A stretch of DNA of 64,000 nucleotides from a bacterium (GTDB lineage: Bacteria; Patescibacteriota; UBA1384; XYA2-FULL-43-10; JAKAMI01), in contig JAKAMI010000002.1 of the NCBI GenBank assembly GCA_021812945.1, positions 1,047 through 65,046 on the forward strand. Reading direction: 5' to 3'. The position numbers were made by a program, and so were the translations under genes. Below are positions 1 through 64,000 of the stretch, one piece after another (position 1 is the stretch's first letter; each line of letters opens with the position of its first letter). The notes below the pieces were generated by a model. It searched no databases, had not been told where the DNA came from, and was given only the letters and a program-made list of their open reading frames with translations.

Positions 1-1277
1 TTTCGATCGGAAAAGGGCACGAACTTGTGCTCGCCCACGGCCATAACCTCCTCTGCGCCCTTGCCGGTGATTACCACCACGTCTCCTTTCTCAGCCTCGG
101 CGATGGCTTTGCGAATGGCTTGCTTTCTGTCTAAAACTTTCCAGTAGTTACGATTCAGCCTCCACTGATTCTTTCTGCCGCCTTTGAGGACTCCGGCGGC
201 CACAACCTCGATAATCGACATCGGGTCTTCGTCGTAGGGATCCTCGTCCGTCACAATTATTAGGTCGGCGTAGTTTCCGGCCAGAGCTCCCATGATCGGC
301 CGTTTGGTCGTATCGCGTCGGCCGGTGGCGCCGAGGACGGCGATCAGCCGGCCGCCACGGTTTTGCATACCTTGTTTGACGGTCTCATAAACATTTTTTA
401 GCGAGTCGGCGTTGTGGGCGTAGTCGACGATGACGGTAAAATCCTGTTTGGGGCTGACTACAATCTGTTCCATCCGTCCGCGGATGCCCGAGACATTTTC
501 CAGGCCTTTTTTGATTATTTCAGGATCAATCCCCAAAGCCACACCGGTGCAGAAAGCCGCCAGCTGGTTTGAGATATTGAAAATGCCCGGCAGGTGCGAG
601 TTGATAGCTACTTGGCCGTTTTCCGCGGCGGCGGTGAAGGTGGAACTGTCCGGGCTCAGGAGAATCTTGCGGGCAACGGCGCCGTGATCAACCGACTTGT
701 TGATCGAGAACAAAAACTTTTCCTTGGCCTTGAGGTTGTAAAAAAGATTCCAGTGCTGATCGTCGCGGTTAATGACAAACTTAGCCTCGGGGTTTTGTTT
801 GAAAACCTTGAGCTTGGCATTGAGGTAATTTTCCATCGTCTTGTGATAGTCCAGGTGGTCGTGCGAGAGATTGGTATAGACTAAAACGTCGAAATCAATG
901 CCGTGAGTGCGGTATTGATCGATAGCCGAAGAGGTGACTTCCAGCACAACATGAGTGATACCCCGATTCTTGATTTCTCTAAAAAATTTTTGCAAAACAT
1001 GCGCCGGAGGAGTGGTGACCCAGAGATTTTTTTCAGTGTGATAGATGGTTTTGTCGCCGATTTTAGTGTTGATGGTCGTCTCCATGGCGTTGGGGATTTT
1101 GGCTGCGTCCAGGATAGAAGATATCAAGTTGCAGACAGATGTTTTGCCTTTGGTACCGGTGACGCCGACGACGGTCAGTTTCTTGGAGGGATTGCCATAG
1201 CGAATCCGCGCCAGCTGCGACTGGAGCTTGTGAAGTTTGTTTTTGGTTGATTGGGGCAAAAGTTTCTTTAGGTTCAT
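1..1277 (-). CDS. murE: UDP-N-acetylmuramoyl-tripeptide synthetase (MurE), 3' end beyond the window
   Basis: Manual translation from ATG 1277 gives VGVTGTKGKT (P-loop), TNLSHDHLDYH, VDYAHN and GATGRRD..KRPIMG. It is missing from the ORF track because the stop lies outside the window. Confidence 0.9.
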   Translation of the reverse strand, partial: MNLKKLLPQSTKNKLHKLQSQLARIRYGNPSKKLTVVGVTGTKGKTSVCNLISSILDAAKIPNAMETTINTKIGDKTIYHTEKNLWVTTPPAHVLQKFFREIKNRGITHVVLEVTSSAIDQYRTHGIDFDVLVYTNLSHDHLDYHKTMENYLNAKLKVFKQNPEAKFVINRDDQHWNLFYNLKAKEKFLFSINKSVDHGAVARKILLSPDSSTFTAAAENGQVAINSHLPGIFNISNQLAAFCTGVALGIDPEIIKKGLENVSGIRGRMEQIVVSPKQDFTVIVDYAHNADSLKNVYETVKQGMQNRGGRLIAVLGATGRRDTTKRPIMGALAGNYADLIIVTDEDPYDEDPMSIIEVVAAGVLKGGRKNQWRLNRNYWKVLDRKQAIRKAIAEAEKGDVVVITGKGAEEVMAVGEHKFVPFSDR

Positions 1278-1316
1278 AAGTCTAATGGGTCCAATGGGTC
1301 AAATAAGTCCGACAAT

Positions 1317-2309
1317 TTAACGTCTAATTTTTTCCGCCATCTTGAAAAGCTGGTATTTTGTTTTGTTGAAAACCAGGTCGTAGCTACCCAGAAGATCGAC
1401 TTGACGGCCGCCGAACTGTTTTTTGAAGCGGGTTACTCCAGCCCATGGATGCTTGGGATTATTGTCCGGCGCGATGCCGAAGAAGTCGTATTCGACGCAT
1501 CCTTTGGTCTTGGCGTCTTTGATGATCTCCCAGTGCAGTTTGTAAGGCGCCATCAGCTCGCGGTGTTTACTGCTCGATCCGCCAAAGAGATAGGTCGCTC
1601 TTTTATCGTAGTAGGTGACAATGGCGGCGGCAAGGATAGTTGACTCGTTGACTCGTTGACTCGTGGATTCGTTACTCGATTCGTAATTTTGTACTTTTGT
1701 TGTTCCATTTGTACTTTCGTGAGGGGCGCGCGCTTCGCGCGCCAGGAACACTTGAACATAGTCCTTTTCTTTCAAAATGTCAACCAGTTTTTGGAAATAT
1801 TGTTCGTTGCGGTAGGTAATCTTTTGTCTCTTTGCCATGATTTGGTAGAGCTGAAAGAATTCGCGGACGGAATCGGTTTTTTCAATGATTATCCCGCTAC
1901 GCTCGGCAACCCTAATATTATATCTGCCTTTCGGTTTCATTTGTTCCAGAATCTCTGCCTCTGTCCGGTCGATATCGAGTATGAGCGTATGTTCGGGTTG
2001 CATCTCCTCAAAAGCCTTAATGTAGTCCGAAAGTCCCAAAGTCCCAAAGTCCTGAGTCGCCGGTATGTCAAACTCGGCGCGGCAGAAGATGGCTTTGTTT
2101 TCTGATGCGATATTTTTGATTTGTTTTAGATAACTTTGAGATTTGAGGTCTGAGACTTGAGATGCGCCCAACATGGGCGAATATAGCATCGACCATCCAA
2201 GTGGTAATTTCTTCTGCAGCAATAAAATACCGCTTACTCGGTAAGATTTTGAGTAGCCTGTTTTCAGTTTGAACTTTTCCCATTCCGGTGTCTGAAATAT
2301 TGATGACAT
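1317..2309 (-). CDS. FemAB/FemX-family peptidoglycan bridge aminoacyltransferase
   Basis: Motifs FQTPEWEKFK, MKPKGRYNIRVAER, YLFGGSS, YDFFGI and GVTRFKKQFGG; adjacent to murE. Start placed at ATG 2309, 7 nt after a TGn-TAAGAT -10 element. Confidence 0.85.
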   Translation of the reverse strand: MSSIFQTPEWEKFKLKTGYSKSYRVSGILLLQKKLPLGWSMLYSPMLGASQVSDLKSQSYLKQIKNIASENKAIFCRAEFDIPATQDFGTLGLSDYIKAFEEMQPEHTLILDIDRTEAEILEQMKPKGRYNIRVAERSGIIIEKTDSVREFFQLYQIMAKRQKITYRNEQYFQKLVDILKEKDYVQVFLAREARAPHESTNGTTKVQNYESSNESTSQRVNESTILAAAIVTYYDKRATYLFGGSSSKHRELMAPYKLHWEIIKDAKTKGCVEYDFFGIAPDNNPKHPWAGVTRFKKQFGGRQVDLLGSYDLVFNKTKYQLFKMAEKIRR

Positions 2310-2438
2310 TGGTTTCATCTTATCAAAAAAAGCCCCCGAAAGCGAGGAAGTCAAAAAACTTAGAACCCCGCGGGGAGCGGGGTTCGCAGTTGGGATCGGG
2401 GAGCAACGGAAGCGAGGAGATCTTGGCTGAGGAAATGG

Positions 2439-2708
2439 CTAGGTCTCTGCCGAGAAGTGGCAAGTAGGCGAATTGAGGGGAAGTACAACAAACCGGCCGA
2501 GATCGACGTGCTCGATTCCGTTGGTTCCCCCTGTAATCTTGAGCTTGGTTTTCCCCCCTAAATGGAGGGTGCCGGCACAGTGACCTTCGTGGACGATTTG
2601 ACCGCTGTCCGGGTCGATCATCATGACCATGCGCCGGCAAGATCCGCGGCAACGGAATTCCGGATTGTTGCAGGGTAATGCGTCCTTCATCGAAATCCCG
2701 ATAGTCAT
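2439..2708 (-). CDS. Hypothetical Cys/His-rich small protein (89 aa)
   Basis: GGAGGTGA Shine-Dalgarno before ATG 2708, inside ORF 2439..2939; followed by a GC hairpin and T-run near 2355-2388. Confidence 0.45.
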   Translation of the reverse strand: MTIGISMKDALPCNNPEFRCRGSCRRMVMMIDPDSGQIVHEGHCAGTLHLGGKTKLKITGGTNGIEHVDLGRFVVLPLNSPTCHFSAET

Positions 2709-2951
2709 GCCGATCACCTCCGGGGGTAGCGTTAGTTTAATATTATCCCTAAACAAAAACTTTGCAAGGCCCCGAACAGATGGCGGAACTCGTTCGAAAT
2801 GACGGTTGTTGTGGGGTTGCGGCAGATGAACTGGAAAAACAGGATCAATAAGGGTTAGGAGAGCCGATCCAAACGAACTACTCTCGATCCGGGTGGACCG
2901 AGAGTACGGCAGTTCGTGATACCCGAGGCGGGGTATCAAGCGGGTTTGAGC

Positions 2952-3287
2952 TTAGGGCATCGAGGGAATGGGATGGATGCCTAGGAGGTAGGCGGTATGG
3001 GACTCGACGACGGCCTGAAATGTCGATGGCAGATCTAACGCGCCTGAATGGTCCTTAAGGCAGCAGTGCCAGTTGGCTTCGACCCCTTGGTACTCCGCAC
3101 ATAAGTTGAACAGCCAATCGAAGTACCAAGGTTGCGGCAGGTTAATCAGGTAGAGACGGTACGGCCCCTCAGGGGTTTCGATGACGTGAGGTTGCGGTAG
3201 GTCTGTTACCCCGCAGTTTTGGGGTAGTTGGTTGAGTAGACTCGTGTTGTCTATGACGGGAGCTATCAGGACAGATGCCGGATGCAT
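2952..3287 (-). CDS. Hypothetical protein
   Basis: 111-aa ORF with GGAGG upstream of the ATG; no recognisable motif. Confidence 0.5.
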   Translation of the reverse strand: MHPASVLIAPVIDNTSLLNQLPQNCGVTDLPQPHVIETPEGPYRLYLINLPQPWYFDWLFNLCAEYQGVEANWHCCLKDHSGALDLPSTFQAVVESHTAYLLGIHPIPSMP

Positions 3288-3389
3288 GAACGTCCCTCCA
3301 TGTGCGAGCTTGGTCTGTCTAATTCTAAAATAGATAATATTATATGCACTGTCTAGACCTCGAAGCTATAATCTGTTATTTTGGAGGAT

Positions 3390-4856
3390 ATGAAAGAGAT
3401 TAAAATATTGGCCATAGAAACAAGTTGCGATGAAACCTGCGCAGCCGTTATCATGGCTGCCTCCTCGCGAAAGTACAAAAACTACAAAAGTACAAACATT
3501 GGAGAATGCCCGGTCGTTTTGTCGAATGTGGTGAGTTCGCAGATCGACCTGCACGCAAAAACCGGCGGCATCGTGCCGGAGGTGGCGAGTCGAGCGCATA
3601 TAGAGGTGATCGTCCCTGTTATTCGCGAAGCGCTCATAATAGCAAACCCTAAACTCGAAATTCTAAACTCTAAAAAAATTCAAAAATCTAAAAATAAGAT
3701 CAGCGCTGTGTTAGAGAACAATTTAGTAATTCAGCAATACAGCAATGAAATTTCGGAAATGCTTTCCGAAATTACCCACATCGCCGTGACTTCCGGGCCG
3801 GGGTTGGTCGGGGCGCTGTTGGTAGGGTTTAACACGGCCAAAACATTGGCGTATTCGCTGAATATTCCCATCGTGCCAATTAACCATATTGAGGGACACA
3901 TTTACTCGGCGATGGCCTCTGTGCCTGTCATTGCTAGGGCCGGTGTTTCGGCCCGTGGCAATCTAGCAAAGGAGATTGCCAGGTCGCCCCTCCTCGCAAT
4001 GACAAAGGGAGGGGTCAACTTCCCCATCTTGGCTTTGACAGTCTCGGGTGGTCATACTTCGCTTACCATAATGAAAGACCATGGAGTCTATGAAAACATC
4101 GGCCACACCATAGATGATGCAGCGGGCGAGGCATTTGATAAAGTGGCCAAGTTATTGGGACTAGGCTACCCGGGAGGACCGGCTGTTTCTAAACTCGCTG
4201 AAGAGTTTAGAAACAGAATAATCAATAATCAAGAGACAATAACCAAACAAATTCCAAATTCTAAATCTCAAAATCTCAAACCGGACTTCCGGACTTCCGG
4301 ACTTTCGGACTCGGGACTTGTATTTCCCCGTCCGATGCTCAATTCGGGAAACTTTAACTTTTCTTTCTCAGGACTCAAAACCGCGGTTCTAAATATAGTC
4401 CATAGTCTAAAAGTCCAAGAGTCCAAAGGTGAAAATTCGAAGACTTTAGGACTTCCGAACTTTCGGACTCAGGACTGGCGACCGGAGGTCGCCTTCGCTT
4501 TTGAAGAGGCGGTGGTGGATGTGCTGGCGACCAAGACGATGAGAGCGGTACTTAAATACAAACCGAAAACCGTGGTTCTAGCCGGCGGGGTGGCGGCGAA
4601 TAATCGATTGAGATCAGAACTACAGGGAAGGATTGAGACATATAATCACGGTCATCCTGAACTTGTTTCAGGATCCCATGGTAGACTGGAGGATTCTTCG
4701 GCTGCGCCTCAGAATAATGTGTCGTTGTTGATGCCTCCTCCGGAAATGTGTGGGGACAATGCGGCCATGATCGGACTGGCGGCGTACTACCACATTTTCC
4801 GCGGAGAAACTCCAAAATGGCACGAAATAAGTCTTGATGCCAATGCAAAACTGTAA
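3390..4856 (+). CDS. tsaD: tRNA N6-threonylcarbamoyladenosine synthase TsaD with about six in-frame repeat insertions
   Basis: ILAIETSCDET, GGIVPEVASRAH, GPGLVGAL, NHIEGH, VSGGHT, DDAAGEAFDK, FSFSGLKT, GGVAAN, DNAAMI. Confidence 0.95.
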   Translation: MKEIKILAIETSCDETCAAVIMAASSRKYKNYKSTNIGECPVVLSNVVSSQIDLHAKTGGIVPEVASRAHIEVIVPVIREALIIANPKLEILNSKKIQKSKNKISAVLENNLVIQQYSNEISEMLSEITHIAVTSGPGLVGALLVGFNTAKTLAYSLNIPIVPINHIEGHIYSAMASVPVIARAGVSARGNLAKEIARSPLLAMTKGGVNFPILALTVSGGHTSLTIMKDHGVYENIGHTIDDAAGEAFDKVAKLLGLGYPGGPAVSKLAEEFRNRIINNQETITKQIPNSKSQNLKPDFRTSGLSDSGLVFPRPMLNSGNFNFSFSGLKTAVLNIVHSLKVQESKGENSKTLGLPNFRTQDWRPEVAFAFEEAVVDVLATKTMRAVLKYKPKTVVLAGGVAANNRLRSELQGRIETYNHGHPELVSGSHGRLEDSSAAPQNNVSLLMPPPEMCGDNAAMIGLAAYYHIFRGETPKWHEISLDANAKL

Positions 4857-4887
4857 TTGATTACCATTTTATGATAATTTAGGGCTA

Positions 4888-7377
4888 ATGAAGAAAATTA
4901 TTTCAAAATCGTGGGAACCGGAAAAGTACGAGAAAAAGCTCTACTCTACTTGGGAATCGAAAGGTTATTTCAAACCGGAAATCAATCCGGAGGGTGAGCC
5001 ATACTCGATCATCATGCCGCCGCCAAACGCCAACGGCTCCCTGCACCTGGGGCATGCGGTTTTCGTGACTCTCGAGGACATTATGACCCGCTATGCCCGG
5101 ATGCAAGGCAAGGCTGCTTTGTGGCTGCCGGGCGCCGACCACGGCGGATTTGAAACTCAGATTGTATTCGAAAAAAAGCTGGAGAAAGAGGGCAAGAGCC
5201 GGTTCGGTATGGATCGTAACGAGCTTTACCGGATGATGTGGGATTTTAGCTTGGAAAATAAATCCGGGATGGAAGATCAGCTGAGAAAATTAGGCGCCAG
5301 CTGTGATTGGGATAGGGAAAAATTCACGCTGGATGAGGATATTGTCAAAATAGTCAACGAGACCTTTGTCAAATTATACAATGACGGACTGGTATATCAG
5401 GATCTACGGCCTGTCAACTGGTGCACCAAACACCAGACCTCGCTTTCCGATCTGGAAGTGAAATACGAGGAACAAACAGATCCACTCTACTTCGTCAAAT
5501 ATCAAATATCAAATATCAAATATCAAAAATATAAATCTAAAATCAAAAATTCAGAATACTTAACGATCGCGACTACAAGGCCGGAAACAATATTCGGTGA
5601 TACCGCAATCGCCGTCAGCCCAAACGATAAACGGTTTGCGGAATTGATCGGGTTAAGCGTGAAGATACCGTTGACCGAGATCGAGATTCCGGTCATTGCC
5701 GACAAAATGGTTGATCCGAAGTTTGGGACCGGCGCGGTTAAGATTACTCCGGCTCATGATCCGAACGACTTTGAAGCCGGCAAGCGCCACAATCTTGAGA
5801 TCAAAGAAGTCATAGATCAATACGGCCGGTTGAACGAAAAAGCCGAACCGTTCGCCGGATTAAAAATCTTCGAAGCCAGACGACAGGTGGTCGAGGCGAT
5901 GAAAGAAAAGGGCATTTTGGAAAAAGTCGACGAAAACTATATTCACACCGTCGGCAAGTGCTACAAATGCGGCGCGGTTATCGAACCGCGAGTCTCAAAA
6001 CAGTGGTATATCGCGGTCAACAAAAAGGGTAAAAAAAGCGGGAAAATATTAGCAAAAGACGCTCTGGAGGCGGTCAAAACCGGCAAGATCAAATTTGTCT
6101 CCGAAAAGTTTGAAAAGATTTTTTATCACTGGCTGACCAATATTCGCGACTGGAACATCTCGAGGCAGATCGTTTGGGGCATCAGACTTCCGGTTTGGTA
6201 CCGGAAGTCTAATATCAAAGATCAAATATCAAATGTCAAAAATGCAGATCAAAAATCTCAAAATGAAAATACAAAAAATGCGATAAGCACCCGCGAGGTG
6301 GGCTTTGACTCCTCGGGGGTGGGAGACGGTGAAGTAAGTGAAGTATATGTGGGGATAAATCCACCCGACGGCTGGATTCAGGAAACTGATGTGTTCGATG
6401 CCTGGTTTTCGTCCGGACAATGGCCCTTCGCCGCTTTGAAAGCGCAAAGCGGCTTGAGTTCAAAAGTCCAAAAGTCCAAAAGTCCAGAGTCGTCGGATGA
6501 TTATCAGAAATTTTACCCGACGGCGGTGATGGAAACCGGTTGGGACATCCTCTTTTTCTGGGTGGCGCGGATGATCATGCTGGGACTTTACGAGACCAGT
6601 CAAGTGCCTTTCAAAACCGTTTACCTGCACGGACTGGTGCGCGACAAAGACCGGCAAAAGATGAGTAAATCCAAAGGAAACGTCATTGACCCTCTCGGGG
6701 TGGCTGAGCAGTACGGCACCGATGCAGTGAGGCTGGCTCTGGTTTTCGGTACCTCGGCCGGTAACGACATTGTCATCTCCGAGGAGAAAATCCGCGGCAT
6801 GCGCAACTTCACCAACAAGATCTGGAACGCCTCTCGCTTTGTTCTGATTAACATTTCGGGTGGCGACATCGCGGCCGGAGAGGTCGGGGATATCAGAATA
6901 CAGAATACAGAGTACAGCTCGGAATATTTGACCGAAGCCGATCAACAAGTTCTTAAAGTTCATAAAGTTATAAAGTCGAAAGTTATCAAGTATCTTGAGA
7001 ATTATCAGTTTTCCCAGGCGGCTGAGCTTCTTTATGACTTTTTCTGGCACGACTTTTGCGACAGCTATATCGAAGCCAGCAAGCAGCAACTTGCTCCCCC
7101 TCGCGAAAGTACAAAAAAGGACACAAAAGTACAAAATTACAAATCAGAGATTGCCACGTCGCAGACTACTCGCCATGACGGTAACAATGAAACAATGAGA
7201 CAATGGGACAATGAAGTTTCTGAAAACACCAAAAAGGTCTTAATTAAAATTTTATCGGAAACCCTAGCCATGCTTCATCCCTTCATCCCCTTTGTCACCG
7301 AAGCCGTCTGGCAGGAGCTACGCGAAGTCTACTCCGAGCTTAAAAAGTCTATTATGATCTCTACTTGGCCGAAATAA
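4888..7377 (+). CDS. valS: Valine--tRNA ligase lacking the C-terminal coiled coil, with in-frame repeat insertions
   Basis: PPPNANGSLHLGHA (HIGH), GTGAVKITPAHDPNDF, DWNISRQIVWG, DILFFWVARM, KMSKSKGN. Confidence 0.96.
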   Translation: MKKIISKSWEPEKYEKKLYSTWESKGYFKPEINPEGEPYSIIMPPPNANGSLHLGHAVFVTLEDIMTRYARMQGKAALWLPGADHGGFETQIVFEKKLEKEGKSRFGMDRNELYRMMWDFSLENKSGMEDQLRKLGASCDWDREKFTLDEDIVKIVNETFVKLYNDGLVYQDLRPVNWCTKHQTSLSDLEVKYEEQTDPLYFVKYQISNIKYQKYKSKIKNSEYLTIATTRPETIFGDTAIAVSPNDKRFAELIGLSVKIPLTEIEIPVIADKMVDPKFGTGAVKITPAHDPNDFEAGKRHNLEIKEVIDQYGRLNEKAEPFAGLKIFEARRQVVEAMKEKGILEKVDENYIHTVGKCYKCGAVIEPRVSKQWYIAVNKKGKKSGKILAKDALEAVKTGKIKFVSEKFEKIFYHWLTNIRDWNISRQIVWGIRLPVWYRKSNIKDQISNVKNADQKSQNENTKNAISTREVGFDSSGVGDGEVSEVYVGINPPDGWIQETDVFDAWFSSGQWPFAALKAQSGLSSKVQKSKSPESSDDYQKFYPTAVMETGWDILFFWVARMIMLGLYETSQVPFKTVYLHGLVRDKDRQKMSKSKGNVIDPLGVAEQYGTDAVRLALVFGTSAGNDIVISEEKIRGMRNFTNKIWNASRFVLINISGGDIAAGEVGDIRIQNTEYSSEYLTEADQQVLKVHKVIKSKVIKYLENYQFSQAAELLYDFFWHDFCDSYIEASKQQLAPPRESTKKDTKVQNYKSEIATSQTTRHDGNNETMRQWDNEVSENTKKVLIKILSETLAMLHPFIPFVTEAVWQELREVYSELKKSIMISTWPK

Positions 7378-7481
7378 CTGTTCTGTTGTAGATCGCGCTT
7401 TAACGTGCTATACAACAAGCTAAAACTTGATCTCAAAATATAAAGTTCTAAGGAAATCATTAAATTAAATGAGGGGGTGCG

Positions 7482-7833
7482 ATGGTAGAAAAGAAAAACG
7501 AAAACAAAATTGTAATTTATGTCTCACCCGACAAAAATGTTCGGCTGGATATTGAGGTTGAGAAGGATACAGTCTGGCTTTCTAATGAACAAATTACAAG
7601 ATTTTTAATGTCCAAAGGCCGGCAATTACTAAACGCCTGAACAATATTTATAAAATTGGTGAGCTGAGCCAAAATAGTACATGTTCCATTTTGGAACATG
7701 TACCCAAAAACAGAAATGACCGCGAGTATCAGACAAAATTTACAATCTAGATGCGGTTATCTCCGTTGGCTACCGGGTCAACTCGAAGAAGGCGACGCAG
7801 TTTCGGGTTTGGGCAGGAATCATACAAGAGTAG
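7482..7833 (+). pseudogene. RhuM-family (virulence/Fic-associated DNA-binding) gene remnant with frameshifts
   Basis: Fragments in different frames: IVIY..DTVWLSNEQI, NIYKIGEL..STCSILEHV, YNLDAVISVGYRVNSKKATQFRVWA, then a premature stop. Confidence 0.75.
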
Positions 7834-7842
7834 GAGGCTGAG

Positions 7843-8283
7843 ATGAAAATAACAAGTCCGAGTTTTGGCGAGCAGGGGGAGATTCCGAGAGAGTTTAGCT
7901 GTGATGGGGAGGGAGTCAGTCCGGAGTTAAACATTATTGAGGCTCCGATTGGGGCCAAGAGTCTGGCCTTGATCGTCGACGATCCGGATGCCCCGAGCGG
8001 CGATTTCGTCCACTGGGTGGTTTGGAATATTAGTTCAACCACCGCTATGATCGGGCGAAATGAAGTCCCTGAGGGAGGTGTGGTTGGGGTGAACAGCTCT
8101 GGATCAAACAAATACATTGCACCCTGCCCGCCGAGCGGTACGCATCACTACCATTTTAAGCTGTACGCACTCGATATAGTGCTTGATTTAGAATCGAACG
8201 CCGGCAAGCAGGAATTGGTCGAAGCTATGGCCGACCATACGATTGAATCAGCGGAGTTGGTAGGTTTGTATTCAAGGCAATAA
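7843..8283 (+). CDS. YbhB/YbcL family Raf-kinase-inhibitor-like (PEBP) protein
   Basis: SLALIVDDPDAPSGDFVHWVVWNI and PCPPSGTHHYHFKLYALD. Confidence 0.92.
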   Translation: MKITSPSFGEQGEIPREFSCDGEGVSPELNIIEAPIGAKSLALIVDDPDAPSGDFVHWVVWNISSTTAMIGRNEVPEGGVVGVNSSGSNKYIAPCPPSGTHHYHFKLYALDIVLDLESNAGKQELVEAMADHTIESAELVGLYSRQ

Positions 8284-8293
8284 CAATAAAATG

Positions 8294-8477
8294 AAGACAG
8301 TCTTTTTGAAGATGTAAAGACTGTCTTTAAGACTCTCGAGATTAAAGTAAAGACAGTCTTCCAAAGCAGCGAAGACTGTCTTTTAGCGGGCAAAGCGATG
8401 ACAGTCTTCCATGGCAGCGAAGACTGTCTTTAGCAAACAGAGCAAAGACAGTCTTCCAAGGTAGCGAAGACTGTCTT
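8294..8477. repeat. Array of 8 palindromic AAGACWGTCTT units arranged in pairs
   Basis: Read directly; centre base alternates A/T. Other pairs at ~10075-10107, ~59021-59053 and in recG at ~55648-55683. Confidence 0.85.
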
Positions 8478-8497
8478 TTAAAAAACTGTTTAAAAAA

Positions 8498-9079
8498 TTA
8501 GTTCTGGATGAATTTGCCTTCGGTCAGGGAGTTGACCAGAAAGCCGCTGCCGGCCTTGACCACATCCAGAGTGTTATCGGAGTAGCCGATCTCGGCGCCC
8601 TGAAGGTTTTGATAGGATCGGACGATAACAGTGTATTTCTGACCGGCGGTGACGGCTTTGGTCGAAGTGATCTCGGTGCGCCCGCGGCTGGGACTAGAGA
8701 CGCCGGCAAAGCTGGACTGATCGGTGGAGTTGAAATATGCCGTGGTCATAAATGGCTTGGCGTCATCCAAACTTCGTTGCTTCCAGGCGGTCAGGAAACT
8801 GTTGACGACTTTATTGACCGCGGCAATATTATCCGCTTCCGAAACCACCGGAGCGGCGGGAACAGTTGTGGTGGCCGGTGTCATGGTTTTGGCCGGAGTT
8901 GCGGCGGTATCGTCGGTTTTGGTCGTTACGTTGTTAGTATCAGTCGCTACCGTTTCAGTCTTCGCCGTATTGCCCGATTTGACAAATTTGCCCCGGACGA
9001 TAAAACCGATCAAGGTGAGAGCGATTATCGCTAATATGATGATCAACCAGGTATATTTCCCTTGCCTATTCTCATGCAT
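8498..9079 (-). CDS. Hypothetical membrane-anchored protein (N-terminal TM, Thr-rich linker, small C-terminal domain)
   Basis: 193-aa ORF with a hydrophobic N-terminal helix and GGAGG upstream. Confidence 0.7.
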   Translation of the reverse strand: MHENRQGKYTWLIIILAIIALTLIGFIVRGKFVKSGNTAKTETVATDTNNVTTKTDDTAATPAKTMTPATTTVPAAPVVSEADNIAAVNKVVNSFLTAWKQRSLDDAKPFMTTAYFNSTDQSSFAGVSSPSRGRTEITSTKAVTAGQKYTVIVRSYQNLQGAEIGYSDNTLDVVKAGSGFLVNSLTEGKFIQN

Positions 9080-9111
9080 ATTTCCTCCATCTTAGTTTTG
9101 ATATTTACTTT

Positions 9112-9188
9112 TGGTACCCTCGAGAGGATTCGAACCTCCGACCTTCGGTACCGGAAACCGACGCTCTATCCGACTGAGCTACGAGGGC
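9112..9188 (-). tRNA. tRNA-Arg(CCG)
   Basis: Reverse complement gccctcg...tcggt-ttCCGgt-accga...ggttcgaatcc...cgagggtacca folds as a cloverleaf with encoded CCA. Confidence 0.95.
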
Positions 9189-9264
9189 ATATCTAAAGGA
9201 TAGCACATTTCACCGATTATGGTAATTTGAGATCAATTCGTGTACTATTAAAGTTATCAAATAA

Positions 9265-9425
9265 CACCCTAAAGAGCCTGCCCTGAACGAGGTCGAAGGG
9301 GTGGGCTCAAGGGCTAATTTGAGCTCAAGCTTTAGCTTGCTTAAAAACACCCTAAAGGGTAGGCTCAAGTGTTTTGAGCACAAGCCTTAGCTTGGAATAT
9401 CAGCCTAAAGGCTGGTCTCAAGAGA
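9265..9425. repeat. CCTAAAGG..GGCTCAAG..CTTTAGCTTG repeat cluster
   Basis: Three degenerate copies here and two more at ~50021-50095. Confidence 0.6.
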
Positions 9426-9432
9426 AAAAATC

Positions 9433-10059
9433 ATGATCGTAGAAACGTTGGCGAACATTGTGACTTGGGCGATTTCACACACCGGATACTGGGGTGTGTT
9501 TGGTTTAATGTTTTTCGAATCCGCCTGCGTGCCCATTCCTTCCGAAGTGATCATGCCCTTCTCCGGTTTTTTGGTCGTCTCCGGACAATTTTCCCTGATC
9601 GACGTCACTATCATTGGCGCCTTGGGAAACCTGGGCGGTTCGCTCCTAGCTTACTATGTGGGTTACAGGGGAGGACGTCCTCTGGTTGAGAAATACGGCA
9701 AATATATTTTGATTAGCCATCGCGACTTGGACCGGGCGGACCACTTTTTCCAGAAACACGGCGAAGTGACCACCTTCTTCTCCAGAATGCTGCCGATAAT
9801 CCGGACATTTATTTCTCTACCGGCGGGAATCGCCAGAATGGACATCAGGAAATTCATCATTTACACCTTTGCCGGAGCTCTGCCCTTTTCTTTCGCTCTG
9901 GCTTGGGCGGGAGTCAAGCTGGGGGAGCACTGGGGCGAGGTTAGAGACATTTTACACAAGTTCAATATTGTCATTGCAGTCGGTATTTTACTTTTTATTG
10001 CCTGGTGGATTTTAAGACACATTAAGAATTCAAAGTCCAAATCTCAAATCTCGAAATAA
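9433..10059 (+). CDS. DedA family membrane protein
   Basis: ESACVPIPSEVIMPFSG, FFSRMLPIIRTFISLPAGIARM. Confidence 0.93.
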   Translation: MIVETLANIVTWAISHTGYWGVFGLMFFESACVPIPSEVIMPFSGFLVVSGQFSLIDVTIIGALGNLGGSLLAYYVGYRGGRPLVEKYGKYILISHRDLDRADHFFQKHGEVTTFFSRMLPIIRTFISLPAGIARMDIRKFIIYTFAGALPFSFALAWAGVKLGEHWGEVRDILHKFNIVIAVGILLFIAWWILRHIKNSKSKSQISK

Positions 10060-10130
10060 TTCGGATGACAAACAAAGACAGTCTTCGCTGCCTTGGAAGA
10101 CTGTCTTTTGAATCAGTACGTGGGTGAAGG

Positions 10131-11171
10131 CTAGGGCTGCGGAGAAGCAGGGGGCTGATTGGTATTACCGGAAGGTTGGGCAGGAGTAGGGTTAGCTCTA
10201 TCATCGGTGGCGGGAGTATCAAAGGTGTAGTTGGGATGAGAGGTTGGCCGGTCGGTAGTCGGTTGTCCGTTGTCGGTTGCCGGTAAAGCAGATCGGGAGT
10301 TATCGGTATTGGGTGACGGGATCGGGGCGGGGTTTGAGTCTACCGGAGCGGCGAGCGTGTCTGGCGTCTGGAGAGTAGTTTGATCCGGGATCGGCGTGGT
10401 TTTGACAGGAGTAGCATTGAGACCGGCAGTATTCTGTCCGGACATGTCCGGAGCTTGGGTAACGGGAGCGACAAATTGGTCGAAGGTCATAGGTTGTTTG
10501 TCGGAAGATTGGTTATCGGTAATCGGTAGACTGTTATCGGGAGCGGAGCCTGGCACCGGTGGGGTTACCGGCTCGACTGGTTTGGGTTCCGTTTCGACAG
10601 TCGATTCTGCTGCGGGAGTCGGGATTGGCTCGGATGCTATGGGTGATTTGTCTGGAGCAGGCTCAGCGGTAGCCGGAGGCTCATCGCCATCGAATATCGA
10701 CTTGGGCTGGCCGGTAGCGGCCGGTACGGAGGCGGTATCGTCGTCGAAATCGGAGAAAAGATCATCGGCCGGAGTGGTGGTCGGTTCATCGATAGGTTTG
10801 TTGTCGGTTGTCGGTTGTCGGTTGTCAGTAGGGGTATCAGTTGGAGTCAAATCATCGATTTTTGGTGCCGGTGTTTCCGGTTTCGTTTCGTCGGGCTCCG
10901 TGTGTTTAATCGGTTCGGGTTTGACCGGGACGAGATCATCCTTAACATCGTCCTTTTTCTCGTCCGGCTTGGGTTCGGGCATGGCGGCCGGTAAAACGGC
11001 ATCGCCGGTCAATTTTTCCAAATGATTGACACCGACAACCACGGCAGCCGGCGTGCCGTTCCTGGTCAGAACATACATTTGGTCGGTATTATCGACCTCG
11101 TCGATAATCTTATTGAAGCTATCTCGCGCCTCGGTTACCGGTATGATCTTGTCTACATCTACCTGAAGCAT
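10131..11171 (-). CDS. Phd/YefM antitoxin-like domain fused to a long Pro/Thr/Asp-rich disordered tail
   Basis: N-terminus IIPVTEARDSFNKIIDEV..YVLTRNGTPAAVVV matches the Phd/YefM pattern; GGAGG lies before ATG 11171. Confidence 0.75.
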   Translation of the reverse strand: MLQVDVDKIIPVTEARDSFNKIIDEVDNTDQMYVLTRNGTPAAVVVGVNHLEKLTGDAVLPAAMPEPKPDEKKDDVKDDLVPVKPEPIKHTEPDETKPETPAPKIDDLTPTDTPTDNRQPTTDNKPIDEPTTTPADDLFSDFDDDTASVPAATGQPKSIFDGDEPPATAEPAPDKSPIASEPIPTPAAESTVETEPKPVEPVTPPVPGSAPDNSLPITDNQSSDKQPMTFDQFVAPVTQAPDMSGQNTAGLNATPVKTTPIPDQTTLQTPDTLAAPVDSNPAPIPSPNTDNSRSALPATDNGQPTTDRPTSHPNYTFDTPATDDRANPTPAQPSGNTNQPPASPQP

Positions 11172-11436
11172 AAGCCCCTCCAAAAAATTACGCAGTAATT
11201 TTTTGTCCCGCGTATCCGCCAAGGGCGGAGAAGTGGGACAAGTCAAAATATTATTAATCTAAAAGAAGAAAGAAGTAGGTAATTATCTGCTTGCTCAGCT
11301 CTCCTGAATTTCTAGGCGCTTTTTGAGATCGTTGTCTCAAGCGCTTGCGACCGTCGAAATTCAGTAAAGCCTCGCCGGCTTCGTGAAGTGTCACCCGATA
11401 ATTCAATTCTAATACAAATAAAAAGTTTAAGCAAAA

Positions 11437-12456
11437 TTAACGCTTTTCCAAAACCTCGCCCAGGGCTTCCTGCCAGGGGCGCATGGTGAGGCCGTATTTA
11501 TTCAACTTGGCTTTGGTGAGGTAGGAGTAGGCCGGGCGTTTGGCGGGGGTGGGGTACTCGGCGGTGGCGATAGGTTTGAGACCTATTTTAACCTTCGACT
11601 GTTTAAAAATTTCCTTGGCAAAATCATACCAAGAAGCTTCGCCCTCGCCGGTGGCGTGGTAGATACCGTAGGGAAGAGGGGCATTGCTTGATTGTTTCAT
11701 CCTGCTCCGCTCTTCTGGAGCTATGAGGGACACGGTTGCTTCATTGTTGTCATCCTGAACTTGTTTCAGGATCTCTGCGTTTGAATTTTGGGACCCTGAA
11801 ACAAGTTCAGGATAACGGTTTCGGAAGATAATTTCAGCAATCACCCCAACCAGGTCGCCGGTGTAGGTGGGGGAGCCGATTTGGTCGCTGACGACCGAGA
11901 TTGAATCGCGTTCTTTGGCCAGTCTCAGCATCGTCTCAACGAAATTCGAGCCAGGATGACCCTGTGGCAACTCGCCGTAAAGCCAGGCGGTGCGTATAAT
12001 ATAATACTTGTCGCAGACTGCCTGAATCGCTTTTTCGCCTTCCAACTTGGTTTGGCCGTAGAAGTTGACCGGATCGGTCGGATCGTCCTCATTTATTGGG
12101 ACGTTACCGGTACCCGGGAAGACGTAATCGGTCGAAATATACAACAACGTCGTATCTTTTTCGGCGGCGATTTCAGCCAGGTTTTTGGTTCCGACGGCAT
12201 TCACTTTATAGCAAAGTTCCCGACCCTCACCCTCGGCCTTGTCGACCTGGGTATAAGCGGCGGCGTGAATAATGAAGTCGGGCTTTTCTCTTGACAAAAC
12301 CCGCTCAATCATCGTTTTGTCGGTAATATCCATCTCCTCGGAGTCAGTGAGTATTAGTTGGTAGTCAGTCGTCGGTTGTCGGTTGTCAGGGACCTGAAGT
12401 CGTTCGATCAATTTGTTCCCGAGCTGGCCCTTGGCGCCGGTGATTAGAATTTTCAT
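11437..12456 (-). CDS. rmlD: dTDP-4-dehydrorhamnose reductase with two in-frame repeat insertions
   Basis: MKILITGAKGQLG, HAAAYTQVDKAE, ISTDYVF, YGQTKLEGE, DQIGSPT, PAKRPAYS. The ORF-track extension to 12564 is repeat-derived. Confidence 0.93.
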   Translation of the reverse strand: MKILITGAKGQLGNKLIERLQVPDNRQPTTDYQLILTDSEEMDITDKTMIERVLSREKPDFIIHAAAYTQVDKAEGEGRELCYKVNAVGTKNLAEIAAEKDTTLLYISTDYVFPGTGNVPINEDDPTDPVNFYGQTKLEGEKAIQAVCDKYYIIRTAWLYGELPQGHPGSNFVETMLRLAKERDSISVVSDQIGSPTYTGDLVGVIAEIIFRNRYPELVSGSQNSNAEILKQVQDDNNEATVSLIAPEERSRMKQSSNAPLPYGIYHATGEGEASWYDFAKEIFKQSKVKIGLKPIATAEYPTPAKRPAYSYLTKAKLNKYGLTMRPWQEALGEVLEKR

Positions 12457-12462
12457 AAATGC

Positions 12463-12551
12463 TCCTTCGCAAATATACAAATCAAGCGAAAGTACAAATG
12501 GGCGTAGCGTTCTATTTGTACTTTTGTAAAATTTGTAGATTTGCGAAGGGG
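12463..12551. repeat. ~90-bp palindromic element CCTTCGCAAATCTACAAA...TTTGTAGATTYGCGAAGG (copy 1 of 6)
   Basis: Other copies at 14941-15052, 15913-16022, 20148-20238, 21548-21640 and 48461-48549. Confidence 0.85.
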
Positions 12552-12560
12552 AGAAGCTTT

Positions 12561-13274
12561 TCAATCCTGAAAGAGAACTTCAATGTAAGCTTTCGCTTCG
12601 AGCTGTTCTTCGAAGCTGTTTTCCAGTTCCAAGCTGGTGTACTGCGGCAGATATTTGATGTAGTTTTTAACGTAATCAAACTCATTCAGGCTAGTAAAGC
12701 CGTGACGGTTGTAATGAGTTTCATGGCCGGCGTCGAACTCTGATGTTTTTAAAACTTTAGTAATGGCAGAGATATGGGCACAACCGATAGGATATTTTTT
12801 CAGCAATTCGGTGAAATTATCATAGGCGGTTAGGTTCTGCAGAACGCCATAATCGTGATAATGAGAAAGATCGAAACAAATACCGGCCGATTCTCGAACC
12901 ATCTGTTCGTAATTATCAGGCATAGAGCCACCGGTATTCTCAATATAGATTCGGTTTTGATATTCGGGCAAATTCTTTATTGCTTCAGCCGAACGTTTGG
13001 TCGGGTGGAGATTGAAAAGCCGGCAGTCCCATTTTTGGCTTAAATAATCGAGCTCGTCTTTGCCCATATCCTGCTCGCGCAAATGGGTGTGACGGATTTT
13101 TTTGAGCTTACTTTTTTCCAAAAGATCATAAAGCTCTCGGCGCTCGGGTTTCTCAAGAGCGGTGGCGAACAACGAAATCTGCTCGATATTAAATTTGTTT
13201 ATTTCCTTAACCTTGGCGCGCCAGTCGGAGCCCCAAGTGGTAGTCAGGCCAAGAAGTAGAGTGTGTTTAGGCAT
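12561..13274 (-). CDS. Hypothetical protein, possible xylose-isomerase-like TIM barrel
   Basis: Metal-ligand-like motifs HTH, NLHP, IEN, CFDLSH, HIS and SLELEN. Confidence 0.6.
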   Translation of the reverse strand: MPKHTLLLGLTTTWGSDWRAKVKEINKFNIEQISLFATALEKPERRELYDLLEKSKLKKIRHTHLREQDMGKDELDYLSQKWDCRLFNLHPTKRSAEAIKNLPEYQNRIYIENTGGSMPDNYEQMVRESAGICFDLSHYHDYGVLQNLTAYDNFTELLKKYPIGCAHISAITKVLKTSEFDAGHETHYNRHGFTSLNEFDYVKNYIKYLPQYTSLELENSFEEQLEAKAYIEVLFQD

Positions 13275-13299
13275 TTGGTTTGAATTGATAATTTTATTT

Positions 13300-13397
13300 T
13301 GTCATCCTGAGGTTCATTTTGTCATCCTGAGGAACGAAGGATCTATCTGCCTTATTGAAAAAGATTCTTCTCCGCAAAATAGCGGATCAGAATGACA
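13300..13397. repeat. GTCATYCTGA...TCAGRATGAC REP/RPE-like palindrome (intergenic copy)
   Basis: Same family at ~25729, 27354-27460, 29758-29835, 42475-42560, 56351-56417, 56985-57043 and 60931-61190, and in frame in tsaD and rmlD. Confidence 0.8.
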
Positions 13398-13419
13398 TAA
13401 AAGGGGGAAATGTTGAGAA

Positions 13420-14439
13420 TTAATCGCGGGTCTTGTTCTGTTCGGCCCTAGTGGTATCCAAGTATTCCTTGGAGATGATCCGGCTCCACCACTCCTGATT
13501 GTTCCGGTACCAGTCGATGGTCTGTTTGATACCCTCTTCGAAGTCGACCGAAGGCTTGTAACCGAGTTCGCGGCGGATTTTGGAATCGTCGATAGCGTAG
13601 CGCATATCGTGGCCTTTGCGGTCTTTGACAAAAGTTTTGAGACTCTCGGGCTTGCCGGTGGCTTTGAGAATTGTCTCAGCGACCTCCAAACCGTTCATCT
13701 CGGCGTGGCCGCCTAGACAGTAGGTCTCCCCGTCCTTGCCTTTATGAATTATCAAATCAATGCCGGCGCAGTGGTCGGTGACAAAGATATAGTCGCGGAC
13801 CGCTTTGCCCGTGCCGTAAATCGGCAGGGGTTTGTCGTTCATGGCGTTGGTGATGAAAAGGGGAATGACTTTTTCGGGAAATTGGTAGGGACCGTAGTTG
13901 TTGGTGCAATTCGATATCGTAATCGGCAAGCCGTAAGTATCGTGATAGGCGCGGACCAGATGGTCGGAGCCGGCCTTGGAAGCGGAGTAGGGCGAGTGAG
14001 GATTGTACGGGGTTTCTTCGGTAAACTTAACCTCAGGATTGTCAAGACTCAGACTGCCAAATACTTCGTCTGTCGAAACATGGTGAAATCTTTTGACCTT
14101 ATTTTCTTTGGCCGCATCAAGCAGAATCTGGGTGCCGATCACATTTGTCTGGACGAAAACCGCCGGGCCGGTGATCGAGCGGTCGACGTGGCTTTCGGCA
14201 GCGAAATGAACGACAATGTCAACTCCGTCCATGGCCCTCTCTACGTCGTCTCTGTTACAAATATCACCGTGAATAAAAGTGTATCGAGGATCGTTTTCGA
14301 CTGATTTTAGAGTTTCTAGATTCCCTGCGTATGTCAACTTATCCAGATTGACAAAAGAATACTTGGGATATTTCTCTATCATGTAGAGAATAAAATTACT
14401 TCCTATAAAACCCGAGCCACCGGTTATTAGCAGTTTCAT
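13420..14439 (-). CDS. rmlB: dTDP-glucose 4,6-dehydratase
   Basis: TGGSGFIGSNF, DKLTYAGN, HFAAESHVDRSI, VSTDEVFG, PYSASKA, NNYGPYQFPEK. Confidence 0.96.
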   Translation of the reverse strand: MKLLITGGSGFIGSNFILYMIEKYPKYSFVNLDKLTYAGNLETLKSVENDPRYTFIHGDICNRDDVERAMDGVDIVVHFAAESHVDRSITGPAVFVQTNVIGTQILLDAAKENKVKRFHHVSTDEVFGSLSLDNPEVKFTEETPYNPHSPYSASKAGSDHLVRAYHDTYGLPITISNCTNNYGPYQFPEKVIPLFITNAMNDKPLPIYGTGKAVRDYIFVTDHCAGIDLIIHKGKDGETYCLGGHAEMNGLEVAETILKATGKPESLKTFVKDRKGHDMRYAIDDSKIRRELGYKPSVDFEEGIKQTIDWYRNNQEWWSRIISKEYLDTTRAEQNKTRD

Positions 14440-14912
14440 ATGGACTCCCAGTCGAAATTAATTGTTTTGTCGTATGGATCGGTGCGGTCTTCGTCGGGGT
14501 GATCACGGTCGTATTCTTTCGTCACATGGTAGAAAAGAAGGCAAGGCTCGTCGGAGACGACTTTGTAGCCATGCTCCACGCCCATCGGAATCAGAACCAG
14601 CTTATAATTATCCACTCCGGAGGCGATGACTTCGGTTTGGCCGAAGGTCGGGGAATCTTTTCTGGCATCGTAAAGCACGATCTTGGCCAAACCGGTAGCG
14701 ATAAACCAAAGATCATCTTGAGATTTATGCGAGTGGAAAGCCTTAATCGTCCCTTTGTAGGCAACAGACAAATTGCTCTGGGCGAATTTACTCATCAGCC
14801 CGTCGCTTTCGCGAAGTATCTCAAGGAAAATCCCCGGTTTGATTCCAGGCTGGTCCAAGTCCGGCTTGTCCTTGAAAACTCTTAGTTCTTTGATTTTCAC
14901 ACCCTGTATCAT
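14436..14912 (-). CDS. rmlC: dTDP-4-dehydrorhamnose 3,5-epimerase family
   Basis: IKAFHSHKSQDDLW, LYDARKDSPTFG, IPMGVEHGYK; lies in the rml operon. Confidence 0.88.
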   Translation of the reverse strand: MIQGVKIKELRVFKDKPDLDQPGIKPGIFLEILRESDGLMSKFAQSNLSVAYKGTIKAFHSHKSQDDLWFIATGLAKIVLYDARKDSPTFGQTEVIASGVDNYKLVLIPMGVEHGYKVVSDEPCLLFYHVTKEYDRDHPDEDRTDPYDKTINFDWESI

Positions 14913-15061
14913 GTTACTCCTACGGGATTACTAAGTGTCTCTCCTTCGCAAATCTACAAATCCGGCAAAAATACAAATAATGCGCAACGTTCAATTTGTA
15001 TTTTCGTAAAATTTGCCGTGCCTGCCGGCAGGCAGGTAGATTCGCGAGGGGGTTGAGACGA

Positions 15062-15823
15062 CTAGAAGACCTCGCCTTTTGATTTTCTAGCCCTGATCTC
15101 GTTCTGGATATCGTTTAGCGAATCGAAAGTGCCGGCGTCGGCCCAGGTGCCGTCGAAAGTGTTGACTTTTAGCTTGTTTTCTTTGAGATAGATATTATTC
15201 AGATCGGTGATCTCGATCTCGCCGCGAGACGAGGGCTTGAGGCTTTTGGCATGTTTCACTACCTTATTATCATACGTGTAGAGGCCGACCACGGCGTAGT
15301 TGCTCTTGGGTTTCTTTGGTTTTTCCTCTATGGAGACGGCTTTCATGTTCTTGTCAAACTCAACCACGCCGAAACGCTCCGGATCCGGTACTTCCTTGGC
15401 AAAGACCATGGCGCCGGACTTGAAGTTTTGAATTTCTTTGGAAAAATCATGACCGAGGAAAATATTATCTCCCAAGATCATGGTCACGTCATCGTCGCCG
15501 ATAAAGTCCTCGCCGATGATAAAAGCGTCGGACAAGCCCCGAGGCGACAGCTGAATCTTGAAGGTGAAATCTACCCCGCAGAAGTCGCCGCATTGGCCAT
15601 TTTCCTTTTCTTTCTGTTGTTCCATCGAGAGCAGATTAACGAAACTGCCAGAGAAGGTCGGGGCGACAATGACCAAGATGTCCTTGATCCCGGCTTTAAC
15701 CAAAGTTTTGATGGGATAGTAGACCATCGGCTTGTCATAGACCAAAAGCAACTGTTTGGACGTGATATAAGTCACCGGTCGCAGGCGCGTGGCGCTGCCG
15801 CCGGCCAAAACAATACCCTTCAT
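15062..15823 (-). CDS. rmlA: Glucose-1-phosphate thymidylyltransferase
   Basis: GIVLAGGSATRLRP, SKQLLLVYDKPM, EEKPKKPKSNYAV, RGEIEITD, WADAGT. Confidence 0.93.
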   Translation of the reverse strand: MKGIVLAGGSATRLRPVTYITSKQLLLVYDKPMVYYPIKTLVKAGIKDILVIVAPTFSGSFVNLLSMEQQKEKENGQCGDFCGVDFTFKIQLSPRGLSDAFIIGEDFIGDDDVTMILGDNIFLGHDFSKEIQNFKSGAMVFAKEVPDPERFGVVEFDKNMKAVSIEEKPKKPKSNYAVVGLYTYDNKVVKHAKSLKPSSRGEIEITDLNNIYLKENKLKVNTFDGTWADAGTFDSLNDIQNEIRARKSKGEVF

Positions 15824-16096
15824 AGAACCTCCAAGGTTTTAAAATTTCAAAATCCAAATTTCAAATATCAAATAAAAGTCTAAAGTTCAAACGCCGAACA
15901 ATAAGTTACTTTTCCTTCGCGAATCTACAAATCTAGCAAAAGTACAAATAGCGAATAGCGTCCAATTTGTATTTTCGTAAAATTTGCCGTGCCTGCCGGC
16001 AGGCAGGTAGATTCGCGAGGGATCGAAACTTCTTGTTTCGATACTACCACCCTCTCTTTAATATTTCAACTCGAACTGTTATATTCAGAAGTAACT

Positions 16097-17398
16097 ATGT
16101 CAACAACCAAAAGACTTCTGTCCAACAGTCTGATTGTTTTTATTGGCACCTTTTTAGGCAGCGTCTTTTCCTATCTTTTCAATATGTTGATGGGGCGGAT
16201 GCTGGGGCCGGTTCCTTACGGCGAGATGACGGCTCTGGCATCTTTGATGATGATTATCGGGGTAACGGGAGGGGCTTTTTTTACTATCTCGATGCGCTAC
16301 TCAGGCGAGATGGTGGCCTTGAACCAATATTCGGCTCTTCTGAAACTATTTCGGTTCATGAGCCGCAACGTCTTTCTATTCAGCTTAGGTCTTCTAGCCC
16401 TGGGACTGGTTTTGGTCAAACCGATTAGCCAGTTTTTCTCCATCTCTACTATCTGGTCGGTGGTTATCAGTCTAACCAGCGTGATCTTTGGTTTGATGAT
16501 AAACATTAATCGCGGTTTTTTACAAGGGGCTCAAAAGTTTCTAGCTATCTCGGTTTTTGGCAGTTTGGAATCGTTCCTGCGGTTAACACTCGGTCTTTTG
16601 TTGGTATTCTTGGGATTTTCGCTCAACGGCGCTCTCTCGGCGATGGTGTTGGCCACAGCCTTGGTCTACGCGTTAACTTTTCTGCCTCTGGGCAAGGTAC
16701 TGAAACAAAAAGAGAAAAATGTTTCTACGGATTCTTTTAAGTTTGACAAAAAGGAGATCTTGGGTTACTCTTGGCCGACTCTGATCGCCGCCGCTTTTTT
16801 GGTTCTCAGTATCAACTTGGACATATTATTGGTTAAGCATTTTTTCGCCCCGGAAGTTGCCGGAGTCTATGCGGCTATCTCGGCTATCGGAAAGATAATC
16901 TTGTATGTCTCGGCTCCGATCATCGGGGTGATGTTCCCGATGGTCTCCGAGCAAAAAGCCAAAGGCCAAAAACATTTTCGAGTCTTTCTGTTTTCCGTGG
17001 CCTTGACCGTCCTCTCGTCTTTGGTGATCTTGGCCGTCTATGTTATTGCTCCCGGAAAAGTGATATCTATATTGTATGGGCCGAAATACGTCGGATTCTA
17101 TTACCTTTTACCCGAGGTTGGGCTCTCGGTTTTGTTTTACGCTTTATATAATTTGATCAGCAATTACTATCTGGCGATCAAAAACTTTATCTTCTTATGG
17201 TTTTTTACCTTGACAATTATCGCCCAAATAGTCTTCATCTCTATTTTTCACGGCTCGTTGACCGAAGTCATCAGAATCCTGATTGTGAGCAACGCCGGCT
17301 TATCTCTCCTGATGCTCGGGTATTACGTCTTCATCAAATGGCCTCAGATCAAGGTCTATTTATCGGGCGAACTTGAAAGTTATAATGAATCAAAATAA
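16097..17398 (+). CDS. Polysaccharide flippase (Wzx/MOP family)
   Basis: About 12 hydrophobic segments; RMLGPVPYG and DILLVKHFFAPEVAGVYAA. Start at ATG 16097; the upstream extension is repeat-derived. Confidence 0.85.
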   Translation: MSTTKRLLSNSLIVFIGTFLGSVFSYLFNMLMGRMLGPVPYGEMTALASLMMIIGVTGGAFFTISMRYSGEMVALNQYSALLKLFRFMSRNVFLFSLGLLALGLVLVKPISQFFSISTIWSVVISLTSVIFGLMININRGFLQGAQKFLAISVFGSLESFLRLTLGLLLVFLGFSLNGALSAMVLATALVYALTFLPLGKVLKQKEKNVSTDSFKFDKKEILGYSWPTLIAAAFLVLSINLDILLVKHFFAPEVAGVYAAISAIGKIILYVSAPIIGVMFPMVSEQKAKGQKHFRVFLFSVALTVLSSLVILAVYVIAPGKVISILYGPKYVGFYYLLPEVGLSVLFYALYNLISNYYLAIKNFIFLWFFTLTIIAQIVFISIFHGSLTEVIRILIVSNAGLSLLMLGYYVFIKWPQIKVYLSGELESYNESK

Positions 17399-18125
17399 AT
17401 TATCCATCATTATCCCCGCCTACAACGAGGAGAAAAATATTTACCGGACGATCGATAAGATTGTCAATTGTCATGACGATTTAGATTATGATTACGAAGT
17501 GATTGTGGTAGTCGACGGGGCGGAAGATAAGACCGAGCAGGAGGCCAAAAGGCATCGTTCGGCCAAAGTCAGAGTGTTCGCCTACTCAAAGAATCACGGC
17601 AAAGGCTACGCGCTAAAATACGGCACCCAGAAAGCTTCCGGCGATATTGTGACTTTCACCGATGCCGGAGGGGATTTCGATCCGACCCAGTTTGATAAAT
17701 TTATCAAAGTCTTAGAAGCGTTTGATGCTGATATGGTCATCGGTTCCAAACGCCACCCGGCCTCCAGAGTCAACTATCCGCTGAAACGCCGGATCTTTTC
17801 CTGGGGCTACCACAAGATCGTCGACACTCTTTTCGGACTCAAGGTTACCGACACTCAGACCGGCCTGAAGGTCATTAAAACGTCCGTGGCCAAAAAAGTG
17901 ATGCCGCTCCTTCTGGTCAAGCGCTACGCCTTTGATCTGGAGATGCTTATGGTCGCCAAACAGCTTGGCTTCGGCCGGCTGTTTGAGGCGCCGGTCGAGA
18001 TGAATTTCAACGCCGCCATCAGCGGGGTGAGTTGGACCGCGATAGTGAGAATGTTTATCGACACTATGGCTGTCTTTTACCGAGCCAAGGTGTTGAATTA
18101 TTATAGAAAACAAGCTAAAAGTTAA
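17385..18125 (+). CDS. Glycosyltransferase family 2 (DPM1-like)
   Basis: SIIIPAYNEE, VVDGAED, NHGKGYAL, DTQTGLK, YAFDLEML. Confidence 0.9.
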   Translation: MNQNKLSIIIPAYNEEKNIYRTIDKIVNCHDDLDYDYEVIVVVDGAEDKTEQEAKRHRSAKVRVFAYSKNHGKGYALKYGTQKASGDIVTFTDAGGDFDPTQFDKFIKVLEAFDADMVIGSKRHPASRVNYPLKRRIFSWGYHKIVDTLFGLKVTDTQTGLKVIKTSVAKKVMPLLLVKRYAFDLEMLMVAKQLGFGRLFEAPVEMNFNAAISGVSWTAIVRMFIDTMAVFYRAKVLNYYRKQAKS

Positions 18126-18223
18126 ACAGCTTGTCAGAATACAGCTACCGACAAATTTTATCAAATTAATTTTTTGAGGTGTTCAGCTGTCGAACTGTCG
18201 AGCTGACCAACTAATGGAGCTCT

Positions 18224-19111
18224 ATGTCCAAAATTACCAAAGCAATAATTCCGGCGGCCGGATTGGGAACGCGCTTTTTGCCCGCTACCATCGCCCAGCC
18301 CAAAGAGATGTTACCCATCGTTGATAAACCGGTGATTCAGTTTGTAGTGGAAGAAGCGGTCAAAGCCGGCATCAAGGACATCCTGATTATCACCGGCCGG
18401 AGCAAGCGGGCTATCGAGGACCACTTTGATCCGTCCTACGAGCTCGAGGATATGCTCCAGAAGAGGGGCAAAATCGAGATTTTAAAGATTATCAAACAGA
18501 TTTCCGGACTGGCCAACATCCATTTTGTGCGCCAGAAACGCCAGCTTGGTTTGGCCGATGCTATTTATCAAGGAAGAACTTTTGCCGGTTCTGATTCGTT
18601 TGCGGTGCTTTTGGGAGACACGATTATATATTCGCCAGATAAGAACCACAACCTAAGCCAAATGATTAAGAAACATCAGCAAACCGGCCGGTCGGTGGTA
18701 GCGGTCGAGAAGGTGGCCGATGAAGATATCGTCCGTTACGGCATTGTGGATGGAAAAAAGATCGAGGACCGAGTTTACGAGGTCAAGGACCTGGTGGAGA
18801 AACCGGAGATCAAAAACGCTCCTTCAAATCTGGCTATCGCTTCGCGGTATGTCTTTGACCCGGGGATTTTCGAGCTGATTGGAAAAACCAAATCCGGCAA
18901 AGGCGGGGAGATCCAGATCACCGATTCGATGCGTTATCTGGCCAAAGAAGGAAAGCTTCTGGCCTACGAGATTGACGGTATTCGCTATGATATCGGCAAC
19001 AAAGTTGATTTTGTCAAGACCAACATCGACTTTGCTCTAAGACGACCCGACGCCAGAGGTGAGATTCTGGAATACATGAAAAAGATAGTTAAGGATGATA
19101 AAGGTAAATAG
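18224..19111 (+). CDS. galU: UTP--glucose-1-phosphate uridylyltransferase
   Basis: KAIIPAAGLGTRFLPAT..PKEMLPIVDKP, VEKP, GEIQITD. Confidence 0.95.
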   Translation: MSKITKAIIPAAGLGTRFLPATIAQPKEMLPIVDKPVIQFVVEEAVKAGIKDILIITGRSKRAIEDHFDPSYELEDMLQKRGKIEILKIIKQISGLANIHFVRQKRQLGLADAIYQGRTFAGSDSFAVLLGDTIIYSPDKNHNLSQMIKKHQQTGRSVVAVEKVADEDIVRYGIVDGKKIEDRVYEVKDLVEKPEIKNAPSNLAIASRYVFDPGIFELIGKTKSGKGGEIQITDSMRYLAKEGKLLAYEIDGIRYDIGNKVDFVKTNIDFALRRPDARGEILEYMKKIVKDDKGK

Positions 19112-19172
19112 TTTATAGTTGATGGTTAATCGATAACAGTAAATACAAGATTTGTAATTTAAAAGTGAATCA

Positions 19173-20141
19173 ATGAGTAAAAGTCAATCAACGATCAACG
19201 ATCAACGATCAACATACTTAACAACCGGTGCGGCGGGGTTTTTGGGCTCGAACTTGAGTCTAAGATTGCTTGAAGGTGGACATGAGGTGGTTGGTGTCGA
19301 CAATTTGCAAACCGGCCGGCGGCAAAACCTGGAGGAGCTCAAGAAATTCCCCAAATTCAAATTCGTCGATCACGATATTATCGAACCGCTTAAAGTCGAG
19401 GGTTCTTTTGAGTATATCCTGAATCTGGCCTGTCCGGCTTCCCCTCCCCGCTACTACCAAGATCCGGTCAAAACCCTGGAAACCAACTCCGCCGGCACCA
19501 AAAATATGCTTGAGCTGGCGCTAAAACATAGGGCGCGTTTTTTTCAGACTTCAACCTCTGAAGTTTACGGCAACCCCAAAGAGCATCCTCAGAGAGAAAG
19601 CTATTTCGGTAATGTCGAACCCTACTGCAAACGCTCCTGCTACGACGAAGGCAAACGCTATGCCGAGGCTTTAATCTGGCAATATCGGCATTTATTCAAA
19701 CTGGACACCGGAATCATCCGGATTTTCAACACCTACGGTCCGAGAATGGATCCGGAGGACGGCCGCGTGGTCACCAATTTCATCAGGCAGGCATTAAACG
19801 CTGAAAATATCACCGTTCAAGGTAGCGGCGAGCAAACGCGATCTTTTTGTTACGTTGACGATCAAATCGACGGGATGATGAAAATGATCCATTCCGAAGA
19901 AGAGGGTCCGATCAACATCGGCAACCCCGGGGAGTTTAGCATTTTAGAGCTAGCTAATCTAATTATCAAGCTGACCGGAAGCAAATCAAAAATTATCCAC
20001 ACCGAAGCCGCCTTGAGCGACCCGGAGCGCCGCCGACCGGACATTTCTCTAGCCAAAGAACGCTTGGGTTGGGAACCGAAGGTAGGGCTGGAAGAAGGGC
20101 TGAAGAAGACGATAGAGTGGATGAAAATGATTAAAAACTAA
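19173..20141 (+). CDS. UDP-glucuronate decarboxylase (UDP-xylose synthase) family SDR
   Basis: GAAGFLGS, LACPASP, STSEVYG, RSCYDEGKR, RIFNTYGPRM..DGRVV, QTRSFCYVDD. Confidence 0.9.
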   Translation: MSKSQSTINDQRSTYLTTGAAGFLGSNLSLRLLEGGHEVVGVDNLQTGRRQNLEELKKFPKFKFVDHDIIEPLKVEGSFEYILNLACPASPPRYYQDPVKTLETNSAGTKNMLELALKHRARFFQTSTSEVYGNPKEHPQRESYFGNVEPYCKRSCYDEGKRYAEALIWQYRHLFKLDTGIIRIFNTYGPRMDPEDGRVVTNFIRQALNAENITVQGSGEQTRSFCYVDDQIDGMMKMIHSEEEGPINIGNPGEFSILELANLIIKLTGSKSKIIHTEAALSDPERRRPDISLAKERLGWEPKVGLEEGLKKTIEWMKMIKN

Positions 20142-20252
20142 ACGTTTTCCCCTCGCAAATCTACAAATTTTACAAAAATACAAATTGCACGTCGCGCGTT
20201 ATTTGTACTTTTGCTAGATTTGTAGATTCGCGAAGGAGAGAGGAGTTTTGTC

Positions 20253-21542
20253 ATGAAGATTGTCATTATCGGTACCGGCTATGTCGGACTGGTTCAAGGG
20301 GTGATGCTGGCGGAGCTGGGCAACGAGGTTGTCTGCATCGATATCGACCAGGCCAAGATCGACAAATTGAATCAGGGTATCTCGCCTATTTATGAACCCG
20401 GAATAGAGGAACTAGTCCAAAAAAACCTCAAGTCCGGTAGAATCAAGTTCAGCACCGATCTTGAAGCCGATATTGCCGGAGTCGAGATTATCTTCATCGC
20501 TGTCGGCACGCCGCCGGCCGAGGACGGTCGAGCGGACTTAAAGTATGTCCTGGCGGCGGCCAAAAACATCGGTGAGAATCTGAAGGGTTACGCCGTGGTG
20601 GCCAATAAAAGCACCGTGCCCATCGGCACCGGCCAGCTGGTCTATAAAACCATTAAAAAGTACTACAAAGGCAAATTTGACGTAGTCTCCAACCCCGAGT
20701 TTTTGCGGGAAGGGGCAGCGGTGGACGATTTTTCAAAACCGGACCGCATCGTCATCGGCAGTGATAACAACGAAGCTGCGGCCAAAAAAGTGGCAAAGCT
20801 TTATGAAGTGCTTGGCGCTCCTATTTTAATAACCAATCTGGAAACCGCCGAGATGATCAAGTACGCTTCTAATTCATTTCTGGCCACGGAAATTTCCTTT
20901 ATCAACTCTGTCGCCAACATCTGCCAGGCGGTCGGAGCAGATGTCGCCGACGTTTCCCGAGGCATGAAACTGGATTCCCGCATCGGCCAACGGGCCTTTC
21001 TCTCCGCCGGTTTGGGCTATGGCGGTTCCTGCTTCCCCAAAGACGTTCAGGCCATGGTGCAAATAGCTCGGGACAACAAAGTCGATTTCAAGATATTGGA
21101 AGAAGTCGAGGCGGTCAACAAGTTGCAGAGACAAAAATTCATTATGGGAATTAAGGGGAGATTAGGAGAGCTTAGGGGGAAGCGAATCGCGGTCTGGGGT
21201 GTGGCCTTCAAGCCCAAAACCGACGATATTCGCGAGGCACCGGCCATTCAGACCATCGAAAGCCTGATAGATCTGGGCGCCGAGGTCCTAGCCTACGATC
21301 CGGTAGCCGCGGAGAACGCCGGCAAGCTGATTCCGGAAGCCATCTTTGTCAGCCGCTCCATCGACGCCTGCAAAAAAGCCGATGCTCTGGTCATTGTCAC
21401 CGAGTGGGACGAATTCAAACAGATCGATCTAAAAAACGTCAGATCGGTCATGAAACAGCCGACTGTCTTCGACGGCCGCAACATTTACAATCCGAAAGAG
21501 ATGAAGAAATTGGGGTTTAAATATTACAGCATAGGACGGTAA
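20253..21542 (+). CDS. ugd: UDP-glucose 6-dehydrogenase
   Basis: IGTGYVGL, IAVGTP, KSTVPIGT, SNPEFLREG, GYGGSCFPKD, AFKPKTDDIRE, DGRN. Confidence 0.95.
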   Translation: MKIVIIGTGYVGLVQGVMLAELGNEVVCIDIDQAKIDKLNQGISPIYEPGIEELVQKNLKSGRIKFSTDLEADIAGVEIIFIAVGTPPAEDGRADLKYVLAAAKNIGENLKGYAVVANKSTVPIGTGQLVYKTIKKYYKGKFDVVSNPEFLREGAAVDDFSKPDRIVIGSDNNEAAAKKVAKLYEVLGAPILITNLETAEMIKYASNSFLATEISFINSVANICQAVGADVADVSRGMKLDSRIGQRAFLSAGLGYGGSCFPKDVQAMVQIARDNKVDFKILEEVEAVNKLQRQKFIMGIKGRLGELRGKRIAVWGVAFKPKTDDIREAPAIQTIESLIDLGAEVLAYDPVAAENAGKLIPEAIFVSRSIDACKKADALVIVTEWDEFKQIDLKNVRSVMKQPTVFDGRNIYNPKEMKKLGFKYYSIGR

Positions 21543-21667
21543 GGTTGTCCCCTTCGCGAATCTACAAATTTTACGAAAATACGAATTGGACACTACTCGC
21601 TATTTGTACTTTTGCTAGATTTGTAGATTTGCGGAGGGGAGATACTTAGCCAGTTCATAGGAAGAAA

Positions 21668-22672
21668 ATGGAAAATCATCCGAAGGTTTCGATAATTATC
21701 CCAGCTAGGGCAATCAACGACTACATCTTAGAGTCGGTGCCGAAGATTTTGGAACTAGACTGGGATGACTACGAGATTTTAATAATTACCGATAAAAAAG
21801 ACACTCAGCACACTTGGCCCAAGACTCATTTACTTGTTTCGGGGCCAGTCGGTCCGGCCGAGAAGCGCGATCTTGGGGCGAAGAAGGCTAGCGGCGAGAT
21901 TTTAGCCTTTTTGGATGACGACGCTTACCCCGAGTCCAACTGGCTCAAGGAGTCGATCCACTGTTTTCTGGAGGATGAAAAGGTCGCAGCCGTCGGCGGC
22001 CCGGCCATAACCCCCGGTGACGACGGGATTTTACAAAAAGTCTCCGGCGCGGTTTTCGAGTCGTACCTCGGCGGCGGCCCTGCCCGCAACCGCTATATGT
22101 GCCTCGGCGACCATTGCCTGTGCGAAGACTGGCCGACCGTAAATTTACTAGTCCGCAAGGACGTTTTCGAGAAGATTGGCGGCTTCGATACCGCTTACTG
22201 GCCCGGTGAAGATACGAAATTATGTTTGGATATTTTAAACGCCGGCTATCTGATGAAATACGACCCCAAAGCTATCGTTTACCACCACCGCCGGAGCGAC
22301 CTCTACAAACATCTGAAACAAACCGGCAACTACGCTTTGCACCGCGGCCACTTTGCCAAGAAATATCCCAAGACTTCGCTCAAGCTGTTTTACTTTGTCC
22401 CCACTCTTTTTGACCTTTACCTTGCTGTCCTGCTGTCCAGCTGTTTAGCTGTCTGGCTCGGAGAAATACAGTTTGACAGCTGGACAGAATACAGTTTATT
22501 AATTCCAATCGCAATATATTCGGTCGGGCTAGTCATCGATGCTCTCATCATTAGTTGGCGGTGGAAGAACCCGCTAGTCGGCCTGCTGGCTACGCCGATG
22601 ATCCTTTTAACCCACCTCTGGTACGGTATTCGCTTCGTCCAAGGACTGGCGGTTACAAAATTAGCACGCTAA
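21668..22672 (+). CDS. Glycosyltransferase family 2 with C-terminal TM helices
   Basis: VSIIIPA, AFLDDDAYP, IGGFD..PGEDTKL. Confidence 0.88.
   Translation: MENHPKVSIIIPARAINDYILESVPKILELDWDDYEILIITDKKDTQHTWPKTHLLVSGPVGPAEKRDLGAKKASGEILAFLDDDAYPESNWLKESIHCFLEDEKVAAVGGPAITPGDDGILQKVSGAVFESYLGGGPARNRYMCLGDHCLCEDWPTVNLLVRKDVFEKIGGFDTAYWPGEDTKLCLDILNAGYLMKYDPKAIVYHHRRSDLYKHLKQTGNYALHRGHFAKKYPKTSLKLFYFVPTLFDLYLAVLLSSCLAVWLGEIQFDSWTEYSLLIPIAIYSVGLVIDALIISWRWKNPLVGLLATPMILLTHLWYGIRFVQGLAVTKLAR
22550..22672 (+). repeat. 123-bp direct repeat, copy 1 (3' end of the GT2 gene)
   Basis: Matches 27464-27586; the first ~63 bp are identical and the rest diverges mostly at synonymous sites. Confidence 0.92.
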
Positions 22673-22737
22673 AATCCTGAATCAATGACTCGAATCCGAT
22701 CTTACCCCTTTCGCTGATTTTTGATAAACTCATAAAT

Positions 22738-24276
22738 ATGAACAGCCCCGACCTAGCCCTAGATAACCACGACCGAGACCGTGAGAACCATCCGGATCTT
22801 GGTCGAATTATCGATCCTAAACACCTTACCCTTCTTGACGAGGTAGTTGATAACGGCCAACACAGATTGAGTGAACTATTGAAGCGACACGGGAAAATAG
22901 CCGAACCGCTTATGGAGCGTTTCGGGCAATTGCTCGAAAATGCCAGTCGACTCTCAGAATATCTGGACGACGTTTTGGGTCAAGCCGGTTACCAAAACGA
23001 TGCCGGAAGAATCCTGCAGAATATACTCCAACCGGCCGTAGCCTGGGCTGAGAACCAACGGTTTGAATATCCAGATGATAACCCCGACTATGATCCGCCA
23101 TTCCCCCTGCCTTCGGATCTGCACTTGTTCTACATCCACCCGATCGAATCTTTCTTGGGTCAAGCCGAACGTTCAATCGACGGTTTTGTCAAATATCAAT
23201 ACTATTTCGAGCGGTTCTGGCGAGAAACGGAGCCGTCGACGACGAAAAGCGACTTGATCACTCCGGAAAAAGTGGCCGCTGGCCAAGAGAAGATAATGCA
23301 GAGTTTAAATCTAAACGAGTACGAAAAAAGAACCGCCGATGCTTCTGTGACCCTGCATTATTTGCTACAAGGACTGCTGGAAACCTCCGATGCCGATATC
23401 TTGCGCCTCTTGCGTCACCAATCTCCTGCCCGAGAAAAACTGGTTTTGGACTTGGGTTGCGGTACCGGCCGGCTTGATATTGCTCTCGCCCTAACCGGTC
23501 GTTTTAAGATCAATGGGATAGACTTGTCCTCCGAAGTTCTGGAACAGGCCGGCCAGCGAGTCGCCAATATAGCCGGCCCTGCGGGGCAAGATCAAGTACT
23601 GGGCGATCTGGACACGGCTGTCGGTTCTCTCTGGGCAAGCCGGCAAAAAAGAATCGGCCGCCTCGACATAGACCGCCAGCGCTTAGAATTATCGGACAGG
23701 CTGAGCTTAAAAAAGGCTAGTTTTTTTGAACTGAACAGAGAGAAATACCAAGAGCTGTTTGGCAATCGACTTGCCGACGCTGTTACCATCACTTGGCACA
23801 CCTTCGGTTTTGCCGGTGACCGCTCGGGACAGCTTCAAGTCTTAGCAAATGCCATTGACAACCTGGAACAGGGCGGGAGGATTCTAATAGAAATGCCCGA
23901 CCGTGAATTGGGTGAGTACGGGCGGGTAGCAGAGAGCTATCATCGGCAATCGGGCGGCAAGACGCCGCTGGGAGTTGTGGTCGACCGACCGGCCGGCAAA
24001 GGCAGTGTTTCCAACCCCGACTCCGAAGGCGCTCCGCGCTACTTCCCGAGCAAGGCTGAGATGTTCTCGGTTCTAAAAGAAGCCGGTTTCGAAAAAGTCG
24101 GTTGTCAAAGCTACTATATTCGGATCCGCGACAACGGCAAAGAACGATTGATTAAAGAAATTCTGTACACAGCGCAAAAACCGCTGGCCGCCGGCGACTC
24201 GGAAAAAGAGGCAATACTAACCTATCGTCTAAGAAATCCCAACAGCTTTGATGCCCTGCCAAGCGAGCTCGAATAA
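22738..24276 (+). CDS. Class I SAM-dependent methyltransferase with a long N-terminal extension
   Basis: VLDLGCGTGR, GIDLS, TFGF, LEQGGRILIE, LKEAGF. Confidence 0.82.
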   Translation: MNSPDLALDNHDRDRENHPDLGRIIDPKHLTLLDEVVDNGQHRLSELLKRHGKIAEPLMERFGQLLENASRLSEYLDDVLGQAGYQNDAGRILQNILQPAVAWAENQRFEYPDDNPDYDPPFPLPSDLHLFYIHPIESFLGQAERSIDGFVKYQYYFERFWRETEPSTTKSDLITPEKVAAGQEKIMQSLNLNEYEKRTADASVTLHYLLQGLLETSDADILRLLRHQSPAREKLVLDLGCGTGRLDIALALTGRFKINGIDLSSEVLEQAGQRVANIAGPAGQDQVLGDLDTAVGSLWASRQKRIGRLDIDRQRLELSDRLSLKKASFFELNREKYQELFGNRLADAVTITWHTFGFAGDRSGQLQVLANAIDNLEQGGRILIEMPDRELGEYGRVAESYHRQSGGKTPLGVVVDRPAGKGSVSNPDSEGAPRYFPSKAEMFSVLKEAGFEKVGCQSYYIRIRDNGKERLIKEILYTAQKPLAAGDSEKEAILTYRLRNPNSFDALPSELE

Positions 24277-25029
24277 ACCGGACATAGTCTTGGCTATCAG
24301 CTCGTTCTCGATAATCACGCCTATCAGGGCGTTATTTTTGTTATAGTTGGCAAAAGAAACCTTGTTGCCGTATATTTGCACTTCCAAAAGTGCCGGAAAA
24401 AGTTTTTGTTCGACGACCCTGGTCTCTCTTAGCTCCTCTTTGGTTCTTCCAATATATGAAGCGGTTTCCGGATCGGTTTTATCAGCGGAGACTATAACCC
24501 GGGCGGTAATTTTATTTTTAATCCTTAAAGGTGCGTAGCTTTTCCTCAGCCAACTGCTAACTGTTTCTTCGGCTTGTGTCAACCCAAGAAAAGACTTGAT
24601 CGGTTGCCCGGACCTCAAAGTATCCAAATAGAGATTTTTAATACCCTCTATCCCTTCAAAAACTCTTACTACCGGTTTCTCGGTGGTGTTTCTGTAAAGC
24701 TCGGAAAGTCCGGGAATGACCGAGTCGATCATCTTCTGGGCCTGGGAAAGCTCTCGTTCCCTGTTGTTCAAATAAACTTTTAGCTGGTACGGGTCGTTTG
24801 GCCGGAATTCGAGTTTCTTTTTTACGTCGGACTTTTGGACTAAGGACTTCTGGGCTAAGGACTGTAAAACATTGTAGAGATTGGTTCGCGAAAGCTTGGG
24901 GATCAGTTTCTGCATAGATAAAATGCTGACCTGTCCGTTCTTGATCAGAACTTCGTAAACCAAAGCCTCACTGTCGTTGAGACCGGTTCTGGCGAGTATT
25001 TCTTTATAATTGATGTCTTTTCTGTCCAT
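24229..25029 (-). CDS. TrmB-family transcriptional regulator
   Basis: GLNDSEALVYEVL, RTNLYNVLQSLAQKSLV (wHTH), KPVVRVFEGIEGIK, IYGNKV, FELAW. Confidence 0.88.
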   Translation of the reverse strand: MDRKDINYKEILARTGLNDSEALVYEVLIKNGQVSILSMQKLIPKLSRTNLYNVLQSLAQKSLVQKSDVKKKLEFRPNDPYQLKVYLNNRERELSQAQKMIDSVIPGLSELYRNTTEKPVVRVFEGIEGIKNLYLDTLRSGQPIKSFLGLTQAEETVSSWLRKSYAPLRIKNKITARVIVSADKTDPETASYIGRTKEELRETRVVEQKLFPALLEVQIYGNKVSFANYNKNNALIGVIIENELIAKTMSGLFELAWQGIKAVGIS

Positions 25030-25035
25030 ATCTCT

Positions 25036-25064
25036 ATTATAGATCAAGTAATATAATATGTCAA
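25036..25064 (-). promoter_or_regulatory. Consensus sigma70 promoter for a leaderless trmB mRNA
   Basis: Minus strand reads TTGACA-17 nt-TATAAT-6 nt-ATG. Confidence 0.8.
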
Positions 25065-25189
25065 TTATTAAATGACAAATAAATAGAAACGATGATTAAA
25101 GTAAAGATAATTGGTAAAATAGGATACTGATAAATACTTATAAATTAAGAGATCAATTTTAAAATAAACTTAAGTACGTCATAACACCA

Positions 25190-25218
25190 TTGACAAATGC
25201 AAAATAATATGTTATACT
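25190..25218 (+). promoter_or_regulatory. Sigma70 promoter for the rightward structured transcript
   Basis: TTGACA (25190-95), 17 nt, TATACT (25213-18), with an extended -10 TG. Confidence 0.75.
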
Positions 25219-26044
25219 GCTTCCGTTACGATGGAAATCGGCCAAGGGCTTCAGGAAGCCGGGCAATAATCCAAAGTAGCACCTTAACAACCGAATATAC
25301 GCAGGTAGTAGCTGGTTTCACCGCCTCAAGCCCCACCAGGTCGGAGGCAAAACCGAAGCTAAAGCGCCGGAATTAAGTCGGCTTCCGCCCCCAGCGGGTG
25401 GACGCGTATTCGTAATTATCCGGTCTTTGGCAACCCGATCCTAGAGTCAGGAGCTTTAGAATCAATTGAGTGTAGTTTTATCCTTGCTTCAGGAGTGTAG
25501 TGATAAACCTATATATAACCATTAATCGAATGAGCCCAGGCATCACCCTCGAGGTGGGCCTTGACTCCTCGAGGGTGGGACAGGTTGTTCTCTACCGCAC
25601 TCAAAACGGCGTTTAAAAACGCCGCCTTTCCAGCGCTACTAATACATCATTAGAGGATCGGTTCGTGGTCTTCGGGCCATTGAACCCAAGATTCTCTATA
25701 GTCTCAATTCGCGACTCCCTTCGCTGCCCGTCATTCTGAGCAATCCCAACTGTCATTCTGAACGAAGTAAAGAATCTAGCGAAGCGAACAGCATTCTTTC
25801 CCATCTGGTCCTAAGCTGTCGGTGTCGGTGTACTGCCTACGCCAAGACTCAGGGGTGGAGAAGAAGAATTATTTTTTGTACAACCTTTGTCTCTTGTTTT
25901 TCACCCCGAGGGTGGGTTTTGACTCCCTCGGGGTGGGGCAAAAGACAAGGTTGTACAAAATACCCGCCGGCCTTCGCGCCAGGCGGGAAAATACCCTACC
26001 CCGGGTAAGTTCTCCATCTTGTCGGGAGCCGAAGGAGGCAGAAA

Positions 26045-26503
26045 ATGGAAGAAAAGATCAAAAAGGTCGTTTTTGTTCTGCTCGCCGCGATCAACGCGGC
26101 GATGGCGGCCTCGTTTGAGGCCGCCCGTCAAGCGCGCATTGAGGCGCGTCTTGACCGGCAGCGGCAGACTATCAAGAAGATGGCGATGGCCTCGCTCACG
26201 CCCACCGAGTGGGCGTTGGCCGGCCGCATCTCGGGTTACTTGGAGTGCCCTGAAGTAGCATTTCAGGGTTGGTGGCAGTCGCTGGCCCATAACTGGGCCT
26301 GCCGGACTGCCCTTGATTCCGAGGGGAACTTCCGCGACCCCTCGGAATCACAAGAAGTCGCGGATGCTCTTGCCTGGTTGGGGTTTCCTAGCCAGGCGGC
26401 GTATGCCACGTCGATGGAGGTCCTCTGGGCCATCCATCGCGCGATGGCGTATGTAAAAGCCGGGCACGAAGGCTGGATCGTGCCGTCGGGTGGTTGTGAA
26501 TAG
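26045..26503 (+). CDS. Hypothetical protein (152 aa)
   Basis: AAGGAGG Shine-Dalgarno before the ATG; Ala/Trp-rich, no recognised family. Confidence 0.6.
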   Translation: MEEKIKKVVFVLLAAINAAMAASFEAARQARIEARLDRQRQTIKKMAMASLTPTEWALAGRISGYLECPEVAFQGWWQSLAHNWACRTALDSEGNFRDPSESQEVADALAWLGFPSQAAYATSMEVLWAIHRAMAYVKAGHEGWIVPSGGCE

Positions 26504-26583
26504 CTAACCGGCCAAGGGACCATTCCGCGCCCTAAAGATTCCGATGAAAATCGGAACGTGTCCGCCTTTAGCGGATGCGGCGG

Positions 26584-26664
26584 CGTTATTCCGGTGCCTC
26601 GTTCGCCATGGCGGACAAGCAGCCCGAGTTCGACCGGAAGACGATAACTGAGATGGTGGCTGCT
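26584..26664 (+). ncRNA. Unrecognised structured RNA motif, copy A (stem plus pseudoknot)
   Basis: ttccggt/accggaa stem and gcagcc/ggctgc pseudoknot; homologous to 26968-27034 with compensatory changes. Confidence 0.55.
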
Positions 26665-26696
26665 AACTAGATTTGTGGCAGAAAGGAGGTGAAACG

Positions 26697-26927
26697 ATGA
26701 GTTCTTGGATCAGAATCTGTTCTGAATGTGGGGGGGAAGTTGTCGGGCAGGCGGGTTGCTACGCCTGCTCGACGGAGGCTACCGCCCGCAGGGGCGGCCA
26801 GCCAGAGCAGGGGCACCACCTCTGTTCTGTTTGGTCGGAGGCTCAAGCCTCCAGTGAAAAGTGGTATCCACTTTTCACGGAGCGTTCTGACAGGGCATGC
26901 GACTGTCCTGCCAGAAACCTCCGATAG
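26697..26927 (+). CDS. Small Cys-rich (zinc-ribbon-like) hypothetical protein, 76 aa
   Basis: AAAGGAGGTGA Shine-Dalgarno; motifs CSECGG, CYAC and CDC. Confidence 0.55.
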   Translation: MSSWIRICSECGGEVVGQAGCYACSTEATARRGGQPEQGHHLCSVWSEAQASSEKWYPLFTERSDRACDCPARNLR

Positions 26928-26967
26928 CCTCCGGAGTCTGCAGGCTCCGAGGTTGTTAATCCTGCAG

Positions 26968-27034
26968 CGTAAGTCCGGTGTGCTCCTGTAGCCCGAGATT
27001 CGACCGGAATACGAAAGCTTAGGTGGCGGCTACG
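26968..27034 (+). ncRNA. Unrecognised structured RNA motif, copy B
   Basis: cgta..tccggt/accgga..tacg stem and gtagcc/ggctac pseudoknot. Confidence 0.55.
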
Positions 27035-27112
27035 ATTTGCAATCATACCCGGCCCCGACGTCAGTGTCGGGGCCAAAAGAACAGTTGAGCCGAAATCCAC
27101 ACCAGGAAAGTA

Positions 27113-27176
27113 GGCTCACCTTCACCCGCTAAGCGGGTCTGATGAGTCTTTGAAAATTAAGACGAAAAGGTGAGTT
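27113..27176 (+). ncRNA. Hammerhead ribozyme, type III
   Basis: Core CTGATGA 27139-45 and GAAA 27164-67; stem I acccgc/gcgggt, stem II gtctt/aagac, stem III ctcacct/aggtgag; UUC triplet with cleavage predicted after 27123. Confidence 0.9.
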
Positions 27177-27263
27177 ATCGCCAACCTGCCTTTAGGTTGC
27201 ACTCCTGTCCCGACGCCCCGATTTGCGTCGGGGGTCGGGAGCCACCTGAGGGCAGATTAGCCT

Positions 27264-27303
27264 AAAAAATCCTCGCGTTATAACCGTACCGCGGGGATTT
27301 TTT
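27264..27303. terminator. Intrinsic terminator, probably bidirectional
   Basis: aaaaaatcctcgcg...cgcggggatttttt hairpin with A- and T-tails. Confidence 0.7.
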
Positions 27304-27463
27304 AGTTTGGAGACCAGACCTAATTTTAGTCTGTAGCGAAATATAGCTTGTTCTGTCATTCTGAACACAGTGAAGAATCTCTACCTGTAGAATAGATCCT
27401 TCGCAAGCTCAGGATGACAGAAATTAGCTTAGGATGACAAAATCAAACTTAAGGATGACAGAT

Positions 27464-27586
27464 ATTAGTTGGCGGTGGAAGAACCCGCTAGTCGGCCTGC
27501 TGGCTACGCCGATGATTTTCCTCACCCACCTCTGGTACGGTATTCGCTTTGTCCAAGGCTTAATTGTTTCTAAATTGGCCAGATAA
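27464..27586 (+). repeat. 123-bp direct repeat, copy 2 (orphan GT2 3' end)
   Basis: Translates ISWRWKNPLVGLLATPMIFLTHLWYGIRFVQGLIVSKLAR*, versus ...MILLTHLWYGIRFVQGLAVTKLAR* in copy 1. Confidence 0.92.
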
Positions 27587-27663
27587 AAGCTCTCTTAAAA
27601 CACAGAACCGCCGCCTAGACTGACGACGATTGCGGTTCTGGTTTTTTGTGCGACAGCGTGCGC

Positions 27664-28305
27664 CTACTGAGCGGTGGTCATCCAGTTGGATCGAGAACCA
27701 CACTGTGTCTCAAAATCGCCGACTCGCTCGAGGAGGAACTGAGAACGTGTTCTCGCTGCCGCCAGTTGCTTCTGGCGCACCTCTGTACACCGCTGAAACT
27801 CCCCAAGAATCTCGCGGACCATCTCCAGGGGTCGGAGACAGACACAGTTGAGGAGCTCCGTTGAGGTGACTACCCGGCTGGTGATCTCCACCGCTTTGCT
27901 GACTGTGAGATCACGATCCGAGTCGGGGGCCTCAGAGTAGGTCACCGTAGTAACAACCCATCCTTCTGAGCAGACACCCCAGATCTGACACCTATTGCTT
28001 AGTCTGTTCTCCTCCAACCATAGGAAACGCTGATCGTAGAAGAACATGCCTCTGGTGTTCTTCTTGAGAACCCCGGTGACTTTCGGCTTGTCCTGGAATA
28101 AATAGTGGGGAGATACACCGTCCCCCAGACATTCGACGTCAAGGATTGCCGAGAGTGGCAGGTCCCAGATCTCGTGCCTGAGGTAGTCGAGGAGTTGGTC
28201 GAATGTCTCTTCCCACCTACTTTCGCTGGTAATCTGGCGGATGACAGCGGCTCGTAGGTCACGTTCCCGGTCTGAGGTGAGTCTGATAGTGTTCTCGGTT
28301 GACAT
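27664..28305 (-). CDS. Hypothetical protein
   Basis: AAAGGAGG Shine-Dalgarno before ATG 28305; 213 aa. Confidence 0.65.
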   Translation of the reverse strand: MSTENTIRLTSDRERDLRAAVIRQITSESRWEETFDQLLDYLRHEIWDLPLSAILDVECLGDGVSPHYLFQDKPKVTGVLKKNTRGMFFYDQRFLWLEENRLSNRCQIWGVCSEGWVVTTVTYSEAPDSDRDLTVSKAVEITSRVVTSTELLNCVCLRPLEMVREILGEFQRCTEVRQKQLAAARTRSQFLLERVGDFETQCGSRSNWMTTAQ

Positions 28306-28389
28306 TGTCAACCTCCTTTGGGAGTTGCTCAGCAATTGCTAAGCTAGCCCGAGACTAGCATAAGTACGAATACTAAACAATACCCAAGC

Positions 28390-29716
28390 GGCTCTATGTC
28401 AAGTGGTGTGGTAGTAGGAGACTGATCGGGATAAATGCCAGCAATGCTTTTCTGATGTAGTTATCTACGTTTCTGAATCCGTACGAAAGACGTTTGATTG
28501 TTTTTAGTTTGGTATTAACTCCTTCGGTGTAGCCGTTAGTGGTGAAACGATCGAAGTAAGCCAGAATCTCATTTTGCCAGCGCATCAACATTTTCAGAAG
28601 TTGCCTGGTCGGTTGATGATTGGAGCCTTTCATCTTGTTAGTCAGGATATTAAAGCTTAGTTCCGCGAGTGTTTTGTTGGGTATCTTGTAGATCCGGCGC
28701 AACTCTTCTTTACAACTCCAGAGCTCGCCTAATTCCGGATATGCTTTGTTAATCTCGTTTAAGGCGACTCGTTCGTTTGGTTTTAGATGTTCTTTCGGTT
28801 TGTCAAAGATGACTTTGGGTAGTTTAACTTTGTCAGTCCCCTGGATTAAAGTTCTTAAGTTAGAAAGTTGACGATTGGCTTCGGCAATTACATGGAAAGC
28901 ATCAACTACGATTGTAGCCCTAGGTAGCTCCCTCTTGATTGTTTGGTAGTAACGCCTGTCCATATCTATACAGACTTCAGTAATGGCTTCCTTGCGCGCG
29001 GCTGGTATGTCTTGAAGAAATTTCTCAACCGTAATCCGACTATCATCCGGTAAGATAGAGATCAGCTGGCGATTTGTGATATCGGTGAAGGTAGGCAACA
29101 TTTTCTGGCCGGAAAAACTATGACAATCTAGACCCATTGAAATTACAATCCCTTCCGGCCAGACACCAACCAGAGGGTTGATTTTGTCGTTTAAGATTTG
29201 TTGAATGGTGGTAAAGCTAGTCTCGGCTAAATCCTGCTGAGTTTTGAAACTGGTTGAGCCCAAGCCCTTGATTATCTGATCTGCGTAGACCAGAGAATAG
29301 TTCTTATTAAGTGGAATTGATTTGTGGCGGTCGGTGGTGATGTGACGACGCCTATCTTTTTTCTGGCACCACCAGCAGAAGAATGCCCTAGTTTTAACTC
29401 TAAGCATAATTAAATTGCCTTGCCAAAACATGTGCTTAACCCGTCTGGGTTTTAAGTGGCGGTTAAGAGTCGTGACGTAGCGTCCGCAGTCTCTACAATG
29501 GACACCTTTAGTTTTTGGTCTTACGGTGATCAACATAACTTTGCCGTTTATCTCCGTATTTTCAACATGGAACTCTTGCAGTTTGAACATCTTTTTGAAA
29601 CAATTCTCCATAGGTAGACTCCTTGTAGTTAAGTGATATTTCCTACAATCAGTCTACCTACTTTTGTTTTACGCATAAAGCGTAGCTAACCGTACCACAC
29701 TGTTTAGTATAGAGCC
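28390..29716 (-). mobile_element. ISL3-family insertion sequence
   Basis: Imperfect terminal inverted repeats GGCTCTATgtcaagtgGTGTGGTA and GGCTCTATactaaacaGTGTGGTA enclose the transposase. Confidence 0.88.
28394..29611 (-). CDS. ISL3-family transposase
   Basis: N-terminal CxxC..CxxC, VCIDM, IVVDAFHV, TNGYTEGVNTKLKTIKRLSYGFRN. Confidence 0.93.
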   Translation of the reverse strand: MENCFKKMFKLQEFHVENTEINGKVMLITVRPKTKGVHCRDCGRYVTTLNRHLKPRRVKHMFWQGNLIMLRVKTRAFFCWWCQKKDRRRHITTDRHKSIPLNKNYSLVYADQIIKGLGSTSFKTQQDLAETSFTTIQQILNDKINPLVGVWPEGIVISMGLDCHSFSGQKMLPTFTDITNRQLISILPDDSRITVEKFLQDIPAARKEAITEVCIDMDRRYYQTIKRELPRATIVVDAFHVIAEANRQLSNLRTLIQGTDKVKLPKVIFDKPKEHLKPNERVALNEINKAYPELGELWSCKEELRRIYKIPNKTLAELSFNILTNKMKGSNHQPTRQLLKMLMRWQNEILAYFDRFTTNGYTEGVNTKLKTIKRLSYGFRNVDNYIRKALLAFIPISLLLPHHLT

Positions 29717-29856
29717 GGGCGGTTTACACCCCAATCCAAAAAACCCTTGACTAATTTCTGTCATGCTGAATTTATTTCAGCATCTTAAGACAAGTGCGTA
29801 ACATTTTGGGATTCTGAAACAAGTTCAGAATGACGAAAAGAAAAGTTTCCGGAATA

Positions 29857-30072
29857 CTACCTAGACCTCACAACCTCATTATACGCATTTATTAGCTCAT
29901 TTGCATCAGACTCATCAAGGGTTAGAATATAGTCCTGTTTTGTTAGGTTATCCTTCTCGGCTCCAGTAAAAATAAGACCGGTTTTGTTAGCAATTTGTTC
30001 TAACTGCTTCAAGGTCAGACGATTGAGTTTTTTTGCGAATGCCTCGTATTCTTTTTTAGTGAACGGTTTCAT
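29857..30072 (-). CDS. Hypothetical protein (71 aa)
   Basis: ATGA overlap with the upstream GNAT stop suggests translational coupling. Confidence 0.6.
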   Translation of the reverse strand: MKPFTKKEYEAFAKKLNRLTLKQLEQIANKTGLIFTGAEKDNLTKQDYILTLDESDANELINAYNEVVRSR

Positions 30073-30541
30073 AGCCCACCCTTTTTCAATTGCATTTGGA
30101 GTTCATCTCCGTTTCCTCCGGTGACTAAGAACCCCATTTTTTCATAGAGTTTTATCGCCCCAGTGTTTGATTTGAAAACTTCCAAATTGATCTCTGTTAT
30201 ACCCCATTTGTAGGCTTTGTGAATTACATATTCCATAGCCTGTTTTCCGATTCCCAATCCCCAATAGTCTTTGTCGCCGATCATGATAAAGGCATTCGAA
30301 ACATGGGCTTTTAGGTCAATTTCAGTCAGACCGACCATTCCGACCGTTTTCCGATCGATGTTAATGGCCCAAAAAATTTATTCTCATTAGCTTTGTATCT
30401 TTTGAACCAATCTTGCTGTTCTGTTCTCAACTGTACGATCGACTCATCTCCAAAAACACCCAGAGCTACTCGGGGGTCAGTCAACCACTTGACTCGGGTT
30501 GGTACATCTTTAGCGGTGAATGGTCTAAATGAAATTTTCAT
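30069..30541 (-). pseudogene. RimJ/RimL-type GNAT acetyltransferase split by a 1-nt frameshift in a T-tract
   Basis: MKISFRPFTAKD..ENKFF continues in the -1 frame as WAINIDRKTVGMVGL..YWGLGIGK..NTGAIKLYEKMGF; the break is at 30371-30376. Confidence 0.75.
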
Positions 30542-30573
30542 CTGCAAAATATATTTCAACGGGTAAAAAGGGG

Positions 30574-31953
30574 TTACTCCTCGTGCCAGTTGACTATTTG
30601 GTAGCTTTTGCTCTTGGGAAAATAAGGCGGCGGAGTATAGAGGAGCCGGTTGTCGTAGTTGTAACCGGCATGGGCGAAACCCCAATAAACAATACCGCTG
30701 CTGGTCCATTGGAACTCTAATCCCCCTTGTTGGGTAATGGCGCCGTAAATATTCAAAGTACCCTTAAGGGGACCGGAAGACTGAAAATAGGCCCGGCCGT
30801 TTTTGGCCAGCATAGCGGCGTCGATGGTCAGGTCGTTGGGGCAGGTCGAAACGATGGGGATATCTTGGTTGGCAACCAACCCCAGCTTGGCAACGGAGTC
30901 GTTTTGAGCATAGGTGATATTGCCGTTAATAAAGATATTTTTACTTGAGACAAGAGTCATCTCCCGATTTTTGACTGTACCGTCGACCCAGACATTGTCG
31001 TCAAAAAACATGAGATTCCCGGCATATGCCTGGCTCGGAAGATAACTTTTTTCAATGTTTATTTGCCCGTAAGCCGCCGTATTACTCTTGTAACTACTGA
31101 CTTTAGTAATGCTGTATTGACTATCCGCCAGGGTTATGTGATAGCCCTGTTTGTTGCTATCGCCGTAGTATTGGTTTTGGGCTATCGCTTTGGACTTCAG
31201 ATCGTTAAAATCAATGTCGGCTAGATTGAACGGAGCAGCGCTATAGACTATCGGGGTCGTATCGAATTTACCCGGACCACCGGCACAGGGGCAAATACCG
31301 CCGGGGCAGTAAGAGTCACTGACCCATTTGGTGGTAAAAGTTGAGTCAATCGAGCAGGTTAGATTGGTTTTACCTTTGATCTCGCCGTAATTACGAATAC
31401 CTTTGTTCGAGGAGTTGACCCAGACGGGGCCGTTGATCACCTCCTGGGTATCGACATAAATCTCGTCGGTTAAAGAATTGATGAAAGCGTTGGCAAACGA
31501 GGGGATGGTCAGATCGGTCGTGATGGTTTTCCGAGTGGTGCTGCCGTTGACCGTTCCGGTAGATTTCAGTTTCACGATGTTGGTATCGTTGGTTGGATAG
31601 ATGAGGAGACTGTAATTACCTATGAGTTTGCCTGAGTTGTCGGTGTAATCATGAGAGTAAGGGCCGTAAGAACCATCCGGATTTAACTGCCGGCAGGCAT
31701 CGGCGGAATTGGCGCTGCAGTTGTCCCAAAAATCGTTCGGATTGTGCTCCAGATGCCAAAGATAATAGTTGATGCCGGCTTCGGCAATGTTGACTGCCGA
31801 AACCTGGCGGCTGTAGAGGCTGGAACGTTTGAGACTGGCGGAGACCATCGCCAGAAGCGCTACCGCCATGATTAAAAGTATGGTGGTAGCCATCAGAATC
31901 CAAGGGAGAAAAGTAGCAGATTTGAAAGGAGTTTTGAGTCTGATTGGTCTCAT
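30574..31953 (-). CDS. PilX-like minor pilin / pilus assembly protein
   Basis: N-terminal hydrophobic helix, AVNIAEAGINYY, C-terminal YNYDNRLLYTPPPYFP; lies in the pil cluster. Confidence 0.75.
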   Translation of the reverse strand: MRPIRLKTPFKSATFLPWILMATTILLIMAVALLAMVSASLKRSSLYSRQVSAVNIAEAGINYYLWHLEHNPNDFWDNCSANSADACRQLNPDGSYGPYSHDYTDNSGKLIGNYSLLIYPTNDTNIVKLKSTGTVNGSTTRKTITTDLTIPSFANAFINSLTDEIYVDTQEVINGPVWVNSSNKGIRNYGEIKGKTNLTCSIDSTFTTKWVSDSYCPGGICPCAGGPGKFDTTPIVYSAAPFNLADIDFNDLKSKAIAQNQYYGDSNKQGYHITLADSQYSITKVSSYKSNTAAYGQINIEKSYLPSQAYAGNLMFFDDNVWVDGTVKNREMTLVSSKNIFINGNITYAQNDSVAKLGLVANQDIPIVSTCPNDLTIDAAMLAKNGRAYFQSSGPLKGTLNIYGAITQQGGLEFQWTSSGIVYWGFAHAGYNYDNRLLYTPPPYFPKSKSYQIVNWHEE

Positions 31954-31972
31954 AAGCCAGATTAGTCTAATG

Positions 31973-32572
31973 TTAGAGGTTGTCTTTCAGATTTCGGATG
32001 TCGACCCGGGTTTTGGATTCCACCTCGCGGCTGGCGTATCGTCCGATCGCTTGGTTGCGAAGATCAATCTGGACCAGCCGGACTTTGGTCACATCGCAAG
32101 GAGTAGCCAGAGCGGCCCCGGTCGAGTCGAAGTAACTGAAGACGGGAGTGCTGTCGGAATTGGTTACATAGGTCGAGACGACCTGATCAACCGATTGGTC
32201 TGCCGGATAAGTAATCCCGCCAAGCTGATCGACGGCCGGCTGGATGGTGGATTTGCTAATTTGCTGCTGATTCTGATCCAGTCCGTAGCTGATTTTTTGC
32301 GCCGGGGAATCAATCGCTCCTTTGTAATAGTAAAAGGTCAATTGGTTCTTGTCGCAAAGTTCTACCGAAGTCGCCGCCTTAATCTCCGGCGTCAGTCTCG
32401 AAAAAGCATTGATTTGTTGGTCGGTCATTTCCAGCTTGAGCTGATTTATCTGATAGTTTTTGAGATTGGAGGTAAAAAATTGGCTGATTATCACCACTAA
32501 AATAGAAATTGCGGCGGCAGCTATCGAAATCTCGATCAGAGTGAAAGCGGATTTTGTTCTGGCTTTTATCAT
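31973..32572 (-). CDS. Prepilin-type (PilW-like) minor pilin
   Basis: Class III signal KSA/FTLIEISIA; C-terminal VDIRN. Confidence 0.8.
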   Translation of the reverse strand: MIKARTKSAFTLIEISIAAAAISILVVIISQFFTSNLKNYQINQLKLEMTDQQINAFSRLTPEIKAATSVELCDKNQLTFYYYKGAIDSPAQKISYGLDQNQQQISKSTIQPAVDQLGGITYPADQSVDQVVSTYVTNSDSTPVFSYFDSTGAALATPCDVTKVRLVQIDLRNQAIGRYASREVESKTRVDIRNLKDNL

Positions 32573-32575
32573 AGT

Positions 32576-33910
32576 CTAGTTGCTGGTTATTTCAATCGCA
32601 TTATTCTTGAGGCTGATTTGGTTCAGATTATTGGTCAATTTCAGATCCCAAGAGCCGTTTGCCGCATTGGTCAAATCAAAAGAAATCGAGGCTGAGGAAG
32701 GAGTGGCATTTACGATGGTTCCCACGATGTCGGCTACACCGGTGTGCGCCAGTCTGGCCTCGGTTAAAGCATCAAGATGCGTGCCGGTAACCACCAGCTC
32801 GACACCGGCAGCCTTGTCCGGGTGTGCAGGCTTGATGTCGGTAACAGTGATGAAAGTGGCGGTATCACCGGTTAGAACGGTTGCGTGGACGGTCTGGCAC
32901 AGATTGGCCTTATAGTCATCGCTCCAACTGGTGATCGAGGGGGGACAGACTCCCGGGCAACCGCCGCCGCTTCCTCCGCCTCCAGAGGTGTAAAAAGCCT
33001 TATAAATCTGAAGCGCGGGAGTCAAGGTTTGATCCGTGGTTTGGAGGGTGGTTTCCACTTGAAGGTAGCGTTGTTGTACGACCACAAAAAGAGAAATCGA
33101 TGAGGCGTAAGGTATTGAGGCTGACCAAGCAGACCAATTTGACGAGTCGGGCGATGTTCTGAAACGAAAGCCAACTTGAGTCTTATCCGGAATGGTGGCA
33201 ACCGGCACGAAAGTATCCCAACTCTTAAAGGAGGGTGTACCGTCAATTTGGCTTGCGGCCGAGACGTGTGTTGCGGTCAATGGTTGCCCGTAAGCTTCAA
33301 GCTCGTATAAATTGGCCACCCATTGGGGCGCCGGCATGCCGCCGCCTTCCAGCTTGATCCTGAGATAGGAGGCGCTGACCGGAGGCGAAATGTCGTATGT
33401 CTGCCAACCTTCGTTTTTATAGCCCATAGTTGTGACTTGAAGAGAAAAGTTGACCCCATCGGTTGAAGTGTAGATGTAGGCCCCGCCGAGCAAGACCTCT
33501 CTGACTACGCGGAACTGATTGATGTTATAGGCTCCGTTCAGTTTGAGCGTCCAAAGCGCGGTCCCTCCACAGCCGACACCCGAACAAATGGTTCCGCCCC
33601 AAGCCGTGTCGATGTTGCCGTCGAAGACATTGGTCTTGTTTTCGTCATGCATGGTCACTGTAAGATTGGTGTTGTCAATATCATAAATCGTTTTCAGGTC
33701 AATTTTGGCGTTGCTCGGATTGATCCTAACGTCGCCGCCGATCGGCGGGTTTGGGTTGTTCAGGTCGGTGTTTACGTTTATTCCGGCTTGCCAATCACTT
33801 TTTGAATCCAGTGTGACCGAGCCTGTGCCGGCCGAAACCGGCAGGACCCGAGTGATCGCTCCCAGAAGAAGCAGGATCAGGACAATTTTGATAGAAGTAA
33901 CTTTTTTCAT
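32576..33910 (-). CDS. Secreted protein with discoidin/F5-8C-like and Ig-like domains
   Basis: Signal peptide, NVFDGNIDTAW..YTSTDGVNF..SYLRI..LYELEAYG, a GGGGSGGG linker and a beta-rich C-terminus. Confidence 0.65.
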   Translation of the reverse strand: MKKVTSIKIVLILLLLGAITRVLPVSAGTGSVTLDSKSDWQAGINVNTDLNNPNPPIGGDVRINPSNAKIDLKTIYDIDNTNLTVTMHDENKTNVFDGNIDTAWGGTICSGVGCGGTALWTLKLNGAYNINQFRVVREVLLGGAYIYTSTDGVNFSLQVTTMGYKNEGWQTYDISPPVSASYLRIKLEGGGMPAPQWVANLYELEAYGQPLTATHVSAASQIDGTPSFKSWDTFVPVATIPDKTQVGFRFRTSPDSSNWSAWSASIPYASSISLFVVVQQRYLQVETTLQTTDQTLTPALQIYKAFYTSGGGGSGGGCPGVCPPSITSWSDDYKANLCQTVHATVLTGDTATFITVTDIKPAHPDKAAGVELVVTGTHLDALTEARLAHTGVADIVGTIVNATPSSASISFDLTNAANGSWDLKLTNNLNQISLKNNAIEITSN

Positions 33911-33918
33911 TCTTTAAA

Positions 33919-34941
33919 CTAATTATTGGTATAGTTATACCTGTCGTGTTCGATGAGCGGAATGAGTATTTTTCCGTTGGCGTCCGTAGTTTTCCATTGA
34001 TCGTACTTGGATTTCGGGTCGGTGCAAAGCAACCGGGCGCTCTGCACTCTGATGGAGGTATTGGGCAGGGGATTTCCGTTGGCATCTTTGACCAAAATCT
34101 CCAAGTCGGTCAGACAGCGAATCTGCATTTGGATTGTAGTCACGGTTTGAACCCGGATAATCGGGTTGAGAGTAGCTCCCGAGGTATCGATAGCGACCGA
34201 ACAAAAGTTTTTGCTCAAAGTCGTGTCGGTGCTGTAATCTTGTTTGGTGACGCTGACTATATAGCTGTTGTCCTCGGCCGGGGGAAGCATCGGTACCATA
34301 ACTTGACCGTAGTCGTCGGTGTAGACGGTAATCCCTTCGGTCGGAAAACCGGAGGCGACAAGGGTCGGGTTGGTGATGGTAACTTTGGCTCCCTGGATGG
34401 GGACGTTGCCAATCTCGGGATTATCGACCACGTTGACAACCAGGATCCCGGTGTTAGAGGCAGTCTCGGCGGCTTTGGAGGCGATGTTGGTGGTGAGGTC
34501 GGAGAGCAGCTTGTTCTCAAGGCGGTTATAAACCGAGACTGTGACTTTTTTGTAGTCGATGGGCGACGTATCGGTATATGGTTGAGGATCGGTGGCCAGG
34601 TGGTCGTAGGGATCATCGAAATATCGGGCATCAATTTTGATGGTGAAGCGGAAACCGGCGTAATCCAGATCCTCGGAATCGAGCAGGTTTTTCTGGGGTA
34701 GAATCGGGCCGTGTTGAGTAGCAATGTCGTCGTAAGGCAAACTCCGAATCATCTCGATTCGATCGTTGGCCAGATTGGCGGCGACCACCCGCATCTGGGC
34801 ATAAGACGCCGAGCGCAAATTTGTCAGCATCAGACTCAAAATCGTCACTGCCACAACACTCAAAACGGCAAAGTCGATGATAACTTCGATCAGGGAAAAA
34901 CTCAGTCCTTTGTTTTGTTTAATGTGTTTAATCTTCGTCAT
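33919..34941 (-). CDS. Prepilin-type (PilV-like) protein with carboxypeptidase-regulatory-like domains
   Basis: FSLIEVII, ANLANDRIEMIRSLPYDDI, DYKKVTVSV, PIQGAKVTI..TDDYG. Confidence 0.78.
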   Translation of the reverse strand: MTKIKHIKQNKGLSFSLIEVIIDFAVLSVVAVTILSLMLTNLRSASYAQMRVVAANLANDRIEMIRSLPYDDIATQHGPILPQKNLLDSEDLDYAGFRFTIKIDARYFDDPYDHLATDPQPYTDTSPIDYKKVTVSVYNRLENKLLSDLTTNIASKAAETASNTGILVVNVVDNPEIGNVPIQGAKVTITNPTLVASGFPTEGITVYTDDYGQVMVPMLPPAEDNSYIVSVTKQDYSTDTTLSKNFCSVAIDTSGATLNPIIRVQTVTTIQMQIRCLTDLEILVKDANGNPLPNTSIRVQSARLLCTDPKSKYDQWKTTDANGKILIPLIEHDRYNYTNN

Positions 34942-35040
34942 AATGTACCGCGACCGCCACTGATCTATTCCACAGATTGTCCACAGATCTGCGCAGATCA
35001 GTGGAATTGATCTGTGGAGGTCACCGTTCGACTATTTATT

Positions 35041-36243
35041 TTACTGTGCTCCCACCAGACCGTAAATCGGTTGCAAAACGGCAATCAGCAAAAGGCCGAT
35101 GCCGGCGCCCAGGACAATCATCATCACCGGTTCTATCAGGCTGGAGAGGTTTTTGGTGATATTGGTCACGTCTCTTTCATAAAAATCGGCCAGGGTGGTG
35201 TAGACTTCATCCATTTTGCCGCTCTTCTCGCCGACCATGGTCAGCTGGTGAATCATCGAAGGGAACAGTTTGCTCTCTTTCAGCACCGCCGATAGCGCCT
35301 TGCCATTTTCAACCTCTTTGGAGATTTTCTCGATCTCCCGATGGTAAAGGACATTGGGAATAACGTCCTTGACCACTTTGAAAATCTTCAAAATCGGAAT
35401 TCCCGAAGCGGAAAGGCTGGCAAAGGTCCGGGCGAAGTTGGCCATATAGGATTTGGTGTAAAGGTTGCCGAAGATGGGCAGTTTCAGGAGTAATTTATCA
35501 AAAAAGAGCTTTCCGGAAGGAGTCCGGTGGAAAGCAACTAAGCCGGCGATCAAAGCAGCTAATCCGGCCAGGAGATAGTACCAATAGGCAGTCATCAGAT
35601 CTCCCAAACCCATAATGACCTTCGTAATCGCCGGCATCTCCACTCCGGAGTCGGCGAAAATGGATTTGAGTTTGGGCAGGATGAAGATTAGAACAAAGAC
35701 GGCTACCCCGATGAGCGCCACAGTGATAACGGCCGGATAAATCAAAGCACCGCGGACCTTGGCGACCAAGTCGTAAGTTTTATCCATTTGTTTGGCTTGA
35801 CGTTCCAGGACTTCGTCAAGCTTACCCGATTCTTCGCCGGAAGCCACGATGCTCAGGTAGACCGAATCGAAAATCTCCGGAAATTTGGCTAAAGCGGAGG
35901 ATAAGGTGCCGCCGCTTTCGACCTCGGGTATGATCTTTTCAAGCGCTTGGCCGAGGGCCTTGCTGTTGGTTTCCTCCTGCAGAGATTTGAGAATGGTAAC
36001 AATACCCAGACCCGAGCGGATCATGACGGCCATTTGCTGGGTAAAAACGATTTTTTCTTTGAGCGGGACTTTACTCTTAAAGATCGTCAAGTTTAAACTC
36101 AAACCCTTGCTCATCGGTTCAACTTTGGTGACGAACAAACCTTTTTTCAAAACCAAAGTGACGGCATGATCCTGCGCTGCCGCTTCAACCGTTCCCGATT
36201 CCTCTTTACCTTGGCGATCCTTGGCGCGATACTTGAATAGCAT
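35041..36243 (-). CDS. pilC: Type IV pilus / T2SS inner-membrane platform protein (PilC/GspF)
   Basis: FKYRAKD, FTQQMAVMIRSG, GEESGKLDEVL, ALIYPA, GEKSGKMD, LIEPVM. Confidence 0.92.
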   Translation of the reverse strand: MLFKYRAKDRQGKEESGTVEAAAQDHAVTLVLKKGLFVTKVEPMSKGLSLNLTIFKSKVPLKEKIVFTQQMAVMIRSGLGIVTILKSLQEETNSKALGQALEKIIPEVESGGTLSSALAKFPEIFDSVYLSIVASGEESGKLDEVLERQAKQMDKTYDLVAKVRGALIYPAVITVALIGVAVFVLIFILPKLKSIFADSGVEMPAITKVIMGLGDLMTAYWYYLLAGLAALIAGLVAFHRTPSGKLFFDKLLLKLPIFGNLYTKSYMANFARTFASLSASGIPILKIFKVVKDVIPNVLYHREIEKISKEVENGKALSAVLKESKLFPSMIHQLTMVGEKSGKMDEVYTTLADFYERDVTNITKNLSSLIEPVMMIVLGAGIGLLLIAVLQPIYGLVGAQ

Positions 36244-36364
36244 CAATCTCCTTCGTCGATAAATATTGAACGGCGACCCCCCACAGATCAATTCCACAGA
36301 TGAGGACAGGATAATCAGTGGATTATCAGTGGAGTTGATCTGTGGGGGGTCGCTGGCTCAACTC

Positions 36365-38842
36365 CTAGTCTTTTGTTACCCTCCAAACCTCTTCCAGACT
36401 GGTAAGACCGTCGAGGGCCTTGTCGATGCCTTCCTGTTTCATAGTCAACATCCCGTCCGCTATGGCGGCCTCGGTGATCTTGGACGAGGTGGCCCGAGCC
36501 AGAAGCAGTTCCTGGATTTTCTGATTGACATCCAAGACTTCGTATATGCCAATACGTCCTTTGTAGCCTGTGCCGTGACAGTTGTCACAACCCTCTCCAC
36601 GGTAAAAAACCAGCTTCTTGCCCTCCCATTTTTTGCGGGCATCCTCCGGCATTTTGGCGATCTCTTTCTTGACTTCCTCGATCTCTTTGTCAGTAACTTT
36701 GAACTCCTTTTTGCAGTCTTTGCAGATTTTGCGAGCCAATCTTTGGGCGATAACAGTATTGAGCGATGAAGTAATCAGAAACGGTTCCACTCCCATATCG
36801 ATCAGACGAGGACCGGCGCCGGCAGAATCATTTGTGTGTAATGTCGACAGTACGACATGACCGGTCAAGGCGGCGTTTACCGCCATTTCAGCGGTGTCCC
36901 GGTCGCGAATCTCTCCGATCATCACCACATCGGGATCCTGGCGGAGGATGCTGCGCAGGCCATTGGCAAAAGTATAGTTGATATCAGGATTGACTTGACT
37001 CTGATTGATGCCCGGCATCTGATACTCGATCGGGTCCTCCAGCGTCACGATATTGACCGCGACGTCGAGCAGGCGGTCGATGATGGCGTAAAGCGTGGTT
37101 GTTTTGCCGCTTCCGGTAGGACCGGTGACCAGAGTCATGCCGTGGCTTTTGTGAATACTGTTTTCCACCACGTCAAAACCGCGTCCCCGCAGGCCAAGGT
37201 CTTTGAGGGAGAGAATACCGGTCGATTTGTCCAGGATTCTCATCACAATCTTTTCGCCGAAAGCGGTCGGCATGGTTGAGACTCGAAAGTCGACTTTGCG
37301 GTTGTCGATCATCATCTGAATACGCCCATCCTGAGGTAGGCGCGATTCGTCGATCTTGATTCCCGAAAGAATTTTGATCCTCGAGGTGACCGAAGCCTGG
37401 ACCTCTTTAGGGATGGTCACTTTTTTCTGCAGAACACCATCCTCGCGGAAGCGAACATCCAAACCGTTTTCCGTCGGTTCGATGTGAATGTCCGAAGCCA
37501 GTTCGCGCACGCCTCTTTTGATTAGAGAAGTGACAATCCGCGAGACGGGAGCGTCCTCGGTAATTTTCTCGATCTTTTTCTCGGTAATCTCTCTTTGCTC
37601 TTTGCCGTCTTTGGCCTCGTCTTCGCTTTGGCTGATTGCCTCCGAAACTTCCGCCTCGACACCGGAGTATTGATCCAGAATCCGGTTAAGATCGGTTTGC
37701 ACCGTCAGTTTGGGAATGACTTCCCGCCCCGTTTGTTTTTTGATAAGCTCGACGGTTTCCAGGTCCTCCGGATCAATCATAGCCACCGTGAGCACGCCGT
37801 CGTTATCGGCGACCGGAACTACCTGATATTGGCGGGCGATTTTTTCGGGCAGTAAAGATAAGATTTTTTTATCGACGGTGGTCTTGGAGAGGTCGATGAA
37901 CTGCACTCCGGCGGCTCCGGCGTAGGGATCGCCGGCCGAGCTTTTTGGAGAAATCTCCGGATTGTCTCTTAGCGCTTGTATTTCCGATGGAGTTATCTCA
38001 TCCGGCGAGACGTTGGAAAGGTTGGTTTTCTCAGGTTGAGCCGCAGGCTGGCCCTCGACGGCGGACGAGAGGATATCGTCTTTGGTTTTTTTAACGAAAT
38101 CTTCAAAACTTATCCGAGGGCGATTTTGGGATTTGGTAATCTCGCCGATCTCATTCTCGGTCAGACTGGCCGGTTTTTCTAAATCGGCATCCGGTTTCTT
38201 GGCTTCGTTAAGCTCGGCTACCGCTACGTTGTCCGGTTGAGCGTCGGATTCGGGCGTGTCTTTGATCGGGAGCGATTGTTCCGCCAACTCTTTAAAGCTG
38301 ATGGGGGCCTGAACTTTCTCGTTGTTAACTTTCTCGTTGTTCTCGGCGAGACGATCCGCGGATTTATGATCTTCCGCTTTCAACTTCAAATCACCGGCAT
38401 CAAAAGAGGCAACCTCTCCTTCTGGTTTCGAAGGCTCAGAGTGATGAATCTTGACCTGTTCCACGGCTTTTGCCGGCTCAAGGTTACGAACAAAAATCTC
38501 ATGGTCTTTTTTGTCCGGCTCGCGGCGGTTGTTCGAGGTTGTCTTCGCTTCCGGCTCGGGAGCGTTTTTGTTGACATGTTTTTTGACCTGCGGGCTGGGG
38601 TGCCACTTGATGACATTGGTTGGAAGCATCACAATCTTATGGCCGCGGCCCCTGGGGTCCCGGATGGTTTTAGAGGGATATTTGTGAGTCAAAAAAGATC
38701 CGAAATTGGAAAAAATCAGTTTCCCCCCGTCTCTCAAAGTCTGCCCAAGACCGTCAATGAAAGCTTTGACGATCTTTTTGGCTTTTTTTTGCGAAATCCT
38801 TTCAGCTCTGGCTAAAGCTTTGATCAGGTCTTCAGTATTCAA
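36365..38842 (-). CDS. pilB: PilB/GspE pilus assembly ATPase with an N-terminal HU/IHF-like domain
   Basis: ASDIHIEP, RLPQDGR, TGPTGSGKTTT, TLEDPIEY, LRQDPDVVMIGEIRD, STLHTN and CxxC motifs; TTG start at 38842 after GGAGG. Confidence 0.92.
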   Translation of the reverse strand: MNTEDLIKALARAERISQKKAKKIVKAFIDGLGQTLRDGGKLIFSNFGSFLTHKYPSKTIRDPRGRGHKIVMLPTNVIKWHPSPQVKKHVNKNAPEPEAKTTSNNRREPDKKDHEIFVRNLEPAKAVEQVKIHHSEPSKPEGEVASFDAGDLKLKAEDHKSADRLAENNEKVNNEKVQAPISFKELAEQSLPIKDTPESDAQPDNVAVAELNEAKKPDADLEKPASLTENEIGEITKSQNRPRISFEDFVKKTKDDILSSAVEGQPAAQPEKTNLSNVSPDEITPSEIQALRDNPEISPKSSAGDPYAGAAGVQFIDLSKTTVDKKILSLLPEKIARQYQVVPVADNDGVLTVAMIDPEDLETVELIKKQTGREVIPKLTVQTDLNRILDQYSGVEAEVSEAISQSEDEAKDGKEQREITEKKIEKITEDAPVSRIVTSLIKRGVRELASDIHIEPTENGLDVRFREDGVLQKKVTIPKEVQASVTSRIKILSGIKIDESRLPQDGRIQMMIDNRKVDFRVSTMPTAFGEKIVMRILDKSTGILSLKDLGLRGRGFDVVENSIHKSHGMTLVTGPTGSGKTTTLYAIIDRLLDVAVNIVTLEDPIEYQMPGINQSQVNPDINYTFANGLRSILRQDPDVVMIGEIRDRDTAEMAVNAALTGHVVLSTLHTNDSAGAGPRLIDMGVEPFLITSSLNTVIAQRLARKICKDCKKEFKVTDKEIEEVKKEIAKMPEDARKKWEGKKLVFYRGEGCDNCHGTGYKGRIGIYEVLDVNQKIQELLLARATSSKITEAAIADGMLTMKQEGIDKALDGLTSLEEVWRVTKD

Positions 38843-39338
38843 TTTGCCCCTCCCGACCGCAAGGCGGTCGCCCCCTCGCGAAATTACGAATAAAACACAA
38901 AAATACAAAAGCGCGAATAATTCAATCAACCCCAATTATACCCCAATCGATAGGAAAATAAACGGATTATGATCTTATTGTATAATTAAGTAGTTAGGGA
39001 CTGCATATTTTCCTAGCCTCGATAGTCTAAGTTATTTATGACCCACTTTTCTTGTATAATTTTAGGGCTGGTCGACGATCCAATGTAAAAAAATGCTTTT
39101 TCGTCCGTTTGTTTTTCTCTCGGCCACCCACTCCGTACCCTGCCTTCCGCACGAGCGACTCTCTAACGTCGTCCCTCGGCTCCAGGCGCCGGCCTTCGTA
39201 AAACAAACGATCTCAACGCATTTTTGTCATTATTATTTAGACGAGCTAACCAGGTTCTTAAAACCAACTTTACAAACTTTATTACTTTTTACTTTATAAC
39301 TTCATGAACTTTTAACTTTATAAATTTCAACTGATTCT

Positions 39339-40892
39339 ATGAAGCAGGCTCTATATCAAAAATACCGGCCGAAAGATTTTTCGGCAGCCATCGGCCAAGA
39401 GAAAATCGTCCAGACGCTCAAAAACGCCTTAAAAAGCGGCCGCACCGGTCACGCTTATCTTTTTGCCGGCCAGCGAGGAACCGGCAAAACAACTTATGCC
39501 CGAATTTTGGCTCAATCGCTCAACTGTCAAAAACCCAAAGACGGGAATGGGCCGTGTTTCGATTGTCAGTTTTGCCAAGCCGCCGGAAAGGGTCAAGCCA
39601 TCGACATTATCGAGATAGACGCCGCCTCCAACCGCGGTATTGACGAGATTCGCGATTTGCGCGAGAAGATCAGATTTGCCCCGACTCTGGGGAAATATAA
39701 GGTTTACATCATCGACGAAGTCCATATGCTGACCAAAGAAGCCTTCAATGCGCTTCTAAAAACCCTTGAGGAGCCGCCGCCGCACGTTGTCTTCATCATG
39801 GCAACGACCGAAGCGCACAAGCTGCCGGCCACTATTCTTTCCCGAGTCCAGCGGTTCGACTTTGGCCGGATTCCGATCGCCGACATTACCAAGAATTTAC
39901 GCCTGATTGCCGATAAAGAGAAAATTGAAATCGACGACGAGGCTTTGTTGATCATCGCCGGCAAAGCCGACGGCAGTCACCGAGACGCTATTTCGCTCTT
40001 GGAACAGATTAAATCGTACGCTACCAAAATCTCTGCCAAGGAGGTGGGGGAGGTTTTGGGTTTGGTTGGAAATGATCTGATTTATCGGCTCCTAGGTTCA
40101 ATGGTTGAGGCTGATTTGAAGCAAGCGCTGGTTCAAATCGAGAGCTACTACGAGGGCGGTTTTGATTTGAGCCAGCTGGCCTTGTCGCTGGTGGAGACAA
40201 TCCGAAAAGCGATGCTCTTAAAATCGGGGGTCATTGAAAAATCGGACTTGACTAAGGAAGAGGCTGAGGGCATAGCCAAGTTGGAAAAATTATCTGCCGA
40301 CCGACTGATAGTCGGTATTGAACAATTATCTTCCGCAGGCAGGGAAACCAAGATTAGCTCGATTCAGAGTCTGCCGCTGGAGCTGGCAGTGTCGAGAATC
40401 GTCAAGGCATGGGATATGAACGATTCCCCTACGAAATTACAAATAGATCAACGAAAGCACAAAAGTACTAATGATACAAATTCCCATCAACCCACCTCGC
40501 GGGAGTCAAAGCCCACCCCCGAGGTGAATTCGGACATCAACAATAAAACAATGAAGCAATCGGACAATGAAACTGACGCAACTTTAGATGATAGGACTTG
40601 GAAAGAGATTCTGGATCGGATAAAGTTGCAGAACCATACCTTGCAAGCGCTGCTTCGGGATATTAAACCCCTCGGGATTGTAGAAGGAAGACTCAAGCTT
40701 TGCGCTAAGTTCAAATTTCACAAGGACAAGGTTTCCGAGATTGGAAATCGCCAGTTAGTTGAAAAGATAATTACCGAGGTGACGGGACAAAAACTGCCAA
40801 TCTTCTGCGAGCTGGCCGATGAAACCGCCGGCAAGCGAAAAGGGCTGAAAGAAGATGAGCTGTTGCAAGTAGCGGAGGAAGTGTTTTCATAA
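39339..40892 (+). CDS. dnaX: DNA polymerase III subunit gamma/tau
   Basis: ALYQKYRP, GQRGTGKTT, EIDAASNRGIDEIR, IIDEVHML, FNALLKTLEEPP. Confidence 0.95.
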   Translation: MKQALYQKYRPKDFSAAIGQEKIVQTLKNALKSGRTGHAYLFAGQRGTGKTTYARILAQSLNCQKPKDGNGPCFDCQFCQAAGKGQAIDIIEIDAASNRGIDEIRDLREKIRFAPTLGKYKVYIIDEVHMLTKEAFNALLKTLEEPPPHVVFIMATTEAHKLPATILSRVQRFDFGRIPIADITKNLRLIADKEKIEIDDEALLIIAGKADGSHRDAISLLEQIKSYATKISAKEVGEVLGLVGNDLIYRLLGSMVEADLKQALVQIESYYEGGFDLSQLALSLVETIRKAMLLKSGVIEKSDLTKEEAEGIAKLEKLSADRLIVGIEQLSSAGRETKISSIQSLPLELAVSRIVKAWDMNDSPTKLQIDQRKHKSTNDTNSHQPTSRESKPTPEVNSDINNKTMKQSDNETDATLDDRTWKEILDRIKLQNHTLQALLRDIKPLGIVEGRLKLCAKFKFHKDKVSEIGNRQLVEKIITEVTGQKLPIFCELADETAGKRKGLKEDELLQVAEEVFS

Positions 40893-40992
40893 TATCTCAG
40901 ATCTCAAAGTTCAAATCTCAAAATGACAATGAAAAATTTTGAATTTTAAACTAAACTTTGAAATTTGAACTTTGAGATCTAAATTAACTTTT

Positions 40993-42399
40993 ATGCCTAG
41001 ATCACGTAAAAAATCTACCCCGACGACTGCCTCCGGCCTCAAGGTTCCGCCGCAAAACGTGGAAGCGGAGGCCGCGGTTTTGGGAGCCCTGCTCCTGGAC
41101 AAGGATACCATCATCAAAGTGGCGGATCTTTTGATATCGGATGATTTTTACCGCACCGATCATGCCTTGATCTACGAGTCGATGCTGGGGCTATTCGAGA
41201 AGCGAGTACCGATAGATCTAGTCACATTAACCGAGAAGCTGGAGTCGCAGAAACAGTTGGATCAGGTCGGCGGCTCATCCTATCTGGCGAGTTTGGTCAA
41301 CGGAGTTTCGACTGTTGCTAACGTGGTGCATTACGCCAACATTGTCCGAGAAAAGTCCATTCTGCGCCGATTAATATCAGCGGCTGGTTCCATAACCGAG
41401 CTGGGATTTTCGGAAATCGAAGAGGTTTCCAAGGTTATGGACCAGTCCGAGCAATTATTATTTGCCGTTTCCCAGAAATATCTCAAGGACAAATTTATTC
41501 CGATCAAAGACGTTTTGGCCGAGGCCTTTGACCGGATCGACAAGATCCACCGCGACAAAGGCTCGCTCCGTGGCGTACCGACCGGCTTTAAAGATCTGGA
41601 TCTGAAGCTAGCCGGACTGCAAAAATCCGACTTGATCATCATCGCCGCCCGTCCAAGTATGGGCAAAACCTCGCTAGTTATGAACATTGCCGAGAACATT
41701 GCGGTGGAGGATAAAATTCCGGTCGGCATTTTTTCGCTGGAAATGAGTAAGGAACAGCTGGTCGAAAGACTATTATCTTCCCAATCCGGGATTGATTCTT
41801 GGAAACTGAGGACCGGAAATCTCTCAGATGAAGATTTTCCCAAGATTGGCTACGCCATGGGAATACTCTCAGAAGCTCCATTATTCATTGATGACTCACC
41901 GGTGGCTACAGTTATGGAGATTCGGGCCAAAGCCAGAAGATTGCAGATGGAGCAAGGTTTGGGCCTGATCATCATCGACTATCTGCAACTGATGGAGGGC
42001 ACACGCCATGGTAGCGATTCTAATCGGGTGCAGGAGATTTCCGAGATCTCTCGTTCGCTGAAAACTCTGGCCCGCGAACTTGAAGTGCCGGTAGTGGCCT
42101 TGTCCCAGCTCTCCCGCGCCGTCGAATCCCGCCAGCCGAAAATCCCGATGCTCTCGGACTTACGTGAATCAGGCTCCATTGAACAGGATGCCGACGTGGT
42201 GATGTTTATTTATCGCGAAGACTATTATGATAAAGACACCGATCGCAAGGGGATCACCGACATTTTAATTCGCAAGCACCGCAACGGTCCGACCGGCGAG
42301 GTCGAACTGTTCTTCCACCCGGAGCAGATGCGCTTCAGGGATCTGGACAAGAAACGAGTCGACATTCCGCCCGAGATCCTAAAGGAACAAACGGACTAA
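40993..42399 (+). CDS. dnaB: Replicative DNA helicase
   Basis: PPQNVEAEAAVLG, AARPSMGKT, FSLEMS, IDYLQL, LSQLSR, SDLRESGSIEQDAD, KHRNGPTG. Confidence 0.97.
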   Translation: MPRSRKKSTPTTASGLKVPPQNVEAEAAVLGALLLDKDTIIKVADLLISDDFYRTDHALIYESMLGLFEKRVPIDLVTLTEKLESQKQLDQVGGSSYLASLVNGVSTVANVVHYANIVREKSILRRLISAAGSITELGFSEIEEVSKVMDQSEQLLFAVSQKYLKDKFIPIKDVLAEAFDRIDKIHRDKGSLRGVPTGFKDLDLKLAGLQKSDLIIIAARPSMGKTSLVMNIAENIAVEDKIPVGIFSLEMSKEQLVERLLSSQSGIDSWKLRTGNLSDEDFPKIGYAMGILSEAPLFIDDSPVATVMEIRAKARRLQMEQGLGLIIIDYLQLMEGTRHGSDSNRVQEISEISRSLKTLARELEVPVVALSQLSRAVESRQPKIPMLSDLRESGSIEQDADVVMFIYREDYYDKDTDRKGITDILIRKHRNGPTGEVELFFHPEQMRFRDLDKKRVDIPPEILKEQTD

Positions 42400-42737
42400 A
42401 CTAAGTTCATAAACTAAGTTCATAAAGTTAAAAGTTATAAAGTTGAAAGTTAGAATGAAGAGGTGAAATCTTTTGTCATTCTTAAGCTAATGTTTGTCAT
42501 CCTGAGCCTCAAAGCGAAGAGTCCGCGCGGAGATTCTTCACTAATCGTTCAGAATGACAAAGATATGACGCGTAACAAAAGAGAGAGGCATTAACCTTCG
42601 GAATTACCTTAGGTGTGGCCTCTCATCGTGATTGTAAAGTATTGGCAGTGATGAATAATAAGACCAGTAATAGTAAATAAATTCATAAAGTTAATATATA
42701 TCAACTTGTTTAGCCTCGGGTTGGCAACAGCTGGTTC

Positions 42738-42766
42738 TTGACACGGTTTGCTAGAAAAGATACAAT
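42738..42766 (+). promoter_or_regulatory. Sigma70 promoter preceding a ~750-nt non-coding leader
   Basis: TTGACA-17 nt-TACAAT. Confidence 0.7.
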
Positions 42767-43426
42767 GATACAATCCCAAAGAAAAAAGGGAGGTAACCAC
42801 ACGGATCTTGACACAGATGAAACACAGATAGCACATTAACAATGAGGTCCCGAAATAAATTCGGGATGACAATATCGAAAAAGTGTCTGGAGGGACAGCT
42901 TTCGCTAAGTCGAAAGTTCGTAAAGTTACAAAGTTTGTAAAGTTACCATGATGAATCCCTCCGGCAGAGGGATTTTTTGGTAGGAGAGATGGGGATATCG
43001 GTTTGCCCACCCGATAAACACTAAGCATTTTATAAATCGTTAAAAGAAGTGGTTTGTAAATAGTTTAGTCCCCAGCTCTCCCATCGAAATAAGTTAAAAG
43101 TTGAAAGTTATAAAGTAACGAGTAAACTAATAACAGAAACAAAAAAACAGAAATTCAGAAAATCGAAACAAACAGAAAATCAGAAAAGAGCACATTGACA
43201 AAAGGATGGGAAAAAATAGGGAAGTTGCAAAAAGCAACCTTAGTGTAAAATACAATTTTATATTAGGGATGCCACAAAGCTAGAGATCCTTCGCCGATTC
43301 TTTCAGAATCGCTCAGGATTTCGCTAAAAGCGAAACTTTGCGACACCCCTAATGGGCGTAAGCTTTACGACCGGGTCATAATTTAAAATTATATTATCCC
43401 GACAAGTCGATTACCAGTTTGCGCCC

Positions 43427-43466
43427 AAACCAAGAAACATCCAGCAATGAGGGTGTTTTTTGGTTT
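43427..43466 (+). terminator. Terminator-like hairpin
   Basis: aaaccaagaaacatcc...gggtgttttttggttt. Confidence 0.5.
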
Positions 43467-43522
43467 AGAAAATCAAATTGGTCTAATTAGACTAATTGGT
43501 CAAATTGGTCTAATATTCAGGT

Positions 43523-44089
43523 ATGGGTGGTCACCAGGATCTGATAGTCTATCAGCAAGCGGTGCTGATTTTTGATCTCAACGTGCAGTTTTGCCGTCGG
43601 TTTTTGGACCCCATCAAAGATCGTCGAACTATCGAGCAAATGGAGCAAGCGTCTCGCAGTAGCAAGCAGAATATCGTTGAAGGCTCTCTTGGAAAAAGCC
43701 TGAAAATGAACATAAAGTTGACGGGAGTTTCACGGGCGTCGTACGGAGAATTGCTAGAAGACTACAAGGATTTTTTGCGGATACGGAATCTGAAGCTATG
43801 GCCCAAAGAAGATGAAAGAGTTCGGGAAATTCGAAGCATGCGTGTCCAAACCAATAAGGCAAATGAGTCTAATGCGGCCGATTGGTCCAATTGGACAAAT
43901 GATGCGGAAAGATTCGCCAATTTAATGGTAACTTTGATCTCTAAAGAGAACTATCTTTTGGATTGTCTTTTACGGTCTTTGGAAAACAAGTTTGTAACCG
44001 AGGGCGGTTGTGGTGAAAATTTGTTTAAGAAAAGGCTAGAGGAAAGGAATAGGACCAATAGGACAAATTGGTCCAATCGGGTCAATTAG
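43523..44089 (+). CDS. Four-helix-bundle protein (23S rRNA-IVP/bAvd-like, suffix-domain type)
   Basis: DLIVYQQA..RRTIEQMEQASRSSKQNIVEGS..VSRASYGELLEDYKDFLR..LENKFVTEGG..ENL. Confidence 0.85.
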   Translation: MGGHQDLIVYQQAVLIFDLNVQFCRRFLDPIKDRRTIEQMEQASRSSKQNIVEGSLGKSLKMNIKLTGVSRASYGELLEDYKDFLRIRNLKLWPKEDERVREIRSMRVQTNKANESNAADWSNWTNDAERFANLMVTLISKENYLLDCLLRSLENKFVTEGGCGENLFKKRLEERNRTNRTNWSNRVN

Positions 44090-44111
44090 TCTAATAGGTC
44101 AAATAAGACTA

Positions 44112-46187
44112 ATGGGTATTTTGGAGCAACTTAATCCTGAACAACGTGAAGCTGTGACCACCACCAGTGGTCCAGTTTTAGTGCTCGCGGGTGCAGGCAG
44201 CGGCAAAACTAGAGCGTTGACCTACCGGATTGCTTATCTGATTCAAGAAAAACGGGTTTCACCGTATTCGATACTAGCCGTGACCTTCACTAATAAGGCA
44301 GCGCACGAAATGAGTAACCGGGTTGCCCGCCTGCTCGCGTTTTCGTTGAATAAGACCAATTGGCCAAATGAGTCTAATTTGACCAATAAACTTCCTTGGC
44401 TGGGGACGTTTCACTCCATTTGCGTCAAAATTCTAAGACGCGAAGCCAACCACCTGGGTTACGAGCGCAGCTTCACTATCTACGACGATCAAGACCAGCA
44501 AGCGGTCATCAAAAAGATCTTACGAGATCTGCAGCTCGACCCTAAGAAAACTTCACCATCATCGATATCTTACTTTATCTCCGGGGCCAAAGCTGAACTT
44601 ATGACAGCGGCCGAATATACCAAGTATGCAACTTATGGCTTTCAGAAAATTGTCAGTGAGGTCTATTTCGCTTATGAAAAAGCTCTGAAGCGAGCCGAGG
44701 CAATGGACTTTGACGACCTAATTCTAAACTGCGTGCGCCTATTTCGTGAGTTCCCGGAGCTGTTAGAAAAATATCAGCGTCAGTTTCAATATATTTTAAT
44801 CGACGAGTACCAGGACACCAACCACGCCCAATACGTTTGGGCTAAATTGCTGGCTTCAGACCATCACAATATTTGTGTGGTGGGCGATGATTTTCAGTCG
44901 ATCTATTCTTGGCGCGGGGCGAATTTTCGCAACATTTTAGACTTCGGCAAAGATTATCCGGAAGCTAAAATTATCAAAATGGAGCAGAACTATCGCTCGA
45001 CCAAATCAATTCTGGGTGCGGCGCAGGGGGTGATAGAAAAGAATAAGGATCGAACCGACAAGAAACTTTGGACCGAGAACAAAGAGGGGGTGCCGGTAAC
45101 GGTTTTCGAGGCGGGGAGCGACCGTGACGAAGCGGACTTTGTCACTCGCGAAATTCGCGCTCTGAGAATGAACAGCCTAAATTACTCAGATTTTGCCATT
45201 TTATACCGTACTAATGCTCAGTCGCGGCAGTTTGAGGAGACTTTTATCCGCTACGGCATCCCGTACCAAATTATCGGCGGAGTCAGCTTCTACCAACGGC
45301 GCGAAGTGAAGGATGTCATCGCTTACCTGCGCTACATTCACAATCCGCGAGACCTGGTCTCGTTGGAGCGGATTATAAATGTACCGGCTCGGGGGATTGG
45401 GCCAAAAACAGCGGAGCTGCTTTTGGAAGTCAAAAGTCAAAAGTCAAAAGTCAAAAGTATGGAAGAGCTACCAGATAAGGTCAGAAAGTTTGAGGAGATG
45501 ATTACCAGTTTGCGTGAATACTATCAGAAACATTCCATAGTCGAGCTAATAGATACCTTGGCTCGAATGACGGGGTATAAGGATTATCTGCTGGACGGGA
45601 CGCCGGAGGGAGAGGCGAGGTGGGAAAACATTGAGGAGCTGATGAACATTGCGGCGGCACAAGCCGCCCCCTACGAAAATACAAAAGAAGGCACGAAAGT
45701 ACGAAAGTACAAATCTGGAGACGAACCGGTACCTCAGAATACCATTCCAGCCTCTCGCTCCGTCATTCCTGCGAAAGCAGGAATCCAGACTGGATCCCAG
45801 ATCGAGTCTGGGATGACGAGTAGCCGCGAGACGGATAATCAACTCGAGGAGTTTCTTGAGCGGGTTAGTTTGTATCAAGACTCGGAAAAATTGGACAAAG
45901 ACCGCGATGCGGTGGTTTTAATGACTTTGCACGCAGCCAAGGGCTTGGAATACGATACGGTTTTCATCGCCGGTCTGGAGGAAGGTATTTTCCCGCACTC
46001 CAGAAGCTTGACCGAAAAAGATCAGTTGGAGGAGGAGAGACGGCTTTGTTACGTCGGCATGACCCGGGCACAGAAAAGGCTATACCTGCTATATGCCCGC
46101 CAGCGGCTTTTTCATGGCAACATAATGGCGTCTCTCCCCTCAAGATTTTTGGGGGAAATACCAGCAGAGTTCACAGACATTCTGTGA
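44112..46187 (+). CDS. pcrA: ATP-dependent DNA helicase PcrA/UvrD with in-frame repeat insertions
   Basis: LNPEQREAV, AGAGSGKT, TFTNKAA, DEYQDTN, VGDDFQSIYSWRGA, QNYRS, TLHAAKGLE, EERRLCYVGMTRA. Confidence 0.95.
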   Translation: MGILEQLNPEQREAVTTTSGPVLVLAGAGSGKTRALTYRIAYLIQEKRVSPYSILAVTFTNKAAHEMSNRVARLLAFSLNKTNWPNESNLTNKLPWLGTFHSICVKILRREANHLGYERSFTIYDDQDQQAVIKKILRDLQLDPKKTSPSSISYFISGAKAELMTAAEYTKYATYGFQKIVSEVYFAYEKALKRAEAMDFDDLILNCVRLFREFPELLEKYQRQFQYILIDEYQDTNHAQYVWAKLLASDHHNICVVGDDFQSIYSWRGANFRNILDFGKDYPEAKIIKMEQNYRSTKSILGAAQGVIEKNKDRTDKKLWTENKEGVPVTVFEAGSDRDEADFVTREIRALRMNSLNYSDFAILYRTNAQSRQFEETFIRYGIPYQIIGGVSFYQRREVKDVIAYLRYIHNPRDLVSLERIINVPARGIGPKTAELLLEVKSQKSKVKSMEELPDKVRKFEEMITSLREYYQKHSIVELIDTLARMTGYKDYLLDGTPEGEARWENIEELMNIAAAQAAPYENTKEGTKVRKYKSGDEPVPQNTIPASRSVIPAKAGIQTGSQIESGMTSSRETDNQLEEFLERVSLYQDSEKLDKDRDAVVLMTLHAAKGLEYDTVFIAGLEEGIFPHSRSLTEKDQLEEERRLCYVGMTRAQKRLYLLYARQRLFHGNIMASLPSRFLGEIPAEFTDIL

Positions 46188-46289
46188 ACATCTGCCCCCT
46201 CGCAAAAGTACAAATGGCGGCACGAAAGTACAAAAGTACAAATAATTCCATAGGACTGACTCTGGACTTTTGAATCAAGGACTCTTATA

Positions 46290-47315
46290 ATGGGTCTACT
46301 TGGAGGATTCATCAAAAGGATCTTTGTCTCTGTGGTCGTCTTGCTGGCGGTAGGGCTGGTCTTTAGAGTCATCTACTCGGCCATGGCCAGCGACCACCTC
46401 AATGTAAATTCGGTCAAAACTTATCCTTTCATTATCAAAGTAACTGATCCGGACGGTCAGGTTTCTTCTTTTTCGGGATCAAGTTCTGTTTCAAAACCCG
46501 AGGAGATCGCCGCAGATTTGGGCACGGTCGTTTATCCTGAAGACAAGGTAAAAATTTTCCCGAATGTGGCGATGATGATGGGGGCGACTATTGAGGTCAA
46601 GCGGGCTCCGAAAGTCTATGTCACGGACTGGGGCAAAGAGACTCTTTACCGTTCGTTTGCGCCGACGGTCGGCGATTTTTTAAATGAAAAAGCTATAGAT
46701 ATAGGCCAGGACGACAAGTCCAACTTTTCGATGAGTACTGTGATTGTCGACAGCACCAGCATTAAAATCACCCGCGTGGCGGTGACGATAGTTGCGGAAA
46801 ACAAGCCGATCGTTTTCAAAACGGTGACAAAAAACGACCCAAACCTCGATGAAGGCCTAACCCGGATCGAAAAAGCCGGAGTCAACGGCAATACCAAGCT
46901 GACTTATCAAGTTACCAGAGAAAACGGGGTGCAAGTGTCTAAAATCCTCATCAAGACCGAGAAAACGGCTGATCCCCAGGATCAGATCCAATACAAAGGT
47001 ACCAGGCCGGTAATTACGGTTCCATGCAATTATAAATCAATAGTAATTACGGCCGCTATAAATAGTGGCTACAGCGCAAATAAAATTTGTAACCTTATGA
47101 TGAATGAAAGCCAGGGTAACTACTTATCTGTCGGAGAGTATGACGGAGTTCAGTATTACGGACTATTTCAATACACGATAGGTGATGGAAATGGGGGGTC
47201 TTGGGCTGATATGAGCCAAAAAGCCGGTTATGGTGGTTCAAGATGGAGTGACCCAACGGCACAGATCATGACAACCGCATGGGCTTTGACTCACGGCTAC
47301 GCATCAAAGTGGTGA
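46290..47315 (+). CDS. G5/DUF348-domain protein with a lysozyme-like (Rpf/SLT-like) C-terminal domain
   Basis: N-terminal TM, G5-like repeat (DPNLDEG..GVNG..YQVTRENG..KGT), C-terminal MMNESQGN..GLFQY..W; upstream of rsmA like rpfB/yabE. Confidence 0.75.
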   Translation: MGLLGGFIKRIFVSVVVLLAVGLVFRVIYSAMASDHLNVNSVKTYPFIIKVTDPDGQVSSFSGSSSVSKPEEIAADLGTVVYPEDKVKIFPNVAMMMGATIEVKRAPKVYVTDWGKETLYRSFAPTVGDFLNEKAIDIGQDDKSNFSMSTVIVDSTSIKITRVAVTIVAENKPIVFKTVTKNDPNLDEGLTRIEKAGVNGNTKLTYQVTRENGVQVSKILIKTEKTADPQDQIQYKGTRPVITVPCNYKSIVITAAINSGYSANKICNLMMNESQGNYLSVGEYDGVQYYGLFQYTIGDGNGGSWADMSQKAGYGGSRWSDPTAQIMTTAWALTHGYASKW

Positions 47316-47372
47316 CGATGTTGTCATTCCCGCTTTAGGCGTGCGAATCCACTAATAAATTAGGAATCGGGT

Positions 47373-47397
47373 AGATTCCCGCCTTCGCGGGAATGAC
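47373..47397. repeat. ATTCCC-N8-GGGAAT palindrome (dRS3-like)
   Basis: agattcccgccttcgcgggaatgac; a near-identical copy at ~50735-50759. Confidence 0.75.
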
Positions 47398-48499
47398 GGA
47401 AAAAGAGGTAGGGATAATCAAAATAAAAGTTACTGAAATCAAACAATTTCTGAGCGAAAATCAGACTTGGGCCAAGAAGAGTTTTGGCCAGCATTTTTTG
47501 GTTGACGAGAATGTTTTAAGCAAAATTGTGGCCACGGCCGAATTATCAAAATCAGATCGAGTCTTGGAGATCGGTCCGGGCTTGGGGGTCTTAACCGATC
47601 AACTAATTGAACGTGCAGGTGAAGTTGTAGCTATCGAAGCAGACCGGTTCTTAGCCAGTTGTCTGGCTAAGAAATATCAAACCCTACAACACGTCATTCC
47701 AGTGAAAGCTGGAATCCAGGGATTAGAAAAAACTGGATCCCAGATCAAATCTGGGATGACAGAGAAAGATGACTTTGGACTTTCAACTTTCAACTTTCAA
47801 CTAATTGAAGGTGACGCTTTGAAAGTCATCGACAGCCTGGAATTTAAAAGGGGATTTCGATCGAAACCTTATAAAGTGATCGCCAATATTCCATATTCGA
47901 TAACATCAAAATTATTAAGGCTGCTACTGGAAGAATATCAACCAACCTCAATCACTTTTTTGGTGCAAAAAGAGGTGGCGGAGAGGGTTTGCGCCAAGCC
48001 CGGTCGGATGAGCCTTTTATCATTATCCGTCCAATACTTCGGCACCCCGAAGATCATCGCCACCGTTCCGGCCGGAGCTTTCTGGCCACAACCAAAAGTT
48101 GAGTCAGCAATTTTGCACATCAAGTTGACCACGATACACACACCTGCCTGCCGGCAGGCAGGGAAATCAATTCACAGAGAGGACACAGAAAATTTAACCC
48201 TGCCCACCTCCGAGGAGTCAGAGCCCACCTCGGAGGTGTTTACGGGCAAAAATAATGAAACAATGAAACAATCTAGCAATGAGCTATTCAAACTGGCCAG
48301 AATCGGTTTAGGTTCCAAGCGGAAAATGCTGGCGCACAATTTATCGACCGGCTTAAGTCTTCCGCGGGAAGAAATTGTTGATATAATAAAATCGGTGGGA
48401 CTTAAGGAAACAGTCAGAGCGCAGGAGCTAAGCGTTAAGGAGTGGGAAGAATTATCACGCTCCCTCGCGAATCTACAAATTTGGCAAAAATACAAATAA
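47393..48499 (+). CDS. rsmA: 16S rRNA m6,2A dimethyltransferase RsmA/KsgA with repeat insertions
   Basis: KKSFGQHFL, VLEIGPGLGVLT, VIANIPYSIT, VQKEVAER, FWPQPKVES, KRKML, RAQELS. Start codon uncertain. Confidence 0.93.
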   Translation: MTEKEVGIIKIKVTEIKQFLSENQTWAKKSFGQHFLVDENVLSKIVATAELSKSDRVLEIGPGLGVLTDQLIERAGEVVAIEADRFLASCLAKKYQTLQHVIPVKAGIQGLEKTGSQIKSGMTEKDDFGLSTFNFQLIEGDALKVIDSLEFKRGFRSKPYKVIANIPYSITSKLLRLLLEEYQPTSITFLVQKEVAERVCAKPGRMSLLSLSVQYFGTPKIIATVPAGAFWPQPKVESAILHIKLTTIHTPACRQAGKSIHREDTENLTLPTSEESEPTSEVFTGKNNETMKQSSNELFKLARIGLGSKRKMLAHNLSTGLSLPREEIVDIIKSVGLKETVRAQELSVKEWEELSRSLANLQIWQKYK

Positions 48500-48574
48500 C
48501 ACTTCGCGTTCAATTTGTATTTTCGTAAGATTTGTAGATTCGCTAAGGATATAGAGGTCGCTAAGGAGGGGATT

Positions 48575-50011
48575 GTGCAGGCAGAGAAGAATAAAATCGA
48601 CCAGAATGAGGTTGAAAAGCGTGAACCTTTTGTCGAGCGGGTGGCCGAGGCTCCGGCCAAAGTATTGGAGAAAACTGTTAAGAGCACCGAGGCGGTAATT
48701 GAGGGTACCGGAAAAGTCATCAAGAAAGTTTCCGAGCAAAAACCGATCCAAAAAGCCAAAGATTTTTGGCATATTTTGGGTCCCGGCCTGACCACCGGCG
48801 CGGCCGATGACGACCCTTCCGGCATTGCCACTTACTCGCAGACCGGCGCCAAGTATGGTTTTGGGCTTTTGTGGCTAGCGGCCTTTACTTTTCCTCTGAT
48901 GGCCGTGGTTCAGGAGATGTGCGCCCGAATCGGCCTAACCACCGGACGAGGACTGGCGGCTAACATCCGCATCCATTTTCCCCGCTGGGTGCTGATCGTC
49001 TGCACGGTTTTGCTATTTGTCGCCAATACTTTCAATCTGGGCGCCGACTTAGGCTCAATGGCCGAAGCCACCAGACTGCTGGTGCCGCAAATTGATTTTA
49101 CTTGGCTGGTTATTGGTTTCACCGTTCTCTGTCTATTTTTGCAAATATTTACCACTTACAAAAAATATGCCAAATACCTCAAATGGCTGGCGTTAGTGCT
49201 ATTTTCCTATGTTTTGGCGGCAGTTCTAATCCCGAACTTGAACTGGCATGAAATATTGCTTGCTGCAATTAAGCCCTCAATTGATTTTTCCAAGGATCAG
49301 ATGATCTTAATTTGTGGTATTTTGGGTACAACAATCTCGCCGTATTTATTTTTCTGGCAAACTTCGCAAGAGGTTGAGGAGGGGGAAGCGGTTGGAGAAA
49401 ACACCATCAAGGCTCGTCAGGACGCCGTCACCGATCATGACATTGCCGATATGCGGACCGATATTTGGAGCGGGATGTTTTTGTCCAATGCGGCCTTTTT
49501 TTTCATTGTCTTAGCCTGTGGCGCAACTTTGAATCGGGTCGGCATTACCAATATTAACACCGCAGCTCAGGCCGCCGAAGCGCTGCGACCCTTGGCGGGG
49601 GATCAATCATATCTGCTTTTCACTATCGGTATCTTGGGAGTTGGACTTTTGGGTGTGCCGATACTCGCTGGTTCAGCCGCCTATGCCATTTCCGAAGCTT
49701 TCGGTTGGACACAGGGGTTAAACAAAAAATTAAACCGGGCTTATGCTTTTTATGGGGTGATAATAATTTCAACTTTAATCGGTTTATCTCTCAATTTTAT
49801 AGGTCTTGATCCGATAAAGGCACTTATTTACGCAGCCGTTGCCAACGGGCTGGTGGCGCCGGTGATTCTGGTTTTGATTGTGCTGATATCTGGTAGCAAG
49901 AAAGTCATGGGCGAGCGGGTTAATGGTTCCTGGACAAAAACTGTCGGTTGGATCGCCACTATTTTTATGGTCGTCGCCGGCTTGGCCACCATTTATTCGT
50001 TCTTCCCATAA
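48575..50011 (+). CDS. NRAMP-family divalent metal transporter
   Basis: LGPGLTTGAADDDPSGIATYSQTGA, QEMCARIG, GTTISPYLFFWQ; GTG start after AAGGAGG. Confidence 0.9.
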   Translation: MQAEKNKIDQNEVEKREPFVERVAEAPAKVLEKTVKSTEAVIEGTGKVIKKVSEQKPIQKAKDFWHILGPGLTTGAADDDPSGIATYSQTGAKYGFGLLWLAAFTFPLMAVVQEMCARIGLTTGRGLAANIRIHFPRWVLIVCTVLLFVANTFNLGADLGSMAEATRLLVPQIDFTWLVIGFTVLCLFLQIFTTYKKYAKYLKWLALVLFSYVLAAVLIPNLNWHEILLAAIKPSIDFSKDQMILICGILGTTISPYLFFWQTSQEVEEGEAVGENTIKARQDAVTDHDIADMRTDIWSGMFLSNAAFFFIVLACGATLNRVGITNINTAAQAAEALRPLAGDQSYLLFTIGILGVGLLGVPILAGSAAYAISEAFGWTQGLNKKLNRAYAFYGVIIISTLIGLSLNFIGLDPIKALIYAAVANGLVAPVILVLIVLISGSKKVMGERVNGSWTKTVGWIATIFMVVAGLATIYSFFP

Positions 50012-50777
50012 ACCATAAACAGCCTAAAGGCTGGGCTCAAGGTTTTCGTGGGAGTCTAAGCTTTAGCTTGTTTTCAGCCTAAAGGCTGGGCTACAAAATA
50101 AAGAGCCCACGCTTCAGCGTGTTAGACAGATAGTTCTCTTTCAACCCGTAATCCGAGGCGTACGGCCTCGGACTTCGGTTCGTATGGCCAGGGCGGTGAC
50201 CCTAGACGAGTTCGGTGAGGGGTTTCCCCAGGGTGAATTCCATGAGCTCCCTCAGTCTGACGAAGTGCAGCCTGGTCGCACCGTCCTCGATGCATCGGTG
50301 ACAGGCATTCCCGGCTCCCGGAAGTCCGTGGCAAAAGAGCCGATGGGTCAAGGCACAGAAGATTTCAGTGAACGGCTCGGATGCCGAAAAGCTGCTTGTT
50401 AGTGCCGGTGCGACTGGCACATTGTCTCGAGCGAGGGCTTCGGGGTGTGTGACCCACTGCCCGCTTGCTGCGATCAGTTCCGGGGCAACAATCTTCACGA
50501 AGGGTAGAATGTCTTGCAACCACGATGAGTGGCGAGACACTGATGACGCATTGGGATGTTGCTGGTGTGTGGCTGTATTGGGCAAAGGTGATCCCTCCCG
50601 GATCGGCGATATGGGGTACTTAAGAATAATGATAAAGAGTTTAGTTGACCAATACAACCCCTATTTTTGGATGATTGCTCAAAAGCCAATTTCTGCTATA
50701 GTAAAAATAATGAAAATTGATCAATCTATAGGGTAGATTCCCGCTTTCGCGGGAATGACAACAAACGCGTAAATCGT

Positions 50778-51488
50778 ATGAAAATCGATCAACCTGTCTC
50801 GATCATTATCAAGGCGTACAACGAAGAAGCCAATCTTGGCCGGGTCTTGAAAGTTTTGGCAAAAATCGATTGGATCGATGAAGTCATCGTGGTAAACGAC
50901 GGTTCTGAAGACGGGACAGCCGAAGTTGCCAAGAGTTTTGAAAATGATAAAATCCGCCTGGTTTCAAATCCGAAAAACCTCGGCATGGGCGGAGCTATGG
51001 CGACCGGTGTCAAAAATGCCAGACACAATCTCGTTTTATTTCTCGATGCCGATCTGGTGGGACTAACCGAACGGCATCTTTTGGCGATCTTGGCGCCCAT
51101 AATATTTACGAAGGAGGCCGATCTGGTTCTGGGAGTTTTTACTCTGAAGGATTTGTCTCACGATACCGGGACCAAGATCGCCAATCGCTTTTCTCCGCTT
51201 ATCTCCGGTCAGCGGGCGGTTTGGAAGTCGTGTTTGCCGGACCTGCAGAAAATCAGCGACAGCCGTTACGGCGCCGACCTTCTGATTGCCAAGCACATCC
51301 CCAAACAACGACGCGAGGTTGTGAAGCTGGAGGGTCTGTCTCAGGTAACCAAAGAAAAAAAGGCCAACGGCGACTTAATGAAAGCCATCCAAGCCAGAAT
51401 CAAAATGTACAAAGAAGTGATTGCAGTGATGGGGGAAAATAAGTCAAAAGTCAAAAGTAAAAATTTCAATTCAAAATTTAATAATTAA
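50778..51488 (+). CDS. Glycosyltransferase family 2
   Basis: IIIKAYNEE, VVNDGSEDGT, LFLDADL, SGQRA. Confidence 0.88.
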   Translation: MKIDQPVSIIIKAYNEEANLGRVLKVLAKIDWIDEVIVVNDGSEDGTAEVAKSFENDKIRLVSNPKNLGMGGAMATGVKNARHNLVLFLDADLVGLTERHLLAILAPIIFTKEADLVLGVFTLKDLSHDTGTKIANRFSPLISGQRAVWKSCLPDLQKISDSRYGADLLIAKHIPKQRREVVKLEGLSQVTKEKKANGDLMKAIQARIKMYKEVIAVMGENKSKVKSKNFNSKFNN

Positions 51489-51527
51489 TACTTGCAATTT
51501 TGACTTTTGACTTTTGAATTATCAATT

Positions 51528-53420
51528 ATGCCCAAAGTCAACGATTACAAAAACGACATCAAGAAAGAGCTCGGCCGGCTGAAACGGATTTTACGTTCAT
51601 TTCAGATAACCGGTATTTTTCTGGCGGCTTTCGTGATTTTAATAGTTCTGGGATTTACGGCTTACAGCCTAATATTTCATAACAAAGTCTATTACGGCCT
51701 CAGAACCGGTAGCTTGACATTTGCTGGCCAAGATCAGGCTCAAGTGACCGGCCGGGTCAAAAGTGCCGCCGCCGATTTTTTGGGACAAGATATCGACTTA
51801 AACTACAACGATAAAACCTACCGGTTAAAAGCGGCCGAGATCTCTTTGGCCTACAATCCGGAATCGACTGCCCAGAATATATTTAGCTATGCCCGAGGCA
51901 ACAGCCTAAACGATTATTGGTTGCGTCTGAGAGCGATAATAGTCCATCAGACACAGCCTGCGGTTTATAGCTACGATCAGGAAGCGTTTAAGGCAAAAAT
52001 GGACAACATAGCCAAAGATCTGGACCAACCCGAAAAGGATTATACCTTGGGCATCTCCGGGGGCCAAGTAACTCTGTTAACGGCTCGGGCGCCCGGCCGC
52101 CGGCTCGATCGGGATAAACTCAAATCCGATGTTTTCAGCTGTTTTGATCAGATCAAAAACATAAATATCGCTCTGGTGGTTAGAGACAAACTGCCTCAGG
52201 TGTCGCTTGAGAGTGCGCAACAAGCGAAGAGGGCTGCGGAATCAATTTTGGCTGACGGCAGTCTGACCTTAACCTACCGGAACCAGCAATTTACACTCGA
52301 TGTCAACACCCTCGGCAGTTGGATTATTACCAAGCCCGACGGAAGCAATTTGCTGGTAGACTTCGATCGAGACAAAATAAACAGCTACCTTTTAACCATT
52401 TCACCCCTAATCAACACTCAACCGCACGACGCCAATTTAGCCGTAGTTAACGGCGTAGTGACCGTAACTCAGGCCAGCAGTGACGGCATCAGCGTCGATT
52501 ACGACGCGACCATCGGCAAGATCTTGGCCCTGCTAAGGTCTCGAATCGACGGCGTCGGGCAACCAAACGCTCAGACTTTGGCCATCAGCTACACCATCGG
52601 CAAACCGTCCATAACCCAAGAAACATTATCAAGTCTGGGACTAAAAGATCTCATTAGCTCCGGCACCACCAGTTTTACTGGATCACCGAAAAATCGTGTT
52701 TCCAATATTACCGTTGGCGCCAGGCTGATCAGCGGGGCACTAATCAAACCCGGGGATACATTTTCCGCTTTGAGCAGACTCGGGAAGATAGACGCCTCGA
52801 ACGGTTTTCTACCGGAGCTGGTTATCAAAAACAATAAAACCGTGCCTGAGTTCGGCGGCGGCTTGTGCCAAGTCTCGACTACGCTATTTCGAGCGGCTCT
52901 AAATGCCGGCCTTGACATTGTGGCGCGGCAAAATCACAGTTATCGCGTTTCCTACTACGAACCGCCGGTCGGCATGGATGCCACCATTTATGATCCGGCG
53001 CCGGACTTTAAATTTAAAAACGATACTTCGGGCTATATTTTGATTCAGGGGAAAGTCGTCGGCAACAACATTACCTTTGAATTCTATGGTACCAAGGACG
53101 ACCGTACGATCTCCATGACCGCTCCGGTTATTTCCAATATCACCCCGCCCGACCCGCCGATTATGGAAAACACCGATACGCTGCCGGCTGGAGAGACCAA
53201 GCAGACCGAGAAAGCCCACGACGGCGCGACGGCCTCGTTTGTCTATACAGTGGTGTTAAATGGCCAACAGTTACACAAAAATACTTTTGTCAGCCACTAC
53301 GTGCCCTGGCAAGCTCACATTCTTGTCGGCACCGGCGCTGTACCGGTCGATCCGAACGCCCAACCGGCCCCGCCCTCGCCCGACACCGGACAACCGGCAC
53401 CGGCACCGACGACGCCATAA
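51528..53420 (+). CDS. VanW-family protein with peptidoglycan-binding repeats
   Basis: N-terminal TM; NRVSNI, IKPGDTFS, GGGLCQVSTTLFRAAL, RQNHSYRVSYY, GMDATIY, DFKFKNDT. Confidence 0.88.
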   Translation: MPKVNDYKNDIKKELGRLKRILRSFQITGIFLAAFVILIVLGFTAYSLIFHNKVYYGLRTGSLTFAGQDQAQVTGRVKSAAADFLGQDIDLNYNDKTYRLKAAEISLAYNPESTAQNIFSYARGNSLNDYWLRLRAIIVHQTQPAVYSYDQEAFKAKMDNIAKDLDQPEKDYTLGISGGQVTLLTARAPGRRLDRDKLKSDVFSCFDQIKNINIALVVRDKLPQVSLESAQQAKRAAESILADGSLTLTYRNQQFTLDVNTLGSWIITKPDGSNLLVDFDRDKINSYLLTISPLINTQPHDANLAVVNGVVTVTQASSDGISVDYDATIGKILALLRSRIDGVGQPNAQTLAISYTIGKPSITQETLSSLGLKDLISSGTTSFTGSPKNRVSNITVGARLISGALIKPGDTFSALSRLGKIDASNGFLPELVIKNNKTVPEFGGGLCQVSTTLFRAALNAGLDIVARQNHSYRVSYYEPPVGMDATIYDPAPDFKFKNDTSGYILIQGKVVGNNITFEFYGTKDDRTISMTAPVISNITPPDPPIMENTDTLPAGETKQTEKAHDGATASFVYTVVLNGQQLHKNTFVSHYVPWQAHILVGTGAVPVDPNAQPAPPSPDTGQPAPAPTTP

Positions 53421-53441
53421 TTTGACGGCAGGTCGCGACAT

Positions 53442-53472
53442 TTGACAAGGTTTGGACGGGTTGTGATATAAT
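53442..53472 (+). promoter_or_regulatory. Extended -10 promoter for a leaderless mRNA
   Basis: TTGACA at 53442, TG-a-TATAAT at 53464-72, ATG 8 nt downstream. Confidence 0.6.
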
Positions 53473-53480
53473 TTGGGTCC

Positions 53481-53837
53481 ATGAAAAAGACTGAATTTGA
53501 ACAAATTCTTGAGGTGATATCGGATTTCCGCCAAATGGTCGCGGAAAAGTTTGAGGAACAAGATGCTAGATTTGAGAAAATTGATGCTAGATTCGAGAAA
53601 ATTGATGCTAGATTCGAGAAAATCGATTCTAGATTTGAAGACATTAACGACAGGTTCGACCAACAAGATGCCAAGATCAACAAGCTTTCTAAAGATATGA
53701 ATTGGGTCAAAGACATTCTGGATAGTCATACAGGCATGTTAAGGAGACTTGACGATGAACGACTGGCCGGTGTTTACCGAACGGATAGAATCGAAAAGCA
53801 AGTCGCTGATATGAAAAAACAGCTAAAACTGGCCTAG
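53481..53837 (+). CDS. Coiled-coil hypothetical protein with heptad (21-bp) tandem repeats
   Basis: (DARFEKI)n encoded by gatgctagattygagaaaatt repeats. Confidence 0.75.
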   Translation: MKKTEFEQILEVISDFRQMVAEKFEEQDARFEKIDARFEKIDARFEKIDSRFEDINDRFDQQDAKINKLSKDMNWVKDILDSHTGMLRRLDDERLAGVYRTDRIEKQVADMKKQLKLA

Positions 53838-53909
53838 TTGTTGCTGTGTTTGGTGATTTCCGCTTAGACAGCGGTTTTTTGTTTGGGTGATATTTGCTAT
53901 CATTTAGCC

Positions 53910-56282
53910 ATGACCGCTCTCAAACTTGATTCACCCATCCAATACCTAAAAGGTGTGGGGCCGAAGCTGGCTGAGAAATTAAAAAGGCTGGAAATAGAAA
54001 CTCCGGCCGATCTTTTGTACCATCTGCCGCGGACCTACATTGACTACTCGCAAACGGTCCCGATCAAATCCACCCGCATCGGCGATCTTGTCGTTATTAA
54101 AGGAAAAATATCGGATCTCAGCATCAAACGCACGCCGCGGAAATGGATGGCCATCGTCGAGTTTTTGGTATCGGATCATTCAGGCTCGATCAAAGTTGTC
54201 TACTTCAACCAGCCCTACCTCAAAGACACCTTTAAAAACGGCGAGGAACTCTATTTTTACGGTAAAATTAACTATGACTATTCCGGCTCGATTAAGTCTC
54301 TCAACAGTCCGGACTTCAGCCGCGAGCCGAAGATCGTACCCATTTACCCGGAAACAAAAAACGTCAACAGTAAATACCTAAACAAGTTAGTAGTCGGTTG
54401 TCTGTCGTCAGTTGACAGCGCCAGAGAATATTTGCCCGAGGAAATAAAAACTCAAGCTAAGCTGGTGAATATCGAGCAAGCCCTGAGGTTTCTCCACCAA
54501 CCGGCCAAAATGGCCGAGGTTGGGTCGGGGCGCCGGCGCCTAGCCTTTGACGAACTCTATTTAACGGCTCTGCAAACGCAAATTTTTCGACAACAACGTC
54601 GGGAGCAAAAGGCGGTACGGGTCAAGATTGATAACAAAGAGCTGGTAAGTTTTGTCGACCAGTTGCCGTTTAAACTAACCGCTGCCCAAAAAAGGGCGGC
54701 TTGGCAAATCTTGCTTGACCTAAGGGGTCAAACTAAGTCCGGAGTCCAAGAGTCCAAGAGTCCAAGAGGGAAGACTTCCGGACTTCCGGACTTTAGGACT
54801 TTGGACTGGATTCCTCCGATGAATCGGCTGCTCAATGGTGATGTCGGTAGCGGCAAGACGGTGGTGGCGGCTATGGCAGCCTATGCGGTCATAAAGGCCG
54901 GTTACCGAGTCATCGTCATGGCGCCAACCGAAGTATTGGCTTTTCAACATTACAACACCTTTCAAGAAATTTTGGCTAAATACGACATCAGTGTTGGCCT
55001 GGCGACAAGTTCTAGAAAGGAAACATCACTTTCTGTCATTCCTGTGAAAGCAGGAATCCAGACGAAGAAAACTACTGGATCCCGGATCAAGTCCGGGATG
55101 ACGGACAAAAACAATAAAACAATGAAGCAATTGAACCATGTTTTTGAGACATGTGACCTCCTGGTTGGTACCCATGCGGTACTAGAAGATACTTTTAATC
55201 ATGAAAAGGTGGCGCTGGTGGTGGTTGATGAACAACACCGGTTCGGAGTCGAGCAGAGGGCAAAGATACAAAGAATGACAAGCTCCAGGAACGTCATTCC
55301 AGCCCCTCATCCTGTCATTCCAGCGAAAGCTGGAATCCAGAAATCATCAAAAGCCACTGGATCCCGGATCAAGTCCGGGATGACAAATGAGGACAAAGGA
55401 ATCCAAGCTCACTTCCTTTCGATGACCGCCACACCAATACCAAGAACGCTGCAGCTGACGCTTTACGGCGACTTGGATGTTTCGGTCATCGATGAGATGC
55501 CGAAAGGGCGTAAAGAAATCGAGACTAAGGTTTTTGCCGATCGTGATCGTGAAAAAGCTTATGACCTCATTAGGGATCAGGTAAAGTTGGGGAGACAAGT
55601 GTTCATTGTCTGCCCCTTGATCGAGGAAAATCAGGAGCAAGGTGGGCAAAGACAGTCTTTGCAAAAGGAGCAAAGACTGGCTTTACCCGAATTAGATCGG
55701 AAAACAGTGGTAGCGGAACAGAAAAGACTCAAAGAACAGGTATTTCCGGACTTAAAGATTGGGCTAATGCACGGGAAACTCAAGCCCAAGGAGAAAGAAG
55801 TAGTGATGAATGAATTTACCAGTCGCAAACTAGATATATTAGTCAGTACCTCGGTGGTCGAGGTAGGTGTCGATGTGCCGAATGCCAGTGTGATGATGGT
55901 CGAAAATGCCGAAAGATTCGGCCTAGCTCAGTTACACCAGTTCCGCGGCCGGGTCGGTAGGGCGGAGCATCAATCTTACTGTTTATTAATGTCATCCAGC
56001 CCTCGTCCGGAAAACATCAAACGCTTGAAAGCTATGGAAACGCATGCTTCCGGGTTTAAGTTGGCGGAGATTGATTTGGAGCTTCGTGGACCGGGAGTTA
56101 TTTACGGCAAAGAGCAATCGGGCTTCGGTGACTTGAGGCTAGACTGGGTTTCTGATATATTTCTACTAGAGGAAGCGCGTGAAGCGGCCAAGAAAACACT
56201 GACCTTGAATCCGAGTCTGTCGTCCTGGCCGGGACTGCGAGAAAAACTTGGCGAGAAGTTCGGAGAAGCACATTTAGAATAA
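53910..56282 (+). CDS. recG: ATP-dependent DNA helicase RecG with four in-frame repeat insertions
   Basis: LKGVGPK, RRLAFDEL, MNRLLNGDVGSGKT, MAPTEVLA, VDEQHRFGV, MTATPIPRTL, AERFGLAQLHQFRGRVGR. Confidence 0.96.
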   Translation: MTALKLDSPIQYLKGVGPKLAEKLKRLEIETPADLLYHLPRTYIDYSQTVPIKSTRIGDLVVIKGKISDLSIKRTPRKWMAIVEFLVSDHSGSIKVVYFNQPYLKDTFKNGEELYFYGKINYDYSGSIKSLNSPDFSREPKIVPIYPETKNVNSKYLNKLVVGCLSSVDSAREYLPEEIKTQAKLVNIEQALRFLHQPAKMAEVGSGRRRLAFDELYLTALQTQIFRQQRREQKAVRVKIDNKELVSFVDQLPFKLTAAQKRAAWQILLDLRGQTKSGVQESKSPRGKTSGLPDFRTLDWIPPMNRLLNGDVGSGKTVVAAMAAYAVIKAGYRVIVMAPTEVLAFQHYNTFQEILAKYDISVGLATSSRKETSLSVIPVKAGIQTKKTTGSRIKSGMTDKNNKTMKQLNHVFETCDLLVGTHAVLEDTFNHEKVALVVVDEQHRFGVEQRAKIQRMTSSRNVIPAPHPVIPAKAGIQKSSKATGSRIKSGMTNEDKGIQAHFLSMTATPIPRTLQLTLYGDLDVSVIDEMPKGRKEIETKVFADRDREKAYDLIRDQVKLGRQVFIVCPLIEENQEQGGQRQSLQKEQRLALPELDRKTVVAEQKRLKEQVFPDLKIGLMHGKLKPKEKEVVMNEFTSRKLDILVSTSVVEVGVDVPNASVMMVENAERFGLAQLHQFRGRVGRAEHQSYCLLMSSSPRPENIKRLKAMETHASGFKLAEIDLELRGPGVIYGKEQSGFGDLRLDWVSDIFLLEEAREAAKKTLTLNPSLSSWPGLREKLGEKFGEAHLE

Positions 56283-56441
56283 TTCATTTGAGTAGGCCAA
56301 CACAGACATCATTTACAGATTAAGCACAGATAGAGAAAACATTTTAACAAGTCATCCTGAACTTGTTTCAGGATCCCGGATTTCTTTGATGGGATTCCGG
56401 ATCAAGTCTGGAATGATGGACGGATCTGGGGAGATTTCGGA

Positions 56442-56924
56442 ATGTGGGACCGGATCGAAAGACATCGGTTGATTGTCGGCTTGTCGTTGGTGGTTCTGAT
56501 CTTGATCAGCGGCGGGGTCTTGGCGTGGAAACTGTCTGTGGCCGGGAAATCCGATACGAGTTCACTAAGCAACAATCCGGCCGAAGCGGACAAGAGGATC
56601 GACGATCTGCAAAGACAGATTCGAGAATTGAAAGACCAAAAAGCCGCGGTCTCCGATCCGGCCGCACCAGCGGCGGCAACCCCATCAACCAGCGATTCAA
56701 GCGGGAAAGTGGCTGGCGCTTCGACAGCATCGGGCATGGTCAACATTAACACGGCTTCGTTATCCGAATTGGACTCTTTACCCGGGATTGGTCCGGTCTA
56801 TGCCCAGAGAATTATCGATTACCGCACAGCCAACGGACCATTTACTTCAATTGATCAGCTAGATAAAGTAAAAGGCATTGGTCCGGCAACCATCGAAAAG
56901 TTACGCAGCAAAGCGACACTATAG
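56442..56924 (+). CDS. comEA: ComEA-family DNA-binding (helix-hairpin-helix) competence protein
   Basis: N-terminal TM; [35 protein letters not shown]. Confidence 0.9.
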
Positions 56925-57063
56925 TTGAAAGTAGAAAGTTTATAAAGTTTGTAAAGTGTTAATTTGTTGAAACCATACCAAGTCTGTCATTCTGAGCGAC
57001 TAGCGAAGAATCTTTGAAAGATCCTTCCTCCGTCAGGATGACATTTACAAGAGAAATAAATAA

Positions 57064-57150
57064 GCCGAGATGGCGAAATTGGTAGACGCACTGGCCTTAG
57101 GAGCCAGCGGGGTAAAACCTGTGGGAGTTCGAGTCTCCCTCTCGGCACCA
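57064..57150 (+). tRNA. tRNA-Leu(TAG)
   Basis: gccgaga..ggtagacgca-ctggc-ctTAGga-gccag, long variable arm, gttcgagtc, ending tctcggcacca. Confidence 0.95.
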
Positions 57151-57257
57151 GAAAATTATAGGGGATGTGAGGGAGCCTAGGGGGGCATAGGGGAACTTAG
57201 GGGGTTTAGCTCCCATAAAAACCCTTAACATCCCTTAAAATAAATTAGGGAGGGAAA

Positions 57258-57761
57258 ATGTATGTAAAACGAAATCCTCTGGGCTACAAAAATCTTCGTA
57301 CTTGGCAACAGGCCAATGAAATATTTGATCTAACGGAAAGATACGTCCAAACTCTGCCGAAGTTTCACCCCAAAACCGGTCAGAAAATGGCCGATACCGC
57401 TGACCATATGCTCCGCTCGGCACGGTCGCAGGTACGAAACATTGAAGAGGGATATTCTCGCTCCGAGACTAAGCAATACATTGACTTCTTGGGATTCTCC
57501 AAAGGCTCGGGTGAGGAGCTTTTGGGAGACTTCGAGAAATGTCGCAAAGATGGGCTGGGTGATATCGAATTGGCCGATCGAGCCATTTTTTTGTCCAAGG
57601 GGGAAGGGAAAATGCTCCACAACCAGATGGAGGCTTTGCAACAGAAACGATTGAAGGACGGGGCGATGTCTGTAAATGAAAGATACAAATTGGCCAAGGA
57701 AGAAGATGTAAGGAGGGATGAGGAGTTTGAAAAGAAAGTCAGAGAGATCCTTGGGAAGTGA
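57258..57761 (+). CDS. Four-helix-bundle protein (23S rRNA-IVP/bAvd-like)
   Basis: GYKNLRTWQQA..DHMLRSARSQVRNIEEGYSR..YIDFLGFSKGSGEEL. Confidence 0.85.
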   Translation: MYVKRNPLGYKNLRTWQQANEIFDLTERYVQTLPKFHPKTGQKMADTADHMLRSARSQVRNIEEGYSRSETKQYIDFLGFSKGSGEELLGDFEKCRKDGLGDIELADRAIFLSKGEGKMLHNQMEALQQKRLKDGAMSVNERYKLAKEEDVRRDEEFEKKVREILGK

Positions 57762-57907
57762 GTGCAAGGGGTATTATGGGATCTAAAGTGGGTCAGGGGT
57801 AATGACTATGAACCGCCTTAATTCCCCCCAATCCCTTGTGTAATTGCCATAAAAATTATTTTCGAGTAAAATTAAGACACAAATATTAAAATCAAAAGGG
57901 AGCTTCT

Positions 57908-58567
57908 ATGAAAACTTTTTGGACGGTCATCATTAGCGTCATCCTTACTGCCGGCGTTGCCGGTGGCGGGGTTTATTACTTTTTAAATAAACAGGCCACG
58001 ACTGATAAAAACTCCCTCAACTCCCAGATCTCAGACCTGCAAACCCAAATCTCAAACCTGAAGAAAACCACCACATCAACCACAACTACCGCCACCGCAT
58101 CAACCACCACCGATCCCACCACAAATTGGAAAACTTATACAAACACTACATATGGGTTTAGATTCAAATATCCTAAGGAGTGGACAGTTGAAGAGGGGGC
58201 CTCGGCAAGTTTGTCCCAAAGAATTGTTTCCGTAAAATCTGATCAGCCAAACAGCTCAAAAATTTGGCCAGGTCCAGGTAGTGTCCACTATTTTGACCAA
58301 GTCATTGTTAACAAAGAAAAAGAGACTACAATAAAGAGTTGGATCAATACCAGGCTTGCTGCCGGTCAAACCGACAGCAGTAAAATCGTTGATCTTAACG
58401 GAGAAAATTTCACAGAAATTGTAATTCAGGCGGATCCGAGTTATTTGGCAGAGTTAATACTCAATAATAGTAATCTATTCTCGATAGTCTTTGACTGGGC
58501 CTCTGCTAAATCAGATATCTCTGAAACCCAGAGTCAAATCCTCTCCACTTTTCAATTCACAAAATAA
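57908..58567 (+). CDS. Secreted/membrane-anchored PsbP-like protein
   Basis: TM, coiled coil, Thr linker, WKTYTNTTYGFRFKYPKEW ... QILSTFQFTK. Confidence 0.72.
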   Translation: MKTFWTVIISVILTAGVAGGGVYYFLNKQATTDKNSLNSQISDLQTQISNLKKTTTSTTTTATASTTTDPTTNWKTYTNTTYGFRFKYPKEWTVEEGASASLSQRIVSVKSDQPNSSKIWPGPGSVHYFDQVIVNKEKETTIKSWINTRLAAGQTDSSKIVDLNGENFTEIVIQADPSYLAELILNNSNLFSIVFDWASAKSDISETQSQILSTFQFTK

Positions 58568-58599
58568 TAACAGGGCCAGATTAATCACAAAGGAGTAAT

Positions 58600-58854
58600 A
58601 TGGCCGAGGATGAGAAAATTGGTGAGGTTATTCACTACTTCGACAAAATCGGAGTGGCAATAATCAAACTCGACAAACCTCTTAAAAAAGGCGAGTCGGT
58701 AGAGATTCGCAACAAGAAGGGCGAAGCCCAAAACTTAAGTGTCGATTCAATGCAAATTGACCACCAGGACATCGACGAGGCCAAGGCCGGCGACGAGGTC
58801 GGGGTGAAGATCTTGGGGCCGGTCCGCGAAGGCAACGAGGTGTTTAGGGGGTAA
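58600..58854 (+). CDS. Small translation-factor-like beta-barrel protein
   Basis: IGEVIHYFDKIGVAII..VDSMQIDH..AKAGDEVGVK. Confidence 0.75.
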   Translation: MAEDEKIGEVIHYFDKIGVAIIKLDKPLKKGESVEIRNKKGEAQNLSVDSMQIDHQDIDEAKAGDEVGVKILGPVREGNEVFRG

Positions 58855-58859
58855 AAGTT

Positions 58860-59009
58860 ATGGCAGAGAAGCCAGAGGAAGAGGAACTGGAAGAAATCGA
58901 GGAAAAACTTCTCGAGGAAGCCGAGAAAAAGGAAAAACGTCCGATGCCGGTTTCGGGCAGAAGTGTTTTTGGGATCAAAAAAATCAAAGATAAACAGACA
59001 CAGAAATAA
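58860..59009 (+). CDS. Small charged hypothetical protein (49 aa)
   Basis: Manual ORF MAEKPEEEELEEIEEKLLEEAEKKEKRPMPVSGRSVFGIKKIKDKQTQK*, 5 nt after the previous stop. Confidence 0.5.
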   Translation: MAEKPEEEELEEIEEKLLEEAEKKEKRPMPVSGRSVFGIKKIKDKQTQK

Positions 59010-59144
59010 CACAGTAGCGATGACAGTCTTTTTAAGGCTGCAAAGACTGTCATCGTCCATGATAAAAGGTTCACAGGTTGTGACAAAAAAAATCCCGCAA
59101 CTCTCAAAAATCGGCGGGGCTTTTTTTGTGTTATAATCGGTCTG

Positions 59145-60908
59145 ATGAAAACAAGAACGAGTGCTATTCCAATCATCACCCTCGCGCTTCTTGCCTATCT
59201 GGTGTTTGATTCCGGAGGCAGAACGGTTTTGGGGGTTGTGCTGATTATGTTAATGGCGCTACCGCTCTCAATACAGTTCTATTTAATCCAAAGATCTCAA
59301 AAAGGCGGGCATAAAAATCGTATCTTGTTGTATCTTCCTTTCGGGCTGGTTGCCGTCTCATTCATCAGCGCCGCTTTCTCACAGTTCCGCTACGAAAGTC
59401 TGGTCCAAAGTTTTTACCTGCTGGCCTTGGTGCTTATTTACCAGATTATCAGCCGATTGGTTCTGACCAAAAAACACTTGGACATTATCGTTATCGCATT
59501 ATTTGCTCTAGGACTGGTAGAAAGCCTGATCGCCATATTCAATTATCTGGTCAGCTCCCTGCCCTCGGAGTTTATCCGGATGTCGGGGACATTTTACTGG
59601 CCGAATCCGCTGGCGGCGTTTCTGCTAGTTTCGATTATCGCCGGTTTGTATCTTTTGTGGATCGGCGAAAGATTCAGGTACCTGCTGGTTCTCGGGGTCT
59701 CGATCATCTTGTCGACCTTAATCTTAACCTACTCCAAGGGGGCTTATTTAAGCCTGGCGCCTTTGATCCTGATCCTAATTTGGCAACTCTGGCATAAATT
59801 AAAAAAAGGTTGGCAGGTTAAAGTTGCTCTCTTCATCGTTGTCACCTCACTTCTGACTTTCGGCCTTAGCCATTTGAGGCAAAATGGTTTCCAGCTCAGA
59901 TCTGGCTCGCTTCAAACCGCCTCCGACGGTTCGGCCAACTCCTTGACTCGGGTCAAATATTGGCGGGGGGCACTCGATATTTTCCATGATCACAAACTTG
60001 TAGGTTCGGGGCCGGCCACTTTTGGCGATGTCTACCCGCGCTATCAAAAGACTCCGGTCGATTATGCTAAAAATACCCATAACTTTTATCTGGAAACACT
60101 GGCCGAGACGGGAGTATTCGGCTTTTTAATCTTAATAATATTTAGTCTGCTATTGATAATAATACCAATCAGAACGTTATCGAGATCAAACGGCGCCAAT
60201 TTGGCAATTTATTTAGCCCTTTTGGGACTTTTGATCCACTCGACTGTCGATGTCGACTTATCCTATCCGGCGCTGTTTTTATTATTCTTCATGCTGGCCG
60301 GTCTGGCCGCAGGCAGTGTGACCGGTCGGAAAGAAGATGTGAAATCAGATTGGACGGTATTTTTTTGGCCGATTGCCGGTTTGGTTCTGGCCGTTTTTGC
60401 CGTATTCAACTATTATTCTGCTAGAAATTATAGCCAGGGTAAGGAACTGTTGCTGGCCGGGGATTACAGCGGGGCTTATGCCAAGTTTTCGGCCAGTATC
60501 AATTTTCTAAATGAAAATCCGCGCTCGGACTATTACTTGGCACAAATTGATTATGCGCGGGATAATAATGCCAAAGCCGAGACCGAGATTGATCGGGCGC
60601 TTTCGCTTTATCCCGTTTCTGCCCCGTTTTTTTTCACTCGCGGCCGGATCGTCGAAGCGGCCGGCAATGATGTTTTGGCTATCGATTCATATCTGAAAGC
60701 GATCGAAAACGACCCAAAGAATAACCCAAACTACTATATTTCATTAACAGAATTGTATCTAAAAACCGGCCGAAAGCAGGCGGTTCGGGATCTTTTGACC
60801 CCGATGCTCAAAAGTTACAACGATCAAACCTTCGCTACCCTGAATCTAAACACCGACCTGCCCGCGCAGATCAAGAAGTTGAGAGAACTGTTGAAATTAG
60901 CAAATTGA
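59145..60908 (+). CDS. O-antigen ligase-family membrane protein with C-terminal TPR repeats
   Basis: RMSGTFYWPNPLAAFL, LTYSKGA, R..YWRGAL..GSGPATF, THNFYLETLAETG; TPR-like tail. Confidence 0.85.
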   Translation: MKTRTSAIPIITLALLAYLVFDSGGRTVLGVVLIMLMALPLSIQFYLIQRSQKGGHKNRILLYLPFGLVAVSFISAAFSQFRYESLVQSFYLLALVLIYQIISRLVLTKKHLDIIVIALFALGLVESLIAIFNYLVSSLPSEFIRMSGTFYWPNPLAAFLLVSIIAGLYLLWIGERFRYLLVLGVSIILSTLILTYSKGAYLSLAPLILILIWQLWHKLKKGWQVKVALFIVVTSLLTFGLSHLRQNGFQLRSGSLQTASDGSANSLTRVKYWRGALDIFHDHKLVGSGPATFGDVYPRYQKTPVDYAKNTHNFYLETLAETGVFGFLILIIFSLLLIIIPIRTLSRSNGANLAIYLALLGLLIHSTVDVDLSYPALFLLFFMLAGLAAGSVTGRKEDVKSDWTVFFWPIAGLVLAVFAVFNYYSARNYSQGKELLLAGDYSGAYAKFSASINFLNENPRSDYYLAQIDYARDNNAKAETEIDRALSLYPVSAPFFFTRGRIVEAAGNDVLAIDSYLKAIENDPKNNPNYYISLTELYLKTGRKQAVRDLLTPMLKSYNDQTFATLNLNTDLPAQIKKLRELLKLAN

Positions 60909-61206
60909 GTCCGTAGTCTGTAGCCTGTTCCGTCATCCTGAGCTTGCGAAGGATCTCTACCTGTGGAATAGATCCTTCGCAAGCTCAGGATGACAAAATC
61001 AAGCTTAAGGATGACAAAATATCATAAGAAAGGCTACAGACTAACCATAGGATTTCTCACTCGCTGACTCGTTCGAAATGACGCAATCTTATTTAGCTCG
61101 TCATCCCGAACCCCGTATCGTGGTACGGGGCAGGCCTGTTCCGAGATTCCGCTTTTTATGATGGGATGCTGAAATAAATTCAGCATGACAATTATTATTT
61201 CATCGA

Positions 61207-62010
61207 TTACTCTATCACCACTCTGCCGTCGGCATCGAAAGTGAGTGAGAGGCCAAAGGGATTCTCTGGCACGGACCTTAAAATGTCGGCATTAACCAAA
61301 TCATTCAACTGCTTCGGCCACTGGCCGTTTTTTTGTTTGTAGACGGTTGATGATTGATCAAACAAGTCGAGAAGCTGGTAGAAGTAGAGGTAATTTTTGG
61401 CGCGGCCGCGGGTCAATTCATCGGAGGAACTATCGTAAATAGCCTGCCAGATGGCTCGAGCGGTTTGCCGAGCGTTGGGCTTGGCGCTGTAGGCGGCGGA
61501 GACGGTTTGAAGTTCGGACGGGGCCCCGGGAGTGCGGGCGGCCAAATCGAAATATTTGGCGGCCTCGGGTTTGTCATGCTTATAAATATGATAAGAAGCG
61601 GCCAGATAATAAGCAATCTGCCAGTCCGGAATCCGGCGGTCGATGCCTTTTCGGGCTATCGCATATCCTTGATCGATCTTTTCAGAGGGTAAGATCAGGG
61701 CGGCAAAAGCGTAGGGGTAGCTGAACTTCGGGTCGAGCTCAGTGGCGAGGTCCAGATAATCGGCCAGTTTTTGGTAATTGTGATCAGCCCTGTCTCCGCC
61801 GTAGTATTGAATCGCTTGAAGCCAGAAATAGTCCGACAAAGCTGCCTGAAGTCCCAGATTGAGTTTCTTAAGCGTATCGCTTGAGGCCACCAGTGGCTGG
61901 TAGGCGGCCGAAGCTTTGAAAGCTTTGCTTTGCTTATCAAAACCAAGCTGGGTCAGAACGACAGCCGTGAGTAATAAAAGTATTATGATTATTAAATAAT
62001 GCTTTTTCAT
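61207..62010 (-). CDS. Membrane-anchored TPR-like protein (PilG/XapA-like)
   Basis: N-terminal TM; SDYFWLQAIQYYG, ATELDPKF, LNDLV..VPENPFG; next to the ABC genes. Confidence 0.6.
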   Translation of the reverse strand: MKKHYLIIIILLLLTAVVLTQLGFDKQSKAFKASAAYQPLVASSDTLKKLNLGLQAALSDYFWLQAIQYYGGDRADHNYQKLADYLDLATELDPKFSYPYAFAALILPSEKIDQGYAIARKGIDRRIPDWQIAYYLAASYHIYKHDKPEAAKYFDLAARTPGAPSELQTVSAAYSAKPNARQTARAIWQAIYDSSSDELTRGRAKNYLYFYQLLDLFDQSSTVYKQKNGQWPKQLNDLVNADILRSVPENPFGLSLTFDADGRVVIE

Positions 62011-62163
62011 TTATCTATTTGAGTTTAAAAACTCTAAATTCTAAATACTAAAACTAAACTCTAAATAAATTCAAAACTCAAAATTCAGAGCTACAAGAGG
62101 TTTAGTTTTTTGAAATTTTATTAGAATCTAGGATTTGGAGTTTAAAATTTCCACCTTCGGTGG

Positions 62164-62925
62164 TCAAATGTCTTGGGCCGTTAAGGCAATGGCCGCCAGC
62201 ATCAGGAAAAGAGCGATAAAGATCAGAGCATAGAGTCCGGCAAAAACTATCAGATAAGGCGGGATAGCTAGAGCGTGGGAAGCCTCCAGACGAATGTTAA
62301 ACTTCTCCAGGTTCGGCAAGACATAGTAAAGAGCTTTGTAAAATGAAGCCAAGGCCGGCGAGGCTTTCTTGGCCGCATCGGGCAAAATTCCGACGGCGTG
62401 GCCGATGATAAAAACGATGATCGAGTAGATGGCGGAAGCAACGGGCGAGGCGAAGGTTGAAAATAGTATTGTCAGCGCCACAAAGACCCAGGTTTCCAGT
62501 AGCTGAAAGCCAACTGCCAAAAGCGCCACGCCGGGGAAGGCGTGGGAAACGACCCAGATAAGCGGGATGTAGACCAGGGCCATTATCAGGTTGGCCACCA
62601 GCATGGTTTCGGCCAGACCTAGGAACTTGCCGACCAGAAACTGGGTACGGGTTACCGCTTTGGACAAGATTATATAGGCGGTTCTCTGCTCCAGCTCTTT
62701 GTAAATCAGATTCGTGCCGAGAAAGATGGCGATAACGATCGAAAATAAATAAATACCGGCCAAGCCGAAGTCGGTGATTATTTTGCTGTCCTGCCCCAGC
62801 GAGATCGAGCCGAAGAGGGTGGTGCCGAGGATGAACAACACGGACAATATTAGAATTGCATAAAAAATCCGGTCCCGGACGGTCTCCTTGAAGGTGTTTT
62901 TGGCTATAGTGGTAATTACAGACAT
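62164..62925 (-). CDS. ABC-2 type transporter permease (PilI-like)
   Basis: IAKNTFKETVRDRI, ELEQRTAYIILSKAVTRTQFLVGKFLG, LPNLEKFN. Confidence 0.85.
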   Translation of the reverse strand: MSVITTIAKNTFKETVRDRIFYAILILSVLFILGTTLFGSISLGQDSKIITDFGLAGIYLFSIVIAIFLGTNLIYKELEQRTAYIILSKAVTRTQFLVGKFLGLAETMLVANLIMALVYIPLIWVVSHAFPGVALLAVGFQLLETWVFVALTILFSTFASPVASAIYSIIVFIIGHAVGILPDAAKKASPALASFYKALYYVLPNLEKFNIRLEASHALAIPPYLIVFAGLYALIFIALFLMLAAIALTAQDI

Positions 62926-62993
62926 AAATTAAAAATCAAAAATTAAATATCAAAAATACAAGAATGAGTGCCCCAAGGAATCTGCTACTCTTA

Positions 62994-63398
62994 CTAATCG
63001 TCCAACATTGCGTGGATTCTCTCTCGAGCATATTCAATTTGACGTCGAGTTTCGACTCTTTCTGGGTTATCTGGATCTTCAGACGCGTTTTCTAAATCCT
63101 GGTCAAGAAAATCATTTGCAACTTCTTCTAGGTAATCTGGATCAGTGAAACCAGCATCGACGTAAAACATCGTAATTTCTAAATCAGCCCGTATTTTAGC
63201 CTCCGGACCGTTTGCGGAGTTTTTAACTTGATCTTGCCACTGGTCATAGAGCTGATTCGCCTTTTGCACTTCTGGATCATCCAGATCCAAATCATCTGGA
63301 TTTGTTGTGCCTGCTTCGATAAAAGGTCGGTAAGCAGCAATAACCGTGTTCTTAGTTACCTGATTTTTTGCCTCAGGCGGTGTAAATTGCTCGGTCAT
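62994..63398 (-). CDS. Acidic hypothetical protein
   Basis: 134-aa ORF overlapping the ABC ATPase stop (ATGA), with an AGAAAGGAG Shine-Dalgarno. Confidence 0.65.
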   Translation of the reverse strand: MTEQFTPPEAKNQVTKNTVIAAYRPFIEAGTTNPDDLDLDDPEVQKANQLYDQWQDQVKNSANGPEAKIRADLEITMFYVDAGFTDPDYLEEVANDFLDQDLENASEDPDNPERVETRRQIEYARERIHAMLDD

Positions 63399-64000
63399 CG
63401 TTTACTCCTTTCTTGGTTAGTAATTGATTTAACAAAAGCTTTTTCTAAAGACTGGCCTTTTTTAATAAAGTCGGAGATTTTGCCGGATTTGATGATTTTA
63501 CCCTTGTTAATAATCGCCACTCGGTCGCAGAGCTCTTCGATGTCGGCCAGGATGTGGCTTGAGATCAGTATGGTTTTGCCCTGTTTTTTGAGATCGAGTA
63601 GGATGTTTTTGACCTCCGAGCGGCCGATTGGGTCGAGGCCGTCAAGCGGTTCGTCGAGTAGTAGAATCTCCGGATCGCCAACCAAAGCCTGGGCGATACC
63701 CAGCCGCTGGCGCATACCTTTGGAATAGTTGCGGACATACTTTTTTGTTTCATCGCCGAGGCCAACGAGTCCGAGTAGCTCATCAGCCTGCTCTTTAGCA
63801 TTATTTTTATTGATCTTTTGCAACTCGGCCACGAAGACCAGAAACTCCCGTCCGGTCAGGTACTCGTAAAAATACGGATCCTCCGGCATATAGCCGAGAT
63901 GCCGGTGGCTTTGGATATTTTTTGATTCTAAATTGTTTATAACAATTTCGCCTTCGGTCGCCCAAACTAAGCCGACAATGGCCTTTAGAGTGGTGGTTTT
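63395..64000 (-). CDS. ABC transporter ATP-binding protein (PilH-like), 5' end beyond the window
   Basis: Frame open to the window edge (KTTTLKAIVGL); YSKGMRQRLG, LLLDEPLDGLDP, SSH. Confidence 0.9.
   Translation of the reverse strand, partial: KTTTLKAIVGLVWATEGEIVINNLESKNIQSHRHLGYMPEDPYFYEYLTGREFLVFVAELQKINKNNAKEQADELLGLVGLGDETKKYVRNYSKGMRQRLGIAQALVGDPEILLLDEPLDGLDPIGRSEVKNILLDLKKQGKTILISSHILADIEELCDRVAIINKGKIIKSGKISDFIKKGQSLEKAFVKSITNQERSKR

Follow-up and report, generated by a model that had tools for sequence, protein, structure and literature searches.

Rickettsia palindromic elements are inserted in frame in unrelated housekeeping genes (Ogata 2000, 2002, as cited in PMC10969869 and PMC3733652). 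According to PMC3733652 (Di Nocera 2013), intragenic REPs favour replication, repair and tRNA genes; that account did not find a partner gene for the CGTC repeats and covers neither Patescibacteria nor tandem-arm families. The spread of repeats by Ssn is put forward as a hypothesis in the main text of PMC11893778 (Chenal 2025), where neither Patescibacteria nor CPR are named. The main text of PMC4679880, on the TAACTGA heptamers of Beggiatoaceae, mentions no four-helix-bundle, S23, intervening-sequence or GxxExxY genes.

Here, we analysed a window of 64,000 nt (contig JAKAMI010000002.1 of GCA_021812945.1, positions 1,047 to 65,046; coordinates below are window positions) from a small-genome bacterium (GTDB Patescibacteriota; UBA1384; XYA2-FULL-43-10; JAKAMI01) with a 912 kb, 42-contig assembly. 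Eight housekeeping genes (femAB, tsaD, valS, rmlD, dnaX, pcrA, rsmA and recG) carry short repeats by the dozen, in frame and matching the mirror-image ends of small gene cassettes. The repeat families, A to K, are not one system, and their helpers are four unrelated kinds of gene. The in-gene repeats are likely translated, and their spread likely takes place at the DNA level.

Results

In-frame repeats within genes

An initial annotation had listed ten motif families (A to J) and eight host proteins. All ten families were matched in the window by motif scan, profile families agree with the eight names, and the eight genes are open. The list missed the 9-mer family K (pcrA) and an ACTTTCA 7-mer (rsmA), as well as two further hosts, a Phd-domain gene (10131-11171) and a glycosyltransferase gene (21668-22672). 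Copies inside genes are as follows:

1635..1739, minus: femAB, family A arm and 8-mer array, +25 aa
2024..2052, minus: femAB, family F array, zero length gain; orthologues have ordinary codons or other 7-mer families
3453..3509, plus: tsaD, family A arm, +13 aa
3645..3770, plus: tsaD, G-type 7-mers and E-type 8-mers, +30 aa
3912..4019, plus: tsaD, C-like palindromic doublet variant, +19 aa, pLDDT <50
4212..4316, plus: tsaD, G then F arrays, +21 aa
4407..4478, plus: tsaD, family F, both arms, weak hairpin (z -1.9), +16 aa
4623..4727, plus: tsaD, family C variant, peptide PELVSGS, +24 aa
5495..5556, plus: valS, family G single arm, no hairpin, +17 aa; one residue in 46/51 homologues
6202..6342, plus: valS, G arrays and family D hairpin, +43 aa; hot spot, also expanded in 17/26 orthologues
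6448..6498, plus: valS, family F inverse arm, +13 aa
6894..6917, plus: valS, 7-mer array, zero length gain
6943..6993, plus: valS, family J array, length-neutral, in predicted helix 683-704; segment of 26 aa in 51/51 homologues
7093..7224, plus: valS, stacked A arm, C-like piece and E array, +37 aa
10251-10284 and 10800-10829, minus: Phd-domain gene, two family I arrays, low-complexity part
11668..11850, minus: rmlD, family C variant doublet and E, +37 aa
12355..12417, minus: rmlD, family I array, +9 aa
22423..22458, plus: glycosyltransferase, GCTGT 8-mer array; core shared with the downstream arm of the C18 four-helix-bundle gene
40424..40562, plus: dnaX, linker with A arm, D hairpin and E array; no excess in protein length over orthologues
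44337..44387, plus: pcrA, family K array, +8 aa; matches arms of the adjoining upstream cassette
45427..45458, plus: pcrA, family G array, zero length gain
45669..45842, plus: pcrA, A arm and family C doublet, +45 aa
47666..47802, plus: rsmA, family C doublet and ACTTTCA 7-mer array, +35 aa
48122..48282, plus: rsmA, stacked B, 9-mer, D hairpin and E array, about +38 aa
51441..51517, plus: gene 50778-51488, family G hairpin across the stop codon
54381..54425, plus: recG, family I in reverse orientation, gap-free alignment, length-neutral
54720..54815, plus: recG, family F, both arms, hairpin z -4.9, +27 aa; cores shared with the arms of the C1 four-helix-bundle gene
55020..55157, plus: recG, family C doublet (z -4.9) and E array, +40 aa
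55269..55406, plus: recG, second family C doublet, +38 aa
55629..55682, plus: recG, single family H palindrome, +10 aa

Aligned with 5 to 27 orthologues per gene, the closest relatives being 60-72% identical in ValS, the eight genes show 25 longer segments with an excess of 566 residues. At this distance, the alignments gave no pair of filled and empty alleles, no target duplication and no exact insert boundary. Nearly all of these are composed of the listed repeats; one, ValS 378-385, is a non-repeat lineage indel common to close homologues by consensus. The earlier figure of roughly 25 in-ORF copies therefore describes sites, and copies are more numerous (41 matches in a pattern scan of the eight genes, doublet arms counted separately). 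Families B and H have one credible coding copy each within the window.

Twelve coding copies were compared with intergenic copies or cassette arms, which they resemble at the nucleotide level. The match was reached by at most 10/1000 synonymous recodings for 11/12 copies and by at most 4/3000 random coding windows for 12/12; family A in PcrA is a weak match, with 57/1000 recodings reaching the same level. The claim that the same elements fill spacers and ORFs fails for family E, which is without an intergenic copy genome-wide by the pattern used (nine coding, one at a gene edge), and nearly fails for family I (one intergenic versus five coding copies). Counted over all called genes of the genome, 50 period-7 and 29 period-8 arrays (79) were found, compared to 0, 0 and 0 in three codon shuffles; periods 5, 6, 11 and 13 gave 0 to 3 arrays in the same scan.

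The reported skew towards tRNA-, rRNA- and DNA-handling enzymes is present among conserved genes: 36/52 named element-bearing genes versus 17/47 named controls belong to DNA, RNA or translation classes (Fisher p 0.001; classes assigned by hand from Pfam names, with 11/63 and 13/60 lacking a Pfam name dropped), and p is 0.002 when the unnamed genes are kept. As initially described, dnaB, rmlA/B/C and galU are clean, with zero matches in the repeat pattern scan. Elements are carried by 63/412 genes with an orthologue in one relative (G023) and by 14/342 genes without. Motifs that we take to be the conserved signatures of these enzymes are intact (ValS HLGH and KMSKS, TsaD HIEGH, RecG GDVGSGKT and DEQH). 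Logan contigs from four DNA runs, which are one study and possibly the assembly's own source, cover most inserts of 39200-58000 in long pieces that differ by 0 to 2 letters; the recG doublet near 55062-55357 falls between the listed pieces.

Cassettes and partner genes

Each cassette consists of a single small gene flanked by mirror-image arms, and there are four kinds. Four-helix-bundle genes have tandem arms of 7- to 10-base units (families F, G and K here; E, I and J in relatives), the arms of a GxxExxY PD-(D/E)XK nuclease gene are family A, and those of an Ssn-like GIY-YIG gene are family C. RAYT genes have arms of family H and, probably, family D: H resembles the arm of the C30 RAYT gene and D the C25 arm, with 0 to 4 of 500 shuffles scoring equally. 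A partner gene for family B was not found. Over the 912 kb searched, the genome has 12 four-helix-bundle, 1 GxxExxY, 3 small GIY-YIG and 5 Y1 genes. Two four-helix-bundle cassettes lie in the window:

43476..44112, plus: gene 43523-44089 (TIGR02436, TIGR04258) between family K 9-mer arrays; right arm extends into the pcrA start codon
57160..57840, plus: gene 57258-57761 (PF05635, TIGR02436) between 10-mer arrays, behind a tRNA gene

In relatives, inverted arms surround 71/84 four-helix-bundle genes and 23/27 GxxExxY genes, compared to 25/726 ordinary genes of the studied genome at equal score in similar windows. CGTC-type palindromes are found on both sides of 14/16 genes of one GIY-YIG clade (support 100/96) and of 1/53 genes outside it. 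The SRM pattern, as published in PMC11893778, has 6 copies in the window and 43 genome-wide versus 2 to 6 in controls; it has no match at the flanks of two GIY-YIG genes of the studied genome. Arms of families F and K were seen only in this genome's own cassettes, and the family I pattern matches none of the 84 cassettes of relatives, I-like arms being visible by eye in two of them (L124, L144). The more four-helix-bundle genes per Mb a genome has, the higher is its array load in valS, recG and tsaD (rho 0.54, n 30; related genomes are not independent). Total length excess has no significant correlation with helper-gene counts (rho 0.04 to 0.21), and one relative (G017) has long inserts, yet no four-helix-bundle or GxxExxY gene was found in it.

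Spacers and genes alike contain scattered single arms and two-armed copies that lack the gene, and the GxxExxY arms are common to 14 gene-less family A hairpins genome-wide. Copies between genes in the window are:

8294..8477, intergenic: family H array; matches arms of the contig C30 RAYT gene
10059..10107, intergenic: family H doublet
12462..12554, intergenic: gene-less family A hairpin, 93 nt, z -8.8, with both arms and the first two codons of the GxxExxY cassette
14942..15050, intergenic: gene-less hairpin of family A, split by family B at 15021
15913..16021, intergenic: gene-less hairpin of family A, split by family B at 15992
20149..20241, intergenic: gene-less family A hairpin
21550..21642, intergenic: gene-less family A hairpin
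25544-25587 and 25902-25945, intergenic: two family D hairpins
39266..39327, minus, intergenic: family J array directly upstream of dnaX
42397-42452, 42913-42946 and 56935-56957: further J arrays
47323..47398, intergenic: doublet of family C, reaching up to the rsmA start
48461..48553: gene-less family A hairpin overlapping the rsmA stop
50733-50760: another family C copy

The initial annotation's multi-family, stackable insertion system is indeed multi-family, stacked and in frame, but four unrelated helper genes do not make a single system.

Reading frame, tolerance and length-neutral replacement

Coding copies are filtered for reading frame, bearing in mind that copies counted as coding are in part open by definition. 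Family G occurs in genes 26 times in sense and once in antisense, compared to 18 versus 25 in same-strand spacers; two or more sense-strand stop triplets are found in 12/79 arrays in genes versus 52/80 in spacers (p 1e-10); and the spans of family C doublets modulo 3 are 6/3/15 in genes versus 23/17/17 elsewhere (p 0.02). Two-armed copies fold strongly (z -3 to -9); copies in genes that consist of one A or G arm form no hairpin. Among 415 reciprocal best pairs, no gene break caused by a repeat was found. Split orthologues were traced to N gaps or a G run.

Structure models support the view that inserts are tolerated by the protein. The AlphaFold model of ValS has a mean pLDDT of 86 and falls below 50 only at 449-482, 524-535 and 748-763; that of TsaD is of low confidence at 32-37, 99-108, 178-207 and 294-306. 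Unrelated families have taken the same sites in related lineages, and a gene may carry up to six sites with families stacked. The suggestion of tolerated surface loops fits the confident cores and low-confidence inserts of both models, but it does not cover those copies that replace ordinary codons, some of them in helices, with protein length unchanged (ValS J, RecG I). Most copies do add length (45/62 coding arrays); about a quarter (17/62) add at most three residues, so plain insertion does not describe them all. The DnaX protein (517 aa) does not exceed its five orthologues (523-572 aa) in length, and its copies lie in a variable linker. For 5/17 zero-gain arrays, G023 is equal or longer and has repeat-like peptides, as seen by eye. 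An insertion here may in some of these cases be offset by a separate, unrelated one in G023.

Discussion

Judging from the sequence comparisons, we consider it reasonably likely that the coding copies are translated leftovers of cassette arms, copied at the DNA level and kept where frame and fold allow. The three nuclease types would nick hairpin-forming single-stranded DNA; cutting of single-stranded hairpin repeats is described for RAYT and SsnA (PMC3733652, PMC11893778). Short-homology repair at a break or replication gap could then join or copy in the freed arm, giving an insertion where target DNA is kept and a patch replacement where some of it is lost. The site of a first copy, tolerant and rich in hairpins, would then receive others, so that families stack. 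The weakest step concerns the four-helix-bundle protein, which is no known nuclease and would need a partner in trans. Cassette arms could be local tandem expansions instead of mobile ends. By polymerase slippage, all 7- and 8-base arrays would be in-place microsatellites, only B, C, D and H would be mobile, and the link with four-helix-bundle genes would reflect shared sequence context. Heptamers are the commonest long simple repeats of bacteria, with slippage proposed as their origin (PMC4679880), units drift within arrays here, and slippage with deletion could produce length-neutral patches. We nevertheless regard slippage as rather unlikely: one and the same core is found at many loci without linkage, and cores are also paired as inverted arms, both F arms form a hairpin in recG and tsaD, family A retains a non-periodic head and the gene's first codons, and synonymous recodings do not reproduce the matches. 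Length-neutral patches, found here in structured segments, would be given directly by RNA-to-DNA writing, in which an Avd-like four-helix-bundle protein binds the cassette RNA stem and aids a host reverse transcriptase in copying arm sequence over the target. The fold is presumably homologous to that of the DGR protein Avd, cassettes lie in transcribed direction within operons, and of two reverse-transcriptase loci one is a frameshifted DGR whose Avd-like gene weakly matches TIGR02436. But the other 11 cassettes have no adjoining reverse transcriptase among the neighbours listed, no insert has a template/target pair, most arrays add length, and DNA-level enzymes are already present for the RAYT and Ssn families, all of which makes such writing unlikely.

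That the inserts are cut from or skipped in mRNA, leaving mature proteins without them, had been raised at the outset, and the strong folding of two-armed copies and the first description of the four-helix-bundle family in 23S rRNA intervening sequences (Pfam name) would fit. Translation of the coding copies nonetheless appears far likelier, because they avoid stops, favour one strand and one length class and leave no repeat-broken gene in the 415 pairs, where split orthologues are N gaps or a G run. Single arms of A and G have no fold to excise, and excising length-neutral copies would delete conserved structure. Excision of an intervening sequence leaves the RNA unjoined, which would be lethal to an mRNA. 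Altogether, we hold removal at the RNA level to be highly improbable. Selection for the inserts themselves, as basic, serine-rich tails of nucleic-acid enzymes or as mRNA hairpins tuning expression, would fit the gene skew that persists among conserved genes; the corresponding site in orthologues is empty or holds peptides that are unrelated and of any length, which fits tolerance better than a conserved role, and an adaptive role is very unlikely. Repeats can mis-join in a 42-contig assembly, but separately assembled contigs of four runs agree, every copy differs and the same pattern is present in orthologues of about 30 other genomes, so that an artefact is largely refuted and its chance negligible.

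In-frame palindromes, the enzyme skew and the pairing of repeats with RAYT and Ssn are already in print; four-helix-bundle cassettes, GxxExxY cassettes and length-neutral replacement were not found in the literature. As in 23S rRNA intervening sequences, a PF05635-family gene lies inside a stem formed by its own flanks; unlike them, the cassettes lie between protein genes or behind a tRNA gene and have periodic arms. Like the Beggiatoaceae heptamers, as described in PMC4679880, 7-base arrays occur at gene junctions and, within genes, only in the stop-free orientation. Coding copies in that account are mostly at protein ends or in hypothetical genes, whereas those found here lie deep in core enzymes. 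The arrays here also form paired arms around four-helix-bundle genes, unlike what is described for those heptamers. Cyanobacterial STRR are further heptamer direct repeats.

Inverted repeats enclose Y1 HUH genes and also occur dispersed without a gene (H, probably D), as in the REPtrons and TIRtrons (RAYT, TIRYT) of PMC3733652; the arms inspected lack the GTAG tag, and that model, as described, covers only two of the families. The small single-domain GIY-YIG gene flanked by such palindromes resembles the Ssn/NTS/SRM system of PMC11893778, where the in-gene share of Neisseria NTS is given as 2%, compared to 16/43 SRM matches here. Family C has the features given for CGTC REPs in PMC3733652, namely the CGTC/TGTC tag, an 8-bp stem starting with AT, a 4- or 5-base loop, a CCA-like tail and inverted dimers, and the gene preference reported there for intragenic REPs resembles our enzyme skew. 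The initial analogy to Rickettsia palindromic elements is borne out, as far as these are described there: both are in-frame palindromes with several families per genome, and family C belongs with RPE-4 and RPE-6 to the CGTC group. The Rickettsia elements measure about 150 nt, compared to 12 to about 95 nt for the units here, of which half the families consist of tandem 7- to 10-mers. A gene here has as many as six sites, with families stacked, some copies are length-neutral, and the source cassettes can be seen in the same genome.

Repeat families within conserved genes

The host genome comprises 912,456 bases in 42 contigs (C1 onwards), the window being C31:1047-65046, and 808 genes were called with a hexamer model of its own, on which all genome-wide counts depend. 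Its best named ValS homologue belongs to Candidatus Berkelbacteria (64% identity), and the named matches are mostly Patescibacteria, which makes a CPR host akin to Berkelbacteria likely. The initial annotation had described ten short repeat families (A to J) lying in frame within eight genes. All ten motifs occur in the window, and the identities that it had given to femAB, tsaD, valS, rmlD, dnaX, pcrA, rsmA and recG were confirmed. The homologue alignment that it had proposed as a check yielded 25 longer segments and 566 excess residues in the eight genes, relative to 5-27 orthologues each. Orthologues used out of those found were 13/13 for FemAB, 26/29 for TsaD and for ValS, 9/9 for RmlD, 27/29 for RecG and 5/5 each for DnaX, PcrA and RsmA, the sequences left out being partial or containing N. 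Among the longer segments, that at ValS 378-385 represents a lineage indel. TsaD stands 117 residues above the length of the shortest orthologue in its set; DnaX, also named as an insert-bearing protein, is not longer than its orthologues. No relative above 72% identity (ValS) was found for fixing exact insert boundaries, and a metagenome scan with RecG returned only genes 32-42% identical, which were left out.

Across the genome, genes contain 50 period-7 and 29 period-8 arrays, compared to none in three codon shuffles. Against a second genome, G023, the host has 54 extra segments of at least 8 residues (31 with a detected element) and G023 has 15. The repeats in genes are real and well above chance. 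The claim that the same elements fill both spacers and genes needs some correction: counted genome-wide, family E has no spacer copy (by the pattern used), family I has one, and families B and H are mostly intergenic.

Of 412 genes with a G023 orthologue, 63 carry elements, compared to 14 of the 342 that lack one; by protein type, the figures are 63/523 for soluble and 14/231 for predicted membrane proteins. For a reduced genome, a load of 63 in 412 conserved genes is striking, and the inserts distort alignments and trees built on CPR marker genes. The skew towards nucleic-acid enzymes noticed at the outset persists among conserved genes: with classes assigned by hand, 36/52 element-bearing genes belong to this class compared to 17/47 controls, taken from a random draw of 60 from 245. 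These preferences may well stem from long residence and from a tolerance for peptides that are basic and serine-rich.

Several other features were recorded.

Further features of the window and host genome
Window 22550-22674 and 27464-27588: the end of a glycosyltransferase gene, present as a 125-base direct repeat (86%) on either side of about 5 kb
Window 27406-27468, 60980-61020 and 36309-36345: further spacer repeats, namely tandem AGGATGAC units (C-related) and a CACAGAT/CACTGAT 10-11-mer that resembles the GxxExxY arms of relatives
Window 28394-29611: ISL3-family transposase
Window 36365-38935: gene for a pilus ATPase whose long N-terminal extension looks by eye like an HU/IHF domain
Window 53550-53659: small coiled-coil gene containing a 21-base tandem repeat in frame, of period 3n, unlike the families studied
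G000:C30:19948-22596 (host genome): gyrB with a 152-residue insert starting with Cys and ending with His-Asn, end residues that we take to resemble a mini-intein motif

Coding copies keep the reading frame

Inside genes, family G arrays favor the stop-poor orientation 26 to 1, and for spacers on the same strand the ratio is 18 to 25. Counted over all frames, 2,428 bases of coding arrays contain 49 stop triplets on the sense strand, compared to 199 for 2,436 spacer bases. Modulo 3, the spans of family C doublets are biased towards one class, a preference confined to genes (p 0.02). Furthermore, no conserved gene broken by a repeat was found among 415 pairs, that is genes common to the fetched stretches of G023. 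Taken together, the strand, stop and length biases and the lack of broken genes point to selection on the reading frame, which removal from RNA would not impose.

Candidate breaks were inspected individually. Six suspect orthologue loci comprised two split by N gaps and one by a G run (assembly faults), one truncated at the edge of its contig, one whose internal stop is distant from any insert and one intact. In the host genome, the 415 pairs include two split candidates. The first, gatA, is split at G000:C6:23934-23946 by an apparent one-base frameshift; it falls in an A run, away from any repeat, and would be an assembly error or slippage. The second, a MacB-type ATPase/permease pair, consists of two genes separated by a heptamer hairpin; such ATPases and permeases are commonly separate genes. 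A scan for upstream coding sequence gave five candidates, none of them a split gene.

The initial annotation had allowed that the inserts are hairpins removed or skipped at the RNA level. Two-armed coding copies of families F, C and D do fold, with z values of -3 to -5 except for a weak -1.9 in the tsaD F copy; no folding is seen for single coding arms of families A and G. Logan contig joints link repeat copies and none listed removes one insert cleanly; these contigs drop rare variants and are uninformative on excision. Given the frame-related biases, we regard RNA removal as highly improbable, and the evidence indirectly suggests that coding copies are translated.

Insertion hot spots and length-neutral copies

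Two sites are expanded across orthologues, ValS 439-485 in 17/26 and TsaD 275-309 in 18/26, and the peptides there belong to the same families, differently combined. By comparison, the insert at ValS 207-226 is nearly private, with a single residue in 46/51 homologues. AlphaFold models have confident cores (mean pLDDT 86 for ValS and 77 for TsaD) and fall below 50 only in inserts, where low values partly reflect missing alignment depth. Separately, in the ValS homologues P0008, P0009, P0012, P0016, P0018, P0022, P0023 and P0028, the same two hot-spot loops accommodate entire foreign domains, 100-150 residues long.

Relative to G023, the 62 measurable coding arrays gain at most 3 residues in 17 cases (part of which may face an unrelated insert in G023), 4-9 in 11 and at least 10 in 34. 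At valS 6943-6993, a family J array occupies a predicted helix (683-704) in a segment of 26 residues in 51/51 homologues, and it matches spacer J arrays better than 1000/1000 synonymous recodings and 3000/3000 random windows. The reverse family I copy at recG 54381-54425 behaves similarly, its match being reached by 0/1000 recodings and 1/3000 random windows. At femAB 2024-2052 the host has family F; 7-mer arrays of other families are clear in 3/13 orthologues, ordinary codons occupy most, and the site is 19-21 residues long in 11/13. On these sequence comparisons, not all coding copies are plain insertions, valS 6943-6993 being the clearest case. Length-neutral copies may result from one-step replacement or from insertion with compensating deletion, as the data fit both. 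If one-step, replacement within a conserved helix would be a route of protein change unlike point mutation or loop insertion.

Inverted arms flank four-helix-bundle and GxxExxY genes

The host genome encodes 12 four-helix-bundle proteins (TIGR02436), one GxxExxY protein, three small GIY-YIG proteins and five Y1 HUH proteins; DUF559, considered as a helper gene, is absent. Reading of flanks showed that 11 of the 12 four-helix-bundle genes have short-period arrays on both sides, with a unit particular to each gene, forming cassettes of one small gene between inverted arms.

Four-helix-bundle cassettes and their arm units, from flank reading
Contig C1: family F unit
Contig C6 and others: family G types
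Contig C39: ACTTTCA type, as in rsmA
Window 43523: 9-mer (family K, added here), as in pcrA
Window 57258: 10-mer

The 57258 gene exceeds the cut-offs of both PF05635 and TIGR02436, and the 43523 gene that of TIGR02436 only. The whole-cassette fold of 43460-44115 is modest (z -2.0), and its 9-mer arms are partly self-complementary. In relatives, inverted arms surround 71/84 four-helix-bundle genes (88 fetched, four unusable) and 23/27 GxxExxY genes, compared to 25/726 ordinary host genes. Among the 84 cassettes, E arms occur at three and J arms at five, and I-like arms were seen by eye alone.

The GxxExxY gene is flanked by family A arms, and the 93-base A hairpins of the window are those arms minus the gene; the closest retains the first two codons of the gene. 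Two-armed gene-less copies number 14 for the one GxxExxY cassette, and two are interrupted by family B. A reading by eye of the flanks of these filled copies revealed no consistent target-site duplication. The libraries searched give no function for GxxExxY and TIGR02436 proteins.

At G000:C16:1378-1698, a four-helix-bundle gene that lies between atpG and atpD-like genes is interrupted by a stop yet retains both arms, and about ten of its homologues among those listed in relatives also contain stops, as expected of decaying selfish cassettes. The twelfth four-helix-bundle gene is part of a DGR remnant. This remnant (G000:C8:3953-8060; loci L513 and L514) holds a reverse transcriptase with a frameshift, together with an Avd-like gene and, on the strand opposite to it, a template-like repeat about 80% identical to the ends of two neighboring target genes. 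A second reverse-transcriptase gene, with a 325-aa open frame, lies at G000:C26:5001-5621 (L512).

Palindromic families and their partner genes

Family C has the form of CGTC-tagged REPs: a CGTC/TGTC tag, an 8-9 bp stem starting with AT, a 4-5 base loop and a CCA-like tail. It mostly forms inverted dimers (81 doublets genome-wide, 24 in genes), and the published SRM pattern has 43 matches in the genome compared to 2, 5 and 6 in Markov controls. Two small, single-domain GIY-YIG genes, on C21 and C6, lie between C-type palindromes; the strict SRM pattern has no match near them, the arms there being a variant. Pfam assigns these proteins GIY-YIG only and NCBIfam nothing. In a tree of 69 of the 72 GIY-YIG genes examined (91 columns, deep forks weak), palindromes lie on both sides of 14/16 genes in one clade, compared to 1/53 elsewhere; GIY-YIG genes as a whole are not arm-bounded (5/26). 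Of the 69, 32 adjoin tRNA-like sequence, and many genes outside the palindrome clade directly abut tRNA genes. At L203 (G031:C9, a relative), family B lies upstream of a GIY-YIG gene, inside an apparent duplicated tRNA 5' end.

The RAYT gene on C30 scores 80.4 bits on NF047646 (cut-off 80) and the C25 gene 53.9, below cut-off. Family H arms flank the former, and family D resembles, without being identical to, the arm of the latter. As in REPtrons and TIRtrons, an HUH gene is bracketed by inverted repeats and gene-less copies recur (H, D); a GTAG tag at the repeat end is absent from the C30 and C25 arms read. In relatives, a RAYT subfamily (L452-L460, L468-L470) is bracketed by conserved GGGGACGGTTCT arms, which fits the TIRtron motif in the part of PMC3733652 consulted. 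Family B has no partner gene and often lies inside other elements.

Nine of the ten families can thus be tied to a helper gene, some firmly and some tentatively. Because they match arms of four gene types (four-helix-bundle, GxxExxY, GIY-YIG and RAYT), the single insertion system originally proposed gives way to several.

Proposed mechanism and alternatives

We think it probable, with appreciable doubt, that cassette arms spread at the DNA level. Helper nucleases would nick single-stranded hairpins of the arms, the freed arms would enter the chromosome by short-homology repair, and translation would then filter coding copies. We infer a mobilizing role for GxxExxY from its nuclease fold and the gene-less copies. 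The role of the four-helix-bundle protein in the spread is the weakest link. Array load correlates with density of its genes (rho 0.54) across 30 genomes, kin among them not being independent, and in the same number of genomes total length excess has no significant relation to helper-gene count.

Slippage, by which arrays would grow in place, could suit their short periods; the same units recur as arms around helper genes, and we hold it unlikely. Writing of cDNA by an Avd-like system, to which the four-helix-bundle gene within the DGR remnant might point, seems slightly less likely again. That the peptides are adaptive tails, as the nucleic-acid skew might suggest, is very improbable. As for an assembly artefact, contigs from four DNA runs (one study, possibly the source) match long window pieces with 0-2 differences; its probability is negligible.

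Beyond DNA-level spread of arms, four-helix-bundle and GxxExxY genes may form an undescribed, transposase-free class of mobile cassette whose periodic arms are written as insertions and codon patch replacements, even in helices, a proposal we make tentatively and with the balance somewhat against it. If true, the bacterial 7- and 8-base repeats, for which an explanation has long been lacking, would originate from such cassettes, and Patescibacteria core genes would be subject to a standing mutator that rewrites their proteins. The window offers a dense single-genome case for linking repeat families to helper genes, and with families tied to named genes in one genome, their origin becomes testable via four small proteins.

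Comparison with known systems

Two of the four repeat/helper pairings are already published, as are in-frame palindromes and the skew towards certain enzymes. In the portions consulted, PMC10969869 describes in-frame palindromes in Rickettsia genes; PMC3733652 covers intragenic GTAG and CGTC REPs with a replication, repair and tRNA gene skew, TIRtrons and RAYT chemistry; and PMC11893778 establishes SsnA chemistry and couples Ssn nucleases with SRM repeats, so that the GIY-YIG/CGTC pairing is in print. According to the sections seen of PMC4679880, heptamer arrays enter genes in the stop-free orientation only and have no accepted source. In a literature search covering main texts, mostly of open-access papers, we found no account of arm-bounded four-helix-bundle or GxxExxY cassettes with gene-less copies, of CPR repeat load or of length-neutral replacement. 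Nothing relevant was found on GxxExxY.

The window cassettes share with rRNA intervening sequences carrying an IVP gene a PF05635/TIGR02436 gene between pairing flanks; unlike those, they adjoin protein or tRNA genes and are not in an rRNA gene. An Rfam search returned two tRNAs only. Family A resembles MITEs in that its terminal inverted repeats are common to a gene-bearing element and the interior is deleted, but the enclosed gene (PF13366 / TIGR04256) is not of a transposase family. Finally, the window repeats share with Rickettsia palindromic elements in-frame insertion into unrelated housekeeping genes. Unlike those elements, each a palindrome of about 150 bp with one conserved peptide, units here span 12-95 nt and single A and G arms do not fold.

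Follow-up and report, generated by a model that had tools for sequence, protein, structure and literature searches.

The window, a 64,000-nt stretch of a Patescibacteria contig, contains a plus-strand operon in the order promoter, leader, ORF1, copy A of an RNA motif predicted to be pseudoknotted, ORF2, copy B, hairpin, hammerhead and terminator-like repeat. The predicted start of the operon transcript is a sigma-70-type promoter with an extended -10 (25190–25218, plus strand; 11/12 matches), divergent from a TrmB-family regulator gene on the minus strand (24229–25047; PF01978, E = 3.8e-8). ORF1 (26045–26503, plus strand; 152 aa) is led by a Shine-Dalgarno sequence and ORF2 (26697–26927, plus strand; 76 aa, Cys-rich) by a strong one. 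Both are orphans, with no relatives among 5.8 billion proteins, and their coding RNA is strongly folded (z = -5.2 and -7.5 for ORF1, -9.2 for ORF2). Beyond copy B, on the same strand, lie a GC-rich hairpin (27051–27074), identified by folding and repeat search as a class-wide palindromic repeat, a type III hammerhead ribozyme motif (27113–27176), and an inverted repeat resembling a terminator and ending in a T run (27262–27305), which the repeat search found and the terminator scan did not call.

A 5-kb segment here is bracketed by a duplicated glycosyltransferase 3' end, whose diverged second copy (86%; 27464–27588, plus strand; original 22550–22674) marks the far edge of this inserted stretch. 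No integrase was found near this segment, and a DGR template repeat was rejected as the source of the duplicated gene end, the mismatches not being adenine-specific. Host contigs C26 and C8 each carry a DGR-like reverse transcriptase locus, accompanied by Avd-like genes and repeats, and the reverse transcriptase on C8 is split over two frames. A hairpin repeat unrelated to the motif, with copies at 25544–25577 and 25902–25935, occurs at 18 places in the genome, and the short GC-rich palindrome at 27054–27071 of the window recurs in 31 of 162 genomes of the class, sometimes within tRNA-like sequences (L197, L216). The promoter and first part of the leader (25190–25660) are conserved beside the TrmB orthologues of relatives (L267–L273), where the cargo genes are completely different. 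Similar promoter-led orphan cassettes with other structured spacers occupy seven of eight regions beside TrmB orthologues, and neither the motif nor an Rfam hammerhead was found in the eight. The host operons are patchwork Patescibacteria operons.

Two copies of a predicted double-pseudoknot motif

Both copies are present where the earlier note had described them, as checked directly in the window sequence. The loci stood and the ends were corrected: the core of copy A runs from 26584 to 26643, with its 3' knot ending at 26663, and that of copy B from 26968 to 27013, with its knot ending at 27033. All of the listed pairings (outer stem, its extension, the inner CTC/GAG stem and the loop-tail pseudoknot) form in both copies, and the optional hairpin is found in A and is absent from B. 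Between the copies, a U.G pair in the outer-stem extension of A becomes A-U in B, and the loop-tail pseudoknot undergoes a C-G to U-A change. The homologues described below show that the motif extends further 5' than had been noted: each copy is immediately preceded by another predicted pseudoknot of the H type, giving full extents of 26515–26663 for A and 26932–27033 for B.

The 5' domain of copy A (26515–26583, plus strand) starts 11 nt past the ORF1 stop and is a predicted H-type pseudoknot in which S1 pairs 26515–26518 with 26530–26533, S2 pairs 26525–26528 with 26580–26583, and two hairpins occupy the pseudoknot loop. Its 3' domain (26584–26663, plus strand) comprises an interrupted S3/S4 stem, an invariant bulged G, a G-C pair, S5, the optional hairpin and a loop-tail pseudoknot (26619–26624 with 26658–26663). 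The 5' domain of copy B (26932–26967, plus strand), which starts 4 nt past the ORF2 stop, is likewise a predicted H-type pseudoknot (S1, 26932–26936 with 26945–26949; S2, 26938–26944 with 26961–26967), and its 3' domain (26968–27033, plus strand), without the optional hairpin, ends in a loop-tail pseudoknot of 26988–26993 with 27028–27033. Among 5000 random 21-mers drawn from these operons, 0.4% gave a loop-tail pairing as good as that of A, and 1.6% one as good as that of B. Folding that ignores pseudoknots did not make the copies unusually stable (z = -0.11 for A, +0.90 for B). The minimum-energy fold of the copy A core differs from the model and competes with it; the S3/S4 stems were seen in five of six cores.

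Homologues, covariation and rarity

The search for further copies, which the earlier note had proposed, brought four more to light in two other operon lineages (one Patescibacteria genome and three metagenome contig loci). Copy C lies in genome G028, from the same order as the host (L004, L059; L119 is the same sequence). Copies D (L126) and E (L134) came from the metagenome contig scan, and the more divergent copy D2 follows the next gene beyond D on contig L126, which is probably from Patescibacteria, since a flanking YraN-like protein is 60% identical to that of the host. The six copies represent three operon lineages, C and E being nearly identical. In the 912-kb host genome, a small MAG from an ultra-small bacterium, BLAST, pattern search and two covariance models found A and B only. 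Pattern scans yielded one true locus among the 51 matches listed for genome contigs, most of the others being nusG-like coding matches, and three among the 51 listed for metagenome contigs.

The motif is rare and was found in two genomes of the 162-genome class. Beyond the host and G028, no copy was found in genomes searched by BLAST (41), pattern (162, 401 and 301), covariance model R1 (151) or model R2 (40, 151 and 151). Four weak R1 matches were rejected on inspection, three other matches in the 401-genome pattern search were without the stem, and none of the weak R2 matches inspected (13/14, 13/13 and 6/6) had the S4 stem. Under default filters R1 misses D2, so D2-like variants may escape these searches. 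Four scans of viral contigs gave no true copy (0/1, 0, 0/25 and 0/3 matches), blastn against phages and plasmids gave no real match, and the ORF1 preceding C had no relatives in viral contigs. Nor did a copy appear at the hammerhead loci of relatives or in the eight regions beside TrmB orthologues, in the parts of these regions that were covered. The Rfam check set beforehand showed that no known family matches either copy: there was no match to any Rfam 15 family for A or B at E ≤ 10, or for C, D, D2 and E at E ≤ 0.5. Literature searches, with subscription papers, bioRxiv supplements and the COMPASS database outside their scope, found no published description of the motif, and the accessible parts of PMC5737381, PMC11109978 and three bioRxiv preprints held nothing on it.

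Across all six copies the 5' domain is a predicted H-type pseudoknot (S1, 3–5 bp; S2, 4–7 bp) with optional loop hairpins, and the end of S2 directly abuts the invariant CG of S3. The 3' domain runs through S3, a small internal loop, S4 (6–7 bp, the last three pairs invariant), the invariant bulged G and the G-C pair to the inner stem S5 and then a loop that may hold the optional hairpin; an A-rich linker of 9–14 nt follows, and then a 3' tail that pairs back with the apical loop. The whole motif measures about 100–150 nt and has about 20 invariant nucleotides. The 5' knot is present in 6/6 copies and the 3' knot in 4/6, the near-identical C and E having none locally. A 9/10 complement about 900–940 nt away in both was considered as a long-range partner for the missing knot, but C has a better one, preferred by the ensemble fold, and the pairing is unsupported.

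In a hand-registered table of 25 pairs in six copies, all 138 counted cells paired, 12 cells being left out of the count because C and E have no local partner for the 3' knot, and the registers being set by hand; 13 pairs changed on both sides and 11 were invariant. Covariation was seen in every helix except the short invariant inner stem, and S3 carries U.G wobbles on the coding strand in five of the six copies. When the 3' domains of five copies (all except D2) were aligned by MAFFT, 90.7% of cells paired, as against 21–44% in slid controls, and 3/20 pairs covaried. Covariation from so few sequences is supportive, short of statistical proof. The earlier suggestion of a new structured RNA class is thus supported by the lack of an Rfam match, the homologues elsewhere and the covariation in the hand alignment, and on these sequence grounds we consider it a genuine, rare and uncatalogued RNA motif with good structural support.

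In the fold that we infer, the 5' knot would tuck the 5' flank into the S2 loop, S2 would abut the long S3/S4/S5 stem and probably stack on it, and the 3' knot would tie the 3' tail to the apical loop through the A-rich linker. Conservation lies mostly in base pairs and in the A-rich linker, as expected for a scaffold.

Position after stop codons, hammerheads and the ribozyme question

The motif is a post-stop module. All six copies start 4–13 nt after a stop codon, behind five unrelated ORFs, and the earlier proposal of an element bracketing the Cys-rich ORF was therefore not borne out. The ORF before C and E is probably a real gene, as the differences between the two fall mostly at third codon positions (40, against 20 and 18). 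The placement also bears on whether the motif could act on the following gene as a riboswitch or by controlling its translation. About 20 nt separate the end of copy A from the strong Shine-Dalgarno sequence of ORF2, and pseudoknotted aptamers of such size are common, but B and D2 have no ORF downstream, the next ORF begins about 130 nt after D and about 500 nt after C, and the downstream genes have no common function; we regard this reading as highly improbable. Readthrough pseudoknots of the MuLV type follow the stop at a constant distance, and the frame stays open past it. A readthrough element was rejected here, given the spacer of 4–13 nt and the absence of a consistent frame: C reaches the next in-frame stop after 2 codons, B after 14 and A after 47.

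The operons that carry the motif are GC-rich and are folded along their whole length, coding sequence included. Sliding folding z-scores were mostly -2 to -7 across 25850–27500 of the window, in L126 and L119, and in a TrmB-linked operon of genome G020 (L190). Flanking genes lay near z = 0, and the scores of ORF1 and ORF2 were -5 to -9, as against about 0 for three housekeeping segments. This end-to-end folding suggests selection for RNA stability. Folding of such strength (z down to -9) resembles that of RNA-virus or viroid-like RNAs; the operons are chromosomal.

A loose post-stop knot descriptor, built from these same copies, fired at 6/6 of them and at 69/694 Shine-Dalgarno-led ORFs genome-wide. 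In relatives, the post-stop slot carries a hairpin and a type III hammerhead, or other unrelated folds. The slot thus takes many interchangeable 3'-end modules, and proximity to a hammerhead is therefore weak evidence of catalysis. After D2, in the place that the hammerhead has in the window, the minus strand of L126 (about 1160–1240) carries a separate structured RNA, a candidate ribozyme in which an outer stem of 7 bp encloses inner helices that cross, with no Rfam match at E ≤ 0.5. A hairpin common to the downstream sides of B and D2 is a weak sign of kinship, since it is the class-wide palindrome.

The hammerhead that had been reported next to the motif was confirmed as type III, with an RF00008 match at 27116–27173 (E = 4.5e-7; 41.5 bits, where the gathering score is 48.5), a corresponding fold and a core intact by inspection. 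Cleavage after 27123 is predicted from the hammerhead consensus. It lies about 80 nt downstream of copy B. No hammerhead was found in the 4 kb around D and D2 or anywhere in genome G028, which holds C, and only one of the three motif-bearing operon lineages showed one. In the order, 11 of 44 genomes carry a type III hammerhead. Nearly all of these score under the Rfam gathering threshold, and they usually follow a hairpin, at a short distance from a stop codon. Near-identical ones end one-gene cassettes (promoter, Shine-Dalgarno, unrelated orphan ORF, hairpin) in different families (L007, L008, L011, L012, L170–L188). The TrmB-divergent operon of G020 (L190, C6:28500–32800) has two hammerheads with the same stem II as that of the window, and a knot like the 5' domain of the motif after its first stop; its genes, judged by eye, presumably encode a Csx3-type ring nuclease and an AAA ATPase.

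Only about a dozen classes of self-cleaving ribozyme are known. Could the motif be a new one, its two coaxially stacked pseudoknots forming a ribozyme that cuts polycistronic RNA just after each gene and, together with type III hammerheads, divides folded Patescibacteria operon transcripts into single-gene RNAs? The compact double-pseudoknot fold with its invariant nucleotides would suit a ribozyme, as would the position of B just upstream of a hammerhead and the use of the same slot for hammerheads in relatives. In prophages, hammerheads occur in clusters on either side of genes (PMC3088659), and the neighbourhood of ribozyme-associated genes is where pistol, hatchet and twister-sister came to light (PMC10085705). 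Against it, our reading of the alignment leaves few invariant unpaired nucleotides for an active site, a hammerhead was found in a single motif-bearing lineage, a cut at B would be nearly redundant with that of the hammerhead, and RtcB, which could circularise the products, is absent from 5/5 genomes. The prior is also low: besides hammerheads, none of the tested ribozyme-adjacent HRIMA candidates cleaved, in the available text of PMC10085705. Self-cleavage is not supported beyond the proximity of the hammerhead, and we consider both a new self-cleaving class and the combined cutting scheme unlikely.

None of the known ribozyme classes considered fits the motif. The prophage hammerheads of Perreault et al. 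2011 (PMC3088659, accessible part) share with the motif a slot between short unrelated genes, and this operon has a type III hammerhead motif of its own, but a CUGAnGA core is missing from the double-pseudoknot motif, whose helices follow an order that no hammerhead permutation has. Hammerheads, non-circular permutations included (PMC10085705), have a CUGAnGA block adjacent to stems I and II, which was found in 0/6 copies, and a GAAA block between stems II and III; a CGAAA follows stem S3 in five copies (not in A), with no stem after it. HDV-like ribozymes have a nested double pseudoknot, P3, an L3 of 7–8 nt and P1.1. One can lay out the 3' domain of A-type copies as P1, followed by a variable J1/2 hairpin, P2 and a short putative P3, but it has no P1.1 and no P4, and the loop of that P3 would measure 2–3 nt instead of 7–8. 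An HDV-like assignment was rejected, as the P3-like pairing is absent in D2, the loop is 2–3 nt in the others, the L3 word occurs in one of six copies and outside the core, and no HDV-type Rfam family matched. The accessible text of PMC11662667 describes twister as P1/L1, P2, P4/L4 and two short pseudoknots; the motif has a different helix order, an L4-like word in C and E only, at the S2/S3 junction, and no Rfam match to twister. Pistol and twister-sister were also rejected, with the pistol linker word in 0/6 copies, the twister-sister loop word in 1/6, where it overlaps the tail of D, and no Rfam match.

RAGATH motifs in Rfam are ribozyme-associated candidates, and none matched the motif. 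HRIMA motifs, as far as the available parts of PMC10085705 describe them, are also structured, pseudoknotted RNAs of unassigned function beside ribozymes, but almost all are known from metatranscriptomes only, whereas the motif is in chromosomal DNA; its core words were absent from the one HRIMA supplementary file covered.

A possible non-catalytic end-cap

The reading that we favour, at a probability of roughly 40%, is that the motif is a non-catalytic end-cap at gene boundaries, likely blocking PNPase and/or RNase J in the manner of viral xrRNAs and standing outside those families. The long transcript would first be cut by the hammerhead or by RNase Y; the 3' knot would then halt PNPase on its way in from the 3' end, sparing the upstream gene, and the 5' knot would halt RNase J on its way in from the 5' end, sparing the downstream RNA, so that the message would be divided into separately stable gene units. 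We favour the end-cap because the knots would tie down both flanks, because each copy stands where it would protect a gene's 3' end, and because of the RNase set of the host: RNase J, RNase Y and PNPase are encoded and no RNB-family nuclease is present (3/3 genomes, host included). The last point is weak support, as these RNases are common in bacteria. Against the end-cap, a plain hairpin would suffice for 3' protection, which would leave the invariant stem pairs and bulged G unexplained, C and E have no local 3' knot, and there are only six copies.

We know of no natural bacterial pseudoknot that blocks nucleases in the way xrRNAs do. Viral xrRNAs rely on pseudoknots (PMC8374639), and one flavivirus xrRNA blocks bacterial RNase J1 in vitro (PMC5760640), according to the accessible parts of these papers. 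The motif shares several features with xrRNAs (those of the plant viruses Tombusviridae/Luteoviridae and the tandem flavivirus elements): an internal loop interrupts its stem-loop, a pseudoknot is conserved, the copies occur in tandem and they lie in untranslated gaps (PMC8374639, PMC5760640). At least one conserved pseudoknot is expected of an xrRNA, beside a ring around the 5' strand and resistance to 5'-3' exoribonucleases; the motif has its predicted 5' knot in every copy and its 3' knot in four. It differs in having no match to a viral Rfam family at E ≤ 10, an additional 5' H-type knot and a bacterial chromosomal location, and it is without the three-way junction core of the flavivirus xrRNA classes as given in the available text of PMC8374639. 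Membership in a described xrRNA class was rejected, there being no Rfam match and no flavivirus-type three-way junction core. Should the motif block nucleases and make no cut itself, bacteria would have in it a natural equivalent of the viral xrRNAs.

The main rivals of the end-cap are the new ribozyme considered above and a protein-recognition site. The latter would mark these highly folded RNAs for binding or processing by a host endonuclease, RNase Y for example, or for a protein that packages, exports or localises them. Invariant Watson-Crick pairs with a bulged G would be typical of a surface read by a protein, the operons are folded from end to end, and RNase Y is present, but the motif operons have no partner gene in common, their ORFs are unrelated orphans, and a general host signal would be expected to be more common (two genomes of the class have the motif). 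We hold a protein site to be doubtful, though slightly less so than a new ribozyme.

It is very unlikely that the motif acts only as DNA, as an attC-like cassette-exchange site or a selfish repeat with no functional RNA. A copy does sit after each ORF, C and E have the same flanks and unrelated second ORFs, a gene end is duplicated on the two sides of the segment, and palindromic repeats abound in the genome. Yet the pseudoknots covary, the U.G wobbles of S3 lie on the coding strand, the genome has two copies only, the swap between C and E is not at the motif, and the single tyrosine recombinase match of the genome is on another contig. Hammerhead cassettes showed no link with reverse transcriptases (8/11 genomes with and 23/33 without such cassettes), and the reverse transcriptases of the host look DGR-type. 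Retro-mobility was rejected in view of this and the lack of RtcB.

The motif points to an undescribed layer of RNA biology in Patescibacteria, in which operons of orphan genes are folded over the whole transcript and punctuated by interchangeable RNA modules. Rarity limits its general importance; it has six natural variants, and the hammerhead next to copy B would serve as a built-in positive control. The operons of L119 and L134 share their first and third genes and their RNA spacers, whereas their second ORFs are unrelated, so that one gene has been swapped within a structured operon. In G028 the L119 operon lies between rpmH and dnaA, as read from their translations.

Follow-up and report, generated by a model that had tools for sequence, protein, structure and literature searches.

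By every sequence feature examined, the segment at 27113 to 27176 of the window (the whole 64,000-nucleotide stretch of Patescibacteria DNA analyzed here) is a type III hammerhead ribozyme, and it lies at the 3′ end of what we infer to be one 2.1-kb transcription unit. On balance we think it probable that the ribozyme cuts after C27123 during transcription, which would leave a two-gene message with a new 3′ end sealed by a hairpin; the 180-nt tail is likely a by-product. The parts of the ribozyme are as follows.

27113 to 27176, + strand: type III hammerhead ribozyme (stem III 10 bp, stem I 6 bp, stem II 5 bp)
27113 to 27122 with 27167 to 27176, + strand: stem III, 10 bp, the outer two being G-U
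27123 to 27124, + strand: predicted scissile bond, 3′ of C17 in a UUC triplet, placed from the sequence and the hammerhead consensus (available text of PMC3088659)
27124 to 27129 with 27133 to 27138, + strand: stem I, 6 bp, loop UAA
27130 to 27132, + strand: loop 1 (UAA), U27130 at position 1.7 and the two A residues 8 and 7 nt 5′ of the core
27139 to 27145, + strand: catalytic core CUGAUGA, G5 at 27141
27146 to 27150 with 27159 to 27163, + strand: stem II, 5 bp, with the eight-base loop 2 UGAAAAUU
27164 to 27167, + strand: GAAA of the core

All conserved core positions are present (C3 U4 G5 A6 N7 G8 A9 at 27139 to 27145 and G12 A13 A14 A15.1 at 27164 to 27167). The U16.1-A15.1 pair is formed by U27122 and A27167, and H17 of the NUH triplet is C27123, which is unpaired; stems I and II are closed by loops, stem III is open, and no mispair lies beside the core. 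A preliminary description had called the segment a canonical type III hammerhead with a perfect core (CUGAUGA, GAAA, UUC) and a predicted cut after C27123; class, topology, and core bases are borne out, and the predicted site agrees with the hammerhead consensus. Rfam model RF00008 (Hammerhead_3, clan CL00010) matches over its full length with 41.5 bits (E = 5.9e-7), which is below the gathering score of 48.5 bits and hence below formal membership, so a default Rfam scan misses the ribozyme and shows just two tRNAs. This failure reflects the seed of the model and has no bearing on the fold. The ribozyme is the sole RF00008 match at E ≤ 1 in the whole genome (912 kb, 96% complete), and a descriptor with at least 4 bp per stem gave one match in 100 dinucleotide-shuffled 64-kb windows. 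Elsewhere in the genome, three type II matches and one type I match to loose descriptors were rejected (stems of 3 to 4 bp, no Rfam support). We likewise set aside a retrozyme, viroid-like, or circular RNA element, which needs tandem ribozymes or terminal repeats; this ribozyme is single copy in the genome. Contigs from four DNA sequencing runs of one study, three of them possibly the source of this assembly, hold no variant inside it.

U1.7 has been described as making a trans-Hoogsteen contact with loop 2 (available portion of PMC9217987). Loop 1 of the ribozyme has U1.7, and both of its A residues are in register with the conserved A of phage hammerheads that share loop 2: among the distinct viral cores sharing that loop in the matches listed, an A stands at −7 in 92 of 99 and at −8 in 62 of 99. 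These A residues likely make a tertiary contact with loop 2, and the register together with U1.7 would argue for a tertiary-stabilized, functional design. Separately, viral contigs L028 to L149 carry a 29-base hammerhead core with this loop 2, mostly in type I form, with a conserved A 6 to 8 nt before the core.

Matches to RF00008 occur in 11 of 44 genomes of the order, with up to five copies each, and in 12 of 151 genomes of the phylum (own genome included in both counts), versus 0 of 14 controls in each case; a copy above the RF00008 cutoff is present in just 1 of the 44. A 32-base core pattern found 10 stretches among the GTDB species genomes, in six records, five of them Patescibacteria (Berkelbacteria and Saccharibacteria among them). 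We aligned 24 type III cores, 17 from Patescibacteria and 7 viral. The core is invariant, 10 of 14 pairs show compensated changes, and the covariation score was reached by 0 of 500 shuffles, a result that is partly circular because the aligned cores had been picked by pattern and pairing. The true structure is 91% paired in this alignment, versus 31 to 50% for slid structures; alignment A2 has its paired count lowered by the misalignment of five rows at stem III.

The position of the ribozyme behind its gene also recurs. A same-strand open reading frame (ORF) of at least 60 amino acids ends within 400 nt upstream of 28 of 30 distinct Patescibacteria cores, and in 24 of those 28 it ends 35 to 92 nt before the cut, both counts standing without a random control (two of 29 loci surveyed, L017 and L306, gave no core, and L019 was left out). 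The relatives' core lies a median of 56 nt behind the orphan gene, after a hairpin. This hairpin ends 0 to 8 nt before the cut in all 18 cores folded, with z ≤ −2 in 14, and is weak or absent (above −8 kcal/mol) in 4 of 10 cores from a wider phylum sample. Downstream of the 30 cores, a U5 run occurs within 250 nt in 19, a following gene in 9, and a new promoter within 500 nt in 7, and the sequence 3′ of the core is not conserved, being unrelated among relatives. Judged from these layouts, the conserved side of the ribozyme is the new end of the upstream message rather than the released tail. Several genomes have tandem repeats of a promoter, one orphan gene, a hairpin, the ribozyme, and a terminator; one such array (L291:4735-9307, G009:C32) holds three hammerheads in 3.3 kb.

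In the window, the ribozyme closes a unit whose predicted order is promoter, structured leader, two GC-rich orphan ORFs, ribozyme, long hairpin, and terminator-like repeat.

24229 to 25047, − strand: gene for a TrmB-family regulator, which anchors the variable-cargo locus
25190 to 25218, + strand: sigma-70-type promoter, 11/12 with a TG extension, divergent from the 12/12 promoter of the TrmB gene
26045 to 26503, + strand: orphan ORF, 152 amino acids, GC 0.61, with a Shine-Dalgarno sequence
26697 to 26927, + strand: orphan ORF, 76 amino acids, Cys-rich, GC 0.59, with a strong Shine-Dalgarno sequence; its stop is 196 nt 5′ of the cut

The site at 25190 to 25218 is the only near-consensus + strand promoter, with no + strand site of at least 9/12 from there to the ribozyme. 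The leader includes a stretch at 25424 to 25434 (+ strand) that we take to be boxA-like and another of 34 nt (25473 to 25506) that is 82% identical in the TrmB-linked leaders of two other genomes, G031 and G039. Copies of the genome's dispersed palindromic repeat families lie in or beside the unit (25543 to 25582, 25730 to 25777, 25901 to 25940, and 27353 to 27466), and the one at 25900 to 25916 scores as a + strand terminator-like site inside the predicted transcript. Neither cargo ORF has a homologue beyond itself at near lengths, and the 152-amino-acid protein has no usable Atlas match. The 13 ORFs scanned at 21668 to 31953 include TrmB, a methyltransferase, GT2, GNAT, and an ISL3 transposase, and no phage gene was found among them. 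In the DNA runs, contig depth over the ISL3-family transposase gene (28394 to 29611, − strand) is about double that of the flanking sequence, and the GNAT acetyltransferase gene (30069 to 30709, − strand) is apparently split across two overlapping frames.

Seven relatives carry a TrmB orthologue of at least 43% identity, and the divergent promoter pair is kept in six of the seven, and the cargo genes at these loci are unrelated. With regulator and promoter pair conserved and cargo unrelated, the likeliest reading of what the preliminary description called an island is a slot in the chromosome whose cargo can be swapped. A phage or mobile context, which that description gave as usual for bacterial hammerheads, is not what the locus shows: regulator and divergent promoters are conserved chromosomal features in six of seven relatives, and no prophage is visible. 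A prophage-borne hammerhead cluster was rejected as well, there being one hammerhead only and no phage or integrase gene among the 13 ORFs. Hammerheads appear in only one of the seven orthologous loci (G020), three of which stop at contig ends; the locus therefore does not need one. G020 has two type III hammerheads, each sharing stem II with the ribozyme described here and lying behind unrelated cargo genes; one of them follows a Csx3 gene.

L287:4587-9436 (G020:C6): locus of the TrmB orthologue, containing Csx3 (Pfam PF09620, E = 5.5e-6), additional orphan genes, and both hammerheads

How the ribozyme might act depends on its flanks, where several predicted structures compete with or adjoin the fold.

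27051 to 27074, + strand: 9-bp GC-rich hairpin 5′ of the cut
27086 to 27118 (27086 to 27091 with 27113 to 27118), + strand: hairpin A, a competitor of the outer part of stem III that would close off the upstream product at its 3′ end
27169 to 27182 (27169 to 27173 with 27178 to 27182), + strand: hairpin B, which competes with the 3′ strand of stem III
27186 to 27255, + strand: long hairpin in the 3′ product
27262 to 27305, + strand: terminator-like inverted repeat, A6 before and U6 after (six U at 27298 to 27303)

The inverted repeat is absent from the list of a simple terminator scan; it could act on both strands, a convergent gene ending at 27664. Over 27078 to 27185, the predicted energy is −28.0 kcal/mol with full stem III, −27.3 kcal/mol with hairpin A and a family-like 4-bp stem III, and −33.0 kcal/mol with hairpins A and B and stem III open, so that the two hairpins beat the 10-bp stem III by 5.0 kcal/mol at predicted equilibrium. 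The predicted probability of stem III is 1.00 for the isolated motif, 0.37 to 0.48 only while the 3′ end of the transcript is at 27176 to 27180, and 0.00 to 0.19 in long contexts. The preliminary description's three fully paired stems are thus correct for the motif on its own; once flanks of at least 40 bases are included, the prediction is that two competing hairpins open stem III. Patescibacteria cores folded with 60-nt flanks likewise have a median probability of 0.06, from which we take the folding model, which has no tertiary or Mg2+ term, probably to undervalue the three-way junction. Stem III of this ribozyme is the longest among 30 Patescibacteria cores (10 bp versus 4 to 7 bp in the others), and its outer half consequently overlaps hairpin A.

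With the flanking hairpins out-competing stem III at predicted equilibrium, cutting would be co-transcriptional. We propose that stem III would form in part as its 3′ strand leaves the polymerase, allowing the cut after C27123, and that hairpins A and B would then capture its two strands, releasing the products and preventing re-ligation. Hammerhead chemistry would leave a 2′,3′-cyclic phosphate on the message and a 5′-OH on the tail. The host genome (96% complete) has PNPase, RNase Y, and RNase J, and searches of it for RNase II/R, Rho, and RtcB found none; hairpin and cyclic phosphate would slow PNPase, the sole 3′ exoribonuclease found, and RNase J would remove the 5′-OH tail, for which the glmS ribozyme is a precedent. 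The ribozyme would then serve as a portable boundary for swappable cargo genes and, more speculatively, might keep doing so should the boxA-like leader cause terminator read-through. The self-cleavage chemistry itself is established (available text of PMC6765202), and clustered bacterial hammerheads assayed earlier, from three clusters, all cleaved in vitro (available text of PMC3088659). What the message would gain from cutting is questionable, as an intrinsic terminator 140 to 180 nt downstream would already give a protected end.

The ribozyme might instead be a destabilizing or gated switch: the cut would strip the terminator hairpin and speed decay of the message, and the competition of stem III with hairpins A and B, adjusted by the rate of elongation or by a protein, would set the fraction cut. 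The three folds do lie within 1 to 6 kcal/mol of each other, the active fold peaks in a short transcription window, and it is the longest stem III of the 30 that creates the overlap with hairpin A. According to the available portion of a review (PMC6765202), which cites Felletti (2017) on 3′ UTR ribozymes in bacteria, such ribozymes can alter reporter expression. However, neither hairpin B nor the extension of stem III is typical of the family, and the competition may thus have arisen here by chance; stabilization is the better match for a protective hairpin at the end created by the cut, and no ligand or protein partner is indicated. We consider a switch unlikely.

Formation of a message end also has to be weighed against a relic, in which the ribozyme arrived with a phage-derived or recombined cassette and is now silenced by its flanks or neutral. 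The same stem II and loop 2 occur in at least 123 viral stretches among the matches listed (about 240 estimated), the cargo GC is 0.58 to 0.61 versus 0.46 for the genome, equilibrium folding disfavors stem III, and six of the seven orthologous loci show no hammerhead. A 95-nt repeat (94% identical, 22550 to 22644 and 27464 to 27558), itself a copy of the 3′ end of the glycosyltransferase gene, brackets methyltransferase, TrmB, and cargo unit (22550 to 27558), as a recombined cassette might be. No joint skipping the 22.6- to 27.5-kb segment was seen in the contigs of the four DNA runs, which break at the flanking repeats. Decay, on the other hand, would be expected to leave some mismatches, whereas the three stems are free of them and none of the core bases has been lost. 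The viral copies, too, are mostly type I: among the 106 distinct copies with this stem II in the matches listed, 90 are type I, 8 type III, and 8 unclassified, in contrast to the type III form and consistent slot of the Patescibacteria copies. As the sequences stand, one loop-loop module is reused across hammerhead permutations in viral contigs. A relic strikes us as quite unlikely.

The preliminary description had placed its emphasis on the released RNA of about 180 nt, consisting of the ribozyme, the long hairpin, and the terminator. Layout and length are as described there; a role for that RNA is weakly supported, the tail hairpin having no look-alike while the pre-cut hairpin recurs in relatives. 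The tail, or a circle made from it, could be a functional product in that it has strong structure (z = −6.9) and ends in a terminator, with a 5′ hairpin that could slow RNase J. Yet nothing resembling the long hairpin at 27186 to 27255 turned up in the genome or among the loci retrieved, and the relatives' post-core sequence is unrelated. A single cut would leave 5′-OH and 3′-OH ends on the tail, not the cyclic phosphate needed for ligation; with one cut, a tail that ends at the terminator, and no RtcB ligase found in the host genome, a circle is unlikely from this ribozyme alone. In the available text of PMC3088659, clustered bacterial hammerheads gave no spliced or circular products. We hold a functional tail to be highly improbable.

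Upstream of the ribozyme, the same unit carries two copies of an uncatalogued structured RNA, motif X.

26583 to 26663, + strand: motif X copy 1, 80 nt after the stop of the first orphan ORF
26967 to 27033, + strand: motif X copy 2, 40 nt after the stop of the second ORF and 90 nt before the hammerhead cut
L288:8577-8673 (G028:C17), − strand: further copy of motif X
L183:462-555, + strand: further copy of motif X, in a metagenome locus

Each of the four copies starts 40 to 80 nt past the stop of a same-strand, GC-rich orphan frame, and at L183 motif X is followed by a hairpin and a U-rich terminator, which is the usual hammerhead layout. By eye, a similar GC-rich hairpin lies 3′ of motif X at 27051 to 27074 and at L183:550-590, unreported by blastn. 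The four copies align with 40 invariant columns, and our model has an 11-bp helix with a bulged A and crossing 4-bp and 6-bp helices, as in a pseudoknot. With 94% of cells paired (matched by 2 of 500 shuffles) and four compensated pairs (matched by 14 of 500), the statistics are weak, coming from four pattern-selected sequences with the structure drawn from the same sequences; in one copy, four pairs of the 6-bp helix are disrupted.

No Rfam 15 family matches at E ≤ 10 over 24900 to 27800 or L183:400-700. Twister, twister-sister, pistol, hatchet, HDV-like, and glmS ribozymes were rejected on this ground, no covariance model matching at E ≤ 10. By eye, an HDV-like fold fails on an L3 loop that is too short, and none of twister, twister-sister, pistol, hatchet, SRP Alu, or kink-turn fits. 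Class patterns for motif X matched 1 of 161 other genomes of the class, a phylum pattern 0 of 400 other genomes, and three patterns over viral contigs gave 0 matches. Model R1 brought nothing new from 150 class genomes and 39 relatives beyond two weak matches, both rejected (E = 0.025 inside a coding frame; E = 0.24 and partial), and no new copy from 100, 12, and 9 fetched sources; blastn against phages and plasmids gave chance-level matches only. A metagenome pattern scan found one true copy among the 120 loci listed, the remainder being largely coding matches, most of which presumably reflect one peroxiredoxin motif.

Motif X is a candidate for a new ribozyme or for a processing signal. Shared genomic context led to the discovery of twister, twister-sister, pistol, and hatchet, and other motifs so found did not cleave (available text of PMC6765202); for that reason we keep our estimate low and regard a new class of self-cleaving ribozyme as a long shot. 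If it were one, the operon would be cleaved at three places, by two unrelated classes of ribozyme, to yield single-gene messages, and the cargo loci of Patescibacteria would be a hunting ground for new catalytic RNAs.

Motif X resembles the RNAs of that discovery route in being a conserved structured RNA in a slot used by hammerheads, and differs from the twister, twister-sister, pistol, and hatchet classes in having no Rfam 15 match at E ≤ 10. Motifs of the route are named RAGATH. The hammerhead itself shares with RF00008 type III hammerheads an open stem III topology, the full core, the NUH triplet, and loops placed for a likely tertiary contact, and is set apart by its three-base loop 1 with an eight-base loop 2, a combination common to phage type I hammerheads. 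Unlike the ribozymes of viroids and retrozymes, it is DNA-encoded and single copy, without a tandem repeat. Like the glmS ribozyme, it would self-cleave a bacterial mRNA to a 5′-OH product in a host with RNase J and RNase Y; unlike here, where there is no hint of a cofactor, glmS is ligand-dependent, lies in a 5′ UTR, and has another fold (available text of PMC6765202).

The role of bacterial hammerheads is an open question (PMC6765202 and PMC6155905, in their available portions). We found no paper joining hammerheads and Patescibacteria, and the available part of a 2026 preprint on new ribozyme classes makes no mention of the phylum. Hammerheads beside small, variable bacterial and prophage genes are already described: clustered copies flank such genes in prophage and bacterial operons and have been proposed to trim transcripts to the length of a gene or operon (Perreault et al. 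2011, PMC3088659; PMC6155905; both in available portions). The present ribozyme is a canonical hammerhead of a family common in Patescibacteria, nearly all of whose members are missed by the standard Rfam threshold; as one more copy it adds little, and the added value of the locus lies in the neighboring motif X. As in the clustered cases, it adjoins small nonconserved genes of unknown function, but it differs from them in standing alone at a predicted 3′ end, next to a TrmB regulator in a chromosomal slot of a Patescibacteria genome. The family offers many independent, chromosomal, single-gene cases of one layout (gene, stop, hairpin, cut, terminator), and because this layout is shared across so many cases, the hypothesis that these hammerheads make 3′ ends is testable with simple reporters.

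Follow-up and report, generated by a model that had tools for sequence, protein, structure and literature searches.

The window, a 64,000-nucleotide stretch of patescibacterial DNA, carries at positions 36365..38842 on the (-) strand a single uninterrupted ORF of 825 aa with a TTG start at 38842. A purine-rich Shine-Dalgarno-like sequence, GGGAGGGG, lies 5 nt upstream of this start (38847..38854, (-) strand), and the relatives of the gene start at the same position. The ORF and its profile matches define an HU-linker-MshEN-N2D-ATPase fusion, all parts of which are read from the (-) strand. The HU/IHF-fold domain (aa 1-91; 38570..38842) has a net charge of +13 and carries T3, N46, G48, Y55-P-S-K58, P63 and P83. 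It is followed by an acidic linker (aa 92-311; 37910..38569), predicted to be disordered from its pLDDT, the MshEN domain (N1D; aa 312-396 by Pfam; 37655..37909), the N2D domain (aa 428-540; 37223..37561), delimited by Pfam, the AlphaFold2 model and structure matches, and the ATPase domain (36368..37210); the Pfam T2SSE match covers aa 428-821. All ATPase motifs were intact, namely Walker A (574), the Asp box (601), Walker B (641), the His box (666) and the four cysteines of the tetra-Cys motif (707/752). The linker measures 220 aa with a net charge of -15 and a pLDDT below 50 at 94-244 and 254-311; among relatives its length ranged from 11 to 311 aa.

Bac_DNA_binding (PF00216) matched aa 1-91 along the full model (1-90/90) with 55.4 bits and an E value of 7e-15, the cut-off being 22.4. 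AlphaFold2, run with a 39-row alignment, gave aa 1-90 the HU topology at a pLDDT of 81-93, with two helices, a three-strand sheet bearing a beta-ribbon arm and a C-terminal helix. The linker was unstructured and the pTM was 0.48, indicating that no fixed domain arrangement is predicted. A profile search with the domain found 38 PDB sequences, all of them HU/IHF-like, and the ESM Atlas search returned HU clusters only, at 0.82-0.84, which serve as leads only. For aa 1-100, the profiles of the HU-CCDC81 and HU-HIG clades, PF18175 (26.1 bits, cut-off 35) and PF18291 (16.3 bits, cut-off 26.2), both stayed under their cut-offs. A unitig of run X4, a run of the same single study as the assembly that is not flagged as its source run, spans 37209-39600 with zero differences, covering HU, linker, MshEN and N2D.

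The first-pass annotation, made from the letters alone, had read one uninterrupted ORF of HU, a ~220-aa acidic linker, MshEN and ATPase, and the 825-aa frame, the Pfam matches and the measured linker agree with it. The checks that it proposed, an HMM search with Bac_DNA_binding and T2SSE, read support across the linker and an architecture survey, all came out in favor of the fusion. Its statement that the N-terminal ~90 aa follow the HU pattern held for the domain as a whole, but the motifs are NFGSF and DPR, not GFGxF and RNP.

Directly downstream of the fusion lies the platform gene pilC (35041..36240, (-) strand; T2SSF 201.7 bits), and then four pilin-like or adhesin-like genes of 340, 444, 199 and 459 aa (30574..34941, (-) strand) with weak N_methyl, Ig-like and F5/8 matches, the label pilin-like being our reading of their N-termini. 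An ISL3-family transposase is located at 28394-29611, just past the end of the pilus cluster. On the other side, dnaX (39339..40892, (+) strand) is divergent from the fusion gene and is followed by dnaB, an adjacency that is conserved in the class. Between 38700 and 39500 there were no Rfam matches and no tRNA. Within 18 kb (39339-56924), the (+) strand carries dnaX, dnaB, a UvrD/PcrA helicase, recG and a ComEA-like gene.

The assembly is 912 kb long and 96% complete. Beyond the fusion, the genome contains two further PilB-like ATPases, one PilT and two pilC genes. By our reading of the gene list, contig C10 holds a cluster of pilB, pilT, pilC, a prepilin peptidase-like gene and pilins; this is the main pilus cluster, which makes that of the fused gene a second one. 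The main PilB (L004; C10:23494-25884) has 796 aa, with apparent repeated MshEN-type segments, an acidic spacer and no HU. An ordinary free HU gene follows rny-ymdB on contig C39 (19038-19319). Just downstream of it, a 318-aa frame (C39:17751-18707) begins in a way that we take to resemble the Cas12a N-terminus. Contig C26 carries a reverse-transcriptase-like ORF (4845-5813) beside a 1050-aa ORF, a pair that presumably resembles a diversity-generating retroelement.

The motor part found its best solved-structure matches in PilB of Geobacter and PilF of Thermus. It did not reach the TIGR02538 equivalog cut-off (563.1 vs 675.65 bits), and the ordinary CPR PilB of genome G004, from outside the class, was likewise under it at 581 bits. 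The motif RLGxx(L/V/I)(L/V/I)xxG, which we take to be the c-di-GMP-sensing motif of MshEN, was present in 0/110 proteins checked, the window protein included.

We then surveyed the class of 162 genomes, fetching the locus in 141 of them by HU match or dnaX position. A diverged fused HU was found in 44/44 genomes of the order, in frames of 234-944 aa. Across the 141 genomes, 61 (15 families) had HU with an intact ATPase and 39 (8 families) had HU with a decayed or absent one; three loci were cut by contig ends, seven had a PilB without profile-detectable HU, and 31 had nothing upstream of dnaX, five of these with less than 2.6 kb of sequence. The rule for an intact ATPase was relaxed after inspection to admit SSLHT, STIHT, I/VEDP and GPTSSGKT, which moved seven HU-bearing and three HU-less copies into the intact group. 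Two of the seven HU-less PilB proteins show HU-like helices by eye, and one scores an E value of 0.007. A fused HU was located elsewhere in four of the 31 genomes with an empty locus and in one genome outside the 141. In one genome (G503, L250), HU-MshEN and N2D-ATPase are split over two frames that overlap, owing either to a frameshift or to an error of assembly. Close relatives also occur in two Candidatus Berkelbacteria records (L073, L091), and database entry P0012 has the same three Pfam domains, named only as PilB of a Berkelbacteria bacterium.

Genomes searched outside the class yielded no case of the fusion. In a 401-genome sample of the phylum, frames longer than 200 aa came only from class members among the 150 matches listed of 342, and in genomes outside the class with two HU copies both were stand-alone in 15/15 checked. 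The presence of the fusion in every genome of the order, its copies throughout the class and the X4 unitig rule out an assembly artefact; the fusion is real and conserved over one class, and it is both a new PilB variant and a new HU architecture. A quick tree placed 97/103 fused domains apart from a group formed by all 41 free HUs and six mostly long-branched fused ones, a topology compatible with a single origin of the fused HUs. In G004, ymdB, hup, pilB and pilC are consecutive on one strand, possibly the layout that preceded the fusion. Outside the class, hup was near pilB in three cases within 6.5 kb among ~31 genomes with listed positions, which is near chance by a rough estimate; only in G004 were the two directly adjacent.

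The HU domain has been retained through repeated decay of the motor. When 8 loci with less than 600 nt downstream were omitted, pilC was present at 57/58 loci with an intact ATPase, 0/35 with a decayed one and 6/6 with HU-less copies. In family f3, the mean identity of the HU domain was 60, 57 and 58% for intact-intact, intact-decayed and decayed-decayed pairs, respectively; the corresponding values were 76, 38 and 33% for N2D, 68, 35 and 30% for the ATPase domain, and 69, 67 and 70% for the DnaX control. On a DnaX tree of 53 rows, the decayed state required six changes, of which at least four were forced by well-supported branches. The reduced forms are diverse: pseudo-ATPases with broken Walker motifs in f3, f153 and f11, HU with a lone N2D in f2 (12/12 genomes; hhalign 92.8%), a weaker N2D trace in f170 (hhalign 43.9%), and 165-aa HU-MshEN proteins in two f12 genomes. 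The model of the f2 HU-N2D protein matched IHF/Hbb (Z 6.2) and, with a higher score, the GspE N2D (Z 14.5; rmsd 1.6 over 93 residues). At least one pilC elsewhere was detected in 43/44 genomes of the order, indicating that the main pilus system is kept. Since HU persists in 39 genomes that lack a working ATPase and an adjacent pilC, its job is independent of pilus dynamics; conversely, the seven PilB copies without profile-detectable HU at the locus have retained pilC, which indicates that the motor can do without HU. A near-intact fusion in G404 (L030, L218) has GPTSSGKT in Walker A and a pilM-like gene in place of pilC, which its sister G242 keeps; this copy is possibly at an early stage of decay.

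The DNA-binding face of the fused domains has been remodelled. The accessible text of PMC6523023 and PMC9900698 cites Arg55 as important or essential for DNA binding by the HU of B. stearothermophilus, and names Lys3, Gly46, Lys83 and Pro63 as further DNA contacts. The window domain retains the canonical arm-tip and basic features (Pro63, K58, net +13), and has T3, N46, Y55 and P83 in place of Lys3, Gly46, Arg55 and Lys83. Arg55 occurs in 6/103 fused domains vs 38/41 free HUs, with Y, F, H, L or W at this position in 76/103 fused ones. The same holds for Lys3 (23/103 vs 39/41), Gly46 (32/103 vs 38/41) and a basic residue 83 (9/103 vs 31/41), whereas Gly48 is found in 103/103 fused domains, a basic residue 58 in 91/103 and Pro63 in 62/103. 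The median net charge was +7 for fused domains with an intact ATPase, +8 for those with a decayed one and +9 for the 41 free HUs.

Taken together, we tentatively favor the reading that an HU-type dimer holds the protein on the nucleoid, its dimer body being the constant part and its DNA contact being altered or supplied by the free HU. The product would be the assembly ATPase of the second type IV pilus cluster, and its N-terminal HU-fold domain would form HU-type dimers, either with itself or with the free HU of the cell, whether the motor turns or not. Through the 220-aa flexible linker, this dimer could extend to the DNA from a hexamer docked on PilC at the membrane. The changed arm sequence, Y55-P-S-K58, would weaken or alter DNA recognition, and the dimer body is probably the most constant part of the HU domain. 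Where the pilus cluster was lost, HU with a pseudo-ATPase, N2D or MshEN may keep the nucleoid-side job and might also dock on the main pilus system. The retention of the HU part after decay of the motor makes it likely that this part tethers the protein to the chromosome or the free HU, and a tether of the window protein itself to chromosomal DNA through this domain is plausible. HU domains tethered to the envelope, described in the accessible text of PMC5499826, provide a precedent. A complex prediction of two HU domains scored 0.28, the mark being 0.42, which counts neither for nor against the dimer.

The loss of Arg55, Lys3 and the basic residue 83 in most fused domains counts against a nucleoid-holding role, as does a net charge of 0 or less in 11/103 of them. 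These losses, with those of Gly46 and Lys83, would fit an HU fold that no longer binds DNA and acts as a protein-binding or oligomerizing module, capturing the free HU, a linker peptide or other cargo. This alternative is possible, if somewhat unlikely. It gains from the fused domains that were kept although armless (f5, f164, f165 and two f12 genomes, f12-g24) or acidic (f13, with a charge of -8 to -14), and from a recurrent IPI[KR]I-like motif, (I/V)P(I/V)(K/R)(I/V), seen 28 times in the linkers of L007-L066 vs 2.7 in shuffles with a pattern chosen after looking at the linkers. HU-CCDC81 fused to dynein (accessible text of PMC5499826) is its precedent. However, most copies are basic and have full arms, a basic residue 58 and often Pro63. 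By eye, a motif of the linker type is also visible in reduced forms and in the HU-less PilB of f6 (N-termini of L109, L110, L112 and L113).

The same alternative draws on free HUs that were kept in an armless, neutral-to-acidic state. In f5, f164 and f160, both HUs are armless, the free one being 56-74 aa long and net negative. In f147 the free HU is armless and the fused arm has lost its proline, and in f13 the free HU is canonical while the fused domain is acidic; in each of these two families a single partner has changed. Armless free HUs of 56-74 aa were seen at L226, L227, L228, L234, L235, L237, L238, L242 and L258 (near position 1500), in families f147, f5, f164 and f160; 5/8 of the neutral-to-acidic ones stand beside ymdB. 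Co-decay of fused and free HU, assessed by an independent-pairs test on a PilB tree of 45 rows with at most three per family except for f5 and f6, comprised 2-3 independent same-direction pairs and was not significant (p 0.5). Co-variation of the two therefore points to heterodimers as a lead and not as a result. The fused copy was alone in 10 genomes and the free copy in 4. No free HU was found in five f6 and f152 genomes with HU-less PilB, nor at the assembled ymdB locus of G056, G481 and G536, and a PF00216 match was absent altogether in 35/162 genomes of the class. Long proteins related to the free HU were sought and none scored, which is weak evidence.

An IHF-like, site-preferring regulator at the divergent dnaX-dnaB/pilB promoter, coupling the replication genes with the state of the pilus, is improbable in our judgement. 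Among the loci picked by HU match, dnaX was divergent in 52/60, the other eight being six contig ends and two with dnaX 1.7-3 kb off; PilB was within 5 kb of dnaX in 0/37 genomes outside the class, and the adjacency outlasts the loss of pilC. But this may be inherited gene order, as HU-less PilB copies keep it, and four fused copies lie away from dnaX. We are more doubtful still that incoming DNA, imported by the pilus and the ComEA/ComEC system, is handed to the HU domain, a variant raised in the first-pass annotation. Saccharibacteria are naturally competent through comEC, according to the accessible text of PMC10633639. As the annotation had noted, a ComEA-like HhH gene is in the window (56442-56924, (+) strand; HHH_3 87 bits); however, it is 17.6 kb from the fusion, and the persistence of HU in 39 genomes without ATPase and pilC speaks against a link of the HU-motor to incoming DNA. 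The retraction ATPase PilT is in the other cluster, on C10. Transforming DNA, moreover, reaches the cytoplasm single-stranded via ComEC and is then taken by DprA, which also counts against this proposal. Finally, a neutral read-through fusion, which could arise from a layout like that of G004, where hup immediately precedes pilB-pilC in the same direction, or an assembly artefact is scarcely credible, given the conservation in 15 families with an intact motor and the fact that decayed lines have preserved HU better than the motor.

Returning to the nucleoid-holding dimer, a bolder version of it can be formulated. A dedicated HU paralogue on the pilus ATPase would pair with the free HU and hold the chromosome to the base of the pilus, the point at which the Berkelbacteria-class cell grips its host; the gene would be co-regulated with dnaX-dnaB, and the anchor would be so useful that the motor was pared down several times to a pseudo-ATPase or an HU-N2D adaptor docking on the main pilus machine. 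As a whole, this scenario is unlikely. The class-wide fusion is nonetheless a direct candidate link between the pilus machine and the nucleoid, and the series from intact motor through pseudo-ATPase, HU-N2D and HU-MshEN to armless and acidic HU illustrates a route by which a motor can be reused as a scaffold. To our knowledge, chromosome positioning and segregation in such tiny cells are largely open. In the one CPR group tested, type IV pili proved essential for living attached to the host (accessible text of PMC10633639), and CPR pili and competence are also treated in PMC6744442.

The first-pass annotation knew of no description of this architecture, and we likewise found no account of an HU domain joined to the ATPase of a pilus or secretion system in the searchable full-text literature, which mostly excludes subscription papers. 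The closest account, PMC5499826, reports in its accessible text HU fusions with membrane and peptidoglycan-binding domains in Bacteroidetes and with dynein-VII in some eukaryotes, and proposes that some fused HU domains have left DNA binding; neither the word pilus nor the word ATPase occurs in its main text, and its supplements may list an HU-PilB architecture. Like the HU-CCDC81 and HU-HIG proteins described there, the present protein is a derived HU domain fused to other modules, but its partner is a pilus ATPase and it has no transmembrane segment.

Compared with the HU/IHF nucleoid proteins (PF00216; PDB 1IHF, 1P71 and 1HUE), the fused domains share the whole fold, G48, F47, F50, the basic residue 58 and mostly Pro63. 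They differ in sitting on a motor, the window protein being an 825-aa fusion and not the canonical stand-alone form of ~90 aa, in having Arg55, Lys3, Gly46 and Lys83 mostly replaced, and in coexisting with a separate stand-alone HU in the window's genome. With PilB/GspE (PF00437 and PF05157; TIGR02538 and TIGR02533; PDB 5TSH, 5ZFR and 5OIU), the fusion shares MshEN, N2D, the ATPase motifs, the tetra-Cys motif and the adjacent pilC, and it is 46% identical to 5TSH with a target TM-score of 0.89. Unlike in type IVa PilB, the N-terminal slot is taken by HU and a long linker, and the TIGR02538 match begins at profile position 54.
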